64,000 bases of DNA from Candidatus Bathyarchaeota archaeon (GTDB lineage Archaea; Thermoproteota; Bathyarchaeia; 40CM-2-53-6; RBG-13-38-9): assembly GCA_963807605.1 (NCBI GenBank), contig CAWECG010000004.1, positions 608,001 to 672,000 of the forward strand, given 5' to 3'. The position numbers and the translations under genes were made by a program. This document shows, in pieces, positions 1 through 64,000 of this stretch. Each line of letters begins with the position of its first letter. Position 1 is the stretch's first letter. A model generated the notes under the pieces. That model searched no databases, was not told where the DNA came from, and saw only the letters and a program-made list of their open reading frames with translations.

Positions 1-99
1 GCCCTGCGCATAGGTCATGGGGTTTCACTAATTTTTTAGCGAAGAGTTCATAGTAACGTGCGACTCTGACGGTTTCGCTGTGTTCACGTTAAAAGAGAG

Positions 100-1242
100 C
101 TATTTCTTGCCCCTTCTGAAATACTCAACTGCCTTGATCAACATGGCGAAGGATTCTCGGGTCTTGCTGTAATCGCATAATGGTGTAAGATTCCAAAGGA
201 TTATGTGCCGCAAGCCTCGGTGAGCATATTCTTCTATTCCATCAATTATCTCATCGACCGTTCCGTGCAGATATCTGTGCTCACATATCTCTTCAGGCAC
301 CTTGTCTAAGGCCGATGTGATTTCAGCTTGATTCACCCTTGTCGGTACGTACTGCCTGTAGGCATTGAAATCTCCAAAAGGATGCTTGTACCCGAACTTT
401 TCATAGGTCGTGGATGGGGTCAGGAGGGCGTATGCTTTAGCTGCAACTGAATTGAACATCCGGTGACAATCCTCATGCTCTTCAGATATTATTAATGAGG
501 TAAGAAGGGCGGGCGTCACGCCTCCCGGATCTCTTCCAGCCTTCTTTGCTGCATCTCTAACCTTATTCAGCTTCTCAGAGTAATCTCCAGCTTCCAGATG
601 TTCCGGGAGCCAGCCGTCGCCTAGTCGTCCTGTTATTTCCAGGGTCTTCTCGGAATGTGCGCCTACCCATATTGGCGGGAATCTGCCCTCCTTTTCCGGC
701 GGGAGGGCCATTACGGCGTCTCTGAGCTTCCAGATGTTGCCGTCGTAGTTTACATTCTTGCCTGACCAAAGAAGTCTAATCACTTCGATGCTTTCCTTGA
801 GTCTTCTTGCAGGCGATTCCCATGCCAATCCGTAAGGCACAATATTCTCTGCTTCCCCAGGCCCTATTCCCAGGATCGTTCGCCCCTTGGATATGTGGTC
901 TAAGGTCAGGAAGGCTTGAGCTATCATTGCTGGGTGTCTTCTGAAAGAATCCGTGACTGCAGAACCGAGAATGACGCTGGAGGTATTTGCTGCAACGGAT
1001 GCCATTAATGTGAGAGTCTCAAGAAAGATGTGAGGGTTCTTCTGAAACTTTGCAAGCTCTATGAGCTCTGGCTTCCAGAGACTGTCTGGAATCCATCCCA
1101 TCAGATGGTCAGGCCACCAGATTGAATCATACACCTCTTCCATTTTCTTTACAGTCTTCACGACATTCTCAAATGGAGGAAAGATGGGCCCCTGTGTGCC
1201 GATGCGAAGTTCATAATCGGTCAAGTCAAGCCGCTTCTGCAA
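100..1242 (-). CDS. LLM-class (luciferase-like, probably F420-dependent) oxidoreductase
   Basis: Motifs DSIWWPDH, RRHPAMIAQAFLTLDHISKGRTILGIGPGE, PPIWVGA, GRLGDGWLP. Confidence 0.9.
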   Translation of the reverse strand: MQKRLDLTDYELRIGTQGPIFPPFENVVKTVKKMEEVYDSIWWPDHLMGWIPDSLWKPELIELAKFQKNPHIFLETLTLMASVAANTSSVILGSAVTDSFRRHPAMIAQAFLTLDHISKGRTILGIGPGEAENIVPYGLAWESPARRLKESIEVIRLLWSGKNVNYDGNIWKLRDAVMALPPEKEGRFPPIWVGAHSEKTLEITGRLGDGWLPEHLEAGDYSEKLNKVRDAAKKAGRDPGGVTPALLTSLIISEEHEDCHRMFNSVAAKAYALLTPSTTYEKFGYKHPFGDFNAYRQYVPTRVNQAEITSALDKVPEEICEHRYLHGTVDEIIDGIEEYAHRGLRHIILWNLTPLCDYSKTRESFAMLIKAVEYFRRGKK

Positions 1243-1594
1243 ACAGGAAGCTCAGTCCAAGTATTTAACCACAAGATAGCTACTGGAACGTAAGAGATCT
1301 TGTCGGTTCAACGAATCAAGAACCCGAGCACGTTAGAATGATCAACTGCCTAGGATTGCTTTGAGATCCTCATCCGGCGTCGTTATTGACATAGGATTGA
1401 AGTTTTTCACCTAGTCACCTCGATTGTGACCTGGTAGGGCTAATTCCACGAGTTTTTCATGATGATCCCTTATGCTTTAGGGAAAGACTAAATTCTCTCT
1501 CTCACCACTGGTAACTTTGGATGTTCAAGTGCGCGTACGTGAAAGCGAAACTAATCACAAACCCTTATGTGACAAGCGTCATATTGCTGGAAAA

Positions 1595-3655
1595 ATGATG
1601 AGGCGTTTGGCAACTGCAACCAAAGCAACCCACTTAAACCGCAAGGCAGCCTTCCTCCTAACAGGATTAACTCTGCTGCTTCTCTTGCCAGCTAGCGCGC
1701 GGGCTACGACAGTGGCTCAAAGCTCGACTTACTACGGAACTTCGACCCCAAACCCCCTCCAGCGGAATCTTGATGCGTATGGGAAAGGGCCGTTTTGTGC
1801 AGGCTGTCACTACATGCTATACCCTCTCCCTCCCGAGACGCTTAGGTTCACTGCCCCCCCATCAACGTACCCTGTTGGCCCCACACAGGCAGAACCTGGG
1901 ATCAAACGTCTTACTGACAGCCCAGGAAGGAACGTCGGAGCCGTCTACAGTCCTAAAGAGAACAGAATTGTCTGGGATACGGACAGCCTCGGGAACTGGA
2001 CCATCTGGATAATGAATGATGATGGAAGCAACAAGAAACAACTAACCTCTAACAGTGTGATTAGCGGTTGGCCTTCATGGAGTCCAGACGGCCAAGAACT
2101 AACGTACTGGTCCTACGATCCAGCATTAAAGACCTGTGACATATGGAAGATGAAGAATGACGGAACCTTCAAAGTAAGACTAACAACTGATGGAACCTTC
2201 AAGGGATCTCCAATGTGGAGTCCAAGAGGTGACCGAATAGGCTACACAGCAAACAAGACAGGAAACATGGAAGCATATATCATCAACACCGATGGAACTG
2301 GAGAAAGACAGATCACCCACGGCCACCCATCCACACGTTCCGTAGAGACCCGCGTCACGTGGCACCCAGACGGGCGAAGACTATACTATCAGGTGTTAAC
2401 CTTCCCTCTACCTCCGAATACTGTTCCGACTATAACTGGAGACGTAGCGTTCGTTGAGATATTCGTAGTGAATGTGGACACAGGCTACGAGGCCAATTTG
2501 ACTCCCAAACTACATGAGAATGTTCGAAGCGTCAGTTCTGATGGCAAGATGATGGCGTGCATCTCCCTACGTTCACCCAACTACGGTCTCTGGGTTATGA
2601 ATGATGACGGAACAAACCAGAGACGACTAACGTGGAATAGTACAGGTGACAGAGATCCACACTTCAGCCCAGACGGGAAAAGGATTGCCTACTGGTCCAT
2701 AACGTCTGGGAATCCCGATATATGGATGATTAATGCTGACGGAAGCAATAACACCAGGTTGACGAACAGTCCTTACATGGACTATTACCCAACTTGGAGT
2801 CCTGATGGAAAGAGAATAGCCTTCGAATCAGATAGAGCCGGCAGTTTCGACATCTGGGTTGTCTCCTTGGACCAACCCCTTATTGCAGATGCGGAATTTG
2901 AAACTTGCGCGGTCCAGGGCGGCACAGGAAAAGTTCTACTGAAAATGAGACTCAAGGATTCTAATACTCCGGTTCAACTTGAGAAAGTCGGATTACACTT
3001 CGATTGGGATCCTGATGGCAAATACAATGAGATTTCAACTTCACTTCCGAAGATTCTTTCTAAAGTAGGCGATGTTTATCAGGCCACCCTAAATTTTACA
3101 GTTCCTCAAAATGCTGATTTGGGATACCATTTCTACGACGTCAAGGTTCAATACTCAAACGTGAAAGGTGGAGCCGCTGGCGCAGGCGGGGTGTATGAAG
3201 ACTCAGCCGGAGATTTGAAGGTGGGGACCCCAGAACACGCACAATGTGACAGACTTTACGTGGAGCTTGGTGGAAAGCTGGAACAGCTCCATGGGCAAGC
3301 GATAAACCGCTCATTCGCGCTCGGCAGCGCTACCTCAGAAGTTACTTTGCCTCTGAAAGGGTACTTCGATTACCTCCGGAAAAAAGACGCAGAATCTTTC
3401 CTCAACGCAAACGATGAATTCAATGAAGGAAGATATCTGTATCTTGCTGGAGACTATGGTTCAGCTCTATCGCACTTCCAAAGAGTGAAGACTCTTGTCA
3501 GTCAGATATCATTAGAAACGATAGGCCAGAGTCCATCCAATTTGTCGGTTTTGGCGGCATTAATACCAGTCGCTTTAATCGTAACCCTCCTCGCCTTTCA
3601 CATTACGAGAACTAGAAGGAACCAACAGGAGAAGCTCGGAACCTCTAAACGATGA
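1595..3655 (+). CDS. Secreted, C-terminally anchored TolB-like (PD40 repeat) beta-propeller protein with an N-terminal CxxCH motif
   Basis: Signal peptide, CAGCH, repeated P(S/T)WSPDG and IWxMNxDG motifs, C-terminal TM helix plus basic tail. Start moved to ATG 1595. Confidence 0.85.
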   Translation: MMRRLATATKATHLNRKAAFLLTGLTLLLLLPASARATTVAQSSTYYGTSTPNPLQRNLDAYGKGPFCAGCHYMLYPLPPETLRFTAPPSTYPVGPTQAEPGIKRLTDSPGRNVGAVYSPKENRIVWDTDSLGNWTIWIMNDDGSNKKQLTSNSVISGWPSWSPDGQELTYWSYDPALKTCDIWKMKNDGTFKVRLTTDGTFKGSPMWSPRGDRIGYTANKTGNMEAYIINTDGTGERQITHGHPSTRSVETRVTWHPDGRRLYYQVLTFPLPPNTVPTITGDVAFVEIFVVNVDTGYEANLTPKLHENVRSVSSDGKMMACISLRSPNYGLWVMNDDGTNQRRLTWNSTGDRDPHFSPDGKRIAYWSITSGNPDIWMINADGSNNTRLTNSPYMDYYPTWSPDGKRIAFESDRAGSFDIWVVSLDQPLIADAEFETCAVQGGTGKVLLKMRLKDSNTPVQLEKVGLHFDWDPDGKYNEISTSLPKILSKVGDVYQATLNFTVPQNADLGYHFYDVKVQYSNVKGGAAGAGGVYEDSAGDLKVGTPEHAQCDRLYVELGGKLEQLHGQAINRSFALGSATSEVTLPLKGYFDYLRKKDAESFLNANDEFNEGRYLYLAGDYGSALSHFQRVKTLVSQISLETIGQSPSNLSVLAALIPVALIVTLLAFHITRTRRNQQEKLGTSKR

Positions 3656-3868
3656 TTCCTAGCTGACTTGCACAGCCGGACATACTAATCAGAGTTTCAG
3701 CCGTTCTACCGCAAACTGGTGCGATAGGATATTTCTCTATTTTACGCGCTCGCAAGTCAAACCGCCTCCGTGAACTTACCCACCCCTCAAGGGTGTAGGA
3801 TTTCCCGCTCACCTTTTTTAACACCTAAGATGGATTTCTGACAAGAAAAAGAAAAGGGGGTGACTGCT

Positions 3869-4129
3869 CTACCAGTAGCCAAGCATAGGTGGTCTGAAGT
3901 ATGCTGGCCATGAGTACGCATAGAACCGCGGGTAGGCATAATAGGGTTGGAAATACTGAGGCATGAAGAATGGATAGCGCCCATTACTGTAAGCCGCCGC
4001 ACCTAAGAGTCCACCTACAGCACCACCAGCTATGCCTCCTATCACTAGTCCTGCCGGTCCCCCTAGAATCAGGCCACCGAGGCCTCCCAGAAAAGCACCT
4101 CCGAGTGCCCCACCAACTACGTACGACAT
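3869..4129 (-). CDS. Small glycine-zipper protein with Tyr/Pro-rich tail
   Basis: GxxxG repeats, GGTGA RBS just upstream of ATG 4129, T-rich tract after the stop. Confidence 0.7.
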   Translation of the reverse strand: MSYVVGGALGGAFLGGLGGLILGGPAGLVIGGIAGGAVGGLLGAAAYSNGRYPFFMPQYFQPYYAYPRFYAYSWPAYFRPPMLGYW

Positions 4130-4354
4130 ATAATTCACCTTAACAGAATTATGTTAGCGCTACAGTAAAAGATATCGCCTTCAAGACATTGGAGCCCCAG
4201 ATCATGTCCAGAGTATTGGAACACTGCACGAAGGTCTCGCGACATGTGGCAGTTTACGGGGGAATAATAAGCTAGACTGGGAATAGATCATAAAAAACCG
4301 TGGCAAGCCCCTGAAAACTTGCCCGATATTGAAGAGTCGAGGCATCAGATCCAC

Positions 4355-4792
4355 ATGGAGGTCAACATTCGTCAACCGAAAACAGCTGAGGACTTTAAGA
4401 ATTACTACGATTTACGATGGAGGATTCTCAGAAAACCTTGGAACCAGCCCAAGGGAAGCCAGAGAGATGAGCATGAGGAAAGGGCAATCCACATTATGGC
4501 ATGCATGGGCGAGGAGACAGTTGGGGTGGGAAGGGTTCATTTCAACTCTCTTGAGGAAGCCCAATTGAGGTACATGGCGGTTGAGACGAGTTATCAGGGC
4601 AAGGGCATCGGGAGCTTGATGCTTAGAGAGCTCGAAAAGAGAGCAAGGAAACAAGGAGCAAAATACATGGTGGTGAATGGGAGGGAGAACGCGGTGAGAT
4701 TCTACAAGAAGAATGGTTATACGTTAGTGGGTGATGCTCCGACCCTCTTTGGATGCATCAAACAGTCGAGGTTACGGAAGGATTTTGAATGA
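4355..4792 (+). CDS. GNAT family N-acetyltransferase
   Basis: LRYMAVETSYQGKGIG acetyl-CoA motif, AVRFYKKNGY. Confidence 0.9.
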   Translation: MEVNIRQPKTAEDFKNYYDLRWRILRKPWNQPKGSQRDEHEERAIHIMACMGEETVGVGRVHFNSLEEAQLRYMAVETSYQGKGIGSLMLRELEKRARKQGAKYMVVNGRENAVRFYKKNGYTLVGDAPTLFGCIKQSRLRKDFE

Positions 4793-5007
4793 ACACGAGA
4801 CAACTCACACGCACGTGTCCGTGAATTTTGGAAGGATCGAGTTGAGATTGTGGGTGATAGTGTGGGCATTCCTTGGTCAGACGTTGTTGGCTAGGATTCT
4901 CTCGTTGGAACCCAAATTATTTAGCTTTGAATGATCCAAGTATATCTAGAGCGCACACGCATAGTTACAATGAACATTTTGGTTAAAGATTGAAGAGTGT
5001 TTGACTG

Positions 5008-5430
5008 ATGGCAGACATTTACCCCTGCATTAACTGCAGAAATCCTTTGACATTGGATGCCGACTTCTGCGATCAATGTGGTCATCCTTCTTCAGGAAGT
5101 CTTTGGGCGGCATTACGGAGACTTGAAGATCAGCTAAGAGATTTGGAAAAACAGCTAAAGTCAAAGAAGATGAAGGCCCCAGCCGTTCGCCCAAAGAAGA
5201 TCCCGATGGATAAATTCGATGAACTTTACAAGAAGGGATTGAATGATAGGGAGATAGCCAGAGAACTCGACGTAGCCTTTTCAAGAATATACAGAATGCG
5301 AAAGAAGTTGAATCTACAGGCTAACGCTCCGCGGGGTTTCCCGAAATACGTCTATGAGAGGAGAAAGAAACAACCCGGAGAGAAAGCAGATTCAAAAACC
5401 ATCGCAGAAGGTCAAACAAAACAGACCTAG
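5008..5430 (+). CDS. Zinc-ribbon / coiled-coil / HTH putative regulator
   Basis: CxxC..CxxC at the N-terminus, heptad segment, LYKKGLNDREIARELDV HTH. Confidence 0.65.
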   Translation: MADIYPCINCRNPLTLDADFCDQCGHPSSGSLWAALRRLEDQLRDLEKQLKSKKMKAPAVRPKKIPMDKFDELYKKGLNDREIARELDVAFSRIYRMRKKLNLQANAPRGFPKYVYERRKKQPGEKADSKTIAEGQTKQT

Positions 5431-5710
5431 AAAATCGTCATATCTTAACTGATGGTTCGCGCCCAGAACACATTTGACTCTGCATCGCAAACGTAGTCCT
5501 GATGAAGACCCTCAATCGCGACCCAGACTAGTAGCCTCATCGATCATGGTCGGATACTAGAGTCTGTCTTTCAAGTTCTTCAATTTGCTAATTCAGAACT
5601 GCTGGGAAGCCATTGCCTTTCTACGCGGACGCAGTATAGGGAATCCTCACAAGCTGATCTTATCTCATCTGATATATTGGCAGACGGTAGGCCGACTGTT
5701 GATATCGAGT

Positions 5711-6826
5711 CTAACTTCTTTTAGATGCGGCTGAGACTACAGCCCGAGCGACATCTTCAGGCGTCATCCCCGGAGACTCTACTTCATTGTCCATGTAGAA
5801 ACGGCAGATTCGATCAGCTAAGCTTTGCTTCACGACTTCTGCATCTCTTAGTGCGCTCTCCAGTAGCTTGAGGCGCTCTCGTGGAACGAAGGAGAAATCT
5901 CCCGTTATCATGATATCCACTATCCTATCGTCAAAGGTCTCGACCAGAACGCGCAGGAGTCCGCCTGTCGTTTTGTAGACGGACTCTCCCACGAAGGCTC
6001 TGCCTGATATCTTGAGGTTTCTCTTACTGATCAGGTCTCTGTGTTCATTCCCTATGGAGTGGAGCCAGTCCAAACTCATATACTTCTTCTCAAGCGATTC
6101 GATAATCTCCGATTCGGCCTGTGAGAGTTCACCTTCTACTAGCGCAGAGTTCAAGCTGGCCTCATAGTTTCGCCTTAACAGTTCTCTGACGTGCTCTCGG
6201 CTCGGCGGATCTGGAAGCTCGTTTTCTATCGTAGTCAGTCTCTCTCTGAGGGTCTTCGCGACCTTGTCTCTGAACTTTTCGTTGGGCACCTTCAATATCC
6301 GAGTCATTTCTTCGAAATTGAAGTCGAAAATGATATTCCCTGTAAGGATCGCAACTGAGCCGATCTCGGTGGCACCACTTCCGCTTAGCTTCCTTCCTTC
6401 AACTTCTATATCGTTGATGGACCTGTATTGTGCTGGGATATCGATGTCGTTGTAGGTCTTTGTCGGAGCGACTAGAAACTTCTTGAAGAGCTCCTGAATA
6501 GAGCCAGGGACTTCAGGGTCAGACTTCTTGGCTATGACTTGGTAGAAGAGTTGATCTCCGTCTAGGTAGACTGCCCCGCCCCCGAGAATCCGCCTCACTA
6601 CAGGCAAACCCTTCAGGCTACAATACTCAGTATCAACCTCCACCTCTATTTCCTGGCGGTAACCCACACAGACGAGTGGGTTGTTGGGGCTGCAGAGTAT
6701 GATGGTGCTTGGTGACATATTCTTGTCCACCGCCAGTGCTACGGCGTGGTAGACGACTTGAGTCGTAAGAGGAGGCAGATCGGCAAGGTCAAGAAGACGC
6801 CACGCAGAACCCAAGGCGGATATCAA
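5711..6826 (-). CDS. lplA: Lipoate-protein ligase A with C-terminal domain
   Basis: VVRRILGGGAVYLD, NDIEVEGRKLSGSG, ITGDF. Confidence 0.9.
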   Translation of the reverse strand: MISALGSAWRLLDLADLPPLTTQVVYHAVALAVDKNMSPSTIILCSPNNPLVCVGYRQEIEVEVDTEYCSLKGLPVVRRILGGGAVYLDGDQLFYQVIAKKSDPEVPGSIQELFKKFLVAPTKTYNDIDIPAQYRSINDIEVEGRKLSGSGATEIGSVAILTGNIIFDFNFEEMTRILKVPNEKFRDKVAKTLRERLTTIENELPDPPSREHVRELLRRNYEASLNSALVEGELSQAESEIIESLEKKYMSLDWLHSIGNEHRDLISKRNLKISGRAFVGESVYKTTGGLLRVLVETFDDRIVDIMITGDFSFVPRERLKLLESALRDAEVVKQSLADRICRFYMDNEVESPGMTPEDVARAVVSAASKRS

Positions 6827-6893
6827 CTCTTACACGAAAGAGTATTCCAGGTTGTAAAACAGTTTAACTCAGATATACAGCAACGTCCGAATT

Positions 6894-7640
6894 TTACTTC
6901 ATTCGCTCGAAGGACCTTGTTCCGATCGTGAACATCACTGCCGCGAACCCTGCAAGAATGGCAAGGTCTAGTGAGAGAGGAAACTGTGAAATCCCTATAG
7001 TTACTGTCCTGAGACTGTCAACACCGTACGTTACGGGATCGATGTATGTTATAGTTGAGAGCCAGAGAGGAAGACCTTTCAGGGGAAAGAGTGCGCCGCT
7101 GAAGAAGAAAAGCGGAAAGACGAGGAAACTCACAATCATGTTGAACCCTTCCGGGCTTTCCATAAGTGAACCTATTATCAGACCGGCACTTACCAGACTA
7201 AGAGACAGTAGGAAGAGTATGAGAATGGCCAGCAGGAAGATTGAGGGTGTCAAGTAGACCCCGAGTGTGAAGCTTATCATAAGCATTATGAAGGCTTGGA
7301 TCATCGAGTCTGTACATCCACCAAGGACTTTCCCGACAAAAATCGTGGTCCTCGAGAGCGGGGCCACAAGAACCGCCTTGAGTATATCGATCTTCCTGTC
7401 CCAGATGATATAGACCCCGTAGAAGACTGAGCTGAACAGAACGCTCATAGCCAGGATCCCCGGGTAGATGAAGACTTGATAGTTGACAGCTCCTATATTC
7501 ACCGCTGAACCGAGCCCTCCACCGAAAACAAAGATCCAGAGTATGGGATTCACAATGGAGGTTACGACACGCGACTTCTCACGCGTGAAGACCTTGAACT
7601 CTCTAAACCAGAGAGCGTAGATCGCCTCGGCTTGACTCAT
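6894..7640 (-). CDS. ABC-2 type permease
   Basis: Six hydrophobic segments, PLFFFSGALFP, DPVTYGVD; overlaps the ATPase gene. Confidence 0.9.
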   Translation of the reverse strand: MSQAEAIYALWFREFKVFTREKSRVVTSIVNPILWIFVFGGGLGSAVNIGAVNYQVFIYPGILAMSVLFSSVFYGVYIIWDRKIDILKAVLVAPLSRTTIFVGKVLGGCTDSMIQAFIMLMISFTLGVYLTPSIFLLAILILFLLSLSLVSAGLIIGSLMESPEGFNMIVSFLVFPLFFFSGALFPLKGLPLWLSTITYIDPVTYGVDSLRTVTIGISQFPLSLDLAILAGFAAVMFTIGTRSFERMK

Positions 7641-8608
7641 CTCGTGGTTCTCCTTCGTATGATTCTTTGGGCGATTCCACCCTCACCCGTCTCCTCCCTA
7701 ATCTCCTTGCCCGTGTACCTGATAAAAACGTCCTCCAAGCTTGCAGGTCTGACCTCGACACTCTCGACTTTTCCAGCCGTATTAAGTATCTCTTGGAGAT
7801 GTTCGTTCGAATTTCTAACCGTCAGGATGATGTAGTTGTCTTCCACCTCGATCTTACTGACGCTCTGCATCTTCCTGAACCGATCAGTATCTGAAATTGA
7901 TGTTTTCAAGCAAACGATGTCTCCTCCAACCGTCTCCTTAAGGTTTTGAGGGGTGTCCATGACGATTATCTTCCCCTGATCGATTATTGCGATTCTGTCG
8001 CAGAGTCTGTCAGCCTCTTCCATATAATGTGTCGAGAGGATTATGGTCATCTCGAGTTTCTTGGACAGGTTCTCTATGTATTCCCAGATATGTTCGCGAG
8101 TCTGAGGGTCTAGTCCTAGGGTAGGTTCATCCAAGAATAACACCTTGGGAAGGTGGAGGAGACCTCGAGCTATCTCGAGCCTTCTCCTCATCCCCCCAGA
8201 GTAGGTCTTGACAAGGCTATGTTGTCGGTCTTTGAGGGCTACCAGCTCAAGGACGTCGTCTATCCTCTCATCTCGTATCTTCTTGGGAATGCGATACCAC
8301 ATTGCATGGAACTGCAGATTCTCTCTTCCAGTAAGTATATCGTCGACGCTAGGTTCTTGAAATACTATGCCGATGGACTTCCGGACATCGCCAGGTTTCC
8401 TCAGTATGTCGTAGCCATTGACCGTGGCAGTACCCTCGGTCGGCCGCAGAATTGTGCAGAGCATTGAAATGCTCGTCGTCTTGCCGGCACCGTTGGGCCC
8501 GAGTATGCCAAAGATCTCTCCCTGTTTGATCTTGATGTTAAGCCGATCCACGGCTGTGAGATCCTTAAACCTCTTAGTAAGGTCGAAGGTCTCTATAGCA
8601 TTCTCCAA
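7637..8608 (-). CDS. ABC exporter ATP-binding protein (DrrA-like)
   Basis: GPNGAGKT, YSGGMRRR, LFLDEPT. Confidence 0.95.
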   Translation of the reverse strand: MENAIETFDLTKRFKDLTAVDRLNIKIKQGEIFGILGPNGAGKTTSISMLCTILRPTEGTATVNGYDILRKPGDVRKSIGIVFQEPSVDDILTGRENLQFHAMWYRIPKKIRDERIDDVLELVALKDRQHSLVKTYSGGMRRRLEIARGLLHLPKVLFLDEPTLGLDPQTREHIWEYIENLSKKLEMTIILSTHYMEEADRLCDRIAIIDQGKIIVMDTPQNLKETVGGDIVCLKTSISDTDRFRKMQSVSKIEVEDNYIILTVRNSNEHLQEILNTAGKVESVEVRPASLEDVFIRYTGKEIREETGEGGIAQRIIRRRTTR

Positions 8609-8787
8609 TGTCCGGTGAACTCCTAGGTGGAGATAAGTCTAGAGTGGCGACCTATTTGTCTTGCTCCAGATCCGAATACATCTTGATTTTTTTCTTGCTA
8701 TTCGGGAGTTACCGCACGTATTCTTGGAGTAGATATGGGAAGCGCAACCTGATGTCACGTCTCAAAGGTTCATTAGCCACTCCGTTT

Positions 8788-10050
8788 CTAAAAATGTGTA
8801 TTTTTATGCACGACATTTTTATTCGGAGCGTTGGATGGCTCTGTCCCACCTGCTCCTCGGTCCTTGGCCGGGGTGTACAGGTATTCATTCTTCTTCGCCA
8901 TCCAAGAGGCGTCCGCACTCACGGCAAACGGTTGGCCGCATAGGCGTAGTCCACGTTGAACTATCTCCAGTGAGGAGAGCTTGTTTCGTGCGTAGTCCAC
9001 GCCGCAGGTGTCACACTTTGATATCTCCCAGGCTGGGTGCTTTAGTTTGTCACTGCAGACGGGACACTCTGAGGAGGTCCCTCTTGGGTTCACGTACAAG
9101 GTGCGATTAGGAGATTTGTACTCGACCATAGACTGGTAGAGGCGGTAGGGCCATCGGTTCAGGTGCATCCTGAACCTCTTTCCTTTGTTCTTTCCGCCTT
9201 TTCTAATGCCTTTGAGATTCTCGAAGATATGTGAGGTGCCCGGGTTTGCTTTCACGGTCTCTGTGCTGAGTTTGTGGAGGGTGTCGTTTATGCGGTTTTT
9301 TTGTCTGCCCCGTGTCTCTCTCAGTTTCCTTTCACGTTTCTGCGGGTTCTTGACGTGCAGTTGGATTTGTCGTCGTCTTCTTGAGAAATCGTTTTGGATT
9401 CTGGTTATTTGTGTGATTGGGGTAGTTTTCACGTCTTCGAGGCTTGGTGTGCTGTTGGCAATCACGGTGGTGGAGTCGATGGTGCTAAAGTTCAGGTCGC
9501 TGCCAACAAATCTGCCGCCTATGGGTTTATTGTCGTCTGTGATGGTGAATGTGAGGCAGATCTTTCTGTCGGTTATCAGCAGCTCGGATGGTCTGCCTCT
9601 GTTGTATTCTTGGTAGTGTTTGTTGGCGGTGTTGAGTGGTAACCATACGTACTGGTTTGGTTGTAGCGTTACCCTGATCTTGTCGTCCATGATTCTGAAC
9701 AGTTCTGTGTCGATGCGCATCGCCAGCCTTTGGACGTCTGGGATTCGTAGTTCACCGTGATGATTCTTCCTGTACGAGCGAATTATTCCTGTCGCCGCTC
9801 TGCACACGGGGTTGATGTGGTGTCTTGCATAGTCGTATCTGGAGTTGAACCAGTCTCTTGTTTCTCTTCTCAGTATTATTGGGGAAGGTATTCTGCGCTC
9901 CTTGTCTCTCACGATTATTCTGTAGGCGAGTTGGAGCGAGTAATTGATGGCATCTCGCATGTCCTGAAGGTACTTCACTGTTGCCTCCGACGGTTCGTAG
10001 CCCCAAGCAATCGTCCTCTTCCCTCCCTTCGACCTCCACGGATGATTCAA
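8788..10050 (-). CDS. tnpB: IS607-associated TnpB; RuvC-III Asp apparently replaced by Asn
   Basis: GSDLN (RuvC-I), IFENL (RuvC-II), CPVC..CDTC zinc finger, YARNKLSS at RuvC-III. Confidence 0.85.
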   Translation of the reverse strand: MNHPWRSKGGKRTIAWGYEPSEATVKYLQDMRDAINYSLQLAYRIIVRDKERRIPSPIILRRETRDWFNSRYDYARHHINPVCRAATGIIRSYRKNHHGELRIPDVQRLAMRIDTELFRIMDDKIRVTLQPNQYVWLPLNTANKHYQEYNRGRPSELLITDRKICLTFTITDDNKPIGGRFVGSDLNFSTIDSTTVIANSTPSLEDVKTTPITQITRIQNDFSRRRRQIQLHVKNPQKRERKLRETRGRQKNRINDTLHKLSTETVKANPGTSHIFENLKGIRKGGKNKGKRFRMHLNRWPYRLYQSMVEYKSPNRTLYVNPRGTSSECPVCSDKLKHPAWEISKCDTCGVDYARNKLSSLEIVQRGLRLCGQPFAVSADASWMAKKNEYLYTPAKDRGAGGTEPSNAPNKNVVHKNTHF

Positions 10051-10646
10051 CGTGCCGTTACCTCCTTTACGGTGGCAAGTAGCTTCTTGGTCTTGTGGCT
10101 TCTGAGTCCATACAGCTTCGCTGAGAGAGAAGTGATTATGGTTATCAGATCCTGAACGAGCTCTTCCTGTGAAGAGATAAACTCTCTATTGTTGACCGCC
10201 ACGATCTCCGTTCCGAATTTCTCGCATAGCCATTGAATCAGGTCGAAGCCGAACCTTGCGAGCCTGTCCTCATATGTAACATAAAGCTTTGATACTTTCC
10301 TGTTCACGATGGCTTCTAGGAGCTTTCGAAGGTCTCTTCTCCGAAAGTTTAGCCCAGACCTGATGTCGCTGAAGACTTCTGCATCGGGCGAAGCGATCTC
10401 TTTTAGTACCCGGATCTGTCTCTCAAGGATTCCTTTCTGGTCATGGGAGGAGACTCGGGCGTAGATTGCTTCCCTTCTATCTTCGGGTAGACTGAGAACT
10501 CTTCTGATTTCGCTCTCGGGAATGCGTCTCATACCACTTGGAAGCCTGATACATTTTATCTTGCCCGCCCTATCCCAAACCTGAATTGTATGCACGGTTA
10601 CACCGAGAGCTGATGCAGCCTCTTTCGGACGGTAACTCTTCTCCAC
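10047..10646 (-). CDS. tnpA: IS607 serine recombinase transposase
   Basis: N-terminal MerR-like HTH, IYARVSS, DRLARFG, ELVQDL...LYGLRS; GTG start likely. Confidence 0.95.
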   Translation of the reverse strand: MEKSYRPKEAASALGVTVHTIQVWDRAGKIKCIRLPSGMRRIPESEIRRVLSLPEDRREAIYARVSSHDQKGILERQIRVLKEIASPDAEVFSDIRSGLNFRRRDLRKLLEAIVNRKVSKLYVTYEDRLARFGFDLIQWLCEKFGTEIVAVNNREFISSQEELVQDLITIITSLSAKLYGLRSHKTKKLLATVKEVTAR

Positions 10647-10886
10647 GCTGAAATACACCCAAATACATAATTATACATACTTGTTTATGACTGTTACATT
10701 ACCCTCTGGGTTAGAGAGGCGTTCAAGGTCGTGTAGACTTGTCGAAGGCGGAAAGCGTTGGGCTTAACATACTACTCATAACCTCCAGACAAGATCTTGG
10801 ACATCCAGAGTCCAAGAGAATACAAACTACTATCCATCAAGCAGATGATAGATATTGACTCGGCCTTAAGGCATTTAGGTAGGAAA

Positions 10887-12272
10887 TTGACACTCCACTG
10901 TCTAAAGATAGGGGATTCTAGCTTCTATCATGTTCATCGGTTGATGGGTCATAGCGTTGTTGCGCTCCCACCTCATTCCATCCCACTTTAGAAGGTTAGG
11001 GCGTGTCATCACCCTGTTAATGACTCCCGCAGGGAGCTTAACACCCTGAGTGAGTCCTATATTTACAACACCAATAGCATCCCTATGAGCCTCCAATCCA
11101 CAGTTAAGGCATTTGAAGAGTCTACCTTTTCTCTCAATACTTTCTGACCCACATCTCACGCATCTGCTTGAAGTCTTGTATTCACTGACTTCTTTGACCC
11201 GTATCCCATACTCCTGCGCTGTATGTTCCAGTCTTTGAATAATATAGTTGAAACTCCAGAAGTTGTGGATCATTGAATTGCTCTTCTTGCCTTTGCTATT
11301 GTCATCTCTGATGCCTGTTAGGTCTCCTATCACAATCTTTGAAACACCGAGATCATATCAGATCTCTTACCATGACCCTTATCATGGTGTTGATGGCCTG
11401 CCTGAATCTCCGTTGCCTTATACTGTAGAGTTTGCTGAGTCGCTTCGAACTCTTCTTGCCGTTGACTGCTTCAAGCATGCTCTGGCAATCCGCTATTCTC
11501 CTATTCCAGTACCACCAATCTGCTAGGAGGTTTCTTCCATTGTATGCTATTGGTTGCCTCCATCCTTCAAGCCAGATGGTGAACAGGTTGATTACGCCGG
11601 GGTCGATGTAGCATGTCTTGGAGCCTTTCGGCTTAAACAATGGCTTTACCTTTACAGCCTGAAAGACACGCCACTTCCCATCAACCTCATCATAGATGAC
11701 CTCGGCCTTTCCCTGCTTGCCACCCCATCTTGTCTTGCCTCGGATGGGTATCTTCAACTTCTTTGGTAGCTTCATCACTTCATCCTTCAGGCTGTAGATG
11801 TCGTTTCTCAGAACCATCATCAGCCTGTAGTTTCCATGTCGCTTCCAGTATCCAGGCATACACACCTTCTCCATGTTTGGCGGAAGTTTGCCTTCTCGCT
11901 CCAGCTGCTTTAATGCAAAGAAGCCCCTCCATGACTCGTTGCTCTTCCTGATGATCTGTTGAGATGTCGCCGAATCGATTAGTGGTGTGTACTTTCGATA
12001 GAGGTCTTTGCATCTCCAATCTAGGGGTTGATAGTTCATGTATGCCTGTCTTTTGCGGTAGGTTGCCTCATTCCAAAGTTTGGCACAGTTGGTAGCTTTA
12101 TCCCTCAGCATCCTCTCTTGCTCCACCGTTGGATCAAGGATGAAGGTGTTAGTTCTCCGCATGAAACTACCAGCATTATCATTGAAACACCAAGACATTT
12201 AAGCCCCAAACGTCTCACTCTTGTCGCAATTCATCCCACCCCTGAAGGAGTGGGCTTTCTTGCTAGTTCAAT
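10887..12272 (-). mobile_element. IS200/IS605-type tnpB-only element, family 1 copy 1
   Basis: TTAC target, AAAG + LE hairpin; GAAT + RE hairpin + TCAA. Confidence 0.9.
10902..12162 (-). pseudogene. tnpB: tnpB family 1, +1 frameshift near 11359
   Basis: Split into two ORFs; extra C relative to copy 4. Confidence 0.85.
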
Positions 12273-12304
12273 GTAAGATAGTCCGACATGTAGGCTGACT
12301 GGCT

Positions 12305-12583
12305 ATGTCGGAACCCGAGATAACCACTGTAAGCAAGAAAGGGCAGGTCGTAATACCGAGGGGGATAAGGGAGAAGATGAAGCTGGTGCCGAAGACAAGA
12401 CTTCTTGTATACGATTACGATGACACCTTGATTCTCAAGAAACTCATCATTCCGGACGTCGAGATCGAGATGAAGGCCTTGTGGAAAGAGATCGATAAGA
12501 GAATAGACAAGAAGCACAGACCCACCCAGAGAGAGGTAGATGAGGAGATACACGCCTACAGGAAAGAGAAGAAAGCTGAGTGA
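12305..12583 (+). CDS. AbrB/MazE-type antitoxin
   Basis: TTVSKKGQVVIPRGIREKM. Confidence 0.9.
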   Translation: MSEPEITTVSKKGQVVIPRGIREKMKLVPKTRLLVYDYDDTLILKKLIIPDVEIEMKALWKEIDKRIDKKHRPTQREVDEEIHAYRKEKKAE

Positions 12584-13020
12584 GCATGCTCAGAGCGGTG
12601 CTGGACACAAATGTCTTAGTGTCGAGTCTATTAGCCCTCGGAAAGCCGAGAGAGCTCCTGACGAGAATTCTTAGGAGAGAAATGGCTCTCGTGATCTCGA
12701 AAGAGATCCTGAACGAGTTCATGAGAGTTATGAGAAGAAAGAGATTCTCAGAGTATGCTACAGAAGAGCAGGTTAGGAGATTTGTTGAAAACGTCAAGAA
12801 ATCCGCTGAGCTTGTGATGTTGAAAAACGATCTTAAAGTGATCGATGAAGATCCGAAAGACGATATCGTCATAAACACGGCATTAGATGGAAGTGCTGAC
12901 CTCATAATCTCAGAAGATCATCATCTGCTCAGTCTCAGAGAATTCAAAGATATCAAGATCGTATCCGTAGACGAAGCTTTACGCATACTCAAGAAGGGCA
13001 GCCGAGCATGCAAGCCTTAG
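12580..13020 (+). CDS. vapC: PIN-domain toxin
   Basis: AVLDTNVLVS, DPKDD, IISEDHHLL; overlaps the antitoxin. Confidence 0.9.
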   Translation: MSMLRAVLDTNVLVSSLLALGKPRELLTRILRREMALVISKEILNEFMRVMRRKRFSEYATEEQVRRFVENVKKSAELVMLKNDLKVIDEDPKDDIVINTALDGSADLIISEDHHLLSLREFKDIKIVSVDEALRILKKGSRACKP

Positions 13021-13032
13021 TTCCACATTTAC

Positions 13033-14399
13033 ATTGAACTAGCAAGAAAGCCCACTCCTTCAGGGGTGGGATGAATTGCGACCAGAGTGAGACGTTTGGG
13101 GCTTAAATGTCTGGTGTTTCAATGATAATGCTGGTAGTTTCATGCGGAGAACTAACACCTTCATCCTTGCCCCAACAATGGAGCAAGAAAGAACACAGGG
13201 ATAGAGCTACCAACTGTGCTAAACTTTGGAACGAGGCAACCTACCGTAGAAGACAGGCATACATGAACTATCAACCGATAGATTGGGAGTGCAAAGACCT
13301 CTATGAAAAGTATACACCGCTAATCGATTCAGCGACATCTCAACAGATCATCAGAAAGAGCAACGAATCATGGAGGAGCTTCTTTGCCCTAAAGAAGATG
13401 GAGCGAGAAGGCAGACTGCCACTAAATATTGAGAAAGTATGTACGCCAGGGTTCTGGAAAAAAGATGGAAAATACAGGCTGATGATGGTTCTGAGAAACG
13501 ACATCTACAGCCTGAAGAATGGAACGATGAAGATATCCATCCGAGGCAAACCCAGATGGGGTGGCAAGCAGGGAAAAGCCGAGGTCATCTATGATGAGGC
13601 TGATGGGAAGTGGCGTGTCTTTCAGGCAGTAAAGGTAAAGCCATTGTTTAAGCCGAAAGGCTCCAAGACATGCTACATCGACCCCGGCGTAATCAACCTG
13701 TTCACCATCTGGCTTGAAGGATGGAGGCAACCAATAGCATGCAATGGAAGAAATCTACTCTCTGATTGGCGGTACTGGAATGAAAGAATAGCAAGTTGCC
13801 AGAGCACTCTTGAAACAATCAATGGTAAGAAAAACTCAAAGCAGCTAAGCAGATTCTACAGGATGAGACAACGGAGATTCCGACAGGCCATCAACACTAT
13901 GATAAGAAGCGTGGCCAGAGACCTCTATGATCTCGGTGTTTCAAAGATTATGATAGGAGATCTAACGGGCATAAGAGAGAACAATGGAGAGAATAGTCAC
14001 AAGGTCAACTCAATGATTCATAACTTTTGGAGCTTCAACTACATTATTCAAAGACTAAAGTGTACAGCGCAGGAATATGGCATAAGAGTGAAAGAAGTCA
14101 GCGAATACAAAACTTCAAGCAGATGCATAAGATGCAGCTCAGAAAACATTGAGAGAAAAGGCAGACTCTTCAAGTGTCTAGAATGTGGATTGGAGGCTCA
14201 TAGGGATGCTATTGGTGTTGTAAATATAGGACTCACTCAGGGGGTTAAGCTCCCTGCGGGAGTGATTAACAGGGCGATGACACGCCCTAACCTTCTAAAG
14301 TGGGATGGAATGAGGTGGGAGCGCAACAACGCTATGACCCATCAACCGATGAACATGATAGAAGCTAGAATCCCCTGTCTTTAGGCAGGGGAGTGTCAA
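13033..14399 (+). mobile_element. tnpB-only element, family 1 copy 2
   Basis: TTAC at 13029-13032, AAAG-CCCACTCC TTCA GGGGTGGG hairpin; RE ends TCAA at 14396-14399. Confidence 0.9.
13142..14384 (+). pseudogene. tnpB: tnpB family 1; frameshift about 18 codons after the native ATG plus a small in-frame deletion
   Basis: The native MRRTN frame hits a stop near 13202; the N-terminus in the ORF track is an alternative frame. Confidence 0.75.
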
Positions 14400-14805
14400 A
14401 GGTTTTACTCTTCAAGGATCAGATGCAGATCCTGTTCGCGACGTCAGCCGATTCATGAAGAAACCTCATACCGAACGTATCACATCTAATTCATCAAACT
14501 CCCAATATTCACCCCTGCGATCTCCAATGCGGCCTTAGCATCTTGTAGGTGTCATAGAAAGAGGAGCTTCTTTCCATACTCATTCATCGGTGGCTATTGG
14601 ACTTTGATCACAAGTACTGTAGATGGACACCTCCTGTAGACTACCTCACAGACCTCAAACCGACCAACTATTTTTCAATCAGGTCTACAGTACTGAGATC
14701 TTCGAACGTCCAATCGACCTATGGTGGAATTTAATAGGGGCATGGTTTCGATCTTTTGGAGGCTTTTGTCTTTCAAGCATGCACTTCAAGGGGATCTTGA
14801 CTTCA

Positions 14806-15579
14806 ATGGATGAATCATACGCACTTGAGGCTGAGTCGGTCTCGAAGTCCTTCGGCACCGTGAAGGCTGTTGACAGCGTAGATCTACATATCCGTAGAGG
14901 CGAAGTCTATGGGCTGCTTGGGCCGAATGGCTCTGGTAAATCCACCTTGATGAAGATGAGTCTAGGACTGTTGAAACCTGATGCCGGCTCAGTTAAGGTT
15001 TATGGAATCGATGTTCAGGAGGATCCTCTGCGGGCTAAACAAATCACTGGTTACGTGCCCGAATCTCCTCGCCTTTACGACTTCCTGACAGCCCTTGAAT
15101 ATCTAGACTTTGTCGCAGACATTCGCCAGATGAACTCTCAAGTCAAAGTAGAGCGGGTGAACGAGTTTCTCAGGGCGTTCGAACTTGAAGGACGGGAGAA
15201 TGAGATGCTCAGCGGTTACTCGCAGGGGATGAGGCAAAAGGTAGTGATAACCGCCGCGTTACTTCACAGACCCAAACTGTTGATCTTGGATGAACCACTG
15301 AACGGACTGGACCCGAGATCTGCTCGAATAGTCAAGGATCTGATCTATAAACTTGCGAAGGAAGGAGTCACAGCAGTATTCAGCACCCACATCTTAGAGA
15401 TAGCTGAGGCCGTATGCGACCGCATAGCGATAATGTTCAGGGGAAAGGTGCTCGCTGAAGGCACGCCGACTGAGCTTCGCAAGCAGGCGGGTATGCCGGG
15501 CTCAACCTTGGAGGAACTCTTCCTGAAACTAACAGGGACAGGAGACGTAAGAGAGATAGTTGAGGCTTTGCTGAAGTGA
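14806..15579 (+). CDS. ABC transporter ATP-binding protein
   Basis: GPNGSGKS, YSQGMRQK, LILDEP. Confidence 0.95.
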   Translation: MDESYALEAESVSKSFGTVKAVDSVDLHIRRGEVYGLLGPNGSGKSTLMKMSLGLLKPDAGSVKVYGIDVQEDPLRAKQITGYVPESPRLYDFLTALEYLDFVADIRQMNSQVKVERVNEFLRAFELEGRENEMLSGYSQGMRQKVVITAALLHRPKLLILDEPLNGLDPRSARIVKDLIYKLAKEGVTAVFSTHILEIAEAVCDRIAIMFRGKVLAEGTPTELRKQAGMPGSTLEELFLKLTGTGDVREIVEALLK

Positions 15580-17207
15580 ACCTCAAGACAGTCCACAGTC
15601 TGGCACTGGTGTTAATTGTTTCTCAGTTGCGGGCGACTCGCCGAACGAGTAACAGATTAGGCGCTCTCAGAAGGCCATCCGCAGTACTCCTCATAGATGG
15701 CCTAGCCTTCCTAGGCGCTTATATGCTGACTCAAAGGCTCACTCCGATAGTCACTAACGGTTCGCACTTGGCTGTCCAGGTCAACGTCGACCTACCCATG
15801 TTCCTGATTTTTGTGGTGATGCTGTCGGGATTGTTGTGGGAGATCAGCTACTCATTCGCTTTTACATCGACCGACATGGTCAACTATCTGCCCATCTCTG
15901 CAGCAGAGTACGTCTTAGCATCTTCAGTCTCTACTGTCTTCTCATACTCTATCTTTCTGGCTGGCGGTTTGGGAGTCGCGCTCTCTCTTGCGCAGCAGTT
16001 CGGTCTCCTCCGCTTATGGTTTGTGACAGCTGCAATGAGCTTAGTCGCGGTATTCATAGGCGCCTTTGGCGTTGAGATGATGAGGTCGTTTACGAATAGG
16101 GCCTCTTCTTTATTCTACAGACGCAGCGGGAGACCAGTTTTGATATTGAGAACAATAGTTCTCATAGCGGCTATAGTATCCTTTCAGCTGGCCTTCAATC
16201 CGAGATTCGTAATCATTATTCTCGGAGGCGTGACAGCGGGGGCGCAGGCAGCCTGGTATTTCCCCCTGGTGTGGCCGTCACTGACCGTAGTTCAACTTCT
16301 CGGAGCAAAATGGGTCTCCTCTTCTCTTTACGCTGTACTCAGTTTGGCCCTCACATCCAGCTTCTACTTGGCCGCCACCAAGCTGCGACAGATTTACTGG
16401 ATGACAACCCCAGTATCGGTCAGACTCCCTGCAGGCGCATATACTTCCAAAACTGGACTTCTGAGGAGACTCGGTTTGGATGATGCTGAGAGTGCGATTG
16501 TCAGGAAGGATTTCAGATCACTCACCCGTCGCAGAGAGATGGCCAGATTCCTAGCCCTTCCAGTTCTAATAGTCATCTCAATGCTGATTCCCTCATTAAT
16601 GTCAACCGAAGAGCAGCCACCCCTATTCTCAAACGTCATCTCCTGGGCCTTCCCGCTAATGCTCGGCATCATATCTTTCGCCCTGCTTAATTCGATGATA
16701 AGCATTGGACAAGAGGGACATTCGATCTGGAGCCTCTACGCGGCCCCGATATCCCCTAGAGAGTTAGTCCGGGCCAAAGTAGGCGCAAATTTAATCCTGA
16801 CCTTACCTGTAGCCGGAGCGTTCTGGCTTGGCGTAACCCTACTTGGACATCAAAGCCTCAAAACATCCACAGCTTTCCTTCTAATCCTGATCGCAACCAG
16901 CCTCGTTGAATCCCTTGTGGGCGTCATGGTTGGTTTGAGGTTTCCAGACTTCAATGAGACCATAAGAAGCCGCTTCATCCGGATCCCTGGTATGCTACTT
17001 GGCATGTTGATTGGCGCAATCGCTGAAGGCATCCTACTCGTACCCTATGGGTTCTACCTCTTTCTCGAAGTAACATCAATGAACAGAGATGCTTACTTCA
17101 TTCTCGCCTCTCTAGTCACCGTCGGCCTCGCGACACTGACCTCAAATATTGCCTATCGATATTGCCTGTCCAGAGCCAAAAGACTCCTTCAAGAAATACC
17201 CGTTTAA
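15576..17207 (+). CDS. Large ABC exporter permease
   Basis: About 12 TM segments; coupled to the ATPase. Confidence 0.8.
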   Translation: MNLKTVHSLALVLIVSQLRATRRTSNRLGALRRPSAVLLIDGLAFLGAYMLTQRLTPIVTNGSHLAVQVNVDLPMFLIFVVMLSGLLWEISYSFAFTSTDMVNYLPISAAEYVLASSVSTVFSYSIFLAGGLGVALSLAQQFGLLRLWFVTAAMSLVAVFIGAFGVEMMRSFTNRASSLFYRRSGRPVLILRTIVLIAAIVSFQLAFNPRFVIIILGGVTAGAQAAWYFPLVWPSLTVVQLLGAKWVSSSLYAVLSLALTSSFYLAATKLRQIYWMTTPVSVRLPAGAYTSKTGLLRRLGLDDAESAIVRKDFRSLTRRREMARFLALPVLIVISMLIPSLMSTEEQPPLFSNVISWAFPLMLGIISFALLNSMISIGQEGHSIWSLYAAPISPRELVRAKVGANLILTLPVAGAFWLGVTLLGHQSLKTSTAFLLILIATSLVESLVGVMVGLRFPDFNETIRSRFIRIPGMLLGMLIGAIAEGILLVPYGFYLFLEVTSMNRDAYFILASLVTVGLATLTSNIAYRYCLSRAKRLLQEIPV

Positions 17208-17391
17208 TTGCAGAGTTATCCGAATAGTCATCGGGCTTGTTGACATGAAAAGGAAGATAGATACAATTGAGAGGAGAATACGGTGAGATCGTCAAAGAAC
17301 AGCCTGTATATTGCGAAGGCTTCAGCCTTTTTCGGCGCCTTCAAAAAGGAATGGAAGATAACTGGTTCAATGAGTCAACCCTTAACTGGAC

Positions 17392-17811
17392 TTGATGCGA
17401 ATGGCAATTGAGCCAAGCGCGATCCGTAACAAAATTGATAGCGACAGGTTTGCAAAATTCTTGGGGATTCAGCTGCTTGAGTTGAAGGAGGGGTATAGCA
17501 AGCTCTCTATGACTCTCACGGACAAGATGCTCAATTTTCATAATGTGGGGCACGGTGGTGCGATATTCGCCCTTGCGGACGCGGCATTCGCGGCTGCAGC
17601 CAACTCGCACGGCCAAAAGGCACTAGCTCTCTGCATGAACATCAACTACTGCTCGCCGGCGAAAGAGGGGATGAAGCTTATAGCAGAGGGCTTCGAGGAG
17701 AACCTCGGCAGAAGGACAGGCCTCTATCGAATGATTGTGAGAAGCGACGAGGGGCAACTAATTGCGACATCTTATGGCACTGTCTACCGTAAGCCAGAAG
17801 AATCTATCTAG
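17392..17811 (+). CDS. PaaI-type hotdog thioesterase
   Basis: NFHNVGHGGAIFALAD. Confidence 0.9.
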   Translation: MMRMAIEPSAIRNKIDSDRFAKFLGIQLLELKEGYSKLSMTLTDKMLNFHNVGHGGAIFALADAAFAAAANSHGQKALALCMNINYCSPAKEGMKLIAEGFEENLGRRTGLYRMIVRSDEGQLIATSYGTVYRKPEESI

Positions 17812-17867
17812 GCAACTCAAGAAGGCAACAGCGCTGGTGAAGAGATCTTTGGCACAATCGCTTAGGT

Positions 17868-19082
17868 CTACTTACCCGGGAGACTCTCACGGGATTTGCT
17901 AATGAATGCGACAAGAGCTATAATGCCTGCGGTGGCCGTTACAACGCTGAACTGAAAAGCCGCAGCCGGACTGATATTGCTCCATAGTGCCCCGAATGAT
18001 GCATTCGCGACGAAGGCCCCTATGCCGATAATGGTATAGTAGATGGCGTAGGCGGTCCCCTTCAGGTCCGGCTTTGTGAAGTCGGGGATTATGGCACGCT
18101 GAACAGTGTCTGAGATCGCGAGGTAGCTCCCGAAGAGGAAGGCTATTACAAATCCATATAGAGGATTTCCCATAACGAAGAAGCCTAGTGCCGACGTGAA
18201 AAGGAAGACCACGTACCCGAGGCCGAGCACGGGGATCTTTCCTACCCTGTCAGCCAATATTCCTGCCGGTACCCCAAGGATAACGGTGGCAACATTGAGG
18301 ACGGCATAGACGAGCGGGATATAGTTCATCTCAATCCCTAAAGATCCGGCCTTCAAAAGAATGAATGAGAAGTCGTATGCACCTACAGAGAATACTCCTA
18401 GAGTCAGAAGCAACAAGACAAATCGCCGGTCCAGTACTTCTCTTGCATTCTTGAAGATGCTTCTCTGTCTTACCGGCCCACGATAATCACGCACGAAGAA
18501 GACGAGTATCAACAGAGCTATTGCGGCAGGGATGAAAGAGAGCCAGAAGACTCCGCGTATGCCGATGAATGGGATAACGGCGAATGCTACGATCGGGCCG
18601 AGGACGGCACCTACTTGGTCAAGTGACGCTTGGAGACCGAATGCTCTTCCAGATTTTGACTTGGCCACTGAGTCGCTTATCAGGGCGTCCCTGGGCGAAG
18701 TTCTGATGCCCTTTCCAGCTCTGTCTGATACTCTTACCAGCAAGGCTTGGCTCCAGGAGCTGGTTACTGCAAAGATGGGTTTGCTGATTGAGGACAATCC
18801 GTATCCGAGGAGAACAAGAGGCTTCCGTCTAGCGATCTTGTCTGTCAGCAGGCCTGAGAAGACTCTGAACAAGTAGTTAGCGGCTTCAGCAACACCCTCG
18901 ATGAGTCCTAGGACTGCGGCTGAACCACCTAGGTCTTTTACGATGAAGAAAGGTAGAACGCCCAGAATCATCTCCGTTGACACGTCTGTGGAAAGGCTGA
19001 CATATCCGAGTCTAACCACGTTCCGAAAGCCAAGCTCGCCCTCATGCTCGTCACTTGACTTGGACATGCTCACATCATCCAA
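17868..19082 (-). CDS. MFS transporter
   Basis: GLLTDKIARRK and GILADRVGK motifs, 12 TM. Confidence 0.9.
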   Translation of the reverse strand: MDDVSMSKSSDEHEGELGFRNVVRLGYVSLSTDVSTEMILGVLPFFIVKDLGGSAAVLGLIEGVAEAANYLFRVFSGLLTDKIARRKPLVLLGYGLSSISKPIFAVTSSWSQALLVRVSDRAGKGIRTSPRDALISDSVAKSKSGRAFGLQASLDQVGAVLGPIVAFAVIPFIGIRGVFWLSFIPAAIALLILVFFVRDYRGPVRQRSIFKNAREVLDRRFVLLLLTLGVFSVGAYDFSFILLKAGSLGIEMNYIPLVYAVLNVATVILGVPAGILADRVGKIPVLGLGYVVFLFTSALGFFVMGNPLYGFVIAFLFGSYLAISDTVQRAIIPDFTKPDLKGTAYAIYYTIIGIGAFVANASFGALWSNISPAAAFQFSVVTATAGIIALVAFISKSRESLPGK

Positions 19083-19265
19083 TCATGTTCAGGCATTATT
19101 CCCTAATTAGACTTCATCAGATTATCGAAATGTGATTTGGTGTTTCTGAGTCTTAAGAGCTGGACCTGCGATTGCTTGTTCTGATTGGCGGAGTAAGCTA
19201 TAACAGTTCGCTCTCGAATTAGTCTTAAGTCTCACGCTGTGAAGATACATAATACGGGTTAGATA

Positions 19266-20144
19266 TTGTCCCTTTCAAAAAGGTCGTATCTGTTTGCAAT
19301 ATTGGTGATATTTGCTTCATCTTACTCTCAGTACTGGGTCAGGGGTCTGGGTGCGATCTCGAGCTTCTTCGTTGTTTACGGGATCCCACTGATTATCACC
19401 GGCATTATCTTTGGTTCTGAAATTAATCAAAGAGCCTTCAAGAACACGTACAGGGCTTTGAAGTTTGGACTGGCCTCCTTTGGAGGCTTTACAATTCTGG
19501 GCACTCTTGCATCCGTTGCTATCTTCTATATGTTATTGATTCTTGATCCTTCATCTGTGAATCTCTTGAATCGACCTAACCCGGTGCTTAATATACCGCC
19601 TGGGCTTGCCTGGGTAATGATAGGGGTCTCATTCATTATTGTTGGACCGGCTGAGGAGTATATCTTCAGGGGTTTCGTTTACGGCGGCATGCTCAACCTT
19701 TTCAAGGAACGGCATTGGCTAAGCCTCGCCTTTGCATCATCAATAATATTTGCAATTGTGCATCTGTATTATGCATTAGTGTATAGTATTGCTTCGCTAG
19801 TCCAATTTGCTGACCTTGTAACCTTCGGCATGGCGATGGCGATCACATACTACCTCTCAGACGGAAATCTTGTCGTCCCCGCACTGATCCACGGAGCATA
19901 CGACGCCACAGGATTCCTCGGTGTAGCAGTATCATCAGACCTAGGACTCTTCTTCAGAGGAATGTTGGTTTTGACTGGAATAATCGTCGGCTTGGGCCTC
20001 TTCTTCCAGAATATCCTCAGAAGGAGAGAACAAACCCGAGACATTTCAACCTATACAGGCATGATCTCATCACACTACCAAGTCAGCTACCCACGTCTAA
20101 AGGCGTGGGCTTGGAATGGTGATACCAACGCAAGAGTTGACTAG
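19266..20144 (+). CDS. CPBP (CAAX/Abi) intramembrane metalloprotease; native C-terminus replaced by IsrB element sequence
   Basis: EEYIFRG, FAIVH, HGAYD. Removing the element restores ...HYQMKN-stop. Confidence 0.9.
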   Translation: MSLSKRSYLFAILVIFASSYSQYWVRGLGAISSFFVVYGIPLIITGIIFGSEINQRAFKNTYRALKFGLASFGGFTILGTLASVAIFYMLLILDPSSVNLLNRPNPVLNIPPGLAWVMIGVSFIIVGPAEEYIFRGFVYGGMLNLFKERHWLSLAFASSIIFAIVHLYYALVYSIASLVQFADLVTFGMAMAITYYLSDGNLVVPALIHGAYDATGFLGVAVSSDLGLFFRGMLVLTGIIVGLGLFFQNILRRREQTRDISTYTGMISSHYQVSYPRLKAWAWNGDTNARVD

Positions 20145-20310
20145 CCTAAGTCCAACTGGGACTACGCCTTCGGAGCTAAAAGCACGTACAGACGCCGCCC
20201 TAATCTGTACCTCTGCGGCAGAACCACTGAATGCCACAACCAGTAGCAATACTGGTTTAAGCTCTGTTGGCTTTGGCGAAGGGAAACTCGACTCTTGGCG
20301 GAGAGGGGCC
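20082..20310 (+). ncRNA. HEARO-like omegaRNA scaffold of IsrB; guide is the 5' flank at about 20062-20081
   Basis: GTCA..CCCACG hairpin, GTTGACTAGCCT, CTACG, GTACAG..CTGTAC stem and GGCGAAGGG motifs upstream of the PLMP-type ORF. Confidence 0.75.
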
Positions 20311-21368
20311 GCAATCGGTAACATCCCCGTCACCTCCTCTGACGGAACACTTCTAATGCCATGCAAACCAACAAAAGCAAGAAAGCTGCTCAGAGATGGC
20401 AAAGCAACAAAGAAGTGGAGCAAACTCGGAATCTTCTACATAAAACTAAACTTCACACCAAAACAACCAGCCACACAACCACTCGTCGTCGGCATCGACC
20501 CAGGATCCAAGTTTGAAGGCATCTCAATCGTAGGAACTGAAGATACAGTGCTTAACGTCATGTCAGAAGCCACAACATGGGTTAAGAAAGCAGTTGAAAC
20601 AAGAAGAGAAATGCGACGAGCTAGAAGACACCGAAACACTAGATGTCGTCCTTGCAGATTCAGTAATAGGCCAACACGAAGAAACAGATTACCACCATCA
20701 ACAAAAGCCAGATGGGACACAAAACTCAGAATAATTCAGCAACTCCAGCAAACCTTACCACTATCCGTAGCCATAGTTGAAGATATTAAAGCCAAGACAA
20801 GGAAGGGTCAACGGAAATGGAACAGCAACTTCAGTCCCATAGAGGCAGGCAAACAATACTTCTACACTGAACTCAGAAAGACTGGACTAAAAGTAGAAAC
20901 AAGACAAGGCTCAGAGACGCAGCAACTCAGACAGGCATATGGTTTAAAGAAGCTGCGTAACAAATCAAAACCTGTATTTGAAACTCATTGTATTGACGCA
21001 TGGACGCTAGCCGCCTCAATCACTGGAGCTAAGCAGCCAACAACCAGAAGCCTACACTACCTAATTCCTATTCGTTTTCATCGAAGGCAACTGCACAGAT
21101 TTGAAGCGGAAAAAGGAGGAGCTAGGAAAAGGTATGGTGGCACCAACTCGCTTGGAATCAAGAAGGGCACACTCGTCGAGCACGCTAAATACGGTTTCTG
21201 TTATGTTGGAGGCAACTTGAAAGACCGCTTCAGCCTACACGACTTAACAACAGGAAAAAGACTAATACAAAACGCTAATAGAACAGATTTCAAAATGCTA
21301 ACAAGAATATCCTTCAGACACCAATTCCTCCCACCCATAAATGGCGTGGGTTTCCTTGGTGATTTTTG
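20082..21368 (+). mobile_element. IS200/IS605-type IsrB element
   Basis: Starts GTCAG + hairpin; the far end has a hairpin followed by ATGA. Confidence 0.85.
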
Positions 21369-21369
21369 A
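20314..21369 (+). CDS. isrB: IsrB (IscB homolog without HNH; RNA-guided nickase family)
   Basis: IPV..LLMPC (PLMP), VGIDPG, RREMRRARR bridge helix, IVED, HCID; no HNH insertion; start codon uncertain. Confidence 0.85.
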   Translation: MGNIPVTSSDGTLLMPCKPTKARKLLRDGKATKKWSKLGIFYIKLNFTPKQPATQPLVVGIDPGSKFEGISIVGTEDTVLNVMSEATTWVKKAVETRREMRRARRHRNTRCRPCRFSNRPTRRNRLPPSTKARWDTKLRIIQQLQQTLPLSVAIVEDIKAKTRKGQRKWNSNFSPIEAGKQYFYTELRKTGLKVETRQGSETQQLRQAYGLKKLRNKSKPVFETHCIDAWTLAASITGAKQPTTRSLHYLIPIRFHRRQLHRFEAEKGGARKRYGGTNSLGIKKGTLVEHAKYGFCYVGGNLKDRFSLHDLTTGKRLIQNANRTDFKMLTRISFRHQFLPPINGVGFLGDF

Positions 21370-21482
21370 TGAAGAATTAGATATTTTGAGAGTAACGAAT
21401 AGATCAAAGGCAGACGAGCCCTAGGCAAAACTCAGGGGGTGATGTCAGAAGGGTTCGACTGAGATCTCTTGGAGTTCTGATT

Positions 21483-21710
21483 ATGCTTCTTGGAATTGCA
21501 GCGTACTTAAACGGCTTGTTATTTACGCCCTTTCCACCCTTTCTCTTCTACGAGGATACGACTACTGTTCAGCGGCCATTCAATCGATATTGGCCTCATT
21601 CAGCACCTGAGATGAATCTATTAGCGACAATTGGTTTTGACGTCGCTATTCTAGGAGCAATCCCCGCGATAATCGGAGTTTTAAAACCCAGGTTCTGGAA
21701 GAAAATGTGA
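21483..21710 (+). CDS. Small membrane protein
   Basis: Two hydrophobic segments and a basic tail. Confidence 0.4.
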   Translation: MLLGIAAYLNGLLFTPFPPFLFYEDTTTVQRPFNRYWPHSAPEMNLLATIGFDVAILGAIPAIIGVLKPRFWKKM

Positions 21711-21732
21711 TTAAGATCATGAAGGACGCGAG

Positions 21733-22422
21733 TTGAGTTTAGTTGTCGGTCTACCACCCACATGGATAGGTATTTTTTTCATTTCTGATGCTGCTGTTAA
21801 TCGTAGTTGTTCTCTTCTTCTTGTAGGGGCCACCGAAGTTGCCTTTCAACGACTGGGATTTGATCGACTGCAGATCATCTTAATTCTCATTGGAACATTT
21901 CTTGGATCCTCAGTAGATGTTCCTGTGCGACGGTTGAAGAGATTCGAGCGGCGTCTCGAGGCGCAGGAGGTTAGGCTCTTCTGGATTACTTACCGGATCC
22001 CTCGTGTCCTAGTCGAGGATGTCTCAACATTAATCACCATCAACCTGGGTGGAGCGATTATTCCCACGGTTGTCTCTATCTATCTCTTGATTGGTCATCC
22101 TCAGGTTTTATTCTACGCATTACTTGGAGTCTCTTGGACGACAATTATTGTGCATCTTGCAGCTCAGAGAGTGCCAAGCTTTGGAATAGTTACGCCTGCC
22201 TTTATCCCACCACTAACTGCTGCACTTATTGCCTATGTTCTTCAGCCGAGTGCACCTAATATTCTCGCTTACGTCTCAGGAACCTTGGGCACTCTGATTG
22301 GAGCCGATCTGACTAATCTTCGTGGAGTAGGTGAGCTTGGCGCTCCTGTCGTTAGCATCGGAGGCGCGGGGACGTTCGACGGCGTCTTTCTTAGCAGTTT
22401 AATAGCAGTTCTTTTGGTTTGA
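21733..22422 (+). CDS. DUF1614-like membrane protein
   Basis: INLGGAIIP, GTLGTLIGADL, SIGGAGTFDG. Confidence 0.85.
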   Translation: MSLVVGLPPTWIGIFFISDAAVNRSCSLLLVGATEVAFQRLGFDRLQIILILIGTFLGSSVDVPVRRLKRFERRLEAQEVRLFWITYRIPRVLVEDVSTLITINLGGAIIPTVVSIYLLIGHPQVLFYALLGVSWTTIIVHLAAQRVPSFGIVTPAFIPPLTAALIAYVLQPSAPNILAYVSGTLGTLIGADLTNLRGVGELGAPVVSIGGAGTFDGVFLSSLIAVLLV

Positions 22423-22562
22423 AGTCAGAGCGGGCATCGGACCAGTGGCCTCGGGAAATTGCTGAGGCATGTCGCAATAACCATAGAATAACGAAAAGTT
22501 CAAGCATATTGTCAGGAAAGATTGATTTCTTATGGCTTTTCTTAACCTAGAGGCTCTCGATC

Positions 22563-23999
22563 TTGAAAAAATATGATCTCATATCAATTGGGACTGGTTC
22601 CGCGATGAATATCGTCGAGTCTATGATTCAACAGAATCCGCTGATCAAGGTGGCTGTGATCGACAAAGATGAGCCTGGCGGGATCTGTCTGACTCGAGGT
22701 TGTATACCGTCAAAAATTCTTCTTTATCCTGCTGAACTGGTGAGGACGATAGAGAGAGCGGGAGAATTCGGCATAGATATCGACATCAAAAAGATCAGTT
22801 TTGAAGAAGTAATGCAGCGGATGAGGAGACTCGTCGGCAAGGACATAGAGAGTATTCGTCAAGGGCTCAACCATTCGAGGAACATAGACTACTACAACAC
22901 GCCGGCCGAGTTCGTTGCACCTTGCACATTGAAGGTTGCTGATGAGACGATAATGTCGGAGATGATATTTCTCTGCACAGGATCAAGACCGGGGATACCG
23001 CCCATTGAGGGTCTGCAAGAAGCAGGCTACCTTACCAGTGACACCATCCTAAAGCTAGACAAGTTGCCCAAGAGTGTTGCAATAATCGGCGGAGGATACA
23101 TCGCGGCTGAGTATGGACACTTCCTGTCAGCTATGGGGTCGAATGTCACGATAATCGGAAGAAACTCCCGATTCATTCCGGAAGAAGAGCCGGAGATCTC
23201 AGCCCTTGCCAAGAGAGAATTAGGAAGGCATGTGACGATCATAACAAACCATGAGGTACGCAAGGTAGAGAAGACATTCGGTGGTCCGAAGAATGTCATC
23301 GCAGTTAACATAGACAGCGGAGAGAAGACAACGGTAAGTGCGGAGAAGATACTTCTTGCTTCGGGACGCAGATCAAATGCAGACATCCTTCACCCGGAGA
23401 AAGGAGGAATCAAGACTGACGAAAGAGGATGGATTAGTGTTAATGAGTATCTTGAGACCTCACAGCCAGGCGTCTGGGCCTTTGGTGATGCTGATGGCAA
23501 GTACCAGTTCAAGCACGTAGCAAACTACGAGTCTATCGTGGTATACCAGAACGCGGTTTGGAAACAAGGTATCAAAGTGGACTATCACGCAGTACCGCAT
23601 GCGATATTCACAGATCCCGAGATTGCCAGTGTGGGCCTAAAAGAGGAAGATGCGACGGAAAGGTATGGCGGGGAAAATTTGTTGATAGGATTTCAGAGGT
23701 ACGAAGATACTGCCAAGGGAGAAGCTATGGACGTTAGAGACTGCTTCGTCAAAGTGATCGTTGAGAGAAACACCTTGAAGATCCTAGGAGCACACATAAT
23801 CGGGCCGCATGCTTCTGTTCTGATACAAGAGATTGTAAACCTCATGTACACTCCTGATCAAAGCGCAACGTCCATAATCCATGGAATGCACATTCACCCT
23901 GCACTGACCGAGGTTGTGGAGAGGGCATTCCACACCTTAATGCCTCCCGTACAGTACCGCCACGTGATCGAGGAGCACTACAAACTGCCGCTAGACTAG
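22563..23999 (+). CDS. Dihydrolipoyl dehydrogenase-family flavoprotein disulfide reductase
   Basis: GGICLTRGCIPSK, IIGGGYIA, HIHPALTE. Confidence 0.92.
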   Translation: MKKYDLISIGTGSAMNIVESMIQQNPLIKVAVIDKDEPGGICLTRGCIPSKILLYPAELVRTIERAGEFGIDIDIKKISFEEVMQRMRRLVGKDIESIRQGLNHSRNIDYYNTPAEFVAPCTLKVADETIMSEMIFLCTGSRPGIPPIEGLQEAGYLTSDTILKLDKLPKSVAIIGGGYIAAEYGHFLSAMGSNVTIIGRNSRFIPEEEPEISALAKRELGRHVTIITNHEVRKVEKTFGGPKNVIAVNIDSGEKTTVSAEKILLASGRRSNADILHPEKGGIKTDERGWISVNEYLETSQPGVWAFGDADGKYQFKHVANYESIVVYQNAVWKQGIKVDYHAVPHAIFTDPEIASVGLKEEDATERYGGENLLIGFQRYEDTAKGEAMDVRDCFVKVIVERNTLKILGAHIIGPHASVLIQEIVNLMYTPDQSATSIIHGMHIHPALTEVVERAFHTLMPPVQYRHVIEEHYKLPLD

Positions 24000-24046
24000 G
24001 ATCATATGTAGACCGGTAAGACATAATAGTGCAAGAAGCTGGCGCG

Positions 24047-25390
24047 TCAGGGCATCGGGTGCACAGGGAAGAAATATAAAAAGAATCCCAAGGCTACCAG
24101 CACGTTCAACGCAAGAACCTTAACACCATATTTTCTTGGCAAGAGTTTCCATGTAAAGGCTAGGCCCAGTGCAATGAAGGGCAATGTATAGATCATGTAG
24201 TAGTTGAATCCGATACGCCGCACAGCTAAGCTCAAGACAACCCAAGGAGTGAAGTTGAGAGCGATGCCTCCCGCTATGAAAAGCGCCGTCTCCCAATCCT
24301 TCTTTCTGATGAATGCTAATGCGAGACCGACTATGGCAGGCCATATGCCATACCACAGGGCTAGGTTTGCCTGTGCATGGTACCAGATTGGGGTATAATG
24401 TGTAGGCTTGCCGTTGGCTGTAACGGTTACGTCTGTCCTATAGTAGGTTGGTGAGTTAAACGGGTCAACGGGAAGAATCCAGTTCCACGCGTACTGGTAC
24501 GGAGCATAGGTCTCGTTGATTACTAAGCCGTGAGGTCCGTGGTAGTTGGCGATGAAGAGCACGTGTTGAACAGGATTCCAAATCACGTTTAACGCGCCCG
24601 TGCTCTGGCTTGTGGTTACGATTGTGGTTATTGCAGTGCCGCTAGGACCGATAACCACGTTGCGAGTAACAAAGTTCGTTATACTGGTTGCGGTCGGAGG
24701 TGTATACCTTATGTCGTAAACCCATAGAAGACCGCCGAAGACGACCAGTGCAATTAGTGTGTATCGTAGTCCAGTCCTAAATGCTGGTTTAAGGGTACGT
24801 CTGTTCACGGCGATATGGTAGATCGCCAATGCGCCAAACATGAACATGCTCATCTCCCGTGCGAGAAAGGCCAAGCCCATGCTTGCAGCCGACCAACTGT
24901 AGCGTTTCCTAAAGTACAATTCAATCGCCAAGAACCCGAATAGAAAAGCGGGCATGTCTATCAGCAAGGTCCCGCCGTGAATGAAGAACACCGTATCGAA
25001 AGCCAGCAGCATCGTTGCGCCCATCGCCCAGGGGTCGCCGAGGAGACGTTTTGCTATCAGATAGAAGAGGTAGAGTGCGAGGACTTGCATGATGACTTGG
25101 GGGAAACGCCAGCCGAACCAGTTGTTGCCAAAAATTGCAATGCCCAATGCGCCGATGAGTTTCGGAAGCGGCGGATGCTCCGCGTTTGCTGCTATCCCCT
25201 GCAGTGTACTTACACTAGCGGGAACGTAGTGTGCCTCATCGAAGACCATGCCACCGTCCGACGGAAAAGCAATCTGAAGCATGTGAATAGCAAAGTAGAG
25301 TAGTAGGAAGTGGCTGATTCGAAACTGGCTGGCAAGATCAAGGATCCTTTTCCAGATTGCTGTGACGTCAATCTCGATCTTGACCTTCAA
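24047..25390 (-). CDS. PMT-like (GT39/GT-C) lipid-carrier glycosyltransferase
   Basis: FDEAHYV, EHPPLPK, FGWRF, multi-TM. Confidence 0.85.
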   Translation of the reverse strand: MKVKIEIDVTAIWKRILDLASQFRISHFLLLYFAIHMLQIAFPSDGGMVFDEAHYVPASVSTLQGIAANAEHPPLPKLIGALGIAIFGNNWFGWRFPQVIMQVLALYLFYLIAKRLLGDPWAMGATMLLAFDTVFFIHGGTLLIDMPAFLFGFLAIELYFRKRYSWSAASMGLAFLAREMSMFMFGALAIYHIAVNRRTLKPAFRTGLRYTLIALVVFGGLLWVYDIRYTPPTATSITNFVTRNVVIGPSGTAITTIVTTSQSTGALNVIWNPVQHVLFIANYHGPHGLVINETYAPYQYAWNWILPVDPFNSPTYYRTDVTVTANGKPTHYTPIWYHAQANLALWYGIWPAIVGLALAFIRKKDWETALFIAGGIALNFTPWVVLSLAVRRIGFNYYMIYTLPFIALGLAFTWKLLPRKYGVKVLALNVLVALGFFLYFFPVHPMP

Positions 25391-25875
25391 TTCCTTCTCG
25401 CCTCAACCAGGATTCTTGAATAAGACAGTGCAGGCGTAAATAAACGTACAAAGAGATCGAAGAACCGGGTAAAATACGTCGTATCGATAAACTCAAGTCT
25501 CTCAACCTCAAATCCAGATACTTGCATTAGATTTCTGACGTGTTCCATCGTGAAGAGAGCGTAGTGCCTGTCTTTTCCACCGTGTTTTGAATATCCACCC
25601 GTATGGGTTCCAAGCAGATAATATTTCAGGCAGGCCGCATTATCCGTAATAAGTCTAAGCAAGCCGCCCTCTCTAAGAACTCGTCTGATCTCTGTCAGAT
25701 GCTGGCCGGGATTCGGCATGTGCTCCAGCACATTGCGCTCATAGACCTCGGCGAAGACGCCATCTCGAAAAGGCAGATGCTGAGCGTCTCCAATAATGTT
25801 GGCCGCGGATCCGGCTGCAAAATCGAGTCTTACATCACCGATTCTTTCTTTTCCACAGCCTATGTTGAGCGTCAA
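25387..25875 (-). CDS. Class I SAM methyltransferase
   Basis: LNIGCG, GDAQHLPF, VLEH, RVLREGG. Confidence 0.85.
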   Translation of the reverse strand: MTLNIGCGKERIGDVRLDFAAGSAANIIGDAQHLPFRDGVFAEVYERNVLEHMPNPGQHLTEIRRVLREGGLLRLITDNAACLKYYLLGTHTGGYSKHGGKDRHYALFTMEHVRNLMQVSGFEVERLEFIDTTYFTRFFDLFVRLFTPALSYSRILVEARRN

Positions 25876-25879
25876 GCCT

Positions 25880-27043
25880 TCAGCGTCTCTGTTCGTCTAA
25901 GACCCTCTCCAAAAGATCAACGTGTGTTTCCCAATTGAATGTTGTCGCCCAAATTTTAGCTGCACGTGACATCTTGCTCCATACTTCCCTGCTGCTCAGA
26001 ATAGAGTCTAGTTTGCCCGCGAAATCCTCTATATCGTACGGTTTAGCATGGAATCCTGATTCCCCATTCAACACCGTCTCTCCCACGCCGCTGTCCCCCC
26101 AGACTACAGCCGGTGTACCGAAGCTCTGGGCTTCCAAAGGACCAAGTCCAAACGGCTCGTATATGCTGGTTTGCACGTATGCTTTGGCATGCTTGTAGAA
26201 TGAATACAGGTCGCTGTCTTCAAGAAAACCCGTGAACTTCACTCGCTCCCCGAGCCCCATCTTCAAGGCAATTCTTTTCAAGGTTGGTGTATGTGCTGTT
26301 TCTTCCCCAGTGACTACCAGTGAAGGCTGAGATTTTTTCAAATGCTTCAAGATGTAAAACGCTAAATCGATACGTTTCCAGGGGTAGTGGCGGCTCGCGG
26401 TAATGATCATGTTTTCTCGTTTTGATTCAACCTGTTTTGCGGGCATTTCAATCCCTGGGTAACATACGTACCCGCCTACACCATATTCTCTTTCAAAGAG
26501 CCTACGCGTCCAAGCGCTGTTGAATAACAACTTGTCAGCGTTCCTATGGCACATCTTGTCCAGGTGTCTTGCTATTGGACGCCCAAACACGCCTAACGAT
26601 CCGTCGAGTAGCAGGAAGTCAGCTTTAGTCGCCCAATTCCCCGCTGCTTCAGGACGCTTGTGAATGAATGTTGTTAGTTGATGCAGGTAGCCGACGTAAG
26701 GTGTCCCGAATAGCTTCTTGGTTCTGTACCCAAGCCACATGCTCGGCTGGGAATGACATAGGAGTATGTCACAGTCAGCCAATTCCCACATCTTAAAGGG
26801 GAGTAGAGAAGACGCTATCATAGCAGACGCTTCTCGGAACGGGAAGGGGAGACGGAGAGCCGGAACGATCCTTTCAGGCTTTGCTTCAACAAGACTCTGG
26901 GGAAACGATTTATTCCACCGAATTATTGGGCTGAAAAGCCGGACCTCATGACCCCGATCGCGTAGACGTCGGGTTTGCTCAAGCACCACACGTTCGCCAC
27001 CGCCAGAATAGAGAAACCCCATGTGGACGATGTGGATCCTCAA
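25880..27043 (-). CDS. Glycosyltransferase family 4
   Basis: GGGERV, EPFGLGPLEA. Confidence 0.92.
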   Translation of the reverse strand: MRIHIVHMGFLYSGGGERVVLEQTRRLRDRGHEVRLFSPIIRWNKSFPQSLVEAKPERIVPALRLPFPFREASAMIASSLLPFKMWELADCDILLCHSQPSMWLGYRTKKLFGTPYVGYLHQLTTFIHKRPEAAGNWATKADFLLLDGSLGVFGRPIARHLDKMCHRNADKLLFNSAWTRRLFEREYGVGGYVCYPGIEMPAKQVESKRENMIITASRHYPWKRIDLAFYILKHLKKSQPSLVVTGEETAHTPTLKRIALKMGLGERVKFTGFLEDSDLYSFYKHAKAYVQTSIYEPFGLGPLEAQSFGTPAVVWGDSGVGETVLNGESGFHAKPYDIEDFAGKLDSILSSREVWSKMSRAAKIWATTFNWETHVDLLERVLDEQRR

Positions 27044-27116
27044 GAGTCTACCCGCTATCCTCAGACAATCTGCTCCACATTCAGCGTACGTTTATCTGGA
27101 TAGGACAAGTGAATTG

Positions 27117-28441
27117 GTGACATCCTCCCATGGCTAAAGCCGTGGGCTTCCCGCTTCAACATCTTTGCTTACCATTCCTCTTAGGGATGGCAGAGGCTCA
27201 GACTCTGCGGGCGTATTCACCCACCGTCCGTGGGCATAGTCGGGTTTGAAGCCTGACAGACCAATCTTCTTGATTAGTTTAGCCGAGTTCTCGTCTCTTG
27301 GAATCGACTCACCGCAATTCAGGCATATATGATCTCTCTCGCTCAGGTCTTTCGGCACCCATGATAGGCAGTCGTGGCAGAATTGTGTGGTACCCCATGG
27401 GTCGACCGGCATGAACCATTTGCCGAGCAGGTTGGCTTTGAATTGTGCCTTACGGAAGAACCTTCCGGGCGAAGCGTCTTGGAGGCTCTTGGCTAGGCAG
27501 TGATTCTTCACCATGTTAGCTACAGCTAGTCTTTCCAAGAATAGGATATCAGTGGTCTTGTACAGTGTTGCCAGTGTCTTGTTTTGGTAGTCGTCTCTCT
27601 GACAGGCTACATGAAGGTGTTGCCTTGCCACTCTCAAAGCCAGCTTTCTCCTATTTCTTGAGCCCTTCTTTGCTCTTGATATTACTCGCTGCAGTCTCCT
27701 GATCTTCTCCTCAGACTTTCTCAGAAACTTCGGTGGCTCCATCGTGGTTGCATCTGAAAGCGTTAGGAACTTAATCAGCCCTATGTCTCCCCCTTTGATC
27801 CGCTCATCTGGAATCTGCGCGATGGGGGTCTTCTCCTGATTTGGAATCTTGCAGGCGAATACCACATACCACTGTCCAGCATTGTATTTTACAGTCAAAG
27901 TTTTGACTTGACCTTCCACCGGTCTATGCATGAAGATTCGGACATTCCCTATCCCCGAGAGGTACAGCTTACTGTTGCATAGTTTGAAGCCTGATTGTGG
28001 GTAGGTGAAGGAGAGATACTTCCTCGGATGTTTCTGCTTGGGAAATCTTGCTCTACCCTCAAAGTAGTTCTTGAACGATCCGGCAAGCCTTGTGGCAACA
28101 CTCTGGACAACCTGACTATGTATTCCCTGAAGATTCTCGTCTTCTCGTCTAAACTCTAGCGCCTTCAGCCTCAAGTCGGTTCTGCTCAGACTGATGTGCT
28201 CCTGTTTCCAAGTACCGATCTTCAGGTCCCTAAGTGTGTTGTATAGCTCACACAATGTGGACAGGTGGCTTTTCATCAGCCTTCCCTGCCCCACTTTAGG
28301 GTATATACGGTACTTGTAGGCTAGAAGCATTCTTAACCATCAATAAATACATGTTTTGAACAAAATTTAAACATCTGGCATCTCACTCTGGAACGCAATT
28401 CATCCCACGGCTAAAGCCGTAGGTTTTCTCGCGCACTTTCT
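27117..28441 (-). mobile_element. tnpB-only element, family 2 copy A (intact)
   Basis: TTAT target, AAAA + LE hairpin; GAAG + RE hairpin + TCAC. Confidence 0.9.
27134..28330 (-). CDS. tnpB: TnpB family 2 with canonical D-E-D
   Basis: AYKYRIYP, GGDIG, FLERL, zinc finger, PRDENS. Confidence 0.95.
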   Translation of the reverse strand: MLLAYKYRIYPKVGQGRLMKSHLSTLCELYNTLRDLKIGTWKQEHISLSRTDLRLKALEFRREDENLQGIHSQVVQSVATRLAGSFKNYFEGRARFPKQKHPRKYLSFTYPQSGFKLCNSKLYLSGIGNVRIFMHRPVEGQVKTLTVKYNAGQWYVVFACKIPNQEKTPIAQIPDERIKGGDIGLIKFLTLSDATTMEPPKFLRKSEEKIRRLQRVISRAKKGSRNRRKLALRVARQHLHVACQRDDYQNKTLATLYKTTDILFLERLAVANMVKNHCLAKSLQDASPGRFFRKAQFKANLLGKWFMPVDPWGTTQFCHDCLSWVPKDLSERDHICLNCGESIPRDENSAKLIKKIGLSGFKPDYAHGRWVNTPAESEPLPSLRGMVSKDVEAGSPRL

Positions 28442-28828
28442 ATAAGAGGGAAGTTTATGTTTGGTTAATAGAATACCAGACTCATGATGAGTACAACCGA
28501 CGATTTGGATATGACTGACAGGTCCATCATGTCCCGATTTTTAACAAGTAAAGCCGTGTCCCATCAACATAAAGAACCCTGATCTGGATACTTCTCGAGG
28601 CCTTTCAATTCTACCCTAGATCTATTGCCTACGGATCCACTGCCCTAATTGAATGCTAGCTTCTGGTGACTTTAGTCTATTCTTCAGCCAATTCTCTCCC
28701 CATCCGAAGTCTTTCCTCATTATGCAGTCTCTCTTCTCTTTGGCATAGGGACCGGAACTAACTGGATACTTATAGTCCGGATCAAACATCTCAGATAGAT
28801 ATGTAGAAGGGGGATTTATCTCCAAGCA

Positions 28829-29183
28829 CTGAAATACCCTGAGCTAAAGCTCAGGGGGTCAATGCCGGTTACGCTATGTATTCGGTGATGGGCCTCTGTT
28901 TGGATTGTAGATAGATATCATGGTCCACGGCTTTCCAATGCTTCCTCTGGCTATGTTCCAAGTAATACTTGATGGCTTCATTTGTGGTAGCGCCGACGGA
29001 GCGGTAGAAGTAACCTGCCGTCCAGAAAGCGTCACCCCAGAGCTTCGCCTTGACCCTGTCCCAGTATTTCTCCCGGAGTCTTCGTGAACTTGCTCCTTTC
29101 AGGAGACGCGCCAGCTCCGAGACGGCCAGATTCTTGCATGCGCCCACGAAGATGTGGGCATGGTCCGGACCGAACTCTATGGC
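28829..29183 (-). pseudogene. tnpA: 5'-truncated IS200 Y1 HUH transposase with its right end (GACC-hairpin-TCAG)
   Basis: AIEFGPDHAHIF (HUH), KGASSR, FWTAGYFYRSVG, YLEHSQ; stop at 28869, hairpin 28837-28856. Confidence 0.85.
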
Positions 29184-29315
29184 CTGAACTACGGCAGGCT
29201 AAAGCCTGCCGGGTCTTTTGAATCTCCCTCGACAGAATCCTAGGGTTTGCGGCCCCATTGCTCTGACGCAATTCCTCTCCAACTTGAAAGATGGAGCGTC
29301 CTTGCTTTACAAACA
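29184..29315 (-). mobile_element. 132-bp non-autonomous IS200/IS605 mini-element (LE + RE, no gene)
   Basis: TCAC, 15 nt, GACG, degenerate hairpin, GAATTGCG ... GACC, perfect hairpin, TAGT, TCAG. Confidence 0.65.
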
Positions 29316-29461
29316 GTGAAAGCCTATCAAGGAATTCTGCGTCTTAGGTCAATTCTCTCTCCTAACTCTGATATTGCTTAGGCGATAACTCGTGCGACTT
29401 CCTCGCCTTTGTCATGGTCCAAAAATCGTCGTGAACTGCGTTTTTTCAACCATTCAGTGCC

Positions 29462-29860
29462 TCAGATCCATTCGCTATGAATGTCATTGATTTTTCTGAA
29501 ATGTGGATCGTCGGATAACACGCGCTTGGATCTAGTCTCTATGCATGTTGCAGCAACGATCGAGTCGGCGGTAGGCAGGTCGCTGTATCGGCATCGGAGA
29601 GCTGCGGACATGAGCGCGATTTTCGAGGTTAGGTCAACTATCTTGAGTCGCGAGGTTAGAATGGAATTGACTCGTAGTTGAGCTACTTCCTTCCCTACGT
29701 TCTCGAACATGAACTTGTAGATCTCATGGATTACGATGGTCGGGACGAAGGTCGTCTCCCGTTGAAGGTCGACCATCTTTCGTGATGTTTTCGCTTTGAG
29801 TTCTTCTGTGTCTGCAAGATAGTGGGTTAGAAAGAACCGTGTGTCAACGGTTGTAGCCAT
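29462..29860 (-). CDS. vapC: VapC PIN toxin
   Basis: VDTRFF, VIHE, LPTADSIVAAT, SDDPHF. Confidence 0.9.
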   Translation of the reverse strand: MATTVDTRFFLTHYLADTEELKAKTSRKMVDLQRETTFVPTIVIHEIYKFMFENVGKEVAQLRVNSILTSRLKIVDLTSKIALMSAALRCRYSDLPTADSIVAATCIETRSKRVLSDDPHFRKINDIHSEWI

Positions 29861-29862
29861 GC

Positions 29863-30102
29863 CTAGTACCTGTCTTGGCGTCTGATGTCGTCCAGTTTTT
29901 TCTTCATCTGTTCCAGAGGAAGTTTGGGTGAGTCGACTCCGGCTAGGTCTTCGAGTGGGGTTATCGGCTTGATGAGAATGCCATCGCCGCTTTCCTTAAC
30001 GAGAACTTGCATCCCCTCCCTTATCCCATACTTTCTTCTCTTGGATGCGGGTATCGTAACCTGACCTTTCCTCGTCACCAAAACGATTTCTTCCGACATC
30101 AC
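29863..30102 (-). CDS. AbrB/MazE-type antitoxin
   Basis: VTRKGQVTIPASKRRKYGIREG. Confidence 0.9.
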   Translation of the reverse strand: MMSEEIVLVTRKGQVTIPASKRRKYGIREGMQVLVKESGDGILIKPITPLEDLAGVDSPKLPLEQMKKKLDDIRRQDRY

Positions 30103-30204
30103 AATCAGTCCTACAAGGCGTCGCGGTTGTACTTAAGCGAATCGTACAACTTTGGATAGTAGATGAACAATCCGAGAGTATCTCAGGATTTCCCTCTGTG
30201 TCTC

Positions 30205-30560
30205 CTAGTAGGGAGATTGCCACATCAAACTTCGATGAGGCACGTATTCGCCTTCCCTACGCCATTGGAAGATCTGTTTTGCCTGTGCTAGATCATGAGT
30301 CTTCACTCCATCGAACAAGCTTCTGTAGTATTCGTGGAGATATTCCACCTTCTCGAAATGAATCCTCAGCGGCGACGCGACCGCGGTCAAGGACGATGTT
30401 CTTGACACCAGATCCTGTTGCAGTCAACCTTTCTAGGAGGGTCACGTGTGGAGGAAAAATGGGTGACGAATACCTTACCAAGAGAGGCAATCAGCTCCGC
30501 CAGACCATTATAGACCTCTCCTGCTGGCTTCAGCCAGAGCGAGAATGCACGGTGGGCTGC
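30205..30560 (-). pseudogene. 2H phosphoesterase (cyclic phosphodiesterase-like), multiply frameshifted
   Basis: Pieces in three frames: FSLWLKP, PIFPPHVTLL, YVPHRSL (two HxT/S motifs). Confidence 0.6.
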
Positions 30561-30589
30561 CCTCAGAGTCTCTTGCCAAACGCACGTTG

Positions 30590-30897
30590 GGTTCTCTCGT
30601 ACTCTTCTGTCAACCCTATATCCCAAACATGCTGCAACCTAAATCCGTATACCACTTCTTTCGTGCAGAACCACTCAATGAAATTGCCCGGTTCATCACC
30701 TCGCCCTCCTTGACGCAGAATTCATCTGTTCTTTGGAGGGTCGGAAACGGTAGTATGTAGATGCATGCTCCAATCACCTGACCAGTCGGGTGCAGAGGCT
30801 TTTCCTGGAATCCTACGATTCGCATCTCGTGGTCGAGGGTCACTATGGAGCCTCTTCTTGCTTGGTCTGAATCTTCGGCATCAAAGAACATTATGTC
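30590..30897 (-). pseudogene. 3' fragment of a sugar-phosphate nucleotidyltransferase
   Basis: IVTLDHEMRIVGFQEKP..IGACIYILP; the 5' part is absent. Confidence 0.65.
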
Positions 30898-32269
30898 TTG
30901 ACACTCCCCTGCCTAAAGATAGGGGATTCTAGCTTCTATCATGTTCATTGGTTGGTGGGTCACTGCCCTTCTAGGCTGCCACCTCATTCCATCCCATTTT
31001 AGAAGGTTAGGGTGCGTCATCACCCTGATAGCTGTTCCTTCACGTTGAAGGTTTGCCATTTTCAAGACTCCAATAGCATCCCTGTGAACTTCCATCCCAC
31101 ACTCCAAGCATTTGAAGAGTCTGCCTTTTCTCTCAATGTTTTCTGAGCTGCATCTTATGCATCTGCTTGAAGTCTTGTATTCGCTGACTTCTTTTACTCT
31201 TATGCCGTATTCTTGTGCCGTACACTTTAGTCTTTGAATGATGTATTTGAAGCTCCAGAAGTTATGGATCATAGCGTTGCTCTTCTTTCCTTTATCGTTG
31301 CCGTCTCTGATGCCTGTTAGGTCTCCTATCACAATCTTTGAAACACCGAGATCATAGAGGTCTCTTACCATGACTCTTATCATGGTGTTGATGGCCTGCC
31401 GGAATCTCCGTTGCCTTATCCTGTACAGTCTATTGAGTTGCTTTGAACTTTTCTTGCCGTTGATTGTTTCAAGTATGCTCTGGCAGTCTGCTATTCTATC
31501 GACCCAGTACCACCAATCAGAGAGTAGATTTCTCCCACTGTATGCTATTGGTTGTTTCCATCCTTCAAGCCAGATGGTGAACAGGTTGATTACACCGGGG
31601 TCGATGTAGCATGTCTTGGAGCCTTTCGGCTTGAATAATGGCCTAACCTTTACGGCCTGAAAGACACACCACTTTCCAGCCAAATCATCATAGATGACCT
31701 CGGCTTTCCCCTGTCTTCCGCTCCATTTTGGCTTGCCTCGGATGGGCATCTTCAACTTCTTTGGTAGTCTCATCACTCCATCCTTTACACTATAGCAGTC
31801 GTTCCTCAGAACCATCATCAGCCTGTATTTCCCATCTCTCTTCCAGTATCCTGGCATACACACCTTCTCCATGTTTGGCGGAAGTTTGCCTTCTCGCTCC
31901 AGCTGCTTTAATGCGAAGAAGCTTCTCCATGACTCGTTGCCCTTCCTGATGATCTGTTGAGATGTCGCCGAATCGATTAGTGGCGTATACTTTCGATAGA
32001 GGTCTTTGCACTCCCAATTTAGGGGTTGATAGTTCATGTATGCCTGTCTTTTGCGGTATGTCGTCTCATTCCAAAGTTTGGCACAGTTGGTAGCTTTATC
32101 CCTCAGTATCCTCTCTTGCTCCACCATTGGATCAAGGATGAAGGTGTTGGTTCTACGCATGAAACTACCAGTATTATTATTGAAATACCAGACATTTAAG
32201 CCCCAAACGTCTCACTCTGGTCGCAATTCACCCCACCCCTGAAGGAGTGGGCTTTCTTGCTAGTTCAAT
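30898..32269 (-). mobile_element. tnpB-only element, family 1 copy 3
   Basis: Same LE/RE; TTAC flank at 32270-32273. Confidence 0.9.
30913..32160 (-). CDS. tnpB: TnpB family 1 (intact)
   Basis: YIDPG, IVIGDL, VSEYKTS, zinc finger, HRDAIG. Confidence 0.95.
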   Translation of the reverse strand: MRRTNTFILDPMVEQERILRDKATNCAKLWNETTYRKRQAYMNYQPLNWECKDLYRKYTPLIDSATSQQIIRKGNESWRSFFALKQLEREGKLPPNMEKVCMPGYWKRDGKYRLMMVLRNDCYSVKDGVMRLPKKLKMPIRGKPKWSGRQGKAEVIYDDLAGKWCVFQAVKVRPLFKPKGSKTCYIDPGVINLFTIWLEGWKQPIAYSGRNLLSDWWYWVDRIADCQSILETINGKKSSKQLNRLYRIRQRRFRQAINTMIRVMVRDLYDLGVSKIVIGDLTGIRDGNDKGKKSNAMIHNFWSFKYIIQRLKCTAQEYGIRVKEVSEYKTSSRCIRCSSENIERKGRLFKCLECGMEVHRDAIGVLKMANLQREGTAIRVMTHPNLLKWDGMRWQPRRAVTHQPMNMIEARIPYL

Positions 32270-32370
32270 GTAAGCTTGGTTTTGGCTGCGGTGTATTCTT
32301 CAAGTTTCTTCTCAGCGTCAGACTGGCGTCTGATGAGTGCGATTAAGAAGCTTGTGTCTAGACACACCAT
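32270..32370 (-). pseudogene. vapC: vapC 5' fragment cut by the tnpB element
   Basis: MVCLDTSFLIALIRR..., directly after vapB, ending at the TTAC site. Confidence 0.8.
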
Positions 32371-32379
32371 CTTGAGCAC

Positions 32380-32610
32380 TCAGAGTCTTGGTGTAGGGAC
32401 TTGTAGTTCTTGTCTTTCTTTGAGTATCTGCTCGAGTGTATCGACGAGCTCATCGTCAGGCTTGAGGCCTCTGATGTAGTTGAGAAGGGTTCCCTCAACT
32501 TTCTTCTTTGATATCTTTAGGATTATGTCTGTGAAGGATTCCTTTTCGCCCTTCAGTCTCGCCAGGGCTTGGTATGCTTCTTCTGAGATCGTTATCGTCT
32601 TGTGTGCCAT
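32380..32610 (-). CDS. vapB: Archaeal VapB-type antitoxin (DUF217-like)
   Basis: KTITISEEAY..L..LK.EKESFTDII. Confidence 0.88.
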   Translation of the reverse strand: MAHKTITISEEAYQALARLKGEKESFTDIILKISKKKVEGTLLNYIRGLKPDDELVDTLEQILKERQELQVPTPRL

Positions 32611-32637
32611 AGGGGTCACGTTGCCTACTGATCTTCT

Positions 32638-32657
32638 AAATACACATATGTGTATTT
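32638..32657. promoter_or_regulatory. Perfect 20-bp palindrome, probable vapBC operator
   Basis: AAATACACAT-ATGTGTATTT upstream of vapB. Confidence 0.6.
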
Positions 32658-32964
32658 AATATTAGTTGGATCAAACAATATTCCAACCTGAGTATCAAAT
32701 CCAAGCTCAGGTTCCGCTTTCTTTCTTCACATTTCTGAATTACCCTGTTAGCGCGCGCTATGAATGTCATATAGATTGCTTTATGTGATTTACTGGTTCT
32801 AGGTTCAATAGTACTGCTCGTAAATTACGTAAGATAAGGTATGCTGGGAAATCATGGAGAGTAGAGAAAAAAGTGGATGTGTTAGGCTTCGTCTTTTTCT
32901 AATGACTACTACTGTAGATAAGGCTGCGACTAGTAGAGCGCGCTTTGTGGTACTGCCTACAGAG

Positions 32965-34350
32965 TTAGGGCGTTTTTGAAAGAGACCATAAATGGAGAAA
33001 AGCACTCCGCGTGTACAGCAAATGAAAGAGGTGAGCGAGCACAGGTGTAAGAGGGGTATAGTAGAACTCCCATCCAGTGAAGCGATTAGCAGAAGTCAAG
33101 AAGAAGATAAGGGTCCAGATGACCTGGAGGAACGTCAGCGACACCAGGAAATACCGTTGGCGTCCTCCGTTAAGATGAAGAAAAACTATTGAGGTCAGGA
33201 TTACGGATGAAGTGCTCATGAGAATGCCGTATTGAGGGAGTCTAACGGTTTGCAGAGCGAAGTAAAGAAGTGGGACTGAGGTCAATAGAGTTCCTATCGC
33301 AATCAGATCGGTTACTCGGCGTTTGATGACTGATATGCAAATCTTGTACAGGGCAAGCGGATAGACGAGAATCTCGAATGGTGTGCTGTACATCGCTTGG
33401 ATGTAGACCATGTACCACCACGGGCTTTGAACAGCCTGCGATGGGTCCGCATAGAAGTCAGGTTTCGAAGAGAGTGGATTTGAGCCGACGTGCGGCCAAG
33501 GCAACCCCGATAATTGTTTTCTGGGGATTAAGAATGGATTTCCAGGAATCTTGACTGGTTGACCAACTGTAAGATGGATTCTGTTGTATATCCAAACCTG
33601 TGAGAGATGGACAAGTGGGCTTGACCACAGATAAGGCTGAACCGCGAAAACCACGAACGCAACGATCCAGAGGAAAACCGCCATTGACTTCCATTCCGAT
33701 TGAAGTCTCCTCTTATAAAGCAGGATTCCTAGCAGCACGAAGATGCCGATGAACGCATAGTACTTACTTGCGATTGATAACGCAAACAGGACTGCACTTA
33801 GGTAGAAATGTATCGTCTTCCCTCCTTTGACATATCGAAGGAAGAAGACCACCGAACACATATAGAAGAAAGCCATTCCAGGGTCCAACAGACCATACGA
33901 TGATTCTGCAATTGAGATCGGGTCGAAGGCCAGTACAACGCATGGAATGATCGCGCCCATATGCGTACAGCCCAGATCTCTCGCTAGAAAGTAGACGACT
34001 AGAACTGTCAGCGTGCCCATGATCACGGAGACGAGACGAATTGCGCCAATACTCCCAGGTAACCACGGGAACAGGAACACAATTTTTCCGTTAGCGCCAA
34101 AAAGCACGGTGCTGCCGGCAAAGAGGAGTTTCATTACCATGGGGTGCCCAATGTTTGCCGTCCAAATTCCACTCAAGTATGATTGAGCCGCTGGCGCATA
34201 CGTAAATGCCTCGTCATAGTCAAGTGCCGCAGACGTAGCGAGTAGAAAACGCAGCAAGAACGCCATGAAAATAATAATAACGAGTTGGATCAGCTTGTTG
34301 TACTGTTCGTTATCTAATTGTGTGCCGACACTCCGAAATGTTTTGACCAA
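32965..34350 (-). CDS. GT-C/PMT-like membrane glycosyltransferase
   Basis: DYDE, GHPMVMK, ASKY, multi-TM. Confidence 0.8.
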   Translation of the reverse strand: MVKTFRSVGTQLDNEQYNKLIQLVIIIFMAFLLRFLLATSAALDYDEAFTYAPAAQSYLSGIWTANIGHPMVMKLLFAGSTVLFGANGKIVFLFPWLPGSIGAIRLVSVIMGTLTVLVVYFLARDLGCTHMGAIIPCVVLAFDPISIAESSYGLLDPGMAFFYMCSVVFFLRYVKGGKTIHFYLSAVLFALSIASKYYAFIGIFVLLGILLYKRRLQSEWKSMAVFLWIVAFVVFAVQPYLWSSPLVHLSQVWIYNRIHLTVGQPVKIPGNPFLIPRKQLSGLPWPHVGSNPLSSKPDFYADPSQAVQSPWWYMVYIQAMYSTPFEILVYPLALYKICISVIKRRVTDLIAIGTLLTSVPLLYFALQTVRLPQYGILMSTSSVILTSIVFLHLNGGRQRYFLVSLTFLQVIWTLIFFLTSANRFTGWEFYYTPLTPVLAHLFHLLYTRSAFLHLWSLSKTP

Positions 34351-34869
34351 ACTGAAGCCGGCTATTATTATTGGTGGTGAGGCAGCGTTATTTAGACTTA
34401 TTATTCATAGTGATATTGTGATATCGACATTCCCAACATTGAGTGTAGCATTTGATAGAGAAATGCATTCAAGAAACCATCAATATTGAGTGTATTCAAT
34501 CGAGTTCTTGAAACTCTGCCATCTATCATTCGTGGCTAGAGGAAACTAGAGTCGATGTTGAAATGGAGTGACAAGCAGCTCAACAAGAAACAGCACGAAG
34601 CACTTGAAGCAATCTCGCTCTTTCACGTAGAGGCACCACAAGGTGCGCGCTTGAAGCCACTATGTCTGCAATATTAGAACTTCAACGTATTTACGTCCTT
34701 CAATCATGAGGTTTGCGTGTTCAACTTCGTGTCCCGACTGTTAACAGCTGGAAGAATGTCCCACGAACGTAACAGAACCCTTTTCAGAACACCGATTTTT
34801 CCACATATTAAAGTAAGGAAGAAAGTCTTAAGTAAGACCCTAAAATTTTGTATTAATGCGGTGGGTGTA

Positions 34870-35130
34870 ATGACCAAAGTAGTGAGTGTTACTCAAAAGG
34901 GCCAGGCAACCATTCCTAAAGCCCTGAGAGACAAGTTCAGAGTTAAAGGAAAAGTTCTCGTGGTTGAGACGTCGGAAGGCATACTCTTTAAACCCCTGCC
35001 ACGTCCTGAAGACGACTTCGGCTCATTAAAGCAGCACTTCAAAGGAGAGACGGCGCGAAAGGTTCTGGACGAAGCCAGGAGTAGAGACGAGCTGCGGGAG
35101 AAGAGGCTGCTGGAGAAAATCAGAGATTGA
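34870..35130 (+). CDS. AbrB/MazE-type antitoxin
   Basis: VSVTQKGQATIPKALRDKF; start moved to ATG 34870; GTCTTA-AG-TAAGAC palindrome upstream. Confidence 0.9.
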   Translation: MTKVVSVTQKGQATIPKALRDKFRVKGKVLVVETSEGILFKPLPRPEDDFGSLKQHFKGETARKVLDEARSRDELREKRLLEKIRD

Positions 35131-35522
35131 ACATTGTCTTCGACACTGAAGCTCTCTTAGCCTTCTATCTGGGTGAACCCAGAGGCAGAGAAGTTGAGAA
35201 ATACCTTGCAAAGGTGATGGAGGGAGAACTGAAGGGTTACCTGAACATACTCACCCTGTCTGAGCTCTACTATATCCTGTATAGGAACAGCCCTGCATTA
35301 GCTGAGGAGAAGGAGCAGAACCTCCGCAGCTATGGTTTGGATATAGTTCCAATCGATGACGATGGCCTCTGGAAAGAAGCTGCAAAGATGAAGGGAAAGC
35401 ATGCTCTCTCACTAGCAGATGCCTTCGCAGCGGCAACTGCAAAGATAAAGAAGGCAAGCCTCCTAACAGGCAGGGATAAAGAGTTTCATAGTCTGGACAT
35501 CCCCATAGAACGAATAGACTAA
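35127..35522 (+). CDS. vapC: VapC PIN toxin
   Basis: VFDTEALL, LSELYY, LSLADAF, TGRDKEF. Confidence 0.9.
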   Translation: MNIVFDTEALLAFYLGEPRGREVEKYLAKVMEGELKGYLNILTLSELYYILYRNSPALAEEKEQNLRSYGLDIVPIDDDGLWKEAAKMKGKHALSLADAFAAATAKIKKASLLTGRDKEFHSLDIPIERID

Positions 35523-35751
35523 CGGACGAAGAGATTTCAACAGACACAGATCATTTATCGAAGAAGATCCCCCAGAGATAGGATTAGCCAATGTCCAACA
35601 AGGTTCTGAAACCCTACATTCAATAATGATGCTTAGAAAATTCGCGGCCCTCAGACTCTGACAATTCTCGTCAACAACCCTAGGCGCTGCGAAGATAAGG
35701 ATTCTTTTGCGTGCGCTGGTCTAAACACGATCTGTGCTAGTTGTTACTTAG

Positions 35752-37124
35752 TTGACACTCACCCGCCTAAAGGCGGGGTGATTCTAGCTTCTATACTGTT
35801 CACCGGTCTAGTGTTCACTGGCCTGTTAGCCTGCCACTTCATGCCATCCCACTTTAGAAGGTCAGGGTGCGTCATCACCCTTACAGCTGTTCCTTCACGT
35901 TGAAGGTTTGCCATGTTCAAGACTCCAATAGCATCCCTGTGAACTTCCATCCCACACTCCAAGCATTTGAAGAGTCTGCCTTTCCTCTCAATGTTTTCTG
36001 AGCTGCATCTTATGCATCTGCTTGAAGTCTTGTATTCGCTGACTTCTTTCACTCTTATGCCGTATTCTTGTGCCGTACACTTTAGTCTTTGAATGATGTA
36101 TTTGAAGCTCCAGAAGTTATGGATCATAGCGTTGCTCTTCTTTCCTTTATCGTTGCCGTCTCTGATGCCTGTTAGGTCTCCTATCACAATCTTTGAAACA
36201 CCGAGATCATATAGATCTCTTACCATGACTCTTATCATGGTGTTGATGGCCTGCCGGAATCTCCGTTGCCTTATCCTGTACAGTCTACTGAGGTGCTTCG
36301 AACTTTTCTTGCCGTTGATTGTTTCAAGTATGCTCTGGCAATTTGCTATTCTATCAACCCAGTACCACCAATCTGCTAGGAGGTTTCTCCCGCTGAATGC
36401 TATTGGTTGCCTCCATCCTTCAAGCCAGATAGTGAACAGGTTGATAATGCCGATGTCGATGTAGCAGGTCTTGGAGCCTTGCGGCTTGAAGATTGGCTTT
36501 ATTTTAACAGCCTGAAAGACACGCCACTTCTTATCTATGTTATCATAGATGACTTCGGCTTTCCCCTGTCTTCCGCTCCATTTTGGCTTGCCTCGGATGG
36601 GTATTTTCATCTTCTTTGGTAGCTTCATCACTCCATCCTTCAGGCTGTAGATGTCGTTTCTCAGAACCATCATCAGCCTGTACTTTCCATCTCGCTTCCA
36701 GTATCCAGGCATACACACCTTCTCAATATTTAGTGGCAGTCTGCCTTCTCGCTCCAGCTGCTTTAATGCGAAGAAGCTCCTCCATGACTCGTTGTTCTTC
36801 CTGATGATCTGTTGAGATGTCGCCGAATCGATTAGTGGTGTATACCTTTGATAGAGGTCTTTGCACTCCCAGTCCAGGGGTTGATAGTTCATGTATGCCT
36901 GTCTTTTGTGGTAGGTTGCCTCATTCCAAAGTTTAGCACAGTTGGTAGCTCTTTCTCGCAGTATCCTCTCTTGCCCCACTGTTGGAGCAAGGATGAAGGT
37001 GTTAGTTCTCCGCATGAAACTACCAGTATTATTATTGAAAAACCAGACATTTAAGCCCCAAACGTCTCACTCTGGTCGCAATTCATCCCACCCCTGAAGG
37101 GGTGGGCTTTCTTGCTAGTTCAAT
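35752..37124 (-). mobile_element. tnpB-only element, family 1 copy 4
   Basis: LE as in other copies; variant RE hairpin, still GAAT/TCAA. Confidence 0.9.
35759..37015 (-). CDS. tnpB: TnpB family 1 (intact)
   Basis: Same motifs as copy 3. Confidence 0.95.
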   Translation of the reverse strand: MRRTNTFILAPTVGQERILRERATNCAKLWNEATYHKRQAYMNYQPLDWECKDLYQRYTPLIDSATSQQIIRKNNESWRSFFALKQLEREGRLPLNIEKVCMPGYWKRDGKYRLMMVLRNDIYSLKDGVMKLPKKMKIPIRGKPKWSGRQGKAEVIYDNIDKKWRVFQAVKIKPIFKPQGSKTCYIDIGIINLFTIWLEGWRQPIAFSGRNLLADWWYWVDRIANCQSILETINGKKSSKHLSRLYRIRQRRFRQAINTMIRVMVRDLYDLGVSKIVIGDLTGIRDGNDKGKKSNAMIHNFWSFKYIIQRLKCTAQEYGIRVKEVSEYKTSSRCIRCSSENIERKGRLFKCLECGMEVHRDAIGVLNMANLQREGTAVRVMTHPDLLKWDGMKWQANRPVNTRPVNSIEARITPPLGG

Positions 37125-37213
37125 GTAATCGATACCAAGTTGATGGAGAACTTTCAAGAACCGCTCAGCGCTGATCTTGAGCCTAACCAGTTCAGGCAAA
37201 CGTGTGGACAATC

Positions 37214-37504
37214 TTAGGACTGCCTGGCTAGTTTACCGAGTTCCAGAACTCTCTCCAACGAAGTATGAAAGCTCGGTCCTGATCTCTGAGCCGCTAAACT
37301 CTCATCCTTAAGTTTCTTGACCTTCTTCTCATCCAACGTATTAAGCCACACAAAGAAGTTGACTTTTCTCCGAACCTCAACGCTATGCACAGGCCCAAGA
37401 TATTGTTTGTGAACATTTCTTGTCTTCGGATCGTATGAGCAAAGATAATAGTACTGAGCTCCACCAGAACCTCGCCTTTCCACTCTAACGAAGACCAACA
37501 TCAA
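37214..37504 (-). CDS. Small basic protein resembling archaeal virus/plasmid DNA-binding proteins
   Basis: QYYYL..Y......VHKQYLGP motif, recalled from archaeal mobile-element proteins and not verified by search. Confidence 0.5.
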   Translation of the reverse strand: MMLVFVRVERRGSGGAQYYYLCSYDPKTRNVHKQYLGPVHSVEVRRKVNFFVWLNTLDEKKVKKLKDESLAAQRSGPSFHTSLERVLELGKLARQS

Positions 37505-37736
37505 TCCTCTTTAGACTGTTTCTGTTTTGATACGTGCGTACGTGTTGTCTATGTACAATTAATGTGCATATAATCTCGATTATTGAGATCATAATTTCCG
37601 AAGAATGCGGTACTTCTATTGTACATCAGTGGCATCTGTACCCATCAAATACTATATAAGTACAATATAGCATAGGTACTGTACGCTTGCTCGTGCAGTA
37701 TATTGAAAGCCAACTAGACATCCCAGAGGGGAACTG

Positions 37737-38465
37737 ATGGATCTCTTATTTCATATGCTGCTTCCTGCGATGTTGGCGATGATCGCTGGAATAGATAAGC
37801 GAAAAGCCCTCGCGATCATGCCTTTCGCGATACTCCCTGATCTTGATGCATTGCTCTTCGCTCACCACTTGATCTTCCATTCCCTGATTGTGATATCTCT
37901 CGCCGCCTTTGCTGGGCTGCTCTGCTGCCGTTTGGTGACGCCCGGCCATTTCGGAACAGGGGTCCTAGCGTCGCTGTATGTGTACAGTCATATCGTGCTT
38001 GACCTGTTTTCGAATGGCGACGTTGGATTATTCTGGCCTTTGAACAATATCGGCTATTCGATGTCTATCAACCTCACTGTCACTCATCAGAGTCTCTGGC
38101 CAACATTCGGCCTTGAGATGGTTCTGGGTCAGCACCTCCTCCCGAACTCAAGCGCAATTGTTGATGCGACCGCAATAGGTGGTGGAGGGGTTGCTCTATT
38201 ACTCCTTCTCTTGCTGACCATGACTTGGGGGTGGAGCAGCCTCGAACAGCGTTTCGAGCTTCTCAAAGCGATACCCACCTTACAGAGATCAATTGTCACG
38301 CTACGCCACACTTTTGATCTCTCAGGCTACAGAGGTTTGAGATTGTTGGGTACTAACCAATCTTTCGGAATGCAGAAGTTAGCGCCTGTGAAACAAAGGG
38401 ATAACACCCTTTTTTTGAATAATTCAACAGGCGGCAATAGGGAGCCTGAGGCTAGTCTAGGCTAG
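37737..38465 (+). CDS. Membrane-bound metal-dependent hydrolase (YdjM-like)
   Basis: ILPDLD, HHLIFHSL, SHIVLD, LFWPL. Confidence 0.85.
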   Translation: MDLLFHMLLPAMLAMIAGIDKRKALAIMPFAILPDLDALLFAHHLIFHSLIVISLAAFAGLLCCRLVTPGHFGTGVLASLYVYSHIVLDLFSNGDVGLFWPLNNIGYSMSINLTVTHQSLWPTFGLEMVLGQHLLPNSSAIVDATAIGGGGVALLLLLLLTMTWGWSSLEQRFELLKAIPTLQRSIVTLRHTFDLSGYRGLRLLGTNQSFGMQKLAPVKQRDNTLFLNNSTGGNREPEASLG

Positions 38466-38522
38466 CCTTGAGGGGGGCTAGCCAGGCCAATAGGTTACTT
38501 GCGGGATGCATTGGCAAGATTT

Positions 38523-38711
38523 CTATTTGGTTGATCTGAGTTCATCCAATCTTCTTCTTACTGCATCTGCTATGAAGTCGCCTCGTGAACGGTAGCCATG
38601 CGTTCTGGACTCCAATAGTTTGTCTATTTTGTCTGCCAACTCTTTTGGGAGGTTGACATAAGTCCAGCCTTCACGTTTCGTGTCTATCTTCCTGGACACC
38701 CGTGTCACCAT
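38523..38711 (-). CDS. Ribbon-helix-helix regulator
   Basis: YVNLPKELADKID...GYRSRGDFIADAVRRRL. Confidence 0.85.
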   Translation of the reverse strand: MVTRVSRKIDTKREGWTYVNLPKELADKIDKLLESRTHGYRSRGDFIADAVRRRLDELRSTK

Positions 38712-38795
38712 GCTTACTAAACCCCTACTACACGAACTGTATATAAAACCACTACCGCTACAGTGAATCGCCAGAAAACCCTTGAAGAGATTTGC

Positions 38796-38963
38796 ATGGT
38801 GGATGATATTCAAGAGAGATTAATCAGAGCTGCAATACCGAAGGCCCTCGTTGAAAGGGTTGAACGAGAAGCTTTGGACCAAGGGTCCTATCCGAGCCTT
38901 TCAACTTTCATCGCGGATGCTGTCCGAAGAAGGCTTGAACAGCTAGAAACGAAGACCGCCTGA
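38796..38963 (+). CDS. Ribbon-helix-helix regulator
   Basis: AAIPKALVERVE...YPSLSTFIADAVRRRL. Confidence 0.8.
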   Translation: MVDDIQERLIRAAIPKALVERVEREALDQGSYPSLSTFIADAVRRRLEQLETKTA

Positions 38964-39232
38964 AATCCAAGACTTTACAAGCGAGTTCTTTCAGCCAGTT
39001 CATTCCACATATTTAACTAACTGGTTTTTGTCGGTCTCCTGGTGTCACCAGACTCCATGAACCTTTCACATGGGCGCGACCACTTACCCCAGAAGGCAAC
39101 TGAGAACACTTCAACATATGGACGAGCTGGCGTTTCCTAGCAGGTCTGAAGACTCTACCCTACGCCTGATCCTTTCCTCAAAACTTTTTTTCTATTACAG
39201 GCTTTTGTAGCGTGAATAAGAAACGAGCTGGC

Positions 39233-39334
39233 TCATCTCATCCGGTCAAGTGTTTCCTTTGCTGCCTCAAGAAATTCGTTGGCTTTTCTGAGGGCATAGT
39301 CAGCTTCCTTTGCACTGCTCTTTGTTTCAAGGCC
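39233..39334 (-). pseudogene. HEPN toxin C-terminal fragment
   Basis: GLETKSSAKEADYALRKANEFLEAAK, a typical last HEPN helix. Confidence 0.7.
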
Positions 39335-40718
39335 TTGACACTCCCATGCCTAAAGACAGGGGATTCTAACTTCTATCATGTTCATCGGTTGATGGGTCAT
39401 AGCGTTGTTGCGCTCCCACCTCATTCCATCCCACTTTAGAAGGTTAGGGCGTGTCATCGCCCTGTTAATGACTCCCGCAGGAAGCTTAACCCCCTGAGTG
39501 AGTCCTATATTTACAACACCAATAGCATCCCTATAAGCCTCCAATCCACATTCTAGACACTTGAAGAGTCTGCCTTTCCTCTCAATGTTCTCTGAGCCGC
39601 ATCTTACGCATTTGCTCGATGTTTTGTATTCGCTAACTTCTCTCACTCTTATGCCGTACTCTTGCGCTGTATACTTTAGTCTTTGAATAATGTAGTTGAA
39701 GCTCCAGAAGTTGTGGATTATAGCGTTGCTCTTCTTTCCATTATCATTGTTCTCTCTTATGCCTGTCAGATCTCCTATCATAATCTTTGAAACACCGAGA
39801 TCATAGAGGTCTCTTGCCATGCTTCTTATCATGGTGTTGATTGCTTGTCGGAATCTCCGTTGCCTTATCCTGTAGAGTTTGTTGAGTCGCTTCGAACTCT
39901 TCTTGTCGTTTATTGTTTCAAGTTTGCTCTGGCATTCTGCTATTCTATCGACCCAGTACCACCAATCTGCTAGGAGGTTTCTTCCACTGTATGCTATTGG
40001 TTGCCTCCACCCTTCAAGCCAGATGGTGAACAGGTTAATTACACCAGGGTCGATGTAGCATGTCTTGGAGCCTTGCGGCTTGAATAATGGCTTTGTTTTA
40101 ATTGCCTGAAAGACACGCCACTTCCCATCAACCTCATCATAGATGACCTCGCCCCTACCCTGCTTACCATTCCATCTAGGTTTACCTTTGAAGGGTATCC
40201 TCAGTCCTTTAGGTAGTTTCATCACTCCATCCTTTACACTGTAGCAGTCTTTTCTCAGAACCATCATCAATTTGTATTTTCCATTTCTCTTCCAGTATCC
40301 CGGCATGCATACCTTCTCAATATTTGGTGGCAGTCTGCCTTCTCGCTCTAGCTGCTTTAATGCGAAGAAGCCCCTCCATGACTCGTTGCATTTCCTGAGT
40401 ATTTGTTGTGTTGTCGCTGAATCGATTAGTGGTGTGTACTTTTGATAGAGGTCTTTGCACTCCCAATCTAGGGGTTGATAGTTTACGTATGCCTGTCTTT
40501 TGCGGTAGGTTGCCTCATTCCAAAGTTTGGCACAGTTAGTAGCTCTATCCCTCAGTATCCTCTCTTGCTCCACTGTTGGAGCAAGGATGAAGGTGTTAGT
40601 TCTCCGCATGAAACTACCAGTATTATTATTGAAAAACCAGACATTTAAGCCCCAAACGTCTCACTCTGGTCGCAATTCATCCCACCCCTGAAGGAGTGGG
40701 CTTTCTTGCTAGTTCAAT
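39335..40718 (-). mobile_element. tnpB-only element, family 1 copy 5
   Basis: Same LE/RE; TTAC flank at 40719-40722. Confidence 0.9.
39350..40609 (-). CDS. tnpB: TnpB family 1 (intact)
   Basis: Same motifs as copy 3. Confidence 0.95.
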   Translation of the reverse strand: MRRTNTFILAPTVEQERILRDRATNCAKLWNEATYRKRQAYVNYQPLDWECKDLYQKYTPLIDSATTQQILRKCNESWRGFFALKQLEREGRLPPNIEKVCMPGYWKRNGKYKLMMVLRKDCYSVKDGVMKLPKGLRIPFKGKPRWNGKQGRGEVIYDEVDGKWRVFQAIKTKPLFKPQGSKTCYIDPGVINLFTIWLEGWRQPIAYSGRNLLADWWYWVDRIAECQSKLETINDKKSSKRLNKLYRIRQRRFRQAINTMIRSMARDLYDLGVSKIMIGDLTGIRENNDNGKKSNAIIHNFWSFNYIIQRLKYTAQEYGIRVREVSEYKTSSKCVRCGSENIERKGRLFKCLECGLEAYRDAIGVVNIGLTQGVKLPAGVINRAMTRPNLLKWDGMRWERNNAMTHQPMNMIEVRIPCL

Positions 40719-40876
40719 GTAAGAGAGGATTATTACCGCATCAAGAAGCTCTTCTTGAGAGCTTTTTCAGCTTCTTCTAGTTTTGTCGATGCGACCTCAA
40801 GTGATCTGGCGGTCTTCGCAGCATCTGGTCTTCCCCGCCTTAGCAGCCTCTTCTGAAAGCACTCTGTGAGATTCAT
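40719..40876 (-). pseudogene. HEPN toxin N-terminal fragment
   Basis: MNLTECFQKRLLRR..SLEVA..KLEEAE..AVIILSY; ATGA overlap with MNT; 1-nt frameshift. Confidence 0.75.
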
Positions 40877-41421
40877 CTTTTGATCATCGGTAGGTTGCCT
40901 TGAATGACTATTCCGTCAGTGATTATGCTTTCATAGAAGGCTTCATCCTGTTTGGCCTTCTCTTCCCACTCCGGGGAAGTGTAAACCAGAAGGTTGATGT
41001 TTCGATTAAGTCTCTTTTCAAAGGCAGCCATCTCAACCTTTTCAGCTCTTCCTATTACTAGGAGATCGATATCGCTGCCCTTGTCATCTTCTCCTCTTGC
41101 GCAACTTCCATATATTATGATCGAGCACTCCTCGTAATTCTGTTTGAGATACTGGGTTAAGGGTTTCACGTCACGAAGGAAGTGTGCTATCTTAAAGTGT
41201 CTGAACATAGGGTCCTCCATATCTGCCTTGAAGAATACTAGGTTGGCCTTCTTGGTTCTCACTAGAAAACCGTCGATTGTAAGTGAATCTAGGAAGGTCT
41301 TGGCAGTGCTGGCGCTTACTCCTGCGTGGGAGGCGACTTCTCGGAGATAGAACTCTCTGTAGGGCTCGTTGAGAAAGACCTTCAATATTCTCAGACCTGG
41401 ATATTCGAATAGATTTTCCAT
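40873..41421 (-). CDS. wHTH-MNT (minimal nucleotidyltransferase) antitoxin
   Basis: FYLREVA HTH; IYGSCARGEDDKGSDIDL. Confidence 0.9.
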   Translation of the reverse strand: MENLFEYPGLRILKVFLNEPYREFYLREVASHAGVSASTAKTFLDSLTIDGFLVRTKKANLVFFKADMEDPMFRHFKIAHFLRDVKPLTQYLKQNYEECSIIIYGSCARGEDDKGSDIDLLVIGRAEKVEMAAFEKRLNRNINLLVYTSPEWEEKAKQDEAFYESIITDGIVIQGNLPMIKR

Positions 41422-41436
41422 AGAACAATCGTTCAA

Positions 41437-41460
41437 TATAAAGAACAATTGTTCTTTATA
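41437..41460. promoter_or_regulatory. Perfect 24-bp palindrome adjoining the TATA box of the MNT-HEPN operon
   Basis: TATAAAGAACAA-TTGTTCTTTATA. Confidence 0.65.
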
Positions 41461-41591
41461 AAAATTCGCCCTCATATAAGACGGCGCAGGGACTTGACTG
41501 CGGGTAGCGCGTGCAAACCTTCATCGGCGTCTTCCTTGGGCCTAATTGCTGTTCTGACCGCAATGCCATTTGTCTTTTGGACTGCGCGGTT

Positions 41592-41984
41592 GTGACATCC
41601 TCCCATGGTTAAAGCCGTGGGCTTCCCGCTTCAACATCTTTGCTTACCATTCCCCTTAGGGATGGCAGAGGCTCAGACTCTACGGGGGTATTCACCCACC
41701 GTCCATGGGCATAGTCGCGTTTGAAGCCTGACAGACCAATCTTCTTGATTAGTTTAGCCGAGTTCTCGTCTCTTGGAAGAGACTCACCGCAATTCGGGCA
41801 CATATGATCTCTCTCGCTCAGGTCTTTCGGCACCCATGATAGGCAGTTGTGACAGAATTGTGTAGTACCCCATGGATCGATTGGTATGAACCACTTACCG
41901 AGTAGGTTGGCTTTGAAACGGGTTTTCCGTATGAATGTTCCTGGTGAGGCATCTTGAATGCTCTTGGCTAGGCAGTGGTTCTTC
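41592..41984 (-). mobile_element. Family 2 copy B: 3' tnpB remnant with intact right end
   Basis: Near-identical to 27117-27510; similarity stops at about 41984. Confidence 0.9.
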
Positions 41985-42440
41985 CCAGCGTTCTTTCAGC
42001 CCGATCAATAATAAGACGCAGAGGCTCAGGCTTCTCATTGTCTTGGAAGACCTCTGGATGATGCCTATCTAATTCTTCCAAGAGCCTCTTTGCGTAATCA
42101 AAACAAAAATCTCTAGAAGACTCTGGAAGAGCTCCTCTTCTCGTCGCCATTTAAACAGGATAGCGGTATACTCATCCTGCGAGATAGGCTGGTTTGCTCG
42201 GCGGGCCTTACGTCTCTGAGCTTCTTCCTTTTTTATCTTGGATCTGAAGAGTGCCATTAGGGCGCTGCTCTTGCCCACTCCTTGATTGCCGACCAGACCG
42301 ATAAGGCCGCCCTCCGTCACTTCCAATCTATCTGTAACTTTGAGCTGCTTCCGGCCATACGTACCAGTTGTCGACCCAAGTTGAATAGCGACTTTCCGAG
42401 GCCAGTTGACTTGCCCATGCGTAGACCTCTTCGATCGGCA
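41985..42440 (-). pseudogene. P-loop NTPase fragment
   Basis: GLIGLVGNQGVGKSS Walker A; frameshifted and truncated at the tnpB remnant. Confidence 0.55.
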
Positions 42441-42647
42441 CAGACTTTACAAATTTATTATTTCCAGGCAAGGTATAGGACAGAATTACATGTCGAATAG
42501 TGGTTAATGAATTATATACATCCTCGAGCCAAAGGAATCAATGCAAGAATTAGCGCGTGCTGATACTAGATTCTTACGCGTGCATGTTGACCCTAACAGG
42601 TTAAACCTGATGCCGTCCAATATAGCCCGATCATTGGAGTAACCTGG

Positions 42648-44171
42648 TTGGTCGATTTGGAGCCTAGTGCTGATGTTCTGAAGACGACCAGGGGCTCTGT
42701 GAGCCTCATGGCTCAGAGTGCTCTTAACTCTGCTTTGGGCTTGGTCTTCTTCATTCTGCTGGCCAGATTAATTACAAAGCCCGAGATGGGCATATACACG
42801 GCTCTAATATCCACCTACGGAGTCTTAAGTGTGGTCGGGGTCTTCGGGCTGAGCGGAGCCGCGGCGCGATTTATACCTGAACTAATTGCTGAAGGATCGT
42901 CTGAGAAAGCTTCCTCCGCGGCTATAACGATCATCAAGATATCAGTAATCTCATCAATAATAGCTTCAGCCGCTTATTTTGGCCTCGCCCCTTACTTCTC
43001 TTCTATCTTTGCTAAATCAGTAATCTATACAGATCTGTTTAGACTAGCATCGATCGTGATTTTGACGCAGGCGCTCTCAACCGTTGTTGACGGCTTGATG
43101 CAAGGCGTACAGGAGTTCGGCGTGCTGGCTGTTATCCGAGTTGTGGGACAGATAGCAAGAATCTTTGTAACAGTTCTCTTATTGTTGATCGGCTACGGGC
43201 TTGTGGCTGTGTTGATCGGCTGGGCAGCATCCGGCATATCTATCTCGGTTCTCCCGATTCCCTTTCTTAGGAGGCGTCTTGGGCTAAAGCGGGATCCCTA
43301 CCCAGAGAGGGTGATTCTCGATTTTTCGATTCCACTTCTCGGCGCAAATCTGCTACTCTTCATCTCGTCTTACGCCGACGTCTTTGTGACTATGATCTCC
43401 TCCGTACCTGCCAAAGTTGGAGCTTACAATGTGTCTATTACGGCCTCGTCGATGCTTCTCAATGTGGTAATCGCATCTATGACGGCGACATTGCTTCCCG
43501 CCTTGTCCAGAGCATATGGCAAAGGCGGACAAAGAGCGGTGGAGGAGTCGCTGAGAAGAGCAAGCAGGTATGTGGCTTTGATCTATATTCCTGTTGGATT
43601 GGGGTTTGCAGCCTTGTCCCAGCCGATTATCTGGTTGATGGCGGGTAGAAGTTATCAAGAGGCCGTCTTTCCCTTGGCGATGATCTCCATCTCCTCAATA
43701 GCGTCAGGTCTGGTTGTGCCAATTACTCTTGGACTTCAAGCCTTAGGAAAGACCGCGACCGTCCTCAGAATCACAGTAGTCGCATTGATTGTTGAAATTC
43801 TGGTTGGCTTGGTGACCGTACCTGTTATTGGGATTCTAGGCGCATCTATCGCCAGATCTGTCCTTTTTGTCTCCACCTTGATCTACGGAGTTTTCGCAGC
43901 TAGGACATTCATGCGCATAAGCTTCGATCGGGAGGCTGTTTGGAAGAGTGGGTTGGCAGGAGGCGTTATGGCTATCGCTGTTGCTGAACTGCAGGCTTTC
44001 CATACTTCAGTAGTGCTTCTGCCTGTATACGTGGCTGCTGGTGTCTTTACATATCTTTTAGCGCTGAAGGTGTTGAGAGGGTTGAGCGGTGCAGACATCC
44101 TAGTCATCGAGGGAACCTTACCTGAAAGCCTAAGATGGACGATGAAGCCAATCCAAAGATTATTCGATTGA
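42648..44171 (+). CDS. Oligosaccharide flippase (Wzx/MOP family)
   Basis: About 14 TM, LARL...GIY, VGAYN, GILGASIA. Confidence 0.9.
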   Translation: MVDLEPSADVLKTTRGSVSLMAQSALNSALGLVFFILLARLITKPEMGIYTALISTYGVLSVVGVFGLSGAAARFIPELIAEGSSEKASSAAITIIKISVISSIIASAAYFGLAPYFSSIFAKSVIYTDLFRLASIVILTQALSTVVDGLMQGVQEFGVLAVIRVVGQIARIFVTVLLLLIGYGLVAVLIGWAASGISISVLPIPFLRRRLGLKRDPYPERVILDFSIPLLGANLLLFISSYADVFVTMISSVPAKVGAYNVSITASSMLLNVVIASMTATLLPALSRAYGKGGQRAVEESLRRASRYVALIYIPVGLGFAALSQPIIWLMAGRSYQEAVFPLAMISISSIASGLVVPITLGLQALGKTATVLRITVVALIVEILVGLVTVPVIGILGASIARSVLFVSTLIYGVFAARTFMRISFDREAVWKSGLAGGVMAIAVAELQAFHTSVVLLPVYVAAGVFTYLLALKVLRGLSGADILVIEGTLPESLRWTMKPIQRLFD

Positions 44172-44194
44172 CAATCAAGAGATCATTTTCAAAA

Positions 44195-45076
44195 ATGCGC
44201 CATCTCTTCAAAGTACTATTACTGGGGCTTCTTGCATTATCAGGGGCCCTCTTGGTCTATTCTTTCTCGGATTTATCGAAACATCAACCTCTCCAAACTC
44301 CGTTTTCAACAACTGCTAATCTCACTTCCCTGCAAACCGAGGCTTACTCAACTTCAACCTTTACTTATTTCACAAATTCTAATCCTGTTCCAGTTTATAC
44401 GTACAGAGTGGTCAACGTCTATCCTCATGACCCAAACGCCTTCACAGAAGGCTTGGTTTACGAGAACGGCTTTATGTATGAAGGAACTGGGCTTAATGGA
44501 CGCTCCTCTCTGCGCAGAGTGGAATTGGAGACAGGAAAGATTCTGCAGATTCGTACGTTGCCAGACCAATTTTTCGGCGAGGGCGTAACCATTTATGGAA
44601 ACAAGATCATCCAGTTGACATGGAAATCCCATGTCGGCTTTGTCTACGATAAAGATAGCTTTGAGTTGCTACAGAATTTCAACTATCCATTTGAGGGCTG
44701 GGGCATTACACATGATGAAAGGCGTTTGATCGTAAGCGACGGTACATCGACACTTCATTTCCTGGATCCTCTAAGCTTTGAGGAGATAGGTCAGGTTAAA
44801 GTATCTGACAATGCTGGGCCTGTGACCAACCTCAACGAACTGGAATACATCAAAGGGGAGATATACGCCAATGTCTGGCAAACCAACTTGATCGCTAGAA
44901 TTAATCCTCAGACAGGTCAAGTGACTGGATGGATAAATCTTCAAGGACTTTTAGGAGCGTCCAGTCAACCTGTCGCTGAACTCAACGGTATCGCTTATGA
45001 CGCTGAGGGTGATCGGTTGTTTGTAACCGGAAAGTTGTGGCCTAGCATATACGAGATCAAACTGGTCAACAATTAG
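44195..45076 (+). CDS. Glutamine cyclotransferase (plant/bacterial type), membrane-anchored
   Basis: YPHDPNAFTEGL, FFGEG, EGWG, LNELE, NGIAYD, VTGKLW. Confidence 0.92.
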   Translation: MRHLFKVLLLGLLALSGALLVYSFSDLSKHQPLQTPFSTTANLTSLQTEAYSTSTFTYFTNSNPVPVYTYRVVNVYPHDPNAFTEGLVYENGFMYEGTGLNGRSSLRRVELETGKILQIRTLPDQFFGEGVTIYGNKIIQLTWKSHVGFVYDKDSFELLQNFNYPFEGWGITHDERRLIVSDGTSTLHFLDPLSFEEIGQVKVSDNAGPVTNLNELEYIKGEIYANVWQTNLIARINPQTGQVTGWINLQGLLGASSQPVAELNGIAYDAEGDRLFVTGKLWPSIYEIKLVNN

Positions 45077-45239
45077 ACTGAAGCAGCATCGTAGGCTTAT
45101 GTGTGCTACTTAAGTCGTCAATTGTGGGATTGGGCGGGATCCGTCTAGCCACGCGCGCTTTAAGCTCTTGTGACGTTGTTTTCGGTGTCCTTGGCAATAG
45201 AGGTATTGAATCGGTTAGGAGACTCATCGATCAGGTACA

Positions 45240-45800
45240 TTAAGCCCGTCTTTGTTTTGCTTTTCTTTGAAGAGCCTTTAGCAAGGGAAGAACGTCGGCC
45301 CTTTCAGCAATAGCATATAGGTAATGACTGTCCAATTTCAACTTGCTATTCTCAAGTACGCTGAGGACGTCGACTTCATCTTGACTTCTTCTGTCTCTTC
45401 TTGCGAGCTTGTTGATTATGAAGTCTTCAGGTCCGATTATCCAGAACTTGGATTCTGCTATGTTGACTTTTTGTCTTCTTCGAAGGCACTCTGCATCCAA
45501 GGTTATCCCGTCGGGTTTGATCCAGACCTTTACCTCCGTTGCAGTCTTTATGTTTGTTAGAATGAAGCAGGGTGTTCCCTCCGTGAAGGAGGATACTTGA
45601 AAACCAGCGTTTTCGAGTTCTTTCTTGAGTTGCATCGGATCCTGTGATTTCATAGCTATAGCTATGTCGATGTCGACGGTTGCTCTGATTAGGCCATATG
45701 CGGGTAGCGCATATCCGCCAATCAGCATATAGTCTACGTGTGACCTGTCAAGTGCTTGTGCTAGGTTCTGCAGAGTTTCTGATATTGAGGGCAATCTCAT
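45240..45800 (-). CDS. Nucleotidyltransferase-fold protein (TA-like)
   Basis: YMLIGGYA..YG..RATVDIDI, PEDFIINKL..R.QD..D. Confidence 0.85.
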   Translation of the reverse strand: MRLPSISETLQNLAQALDRSHVDYMLIGGYALPAYGLIRATVDIDIAIAMKSQDPMQLKKELENAGFQVSSFTEGTPCFILTNIKTATEVKVWIKPDGITLDAECLRRRQKVNIAESKFWIIGPEDFIINKLARRDRRSQDEVDVLSVLENSKLKLDSHYLYAIAERADVLPLLKALQRKAKQRRA

Positions 45801-46152
45801 TCATCTCGATAAACCTCTCGTAAGGGTCGATGCCGGAGTCGATAATCTTGTTCCTTAATCTTAGTTGTTCTAGCGCAGTACGTATGTCGTTGTCGTTCAT
45901 CTTGATCATCATGTCGTTGATCGCATGCAAGTTTTCAAGCATCATGACTCCTAGAGGGGAGAGCGTAGCGATCTTCTTTGGTCTGCCTCGGCCATTTGGA
46001 CATTGTGTCAACTCCAATGATCCGGCTCTCTCCAGTTCTTTTATTAGGCGCATTTTGCTTGTGTGGCTGCCGCCTAGGATGCTAAGAATCTCGCGTACGC
46101 CAAGTTGCTTCTTGGAGCAGAGTTCTAGCAGTTGCATCTCCGAACTGAACAT
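45748..46152 (-). CDS. wHTH protein, putative antitoxin/regulator of the NTase
   Basis: HTH with GRGRPKK wing; overlaps the NTase gene. Confidence 0.7.
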   Translation of the reverse strand: MFSSEMQLLELCSKKQLGVREILSILGGSHTSKMRLIKELERAGSLELTQCPNGRGRPKKIATLSPLGVMMLENLHAINDMMIKMNDNDIRTALEQLRLRNKIIDSGIDPYERFIEMNEIALNIRNSAEPSTST

Positions 46153-46170
46153 CTATGGCGCGCGCCCACT

Positions 46171-46195
46171 TTTTGTTCCTAAAACGGGAACAAAA
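46171..46195. promoter_or_regulatory. Operator-like inverted repeat upstream of wHTH-NTase
   Basis: TTTTGTTCC-N7-GGAACAAAA. Confidence 0.65.
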
Positions 46196-46198
46196 CAT

Positions 46199-47523
46199 GT
46201 GACATCCTCCCACGGCTAAAGTCGTGGGCTTCCCGCTTCAACATCTTTGCTTACCATTCCCCTTAGGGATGGCAGAGGCTTAGACTCTACGGGCGTGTTC
46301 ACCCACCGTCCGTGGGCATAGTCGGGTTTGAAGCCTGACAGACCAATCTTCTTGATTAGTTTAGCTGAATTCTCGTCTCTTGGAAGAGACTCACCGCAAT
46401 TCGGGCATATATGATCTCTCTCGCTCAGGTCTTTCGGCACCCATGATAGGCAGTTGTGGCAGAATTGTGTGGTACCCCATGGGTCGACCGGCATGAACCA
46501 TTTGCCGAGCAGGTTGGCTTTGAAACTGGTTTTCCGTATGAATGTTCCTGGTGAGGCGTCTTGAATGCTTTTGGCTAGGCGGTGGTTTCTCATCATGTTG
46601 ATTACAGACAGTTTCTCCAAGAATAGGACATCGCTGGTTTTGTACAGTGTTGCTAGTGTCTTGTTTTGCTGGTCGTCTCTCTGACATGCTACATGATGGT
46701 GTTGCCTTGCAAGTCTCAAAGCCAATTTTCTCCTATTTCCTGAGCCCTTCTTTGCTCTTGACATTACTCGCTGCAGCCTCTTGATCTTCTCCTCAGACTT
46801 TCTCAGAAACTTCGGTGGCTCCATCGTGATTCCATCTGAGAGTGTCAGGAACTTAATCAGCCCTATGTCTCCACCTTTGATCCGCTCATCTGGAATCTTC
46901 TCGATGGGGGTCTTCTTTTTATCTGGAATTTTGCAGGCGAATATCACATACCATTGTCCAGCATTGTACTTTACAGTCAAAGTTTTGACTTGACCTTCCA
47001 CCGGTCTATGCATGAAGAGTCGGACATTCCCTATCCCCGAAAGGTACAGCTTATTGTTGCACAACTTGAAGCCTGATTGTGGATAGGTGAAGGAGAGATA
47101 CTTCTTTGAATGTTTATTTTTGGGGAATCTTGCTCTACCCTCAAAGTAGTTCTTGAATGATTCTCGCAAGCCTTGTAGCAACGCTCTGGACGACTTGGCT
47201 ATGTATTCCATGAAGATTCTCGTCTTCTCGTCTAAACTCTAGCGCCTTCAGCCTCAAGTCGGTTCTGCTCAAGCTGACATGCTCCTGTTTCCAAGTACCA
47301 ATCTTCAGATCCCTAAGTTTATTGTATAGCTCACACAATGCGGATAGGTGGCTTTTCATCAGCCTTCCCTGCCCCGCCCTGGGGTAGATACGGTACTTGT
47401 AGGCTAGAAGCATCTCAGCACCTAACAAATATATGTCGGCCCAGAAACTTAAGCATCTAGCACCTCACTCTGGAACGCAATTCATACCACGGTTAAAGCC
47501 GTGGGTTTTCTTGCGAATCTTCT
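46199..47523 (-). mobile_element. tnpB-only element, family 2 copy C
   Basis: TTAT flank at 47524-47527; RE ends TCAC. Confidence 0.9.
46216..47413 (-). pseudogene. tnpB: tnpB family 2, +1 frameshift near 47163
   Basis: Two overlapping ORFs colinear with copy A. Confidence 0.85.
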
Positions 47524-47556
47524 ATAAGGCGCGGATGAGGGATAAGTGAGAACGTT

Positions 47557-48129
47557 ATGGATTTCTTTGAGACTATTCGGAAGAGAAAGTCCGTAAGATC
47601 TTATTTGCAGACACCAATCTCGAAGCATATGCTTGTCAAGATCTTGGATGCGGCGAGGGTAGCTCCTTCGGCGAGTAACAAGCAGCCCTGGCACTTTATC
47701 ATCGTAGAGGAGAAGGCTAAACGTGTTCAAATTGCCCAGGGTTGTGGTTACGGGAAGTTTCTGGCTGAATCGCCTGTAATTATTGTGGGTTGCGGAGATA
47801 AGAGAGCCTCACCAGACTGGTATGTTGTGGACACAACAATAGCTCTGGAGCATATTGTCTTGGCAGCTGCAGCTTTAGACCTTGGAACATGTTGGATCGG
47901 AAGCTTTGATGAAGAAGAAGTTCGGGAGATGTTGAGGATTCCTGAAAGGTTTGAGGTTATTGCTTTGATAGCACTGGGATATCCGCGCAAGACATTCGAT
48001 CTGCTTGCTAAGATTGTCCATCTTCTGAGACCCAGGAGGAAACTTGAAGACATCATCTCCCTGGAAATCTATGGCGAACAAATGAGGCGGCACACAGTCT
48101 CAGTTTCGGATGCACCCACACAAGTGTAG
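47557..48129 (+). CDS. Nitroreductase family protein
   Basis: RKSVRSY, APSASNKQPW, LGTCWIG. Confidence 0.93.
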   Translation: MDFFETIRKRKSVRSYLQTPISKHMLVKILDAARVAPSASNKQPWHFIIVEEKAKRVQIAQGCGYGKFLAESPVIIVGCGDKRASPDWYVVDTTIALEHIVLAAAALDLGTCWIGSFDEEEVREMLRIPERFEVIALIALGYPRKTFDLLAKIVHLLRPRRKLEDIISLEIYGEQMRRHTVSVSDAPTQV

Positions 48130-48431
48130 TTTCGTGCAAGCGCACGCTAAATGTAAGATTGGCGATTCAAAGATCCTGTAGAAGAATACGCAATTTGCCG
48201 AAACGATTCACAGCTAAAGAGTCTGCGTCAAGGATACGCCTGCAAAGTCAGTTATTGTGACGCCTTGCCTAGCACTAGCAGGACTAATCGCAACCATATC
48301 AAGTGTTGCAGTTGTTACTTGCGCAGCATACTCCTATAGCCTGCGCTTGCCTGACATGCTGAGTAAAATGTTTCTTTGGTGATGGCGCTCAGGGCATACG
48401 AATTGATTGTGCTCAACTGTGGCGTACTAAT

Positions 48432-49175
48432 CTACGAATGATCCCATTTTACTGTGAAGCTTGTGCCACCAGTAAGTCCTGATGGCTGGGCCTTGATAGT
48501 TCCGGTGGATGTTGTCATGGTTAGTGCATCATATTTCCATGCAGCATCGTTTATGTTGCCGGTGTGTCCGTTCAGAGTTGCTTGAGCGTTTTTGAAAGTA
48601 ACAGTTCCAAAGTCTGCTAGTGGTAGAACTCCACCTGAGGAGGGTGCCTCTGCGATCCATTCAGCAGACGTTCTCTTAGCATTTGGCAGTGTCTGAGTTG
48701 TCGAGAAAGTTGTTTTGGCTGTGACATCGTTGATTGTCAACACGAAGCTACTCGGAGCCGAATATTTGACTTCCGCAGTGATTGAATCTCCTGGATGAAT
48801 TGTCATCTTTATTGTTGCAGAAGATTTAGGATACATTTCATACCAGGCATAGTATGTTGGTGTGCCTGAAGGGGAGTCAGAATCTGTTCCTATCTGCTCA
48901 ACAGTATTGGAGGAGTAGCCGTCTATCCCGATCCAAAAAGATGAATATCCGTTTGGCTTGGCTGAGACTGACGGGACTGTCCAGGTGCCTTTCACATCTG
49001 TTACTGCTCCAGTCTGAGGTTTGCTAAGACTTGTTTCAACTGCATAACCTGACCAGTTCAGGCTTGTTCCGTCTTTTATGTGAATCCTTGGAGCATGGTC
49101 TAAAAGCGGTCCTGAAGACGCTAAAGATGGAGTAAGCAAAATGGCCAGTATCAATAAGGCATAAACAGACTTCAT
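48432..49175 (-). CDS. Secreted G1-family glutamic peptidase
   Basis: SLNWSGY, WIGIDG, EQIGT, AWYE, SAEWIAE; signal peptide from ATG 49175. Confidence 0.88.
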   Translation of the reverse strand: MKSVYALLILAILLTPSLASSGPLLDHAPRIHIKDGTSLNWSGYAVETSLSKPQTGAVTDVKGTWTVPSVSAKPNGYSSFWIGIDGYSSNTVEQIGTDSDSPSGTPTYYAWYEMYPKSSATIKMTIHPGDSITAEVKYSAPSSFVLTINDVTAKTTFSTTQTLPNAKRTSAEWIAEAPSSGGVLPLADFGTVTFKNAQATLNGHTGNINDAAWKYDALTMTTSTGTIKAQPSGLTGGTSFTVKWDHS

Positions 49176-49224
49176 AACTAGGAATTCCGCCACTGAACAC
49201 TTAAAATTATCGCAGACGCGCTTT

Positions 49225-49790
49225 CTAGGCGCGAGCTTCGGGATATCTATCAGCCACAAAACCATCCACAAGATCCTTGTCAAAGCGGGGTTGAACAACT
49301 CCACCTCCAAACCCAGAAGAGTCTGGGGCAGGACCTGGTTCGAGCGGCCGTACAGCAACAACCTATGGCAAACCGACTTTAAGCTCACATGGGCTGATGA
49401 GTGGGGGGGTCAGTTATCTGGACGATCTAGCCGTTTCGTTACAGGCTCAAGAATCCATCATGATCCAACAGCTAAACACGCCATCAAACTCTTGAAGAAA
49501 TCCATGAAACAGTGCGGGAAGCCAAAGATCTGACCGATCGAGGAATACAATTCTATCCAGGAAGAGGGGAAGGGCCCTCAACATTCACAGAGTTCTGCAT
49601 GGGAAACGGTATACAACACATCGTTGCGAGCGTAAGAAGACCATCAATAATAGGTAAGATAGAAGTCCACAAAGCTTACAAATACGAAGCCTCGATGTTC
49701 CCAAACCAATAATTCGTGAACTACTGGTACTACTAGCGACCACACCAAGGAGTAAGCTATCTATACCCCGCAGACGTATAATTCAGAGAC
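49225..49790 (+). pseudogene. IS481-like DDE (integrase core) transposase remnant
   Basis: FERPYSNNLWQTDFK, SRFV, LTDRGIQF, GIQHI...GKIE; several frameshifts. Confidence 0.8.
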
Positions 49791-49848
49791 CTAAGGAAAG
49801 GGACAAATGAGAGTAGCTAAGACAGTGGCATGATAAGGAGAGTTAGAC

Positions 49849-50514
49849 TTGAGTAGGATGACATGGTTGAGGATGGTATGCGCCTTTGTCATAGTCCTGC
49901 TTATTTTCTTCTCAATCATAGCGTCGGCGACAGCCCAAGGCAAGCCAATTAACGTGGGTTTGGCTGCTGGCCTACCTCTGCCGATTGGGCAAACCTCCAC
50001 CGTCACCGTCTCGGTTCAGGACATCTCGAACAGCTCGGTACAGATTATGTTCGTTGGACTTCGTTTTGACTGGAATAAACCAGGCGATTTCTACGTCGGC
50101 GATAGTAGTGACAAAGGGGCAATGTTGGCTGCTACTGAACAAGTGACATACAAAATACGGGTGGCGGTTCCTGACAATGCTTCGGCTGGAACTTACAAGC
50201 TTACTACATATGTCAGGTATCGTCTATCAGTAAGAGGGAATTGGACAAGTGCGATTGGAGCGAATTGGGTGTCAGATGTTCCGCTTGACTATCCTAAGAC
50301 TCAAAGCCAACAAACCAGCATTCAAAGCCAAGCTCAAAGTCAGAGCACTTCGGAGCAAGGAGGAACACAGCAAACATATAACCTGTCAACTTACGGGATC
50401 GCAGCTATCGTAGCACTGGTCATAATCGTCGGAATCGCTCTATCTATTGGTCGTGTCAGGCGTCTTGAAGGAAAGCGGAAACGGGTTCCAAGCTCGGATT
50501 TGAGAAACTCCTAA
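49849..50514 (+). CDS. Secreted Ig-like protein with Q/S linker and C-terminal membrane anchor
   Basis: Signal peptide, beta-rich domain, TM helix plus basic tail. Confidence 0.75.
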   Translation: MSRMTWLRMVCAFVIVLLIFFSIIASATAQGKPINVGLAAGLPLPIGQTSTVTVSVQDISNSSVQIMFVGLRFDWNKPGDFYVGDSSDKGAMLAATEQVTYKIRVAVPDNASAGTYKLTTYVRYRLSVRGNWTSAIGANWVSDVPLDYPKTQSQQTSIQSQAQSQSTSEQGGTQQTYNLSTYGIAAIVALVIIVGIALSIGRVRRLEGKRKRVPSSDLRNS

Positions 50515-50775
50515 TGTTGGTGGACATAGGAAATCGGTCCAGGTAGTGCGGTGGAATCTCACCCCCTGCTTAGATCATCTCGTCTTGGATAAGGAGCGAC
50601 GTGACAACATGAAGCTGGGCGGAAATGTCTTTGAGAATGTGGGAGACCCAGGAACTGAATCGACCTACGTCTGAATCTCCTGACCAAGGAATAGTTCACG
50701 AAACGTTGGGTTCGTAGGTGGACTGCACGTGGACACTAGAGTGGTATTGGCTGACCAGGCGAGGTCGTAACGCCA

Positions 50776-51540
50776 GTGTGGGGTCGATCGGAGACTGAAC
50801 GGTACGATAGACTTCACGAACTTTGGCAGATAGACCGCTACCGAGATTTCAGTCCGTTCTATTCGGCTCGTAAACGGATTATTGAAAGGCTTATAGCCGA
50901 GAATACGACGCGTGGGATTTTCGTTCTGGATGTCGGCTGTGGGACAGGGAATATCGTGCGCTTCTTGGGTTCGCGAGCTGACTTCTACTTGGGAATCGAT
51001 GTGTCAAGGCGCGCGTTGAAGGAGGCATCAAAGAAATTCAGGGGCGCCTCTTTTTTGCTCGCGGCGGCGAATGCCCTACCAATCAAAGAGGAGAGATTTG
51101 ACTTGGCAGTTTGCACCGAGGTTCTCGAGCATTTGGAAGCTGATGCTCAGGCGGTGAACGAGATATTGAGGGTTCTCAGAAAAGATGGTTTGGCGCTTCT
51201 AACGGTTCCTCAGAACCCGAAGTATTGGACAGATGAGGATGCATTCGATCATCATCTGCGCAGATATGAAGCATCTGATTTTGCACGCATGCTTCAGAGT
51301 CAGGATTTGAAGATTGAGAAGTTTTTAAGTTGGGGATTTCCGCTCGCCTACCTGTTCCGTAAGTACGTATCAACGAGGCTATTCAATGCTGGACTCCATG
51401 AGTCCTTGTCGATGAGGAAAGAATGGGCTGTGAGGGTAATGACTAAGGTTCTGGCCCAGATGTTTCGTTTCGACAATCTCTTCAACGACCTCAGCTTGGG
51501 TTTAGGGATTGTCGCTGTTGCAAGAAAAGTTGCCTCCTGA
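50776..51540 (+). CDS. Class I SAM methyltransferase
   Basis: VLDVGCGTG, EVLEHL, LTVP, HLRRY. Confidence 0.9.
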   Translation: MWGRSETERYDRLHELWQIDRYRDFSPFYSARKRIIERLIAENTTRGIFVLDVGCGTGNIVRFLGSRADFYLGIDVSRRALKEASKKFRGASFLLAAANALPIKEERFDLAVCTEVLEHLEADAQAVNEILRVLRKDGLALLTVPQNPKYWTDEDAFDHHLRRYEASDFARMLQSQDLKIEKFLSWGFPLAYLFRKYVSTRLFNAGLHESLSMRKEWAVRVMTKVLAQMFRFDNLFNDLSLGLGIVAVARKVAS

Positions 51541-51609
51541 CGAATCGTCTGGTAGCAAATGCACTTGTGACAGTAGGTCAAACGTTTTCAGCGCTTCTTA
51601 GTGTCGGAA

Positions 51610-52995
51610 TTATCCGAAGGGCCTAACAGGAAAGAACCAGAGGAAAAATGCTAGGCCAGCCAGGACATAGACTGCAAGAAGAGCTTTTCCCCAACGTAGC
51701 ATTTTGAAGGTAAATCCCAGGCCTAGAGCAATGAATGGCAGCGTGTATATCATGTAGTAGTTGAAGCCGATCTTGTGGGAGATCATGTCGAGAATAGCCC
51801 ATGGAAGGTAGTTCGATGCGATCCCGACTGCTATGAAGAAAGCAGTTTCCACCTCTTTCCTGCGTGTGAATGCAAACGCCACTGCAGCTGCGACGAGCCA
51901 TATTCCGTACCACAATGGAAGACTCGCCTGAGGACGATACCAGATTGGTATATATTGGGTGCGGATACCGCCTGATGTGGTAATGTAACTCGTGCTAAAG
52001 TATGTTGGCGAGTTGAATGGGTCAACAGGAAGAATCCACAGTAGTGGATGGAAGAACGGTTCATCTGATGCGTTGAGGCCTAATGTAACCTGAACATTTT
52101 CAATGTAAAGTAGATGTTGAATTGGGTTGGTTATCAGCTCTTGGCTTGTACTCTGACTTGTGCTAAAGATGGTTGTGAGAGCAGTCCCATTGGGACTGAC
52201 ATTGATTGTGGGATAAACGTAGTTTGTGATAGATGTTGTCGCAACGGGTCTATATGCGGCGTCATAGATCCAGAAGAGGCTAGCGAAAACTAGCAATGCG
52301 ATCAAGGTGTAACGTAGACCAATCTTCAGGGCTGGTTTCAAAGAATGCCTATTGACGAACAGGTGGTAGAGGGCCAACGTAGCAAACGTGAACATGGCCA
52401 TTTCTCTTGACAGAAACGCTAAACCCAAGCTTGCGGCAGACCAGCCGTAGTGTCTTCGGAAGTAGAGTTCAATGGCTAGAAACCCGAATAGGAAGCTAGG
52501 CATGTCGATTAGCAGCAAGCCTCCATGAATAAAGAAGACGGGGTCGAGGGCAAGGAGCATCGTCGCACCTAGTGCCCACGGGTTACCGAGGAAGCGTCTC
52601 GCTATGAGGTAGAAGAGATACAGCACCGCTAATTGCATAATTACTTGGGGGAAACGCCACCCAAACCAATTATTCCCAAAAGCTGCAATGCCCAGTGCGC
52701 CGATAATCTTGGGTAATGGTGGGTGTGCTGGATTTACGTCAATTCCCTGCAAGGTCTTCAGACTAGCCGGCACATAGTAAGTTTCATCGAAAACAAGGCT
52801 GCCGTTGGAGGGAAAAGCGATTTGAAGCATGTGAGCTGCAAAGTACAATAGCAAAAAGTCTCTGATGTTGAACTTGCTGAGGAGGTTGATGCTGTAAGTC
52901 CAGATGCGTGGGAGGTTCAAGTCGGTTCCTACCCTCATACCTTTGACACTTCGGCTAGAATCTTGGGATGAGGTAGTGCGGGTGCGAATGGCCAC
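51610..52995 (-). CDS. PMT-like glycosyltransferase, paralog of 24047-25390
   Basis: FDETYYV, HPPLPK, FGWRFPQ; colinear with the first copy. Confidence 0.85.
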   Translation of the reverse strand: MAIRTRTTSSQDSSRSVKGMRVGTDLNLPRIWTYSINLLSKFNIRDFLLLYFAAHMLQIAFPSNGSLVFDETYYVPASLKTLQGIDVNPAHPPLPKIIGALGIAAFGNNWFGWRFPQVIMQLAVLYLFYLIARRFLGNPWALGATMLLALDPVFFIHGGLLLIDMPSFLFGFLAIELYFRRHYGWSAASLGLAFLSREMAMFTFATLALYHLFVNRHSLKPALKIGLRYTLIALLVFASLFWIYDAAYRPVATTSITNYVYPTINVSPNGTALTTIFSTSQSTSQELITNPIQHLLYIENVQVTLGLNASDEPFFHPLLWILPVDPFNSPTYFSTSYITTSGGIRTQYIPIWYRPQASLPLWYGIWLVAAAVAFAFTRRKEVETAFFIAVGIASNYLPWAILDMISHKIGFNYYMIYTLPFIALGLGFTFKMLRWGKALLAVYVLAGLAFFLWFFPVRPFG

Positions 52996-53794
52996 ACGAA
53001 GCAGTCGAATAATTGCGTAAGATACTTTGATTCAATGAGCTCAAGCTTCCGGATTTCCAGTTCACAGAGTTGGATGAAGTTCCTAATATGCTAAGCGTCC
53101 TACCAGTTTTCAGAATTCATCTTCCTCTGACAGATACGGGGTCGTGTTCGTTGTTTTGCCCGCGTTCGTCTACCCAGTCAGGCCTATCTTGATCAAGAAT
53201 GTTCCGGTACGCTTGACGTTGGGCCGATATTACAAGTTGATGGCGGTCTCGGCAAAGGGTTGTTAACGGTCAATGTGTCCGGCGGTCGCCCAAAATAGCT
53301 CGGGTCGATTTGGTGGTGTATCAACCGCTGCCAGGAACAAGATTCATATGACGACCCTCGAAACCCCACAGCGGGAGTCGGCCCTCTCGGAACAGGTGTG
53401 AACCCTAGACACTGTGACCGCAAGGGAGTGGCGGCGTCTAGTTGGACATTACGACAGGGACAGCGCTCCCACCAAGGGCCTCAGGCACAAACACTAACGG
53501 GTTTTTGGCCAGCAAGGAATGACAGACTAGTGGTGAAGAAGCCAGTAGACAAGACGGTATGACGGAGGTTGAGGGTTCAAAATGGTCACGCTGACTATGA
53601 GCCCCTTCGGGTCGTCCCTGATTGACAGGTGGAGGGCGCTTCGTTGGTATGTCTTCCACGGAAGATGCTGACTGCGTTATGTCTAGCTGCATATTCAGGC
53701 TTGGAAATACTGTGAAATCCGCCGAACATCCGCCTCCGTGTAGACGAATGAAAGATGGGGATCAGAGGCGCGTCGGTAGAGAATCAGGGTGGTG

Positions 53795-56104
53795 TTAGGG
53801 CCCTCCGGGTCCTGGGGGTCCTGGCGGTCCTGGGGGTCCTGCGGGTTGCTGTACGGTGTTCCAAGCGTTGTCGTAGTCGTTTATCGCGTCGGCAGAGTGT
53901 TGTGGTGGATTGTTTGCAGCGTCCTGGTCGCCCTTGCTAAGTTGGTTCTGTGCCTGAGTTATCTTGTTCGGATTTTCTTTTGCAGTGATGGCGTCGTTGA
54001 TCGCGGTTAAAGCTAACTGTCGGTCAGCGCCGACTAGTTGGTTGATGAGGCTTTGCAATGTGCTCTTGTCAACTTGGCTCTTTGGATCCTTGATCATATC
54101 AGTCAAGGTTCTGACGACATCTGCCTCATCTTTGAAGACCTTGTCGCCTTGCTTCGCGCTCAAGTGGGAGGAATCAACCCAATCGGCTGGGCTGAGCGAG
54201 TCTTGCATGGAGGAGATAGCCTTGTCTAGTCTATCTTGGTCGGGCTTGAAGGTTGCCGTCGAGCGCAGTGAAACTAGGGTTTGGAGCACGCTATTCTTGA
54301 CATCCTTCGGCATCGCTCCTGTAGAAGTTTGAGTCTGAGTCACGGTTGTGGTTTCTGTAAGAGTATTGGTGACCGTAGCGGATTCGGTGGCGGTCTGAGT
54401 AGTCGTAGCCAATTTTGTGACAGGGCTCGTCACAGTAGCTGACTCAGTAGCAGTATTCGTCACCGTAACGTAGACGCTTGCAGTATTAGCTAGAGTAGAA
54501 GACGCTGTAGCCGTGTTAGTAACAGTAGCGGATTCGGTTGCAGTGTTAGTGATAGTAGCAGACTCTGTGGCGGTCTGAGTAGTCGTAGCCAATTCAGTAG
54601 CAGTATTAATCACAGTAGCCGACTCGAAAGCGGTGTTAGCGACTGTTGTAGACTGAGTAGCAGTATTCGTCACAGTAGCTGACTCAGTATCCGTATTCGT
54701 AATCGTGGCAGACTGAGTATCAGTGTTAGTAATCGTAGCAGACTGAGTATCCGTATTCGTAATCGTAGCAGACTGAGTATCCGTATTCGTAATCGTAGCA
54801 GACTGAGTATCCGTATTCGTAATCGTAGCAGACTGAGTATCCGTATTCGTAATCGTAGCAGACTGAGTATCCGTATTCGTAATCGTAGCAGACTGAGTAT
54901 CCGTATTCGTAATCGTAGCAGACTGAGTATCCGTATTCGTAATCGTAGCAGACTGAGTATCCGTATTCGTAATCGTAGCAGACTGAGTATCCGTATTCGT
55001 AATCGTAGCAGACTGAGTATCCGTATTCGTAATCGTAGCAGACTGAGTATCCGTATTCGTAATCGTAGCAGACTGAGTATCCGTATTCGTAATCGTAGCA
55101 GACTGAGTATCCGTATTCGTAATCGTAGCAGACTGAGTATCCGTATTCGTAATCGTAGCAGACTGAGTATCCGTATTCGTAATCGTAGCAGACTGAGTAT
55201 CCGTATTCGTAATCGTAGCAGACTGAGTATCCGTATTCGTAATCGTAGCAGACTGAGTATCCGTATTCGTAATCGTAGCAGACTGAGTATCCGTATTCGT
55301 AATCGTAGCAGACTGAGTATCCGTATTCGTAATCGTAGCAGACTGAGTATCCGTATTCGTAATCGTAGCAGACTGAGTATCCGTATTCGTAATCGTAGCA
55401 GACTGAGTATCCGTATTCGTAATCGTAGCAGACTGAGTATCCGTATTCGTAATCGTAGCAGACTCTGTCGCTGTGTTAGTAATCGTAGCCGTCTGAGTAG
55501 CAGTGTTAGTCGCTGTGTTAGTAATCGTAGCCGTCTGAGTCTGAGTATTAGTAGTAGTCGTCAACTGAGTGGCAGTTGAGGTGAACGTTGTTATGGTTGA
55601 GAGTGTAGTGGCCGTTACGGTTGTGGTAGCGGTGGTAAGAGGTACCTTGAAGGCAGATGAAAGCCCATCAGGGTTTGCGCCGCCGCTATCATATATCGAG
55701 TTGTGATTTAAGTCCACTACTATGTAGTAATTACCACCATACTGGGTTAGGAGATGACTCCAAACCAGCAAAAGTTGGTTAGTTCCTGATGCACCATTCC
55801 AAGGTGCGCTGTTGGGCAAGGTCTTGTACCCTCCAGAAACATCCTGCAAAGAGCCTCCACTGGCAGGGTCTGCCGCTACAACCCATACATAGACGCCATT
55901 TAGGCCTCCGCCACTCCAACTAATCTTCGCATAGACATCGTCGGTCGTAACGAAAGTGGACTTGACGGTCCCCCCTGAGTCCGAGGCGGAAACAGCAGAT
56001 ACGGTGGCTCCGGGAGCCCACACCTGAGGAGTCTGTCCCATAAGGAGGAGGAGTAAAACAGTAACTCCGAGTAGGTACTTCTTCTTGTATAAGCCACTGG
56101 CCAA
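53795..56104 (-). CDS. Secreted Thr-rich repeat protein with helical C-domain and (GPP)n tail
   Basis: Signal peptide, (TITNTDTQSA)n array, GPPGPPGPPG. Confidence 0.85.
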   Translation of the reverse strand: MASGLYKKKYLLGVTVLLLLLMGQTPQVWAPGATVSAVSASDSGGTVKSTFVTTDDVYAKISWSGGGLNGVYVWVVAADPASGGSLQDVSGGYKTLPNSAPWNGASGTNQLLLVWSHLLTQYGGNYYIVVDLNHNSIYDSGGANPDGLSSAFKVPLTTATTTVTATTLSTITTFTSTATQLTTTTNTQTQTATITNTATNTATQTATITNTATESATITNTDTQSATITNTDTQSATITNTDTQSATITNTDTQSATITNTDTQSATITNTDTQSATITNTDTQSATITNTDTQSATITNTDTQSATITNTDTQSATITNTDTQSATITNTDTQSATITNTDTQSATITNTDTQSATITNTDTQSATITNTDTQSATITNTDTQSATITNTDTQSATITNTDTQSATITNTDTQSATITNTDTQSATITNTDTQSATITNTDTQSATITNTDTQSATITNTDTQSATITNTDTESATVTNTATQSTTVANTAFESATVINTATELATTTQTATESATITNTATESATVTNTATASSTLANTASVYVTVTNTATESATVTSPVTKLATTTQTATESATVTNTLTETTTVTQTQTSTGAMPKDVKNSVLQTLVSLRSTATFKPDQDRLDKAISSMQDSLSPADWVDSSHLSAKQGDKVFKDEADVVRTLTDMIKDPKSQVDKSTLQSLINQLVGADRQLALTAINDAITAKENPNKITQAQNQLSKGDQDAANNPPQHSADAINDYDNAWNTVQQPAGPPGPPGPPGPGGP
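54741..55460. repeat. 24 perfect tandem copies of a 30-bp unit; degenerate copies extend about 54330-55560
   Basis: GACTGAGTATCCGTATTCGTAATCGTAGCA x24, no spacers. Confidence 0.97.
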
Positions 56105-56242
56105 AATTGTCCACCCTACTTTTTCTTAGAGCCTAATGACTAGTAACCGTACTGTTCAATTCTGGGGGACAGTTAATTTATAAGCCTTTTCTTGGACCAT
56201 GCTCGCTTCAGCACTCTTCTAATCGAGTAATAGTCTCTCTGG

Positions 56243-57463
56243 TCAGTCTACGATTCTGCGTAATGTCTTCTCGAGGACGCCAACGTGTTTTTCCCAGGTG
56301 TAGCGTTCTGCCACGAATCTTGCTGCGTTTGCGCTTATTCGTCTGTTGAGCGCCTCGTCGGATAGGAGCCTTTGTAGTCTTTCAGAGAAATCCTTGAAGT
56401 TGTATGCTTTGGCTTTGAATCCGTTGAAGCCGTCTATGACTGTCTCAGAGGGGCCTGCGTGGTCCCAGACGACGACAGGCGTCCCGCATGCCATGGCTTC
56501 GACGGGGCCTAACCCGAAGTCTTCTTCGGGTGAGGTGAATGCGTAGGCATCAGCGTTTTGATAGAGTTGGATCAGTTCGTTTTCTTGCACGCGTCCCGTG
56601 AAGAATACGGTGTCGCTGAGCCCCAGCTCTGAGCACAGACGTTTCAGGACTCGTGTGTAGCTGGTGGAGTCACCGGTTATTACTAGCTTGCTGTCAACTT
56701 CTTTTCTTACGAGAGCGAAGATCCTAAGGAGATCAGAGAGCCCTTTTTGCGGGTAGTGCCTGTTGGTGGATAATATGAAGGGTTTCTTTAGGGTGAATCC
56801 TTTCAGATCGAGGTTGGTCTTCCTTTGTGCTGGAACAAATTTTTCTACGTCGACGCCAGGGGGGCATACAAGAGGCTCCACATTATAGATTTTCCTTAGC
56901 TGGTCTCTTATCCAAAGACTGTTTGTCATTACTAGGTTAGAGGTAGTCACTGAGGCGTGGTCAAGAAGACGGACGACCGGTTTCAATGTCTCCACAATGC
57001 CTTTTAGAAGGGCAAAGTCAGTTTTTGTTTTCCATCCGACGCGTAAGTCAATTGGGCGCGGATAGAGAAACCTCGCGGGTTGATGCAGGTATGTCACGCG
57101 GGGCTTCAAGGTAATCCGCGAGATTAGGTAGCTTATCCATGTAGCGGGTTGGCCGTGTGAAAGGATTATGTCATAATTTCTGAATTTCGACGCAGACAGC
57201 GGTGCTAGGACGGATGTTGCAGCTAAGCTTGCGAAATCCCGAAATGGAATCTTGATCTTCACTCTTGGGATAACGCCCTCCAAGGGGATCTTGCTTATTA
57301 AATCAGGAAAGCAGAGGTCTGGCCGAATTGCTGGTGCGAAGCAGCTTACCGTGTGGCCCATTCTTCGAAGCATGATTGATTCATAAATTGCTGTTCTTTC
57401 CCCTCCGCCACTATACATGAAGCCGAAGTGGATTATCGCAATGCGCAGATGATTCCCCCCCAT
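56243..57463 (-). CDS. Glycosyltransferase family 4, paralog of 25880-27043
   Basis: GFMYSGGGER, EDFGLGPVEA. Confidence 0.92.
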   Translation of the reverse strand: MGGNHLRIAIIHFGFMYSGGGERTAIYESIMLRRMGHTVSCFAPAIRPDLCFPDLISKIPLEGVIPRVKIKIPFRDFASLAATSVLAPLSASKFRNYDIILSHGQPATWISYLISRITLKPRVTYLHQPARFLYPRPIDLRVGWKTKTDFALLKGIVETLKPVVRLLDHASVTTSNLVMTNSLWIRDQLRKIYNVEPLVCPPGVDVEKFVPAQRKTNLDLKGFTLKKPFILSTNRHYPQKGLSDLLRIFALVRKEVDSKLVITGDSTSYTRVLKRLCSELGLSDTVFFTGRVQENELIQLYQNADAYAFTSPEEDFGLGPVEAMACGTPVVVWDHAGPSETVIDGFNGFKAKAYNFKDFSERLQRLLSDEALNRRISANAARFVAERYTWEKHVGVLEKTLRRIVD

Positions 57464-58014
57464 TCTGCTGCACCAGACAGGTCTGATGTGGAATAACTGC
57501 TTGAAATGTGTCTGAGATGATGCTGCGTGGAAATCGCTGGCTCGCTGCCGCGACGGGGTAGAAAGAGAGCGACCCCGCTTTCCTTCTGCAACTTCAACAG
57601 TTTATCCTCTCACCTATATCCGTCACAGGAACTAAAGAGTATGGGATCAGGTTTGGTTCTAATGTACAGACCTGAGTTGAAGAAATACCCTGAGAAAGAC
57701 CTCTTCTCCGGTGGATCTTCTAGAGCGCTGCCAGCGGGCCTGAAAAATAATAAGGACCCGGCCAAATGGGGCCGCGACGGTCTTTGGAACCTTAAAGCGT
57801 GGGCAGGGTCCAAACCAACTTTGATCATCGTGTACAAGCGCACGTTAGCCGCACCTGCACCGCTGTGACGATGGTGTTAATATTGCGGTGGTGACGACAG
57901 GTACAATTATCCGATACGTATTAGCTACGTGTTCATACGATCTCCTTACATGGCGTATTACGAAGCTACGTGATCAAGAGAAGGCTGCCGCGATAGCATC
58001 TGGAAGTTGTTGCC

Positions 58015-59088
58015 TTGAAAGTAGTGGAGTGGACCTTCCAACAGTTCTTGGATAATAGGAACCTGTGGAATAGTACATTGCAGCAGAGTCTAGACAATAG
58101 CATATTCCTTACGTGGGAGTGGCTGTCGAATTGGTGGGAACACTTCGGGAGTCAAAGGAGGTTTCTTGTTCTAACTGTAGTTGACGACAAGCAGATCCTG
58201 GCTGCTGCTCCATTAATGATCTCAAAGTCTCCAGTGTTGGGATTGAAAGTAGAGTTCATAGGAGCACCAGATTCCGATTATCATGGCTTTCTATTAACGC
58301 CAAACAGCGCGGCCGCCGCTAGGCTTATCCTGGATTACTTGAACCAACTTAAACCCGATTGGGATGTCATAGAACTACGAGAAATTCCTGAAAACTCAAT
58401 GACATTAGAGATTCTCAGAACAGTCCCACCTAAATCAATTAGATTCCGGGAAAAGAAACTAGCGTTGTGTCCCTACCTTCCATTGCCGGACGACTTTGAC
58501 AATTACCTACGAAGGCTCAACCCGCATTTTGTTAAGGAATTGAGGCGGCGGGAGAGAAGACTGAAAGAGAGTTACAGAGTCAGCTTCCAGGCGGTGGATG
58601 GGAGTGAAGCTGTGGGTGATGCGATGGAATTCCTTTTTAGCCTCCATCAGAAACGGTGGAAATCCAAAATGCGCCCTGGAATCTTCTCAGATCGGAAGGT
58701 CCGTGACTTTCATCTTGATGTAGCCCGATCATTCATCCGAAAAGGATGGTTAGTCCTAGCGTTTCTGATGCTGAATGACGATCCAGTTGCATCTCTATAC
58801 AACTATAGGTATTCTAACAAGATGTATTGCTACCTCTCTGGATTCGAACCTGCTTATTCAAAATATGGCGTCGGATCAATCCTTGATCTTCGCCTTATAG
58901 AGTACAGCATCAGGAATGGTTTGAGAGAATACGATTTCATGAGGGGTGACGAACCCTACAAGACAATGTGGGGGACACACGCAAAAAGAAACCTGAGAAT
59001 CAGTGCTGCAAGAAAAAAGACTGTTCGCTTTGCATACGATTGCATCGACTTTGCAAAGGACAAAGTACGTGCATTAACACCAACATAA
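58015..59088 (+). CDS. GNAT acyltransferase, CelD/BcsL-like
   Basis: FLTWEW...WW, SDY, LHQKRW, YDFMRGDEPYK. Confidence 0.88.
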   Translation: MKVVEWTFQQFLDNRNLWNSTLQQSLDNSIFLTWEWLSNWWEHFGSQRRFLVLTVVDDKQILAAAPLMISKSPVLGLKVEFIGAPDSDYHGFLLTPNSAAAARLILDYLNQLKPDWDVIELREIPENSMTLEILRTVPPKSIRFREKKLALCPYLPLPDDFDNYLRRLNPHFVKELRRRERRLKESYRVSFQAVDGSEAVGDAMEFLFSLHQKRWKSKMRPGIFSDRKVRDFHLDVARSFIRKGWLVLAFLMLNDDPVASLYNYRYSNKMYCYLSGFEPAYSKYGVGSILDLRLIEYSIRNGLREYDFMRGDEPYKTMWGTHAKRNLRISAARKKTVRFAYDCIDFAKDKVRALTPT

Positions 59089-59294
59089 CCCTGACTGCTG
59101 AACAGACTATGAGTCCACCACAAGTCTATGTTTCTCCCATAGCCGTCCTAACGAACCTGAAATGCCTTTGGTTACGTGCACACTCGAAGAACCTAGCAAC
59201 AGCACCCAATACAACTTGCACATCACATGCTCATATTCTATGAAATCACACAACCAACCGATTTGAGGCTCTTTTGCCTCAAGGACAAGTATGC

Positions 59295-60032
59295 TCACAC
59301 TCCTCTTCTATAAGAATAGAATTTCATTAACAACCATCTTCCTATTTTTGGAAATTTGTGTATGATTCGTCCGAGTCTAATATTCGGTGTGGAGCCTGAA
59401 CCATGAAGGATGCGTTCTAATTCAGCCAGATAGACTCTTTCGCGCAGAATACGGCTGGCGCGCGCTTCTGCAATAAAGCCCTCGTACTTGCATATGAAAT
59501 CCTGCCTATCAAGAGGAATATCTTCAACAGGTATACTGTGCAAGAATCTAAGCCAAGCTGCCGCTCGCTCCAGCTGTTTGGATAATGCCCACAGTTTGCC
59601 CTGTGTAGGGGGGATTATTCTGGTCCATCGCAGGAGATCATTCAGACATTGGCCCTCAACTCCGGCTGCGATCACAGTGTTCAATCTCTCGATCACATCT
59701 ATTGGCTCTGAGATCTTGAAATTACTTGAATTCCTGAAGTGCATCCATGCAATCTAGTGCCTTCGAAATTCGTCAACCGCAGCACCATCATCTAGATAAA
59801 CCTTCGCAAAGAGAGTCCTTTCCACCTGACCGATCCTTGCATCTTCAAGAACAACCTTGAAGGTCTGTCGCGCATACAATCCTTTTGGCGGAAAGCTCGC
59901 ATTCCAGCGCAAAGATAGAAAAGAGTTTCCCATTATACGGAAGGTCAAGTTCGGGTGACCTTTCAATTCGGGAAAGTACTGTGAGAGCCGCGGCTTTATT
60001 TCATCAGCCAACAGGTCTATTGTTCGTTTCAC
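59295..60032 (-). pseudogene. Fragmented hypothetical gene(s); 3' end duplicated from the neighbouring methyltransferase
   Basis: Two short ORFs; shared AELERIL...IGRWLLMKFYSYRR. Confidence 0.45.
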
Positions 60033-60104
60033 CGAAGCCTCAGCTCAGCAGTACTCATGTGTCGGACAACCCAGAATCCTCCGCCAACGATTGCAGCATA
60101 GCAC

Positions 60105-60914
60105 CTACTTATCTGCTTTGAAGTCTTCATGCGCCTTGAATACTAATATACCCATATGACGCCTTCTATAGGAATAGAATTTCATCAGTAACCATCTTCC
60201 GATTCCCGGAATTTTATCCATTACTCGTCCGATTCTAATCTTCCATCCGGAACCTGTATCATAAAGGATGCGTTCTAACTCAGCCACATAGATTCTTTGG
60301 CATAGGGTACGACTGGATTTTGGATCTAATCTGAATCCGTAGGAGTCGAGTTCTTTGCTCCAGAAGTCTTTCTCATGTACATTTACACGAATTTTGTCCC
60401 ATGGCTTTGTGATGTACGCAGTTTTCATTACCAGTATTCCATCATTCTTAATTACGCGCCTAATTTCTTGGAACACGAGGTCATAATTCCCGACAAACTC
60501 CACTACTTCGAACATCGTGACAAGATCGAAACGCCCACTTGAAAATGGCAGTCCCTCCTTCTCGAGATCTATCTTCGTGAGATACGAAGAAACCTGGTTT
60601 GGTGCTTGTGAAAGCGCATACTCACTTACGTCTACGCCGTAGCTCTCGATACCTATGTTTCTTAATGCGAGAACCAAGAATCCCTTAGCGCATCCAATAT
60701 CCAGAACCGAGAGGGGTTTCCACGTCTTTTTTAGTTGATCAGCTAAGAATTCAAACTCAGGAAGAATGTTCGTTATCTTGTATAGAACCGAGATTCTTCC
60801 TGGTTGATCTGGGTCATCTACTCCGCTATCGAAAAAATCCTTATTGAACACTCCTTGTTTATCTGTCACGCATCTCTTCCCAGTAGCAGCGACTTGCTTC
60901 CTTATTTTGAGCAC
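60105..60914 (-). CDS. Class I SAM methyltransferase
   Basis: VLDIGCAKG, GVDVS, FDLV. Confidence 0.88.
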   Translation of the reverse strand: MLKIRKQVAATGKRCVTDKQGVFNKDFFDSGVDDPDQPGRISVLYKITNILPEFEFLADQLKKTWKPLSVLDIGCAKGFLVLALRNIGIESYGVDVSEYALSQAPNQVSSYLTKIDLEKEGLPFSSGRFDLVTMFEVVEFVGNYDLVFQEIRRVIKNDGILVMKTAYITKPWDKIRVNVHEKDFWSKELDSYGFRLDPKSSRTLCQRIYVAELERILYDTGSGWKIRIGRVMDKIPGIGRWLLMKFYSYRRRHMGILVFKAHEDFKADK

Positions 60915-61436
60915 AGCCCGAACTTAACTGTTATGTGGCCTATTCTTGTGTTTGAATGCATCCGAAGTGACTTCGTGATCACGATCATACTCGCCGTTTA
61001 GAGAAATCTAATCGTCTGCGTTGCTGCAAAGCGTGACCTGTATCGCAAGCGGCACGTAAGAAGTCGTGCCAATATAGCCTTAATGCTCGCTGTTTCAACA
61101 GGAGCATTTTAGGAACTATGAAGAATGTAGGTGAACAAATCAACAGGCAGTTTACTATCGAACAGCTTTAATTCCAGACTATTTCTGATAACTTCTGTAT
61201 TGTCCTGTACAAACGCCCTACATGACCTTTGGCTTTTGCTTGATGAAGCTCTCGGCGATTGTGTGATATATCTTACTTGAGTTGTGGGGGAAGCACTTAC
61301 GACATCTAAGGTTGTCCTGTATATGTAGGAGCCTTCTAAATGCTAAATAAGCATGCAATAATCATAGCGACGCCGAGTCATTGTCTTAAACGTGAATGGT
61401 TACTTCGACACTGCTGGACAGACCAAGACCAGCAGG

Positions 61437-62169
61437 TCAGTAGATGCCTAGACGATGAAGTCTTAGCACAGCCTTGGTAGCAATGCGCATTCGAAGTCGT
61501 GGAGGTCTCAAGTCCGGCTTTGGGATTTTGGATGCAGAAAGCCTTTGCACGTCGGCTCCGAACTTCAGACTTAGTCCTTGTAGAAACTCTTCGAAGAGCC
61601 GCCGGTCTGGCTGCGAATAGCCTGGAGAGTAAGCGAGATATATGGAGGATGGCACGTCCTTGAAGTCCCAAGATAAGAACTCGTTGAGTAACCTCCGAGT
61701 GTGGGATGGGGCATAATTGATGGAGGCAAGGCCATCCCAGTCTATATCAAGGTGTTCGCCACGCTCGATACCGTGACACTCGTGAAACGTGAGCTCGGTG
61801 AACTTGAGCGGTACCTCAGGTCTTGGTTTTAGCCTGCGCAGTAAGAGGTGGGGAATTGATGTGAGGTCACTCTCGTACTTGACGGCCCCAACATCATAGC
61901 GACGACCCCCAAGATCGTCATGGATCCAGCGCACCGCGCTGACGATTCCTTCTATTATCGCATAAGCGAGGAAATTCCCCGAATCGATTTTGGATCCTTT
62001 TCGGGATACTTGGATCGGTTACAAATGCATGGCTGTGGCGCCGATCGATGAGCAGTCCCCGCATGTCGCAATGGAAGTCGACATGAGCAAGGTGGATACA
62101 GCGATCTCCGCGTTCGCGCCAGAGTTGGTAGATCTGATCATGTTCTTCAGCAACAAAAATATTAGCCAT
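61437..62169 (-). pseudogene. UPF0489/arginase-fold-like protein, frameshifted near 61990
   Basis: VAEEH, HVDFHCDM, IDSGNFL, HLDIDWD. Confidence 0.55.
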
Positions 62170-62486
62170 TGAGGATTTCACCTTGTGTTGAACCTGTCAA
62201 CCATTCTTTTGTTCCGCATAAATTCAATTTCAGGTCAAACTGTTCCAAGCAGTTACGCAACCGCGATCTAGGACACTCAAATGAATAGGCAAGCTATGCC
62301 CGGATCAGCCCCTGCACGTGACTCTGACCCGCAGTCATCCAGAACGACTTTAGCGAGTGCCTCACACACGATGTGGACAGATATCTAGCGGAAGGCTTAC
62401 GTAACCCTTCCTCGACAATTCCACTCACCCTACAATCCCCAAACCCGCTCCAGAACCTATTATTGACAATACTGTTCCATACGCGC

Positions 62487-62895
62487 GCGTTTTCACCTCG
62501 ATGTAGCTCGGTCTTTCAACCGAAAAGGATGGTCAGTCATGGCCCCTCTTGCTGAATGACGATCCGGTAGCATCTTAATATAACTATAGGTATTCTAACA
62601 AGATGTATTGCTATCTCTTTGGATTCGAACCTGCTTATTCGAAATATGCCGTCGGAATGATCCTCGACCTCTATCTAATCGAGCACAGCATTCAGAATGG
62701 TATGAGAGAATATGATTTCACGAGGGGTGATGAACCCTACAAGAGAATGTGGGGAACACTCGCAAAGAGAAACCTAAAAATTATTGCTGCAAGAAAAAGG
62801 ATTGTTCACTTCACATACGATTGCATTGACTTCGCCAAAGACAGAGCACGTGCATTAACACTTACATAATCCTAACTGCTGAACTAGGACTATGT
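62487..62895 (+). pseudogene. Partial duplicate of the 3' end of the CelD-like GNAT gene
   Basis: Colinear with about 58700-59110, including downstream DNA. Confidence 0.85.
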
Positions 62896-63164
62896 GTTCA
62901 CCAAAAGCTCTGACTTCTCCTTTCTTCTTCCTGATAAACCCTGACATGCTTTAGCACACGCAGAAGGGATTAGCGCTGGCTTAGATGCCGATTCCAACTG
63001 ATTTATCTCACCCACCTTTGACCAAGCTTTGCCAACGGGATGCTCTGGAAATCCCAAACTTGTTGCCTTCTTGGTAAGGAGGCTCATATCCGCATACGAA
63101 ATCTTGCCTGTCAAGCGCGTGCGCTGCCAGGTAGACCAATTAACATCTCTCCGTAACCAGTTCT

Positions 63165-64000
63165 TTATTCTTGCTTGACGGATACCGACCATTCTTCAAT
63201 ACGAAGGATGTCCTCCATACTTAACCTATACGAAATATCCTCACCAATCTCATAGTTTCTGCCTTCCATCCTAAAGAACCGATTTCCCCACGCGCTCGCC
63301 CGTGTGTTCGTACGCAATGGTGATGTGTCAAAACTGATCTCGTCGTCAAATATGACTCGGAAATAAAAACATAATCCGTCCATTGACCCAGAGCGAACCA
63401 CTCGTTTCGACGTCTCTATAAATTTGGGGAAGTCACTTTGAGACGTTAATTCGTTGAGATCAAATGCAAGAATAGCCCTTGGCTCACATAGAAAGTAGTC
63501 CAAAGCAGCGGGCCCCACCCATTTCAGCTTGTAGCCAGCAGGTTTGAACGCGTGCGCGCGTTTGAACTTATCGATTTCATCCAAATATTTTAGAAATCCA
63601 TAGTCGATATTGTTCAGTCTATTTTCCCATAAAAAAGGAACCTTATGATCCTTTCTTAGGCTGATCGGTTCAAGAAAGAGTTCAAACTTACTCGACAGGA
63701 TTCGCCCTGTTTTTTAGTAAACGATCTTTCAGATCCAAAACGTCTTGGACCATATTCTCGTTAAAAAGATTATCGCCCATCTGTTCTTGAAGAATAATGT
63801 CTACGTTCTCTGGCGGTGCAAAGTCTCGACTATTGGTCTGCACAAATTCAATATTACTTATATTGTTGTGTTCCGCAATTCTCCGTGCTACTTTAATAAT
63901 ATCTGAATGATCGATCGCATAGATTCTCTTTGGTTTTTGTTCAGCCGCATAAAATGAGAGAATTCCTGTCCCGGTGCCAAGGTCAACGACAACATCACCT
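63165..64000 (-). pseudogene. PRMT-like (protein arginine) methyltransferase; frameshift at the homopolymer 63710-63715; continues beyond the window
   Basis: VVVDLGTGTGILS, VDIILQEQMGDNLFNE double-E loop, then GRILSSKFELFLEP..DGLCFYF..FDTSP. Confidence 0.75.

Follow-up and report, generated by a model that had tools for sequence, protein, structure and literature searches.

TnpB elements and toxin–antitoxin loci probably accumulate together in a disposable region of a Bathyarchaeia genome

TnpB homing was reportedly worked out by Karvelis in 2021 and Meers in 2023, with a guide taken from the 3′ flank of the element and a vacated TAM-plus-flank site as the target. TldR proteins, credited to Wiegand et al. 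in 2024, are said to be nuclease-dead TnpB relatives that serve as RNA-guided repressors; they would be the model were TnpB to regulate neighboring genes. According to one study of IS200/IS605 TnpB (10.1101/2023.11.20.567912), the guide comes from the flanking sequence on the 3′ side of the right end and is aimed at the vacated TAM-plus-flank site. In Acidianus hospitalis W1, orphan orfB (= tnpB) IS200/IS605 elements insert after TTAC and are concentrated, together with most vapBC pairs, in the same variable regions; vapBC has been suggested to preserve these local regions (You et al. 2011, PMC3119797). A putative toxin–antitoxin (TA) pair of archaea, RHH/MazE-TnpB, has the antitoxin gene directly upstream of tnpB, and the proposed toxin is TnpB itself, with the RuvC-III Asp replaced by His (Altae-Tran et al. 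2023, PMC10691335). A TA system is also reported to maintain an integrative conjugative element, SXT (PMC2654960).

Here, we analyzed a 64,000-nucleotide stretch (the window) of a Bathyarchaeia genome for which a preliminary description had reported the clustering of TnpB elements at TA loci. The adjacencies are real, and the distances given there were reproduced within a few base pairs. The window lies within a plastic region of contig 4 (480–722 kb; 242 kb, 9% of the genome) that holds 28 of the 39 TnpB elements in the genome, these being all the TnpB elements of contig 4, and 9 of the 12 TA loci. In Sulfolobales, an archaeal variable region is defined by most transposable elements and most TA pairs lying together, away from informational genes. 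The Bathyarchaeia region may be a counterpart, but pyrG is also present, so the region is not purely dispensable. As in A. hospitalis, TTAC-inserting tnpB elements share a labile region with most TA pairs, and such regional co-clustering has been in the literature since 2011 (PMC3119797). The Bathyarchaeia genome differs in its numbers (about 12 TA loci versus 26 vapBC pairs in A. hospitalis, and many more TnpB copies, 39) and in the presence of at least one core gene (pyrG) in the region; furthermore, the earlier study reported no base-level adjacency and no insertion-broken toxins, whereas both are seen here. We consider it probable that TnpB elements and TA loci both accumulate in one disposable, rearrangement-prone region where only harmless insertions survive. 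Among other TA families, HepT/DUF86 had no match in the genome, and RHH_1 had two, both outside the plastic region.

The window contains five copies of a TTAC-targeting, tnpB-only IS200/IS605 family (family 1) and 2.3 copies of a TTAT-targeting family (family 2; Table 1). Across the genome, 14 of the 16 family 1 copies have TTAC in front of them and TCAA at their end, and TTAT precedes seven of nine family 2 copies. The elements have the traits of tnpB-only (IS1341-type) IS200/IS605 transposons: they are free of terminal inverted repeats and target duplications, and they insert 3′ of a constant four-nucleotide word. Each end carries a conserved subterminal hairpin, compensatory changes being seen in the one on the right, and a conserved RNA fold with eight covarying pairs is predicted at the 3′ end of family 1. 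Complete copies are uniformly 1.32–1.39 kb long and passenger-free, and every tnpB belongs to an element that has defined ends and occurs in 9–16 copies. By Pfam, PF01385 (OrfB_IS605) and PF07282 (zinc ribbon) score above the cutoff in copies 2–5, A, and C; in copy 1, these domains are divided between two ORFs. Identity between copies is mosaic, ranging from 60 to 99% along their length. Of the four genome matches to Y1 tnpA (PF01797), two are uninterrupted by stops (one on contig 4 at 558 kb, the other on contig 5 at 72 kb), so mobilization in trans is possible. On contig 4, 21 of 26 elements occupy one strand (P = 0.0025), a bias that fits replication-coupled single-strand insertion. The window elements resemble those of TnpB homing in architecture, TTAC/TTAT target, guide position, the ISDra2-like family 2 TnpB, and the predicted family 1 3′ RNA fold. 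There is no difference in kind, and a guide "against a TA gene" would therefore be simply a by-product of the landing site.

Table 1. Elements and TA-related genes in the window
Feature	Coordinates	Strand	Remarks
IS607-like element	8788..10658	-	serine-recombinase tnpA 10047-10658; divergent tnpB 8788-10050
Family 1 copy 1	10887..12272	-	tnpB frameshifted into ORFs 11353-12198 and 10902-11333; left end toward abrB
AbrB/MazE antitoxin 12305-12583 and PIN toxin 12580-13020	12305..13020	+	intact; PF04014 2e-7, PIN_3 2e-16, TIGR00305
Family 1 copy 2	13033..14399	+	tnpB intact, 425 aa
IscB-like gene (RRXRR domain) and HEARO/omega RNA	20082..21369	+	further RNA-guided-nuclease element
Family 2 copy A (ISDra2-like TnpB)	27117..28441	-	tnpB intact, 398 aa
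Y1 (IS200-type) tnpA remnant	28829..29189	-	between copy A and vapBC pair 29462-30102
PIN toxin 29462-29860 and AbrB/MazE antitoxin 29863-30102	29462..30102	-	intact
Sugar-phosphate nucleotidyltransferase, C-terminal fragment	30616..30897	-	abuts copy 3 right end; unrelated to vapC
Family 1 copy 3	30898..32269	-	tnpB intact, 415 aa
Truncated vapC	32270..32370	-	first 34 codons only; 65-71% identity to relatives' PIN toxins
VapB antitoxin (PF02697)	32380..32619	-	intact, now orphan
AbrB-type antitoxin 34717-35130 and intact PIN toxin 35127-35522	34717..35522	+	
Family 1 copy 4	35752..37124	-	tnpB intact, 418 aa; convergent with PIN gene
HEPN C-terminal remnant, about 33 codons	39233..39334	-	directly 3′ of copy 5 right end; holds copy 5 guide
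Family 1 copy 5	39335..40718	-	tnpB intact, 419 aa
HEPN N-terminal remnant	40719..40876	-	1-nt frameshift
wHTH-MNT nucleotidyltransferase (antitoxin-type)	40873..41475	-	intact; 61-71% identity to relatives' MNTs preceding intact HEPN
Family 2 fragment	41592..41984	-	3′ 393 bp including right end; adjoins ABC ATPase gene fragment
DUF2204/DUF6036 nucleotidyltransferase 45240-45800 and overlapping 134-aa ORF 45748-46152	45240..46152	-	putative TA
Family 2 copy C	46199..47523	-	longest tnpB ORF 331 aa, N terminus shortened

No two loci share the same placement of element ends with respect to TA genes. Judged by gene arrangement (a small AbrB/VapB gene overlapping or abutting a PIN gene), three pairs are candidate intact type II VapBC systems, and a fourth retains VapB with 34 VapC codons. 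The first pair has the left end of copy 1 on one side and that of copy 2 on the other: copy 1, with its TTAC, stops 28 bp short of the abrB ATG, and copy 2 begins 12 bp past the PIN stop. Copy 4 has its right end 229 bp beyond the PIN stop of another pair, whose antitoxin probably starts later than annotated. Copy A, previously taken to be the only one elsewhere, has its left end 1 kb from an intact AbrB-PIN pair (29462-30102) that had gone uncounted, with the Y1 tnpA remnant in between. Copy 3 had been placed inside vapC; the start of vapC does adjoin its left side, but the other flank comes from an unrelated sugar nucleotidyltransferase gene, and the remainder of vapC, its C-terminus, was not found anywhere in the assembly. 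Copy 3 is a mosaic, because its 3′ 500 bp are 97–99% identical to copy 4. HEPN remnants on both sides of copy 5 agree with an insertion into HEPN, but together they miss 57 codons (171 bp), including the RxxRH core, and one is frameshifted. Their identity was established via the orthologues of relatives, in which HEPN is intact (142–152 aa); a tblastn search of the copy 5 flanks with HEPN paralogues from this same genome had given too weak a signal to decide. Where a type VII MNT-HEPN module would have a HEPN with Rx4-6H downstream of MNT, this locus has MNT and a dead HEPN with copy 5 inserted. Between the family 2 fragment and the wHTH-MNT gene lie 116 bp if counted to the first ATG, or 170 bp to the second Met. 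Copy C has its right end 46 bp upstream of the locus earlier called wHTH-NTase, as claimed, but that locus consists of two overlapping ORFs forming a putative TA module; the 134-aa ORF, the one nearest the element, had no family match. Double hits at single TA loci (relE twice, the first vapBC pair on both sides, and copy 5 plus the family 2 fragment at MNT-HEPN) look beyond uniform scatter and count against the disposable-region explanation.

Elements have broken three toxin genes, vapC, HEPN, and relE (the last by two different elements), and no antitoxin genes, which fits selection. Region-wide, 3 of 9 toxins are broken versus ~3 of 190 other genes (Fisher P = 0.001), a comparison built on crude gene calls (ORFs of 70 aa or more, chosen greedily) and an incomplete list of broken non-TA genes. 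In silico excision, which looked for frames spanning each element, yielded only one non-TA gene that was clearly split (on contig 4, at 525 kb), plus the 3′ tip of pyrG; vapC and HEPN escaped it because their flanks have decayed further. The toxin disarming proposed earlier holds in part as an outcome, but ordinary selection suffices to produce it without TnpB guides. A bolder reading is that, in archaeal plastic regions, fixed insertions of TnpB elements strike toxin genes more often than tolerance by itself would produce, making these genes true hot spots. Insertional toxin knockout would then be positively selected (e.g., where an antitoxin is damaged or an addiction module burdensome), TnpB elements would be the main means of disarming TA systems, and the remaining TA pairs would shield element-rich DNA from deletion. 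We regard this reading as unlikely.

Apparent enrichment depends on the null model. Against all TTAN sites, elements are enriched within 250 bp of TA loci (P about 1e-14 for the genome; P = 3e-7 for the region). With only intergenic and TA sites of the region admitted, significance fades to the range of 0.03–0.4 (P = 0.027 at 250 bp, 0.1 at 50 bp, and 0.2–0.4 at 0 or 1000 bp). Between copies 1 and C, the span to which the clustering claim applied, 32% of the DNA is derived from elements, and 10.8 kb falls outside both the elements and the annotated non-TA genes; of that remainder, 61% is no more than 250 bp from a TA locus, so that under the tolerated-site null the probability of 7 or more of 8 is 0.12. 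These permutation tests back the fallback offered in the preliminary description, namely the survival of insertions in DNA that the cell can spare. An abundance of target words at TA loci was rejected as a cause: these loci are not richer in TTAC/TTAT, having 9.3 versus 12.7 sites per kb, below the genome average. The tolerated-site null counts every non-TA ORF as untouchable, which is too strict for an accessory region; a fine-scale TnpB-TA excess may therefore be real, with P somewhere between 3e-7 and 0.03. The lesson is that strong genome-wide co-localization statistics can vanish under a null limited to insertion-tolerant sites.

A more far-reaching proposal was an undescribed functional coupling, in which TA genes, incoming or host, would be cut or repressed by TnpB under omega RNA guides taken from TA flanks, so that TA-bearing invaders are excluded or neighbors regulated. 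If true, it would provide a host-level function for the ancestors of Cas12, but we consider it highly improbable. The published TnpB clade paired with MazE/RHH antitoxins (PMC10691335) lends it a precedent, and the window does have archaeal tnpB near AbrB/MazE-type antitoxins, with copy 2 co-oriented downstream of abrB-vapC. Unlike in that module, where a non-element tnpB directly follows the antitoxin and carries the RuvC-III His, the PIN gene and left end separate abrB from tnpB at copy 2, and the window tnpB genes lie in bounded multi-copy elements and retain the RuvC-III Asp. The expectation that several guides would be directed against TA genes or promoters needs correcting: among the eight in the window, only that of copy 5 lies in TA-derived (HEPN) DNA, and those of the family 2 fragment and copy C lie 46–170 bp upstream of nucleotidyltransferase operons, but the other five are in DNA unrelated to TA, that of copy A upstream of a glycosyltransferase gene. 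Moreover, each of 37 guides has one perfect match in the genome, to its own flank, where it follows the element right end (GTCAA or GTCAC) and no TAM; none has a second, TAM-flanked genome target. At the copy 5 site, the intact HEPN of relatives has CTAC or CTAT plus 3–4 mismatches to the guide. Exact TAM-plus-guide scans of viral contigs with the four TA-related guides found no match, nor did metagenome scans for an intact HEPN allele and the copy 2 empty site. A search of public sequencing runs, RNA included, with the first vapBC segment listed none. The family 2 TnpB (E = 4e-36 against PDB 8BF8) is not a dead regulator because it keeps the canonical D-E-D nuclease site, with ...RDEN... aligning to the ISDra2 catalytic Asp. 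In place of the lost RuvC residues and TAM-flanked promoter target of TldR, the window has TnpBs with catalytic residues retained, at least in family 2, in mobile multi-copy elements, whose guides are without a TAM-flanked genome target. The family 1 TnpB keeps the RuvC-III Asp (...HRDA...) and is without the canonical RuvC-II Glu, as is its best structural relative (L79), which we take to be a rearranged but active type. Orientation varies from locus to locus, and the association does not extend to other genomes: TA-rich relatives have no TnpB, relatives with TnpB show one TA adjacency among 29 elements, and 30 loci of family 1 relatives in other archaea are mostly beside housekeeping genes.

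TA loci may instead have shaped which segments persisted. Element direct repeats would drive deletions, segments with a working TA pair would be lethal to lose, and elements would be left flanking TA loci. This process can act together with accumulation in a disposable region, and we hold it to be possible but not likely. Mosaic copies and noncontiguous flanks show inter-element recombination, three intact vapBC pairs lie between same-strand element copies, and vapBC has been proposed to maintain the A. hospitalis variable regions (PMC3119797). The TA pairs are, like that reported for SXT (PMC2654960), embedded in easily lost DNA; unlike in that account, half of the element-adjacent TA loci have dead toxins, and stabilization here is a conjecture. 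Three such loci are unable to addict because their toxins are dead, and the insertions inside toxin genes are left unexplained. That TA cassettes are cargo of the elements is very doubtful. The 757-bp AbrB-PIN segment between copies 1 and 2 has TTAC on both sides and inward-facing left ends, as a composite transposon might, but the genome has just one copy of the cassette, complete elements have a fixed, passenger-free length, and established IS200/IS605 chemistry requires a left and a right end on one strand, so that two inverted left ends cannot co-excise; we rejected the composite reading on the grounds of copy number and end geometry. Misjoins across near-identical repeats could likewise create adjacencies, notably at copy 3, with its unrelated flanks and the 500-bp stretch shared with copy 4. 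We think this scarcely credible, given that the two halves of HEPN, and likewise those of relE, are each on the correct side of the inserted element, that the assembly contains neither a reciprocal junction nor a vapC C-terminus, and that 39 copies were resolved in only five contigs.

Accumulation in a disposable region, the explanation we favor, can be cast as a series of steps. The tnpB-only elements would be mobilized in trans by Y1 TnpA, move as single strands, and insert 3′ of TTAC (family 1) or TTAT (family 2) on the lagging-strand template, and cleavage of the vacated donor site by TnpB with omega RNA would restore the copy. Insertions would last only where nothing useful is broken, the free DNA of this stretch being, on this account, mostly TA genes and spacers. 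Breaking a toxin gene would be harmless or helpful and breaking an antitoxin lethal, and the outcome would be toxins lost, antitoxins kept, and elements crowded around TA operons; in time, recombination between element copies would delete and reshuffle flanks. The evidence favors the familiar picture of selection acting on a plastic region in which transposons and TA cassettes collect, and offers a clean example from the little-studied Bathyarchaeia of transposons that inactivate toxins and spare antitoxins. As a minor observation, the IS607-like element touches the right end of copy 1.

Pfam scans and repeat finding revealed two families of tnpB-only IS200/IS605 elements in the window, which spans 608001-672000 of contig 4 in a 2.65-Mb genome of 5 contigs. 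Family 1, targeting TTAC, is present as five copies of 1367-1386 bp each (copies 1-5), and family 2, targeting TTAT, as two full 1325-bp copies (A and C) and one 393-bp right-end fragment. Alignment of every genomic copy together with flanking sequence fixed the element ends to the base. TTAC precedes 14 of 16 family 1 copies, which terminate in ...GTGTCAA, and TTAT precedes 7 of 9 family 2 copies, which terminate in ...GATGTCAC. Element-derived DNA accounts for about 32% of the stretch holding these copies (10887-47523). The stretch also carries an RNA-guided nuclease element of a second class, an IscB-like gene; a HEARO/omega RNA match overlaps its start (90 bits vs a gathering score of 83). 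The IS607-like element lies less than 230 bp from the right end of copy 1.

Mobile elements and toxin-antitoxin (TA)-like loci (window positions unless a contig is named)
Feature	Position	Strand	Remark
IS607-like element	8788-10658	-	MerR-HTH serine recombinase and divergent single-copy tnpB; Pfam
Copy 1	10887-12272	-	family 1
AbrB-PIN	12305-13020		intact
Copy 2	13033-14399	+	family 1
IscB-like gene	20082-21369	+	RRXRR domain, 417 aa, with HEARO/omega RNA
Copy A	27117-28441	-	family 2
Y1 tnpA remnant	28829-29189
PIN-AbrB	29462-30102		intact; missing from the adjacencies first listed
Copy 3	30898-32269	-	family 1
VapB and vapC stump	32380-32619 (VapB)
AbrB-PIN	34717-35522		intact
Copy 4	35752-37124	-	family 1
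Copy 5	39335-40718	-	family 1
wHTH-MNT and HEPN remnants	40873-41475 (wHTH-MNT)
Fragment	41592-41984	-	family 2
DUF2204/DUF6036 nucleotidyltransferase and unassigned upstream ORF	45240-46152		candidate TA only
Copy C	46199-47523	-	family 2
Nitroreductase ORF	47557-48129
AbrB-RelE, relE interrupted	contig 4, 718103-721400		46-49 kb past window end

The preliminary description placed seven of eight TnpB copies beside TA loci, an observation that proved genuine and for the most part accurate, and its distances were reproduced to within a few base pairs. The abrB ATG lies 28 bp beyond the TTAC at the left end of copy 1 (32 bp beyond the left end itself), copy 2 begins 12 bp downstream of a PIN stop codon, and the end of copy 4 is 229 bp past another. 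The family 2 fragment lies 116 bp upstream of the first ATG of MNT, or 170 bp if the second Met is taken as the start, and copy C precedes the ORF at 45748-46152 by 46 bp.

Genome-wide, there are 39 TnpB (PF07282) matches, and all 28 on contig 4 fall between 480 and 722 kb, a plastic region of 242 kb that represents 9% of the genome and contains 9 of the 12 TA loci. The genome has six PIN matches, each with a TnpB element no more than 2 kb away; the MNT-HEPN pairs on contig 2 (81 kb) and contig 3 (419 kb) are both far from any element. The association is thus real at the genome scale, because TnpB elements and TA loci share one region. Permutation-type tests used distances computed with element DNA removed. 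With all TTAN sites as targets, the 10 of 39 elements within 250 bp of a TA locus gave P = 1e-14 genome-wide and 3e-7 inside the region. With intergenic DNA plus TA loci as targets, the region values became 0.027 (250 bp), 0.1 (50 bp), and 0.2-0.4 (0 or 1000 bp). Between 10887 and 47523, elements and annotated non-TA genes leave only 10.8 kb, 61% of which is no more than 250 bp from a TA locus; under this null, 7 of 8 copies near TA loci corresponds to P = 0.12. Elements occur within 250 bp of 16-22% of the region's non-element genes vs 5 of 8 TA loci (relE pair excluded), and target words are not enriched at TA loci (TTAC/TTAT density of 9.3 per kb vs 12.7). Once tolerance is allowed for, the fine-scale association is marginal at most, and the marginal P values are further weakened because the window was chosen for showing the pattern. 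The alternative raised at the outset, that insertions survive in dispensable DNA, therefore holds, as nulls built on tolerated sites remove most of the significance.

What the adjacencies do contain is a set of broken toxin genes. The left end of copy 3 cuts vapC after 34 codons, which are 65-71% identical to PIN toxins following VapB homologues in relatives; the other flank is a piece of a sugar nucleotidyltransferase gene, and no vapC C-terminus was found anywhere in the assembly. The initial placement of copy 3 inside vapC is accordingly correct for one side only. Copy 5, also described as inside a toxin gene, does have HEPN remnants on both flanks, the N-terminus on the left and the last 33 codons on the right, but HEPN is not otherwise intact: relative to the 142-152-aa orthologues in three relatives, it is without 57 codons, including the RxxRH core, and carries a 1-nt frameshift upstream of the element. 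In the interrupted HEPN (39233-40876, -), each break point directly follows a Tyr codon: ...TCTTAC and, in relatives, ...ATCTAC or ATCTAT followed by GG.... The truncation of vapC, together with the HEPN gap and frameshift, indicates that both toxins are long dead, with their antitoxin genes still open. The third broken toxin gene, relE, is interrupted twice, by a family 1 copy at 718543-719913 and by an unrelated tnpB element that starts 14 bp farther along (about 719928-721313); removal of both leaves a frame continuous to a RelE-like C-terminal motif.

No antitoxin gene is broken. In the region, broken genes number 3 of 9 among the toxins and about 3 of 190 among the rest (Fisher P = 0.001, with an incomplete list of broken non-TA genes); assuming six broken genes in the second group raises P to 0.005. 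Breakage of toxins with antitoxins spared fits selection: toxin loss would cost nothing and remove a risk, and antitoxin loss would kill the cell. By in silico excision, the only clear non-TA coding interruptions found were in pyrG and a 388-aa frame. A family 2 copy sits at the extreme 3' end of pyrG (CTP synthase), replacing its last codons (contig 4, 555030), and a family 1 copy splits the 388-aa frame (contig 4, 525103).

The coupling between TnpB and TA loci proposed in the preliminary description would depend on guides, taken here as the flank 3' of the right end (the low-coordinate side for minus-strand copies). Among the eight window guides, that of copy 5 is in the dead HEPN remnant, those of the family 2 fragment and copy C are upstream of nucleotidyltransferase operons, and the other five are in unrelated DNA. 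When 37 guides were compared with the genome, each matched perfectly only at its own flank; the bases just before that match are the right end (GTCAA, GTCAC, or TTCAC, depending on family) and not a TAM. A genome search with the 37 guides found no match with up to 2 mismatches and a matching TAM at a TA locus, and exact TAM-plus-guide scans of viral contigs with the four TA-related guides gave no match, as did two metagenome scans, one for an intact HEPN allele and one for the empty site of copy 2. At the copy 5 guide site, the intact HEPN genes of relatives have CTAC or CTAT and 3-4 mismatches. In the published homing role, TnpB cuts the vacated donor site (10.1101/2023.11.20.567912). The guide pattern is the one predicted by this role; a guide "against" a TA gene just records the landing site.

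Nor do other genomes show the association. Among the 20 relatives compared, no TnpB match came from the genomes with the most PIN genes (22-39 each among the matches listed), and in three well-assembled TnpB-bearing relatives, 1 of 29 TnpB matches was near a PIN gene among the PIN matches listed. Across 30 loci of family 1 relatives in other archaea (93 flanking ORFs scanned), neighbors were mostly housekeeping genes (RIO kinase, CTP synthase, chorismate synthase, tRNA synthetase, DNA ligase), with one PIN neighbor, in a same-genus MAG. The only distant locus with TA-like neighbors is JBECUL010000054.1 of Candidatus Asgardarchaeum abyssi, where a family 1-related tnpB (48% identity) has MNT-like nucleotidyltransferase ORFs on both sides. 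There is no general TnpB-TA link, and with guides that match only their own flank, lacking a TAM, the proposed coupling is unsupported.

Judged by sequence, both families look like ordinary mobile elements. The family 2 TnpB can be aligned over its full length with ISDra2 TnpB (PDB 8BF8, E = 4e-36), and its D, E, and D residues are retained. The family 1 TnpB (e.g., 35759-37015, -) keeps the RuvC-I and RuvC-III aspartates and has Gly-Asp at the canonical RuvC-II glutamate position. Of the proteins with solved structures, the TnpB-like protein L79 (PDB 9B0L) is its best relative, not ISDra2 TnpB; L79, which we take to be of the rearranged-site type, also has no glutamate at the aligned position, and family 1 may belong to a branch with a rearranged catalytic site. 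Full-length tnpB frames are found in four of the five family 1 copies in the window and in copy A, and the 3' 230 nt of family 1 have a conserved predicted fold with 8 covarying pairs.

Pairwise identity among family 1 copies is mosaic (60-99% per 100-bp window), with copies 3 and 4 reaching 97-99% over the 3' 500 bp (e.g., 30898-31400 vs 35752-36250), and two right-end subtypes are distinguished by compensatory changes in the terminal hairpin. These patterns suggest that the copies have exchanged sequence by recombination or gene conversion, and recombination between elements accounts for the unrelated flanks of copy 3. It possibly also explains the 171-bp HEPN loss. Two insertions collapsed by recombination between copies and a TnpA-mediated adjacent deletion both fit the gap of exactly 57 codons. 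The contig 4 elements favor one strand (21 of 26, P = 0.0025), which fits replication-coupled insertion into single-stranded DNA, a known mechanism for the IS200/IS605 family.

What appears to be the same regional phenomenon is seen in Acidianus hospitalis, where the majority of transposable elements, among them orphan orfB elements inserting after TTAC, and most vapBC pairs are concentrated in two labile regions that the vapBC pairs were proposed to maintain (You et al. 2011, PMC3119797). The Bathyarchaeia case is probably a new, well-resolved example of this already known kind of genome region; the disarming of toxins by transposon insertions is an added signal, modest and expected. Archaeal tnpB genes have also been described directly downstream of MazE/RHH genes, with TnpB presumed to be the toxin (Altae-Tran et al. 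2023, PMC10691335); the elements here lack the defining features of that module.

Other features of the window include ABC ATPase P-loop fragments (41968-42326, -) adjoining the truncated family 2 copy, a further sign of gene decay. Between the PIN-AbrB pair (vapBC-2) and the tnpA remnant, a 136-bp stretch (29184-29319) is 100% identical to contig 1, 329497-329632. A 769-aa ORF (53795-56104, -) contains roughly 33 or more tandem 30-nt units, encoding 10-residue repeats, at 54303-55500.
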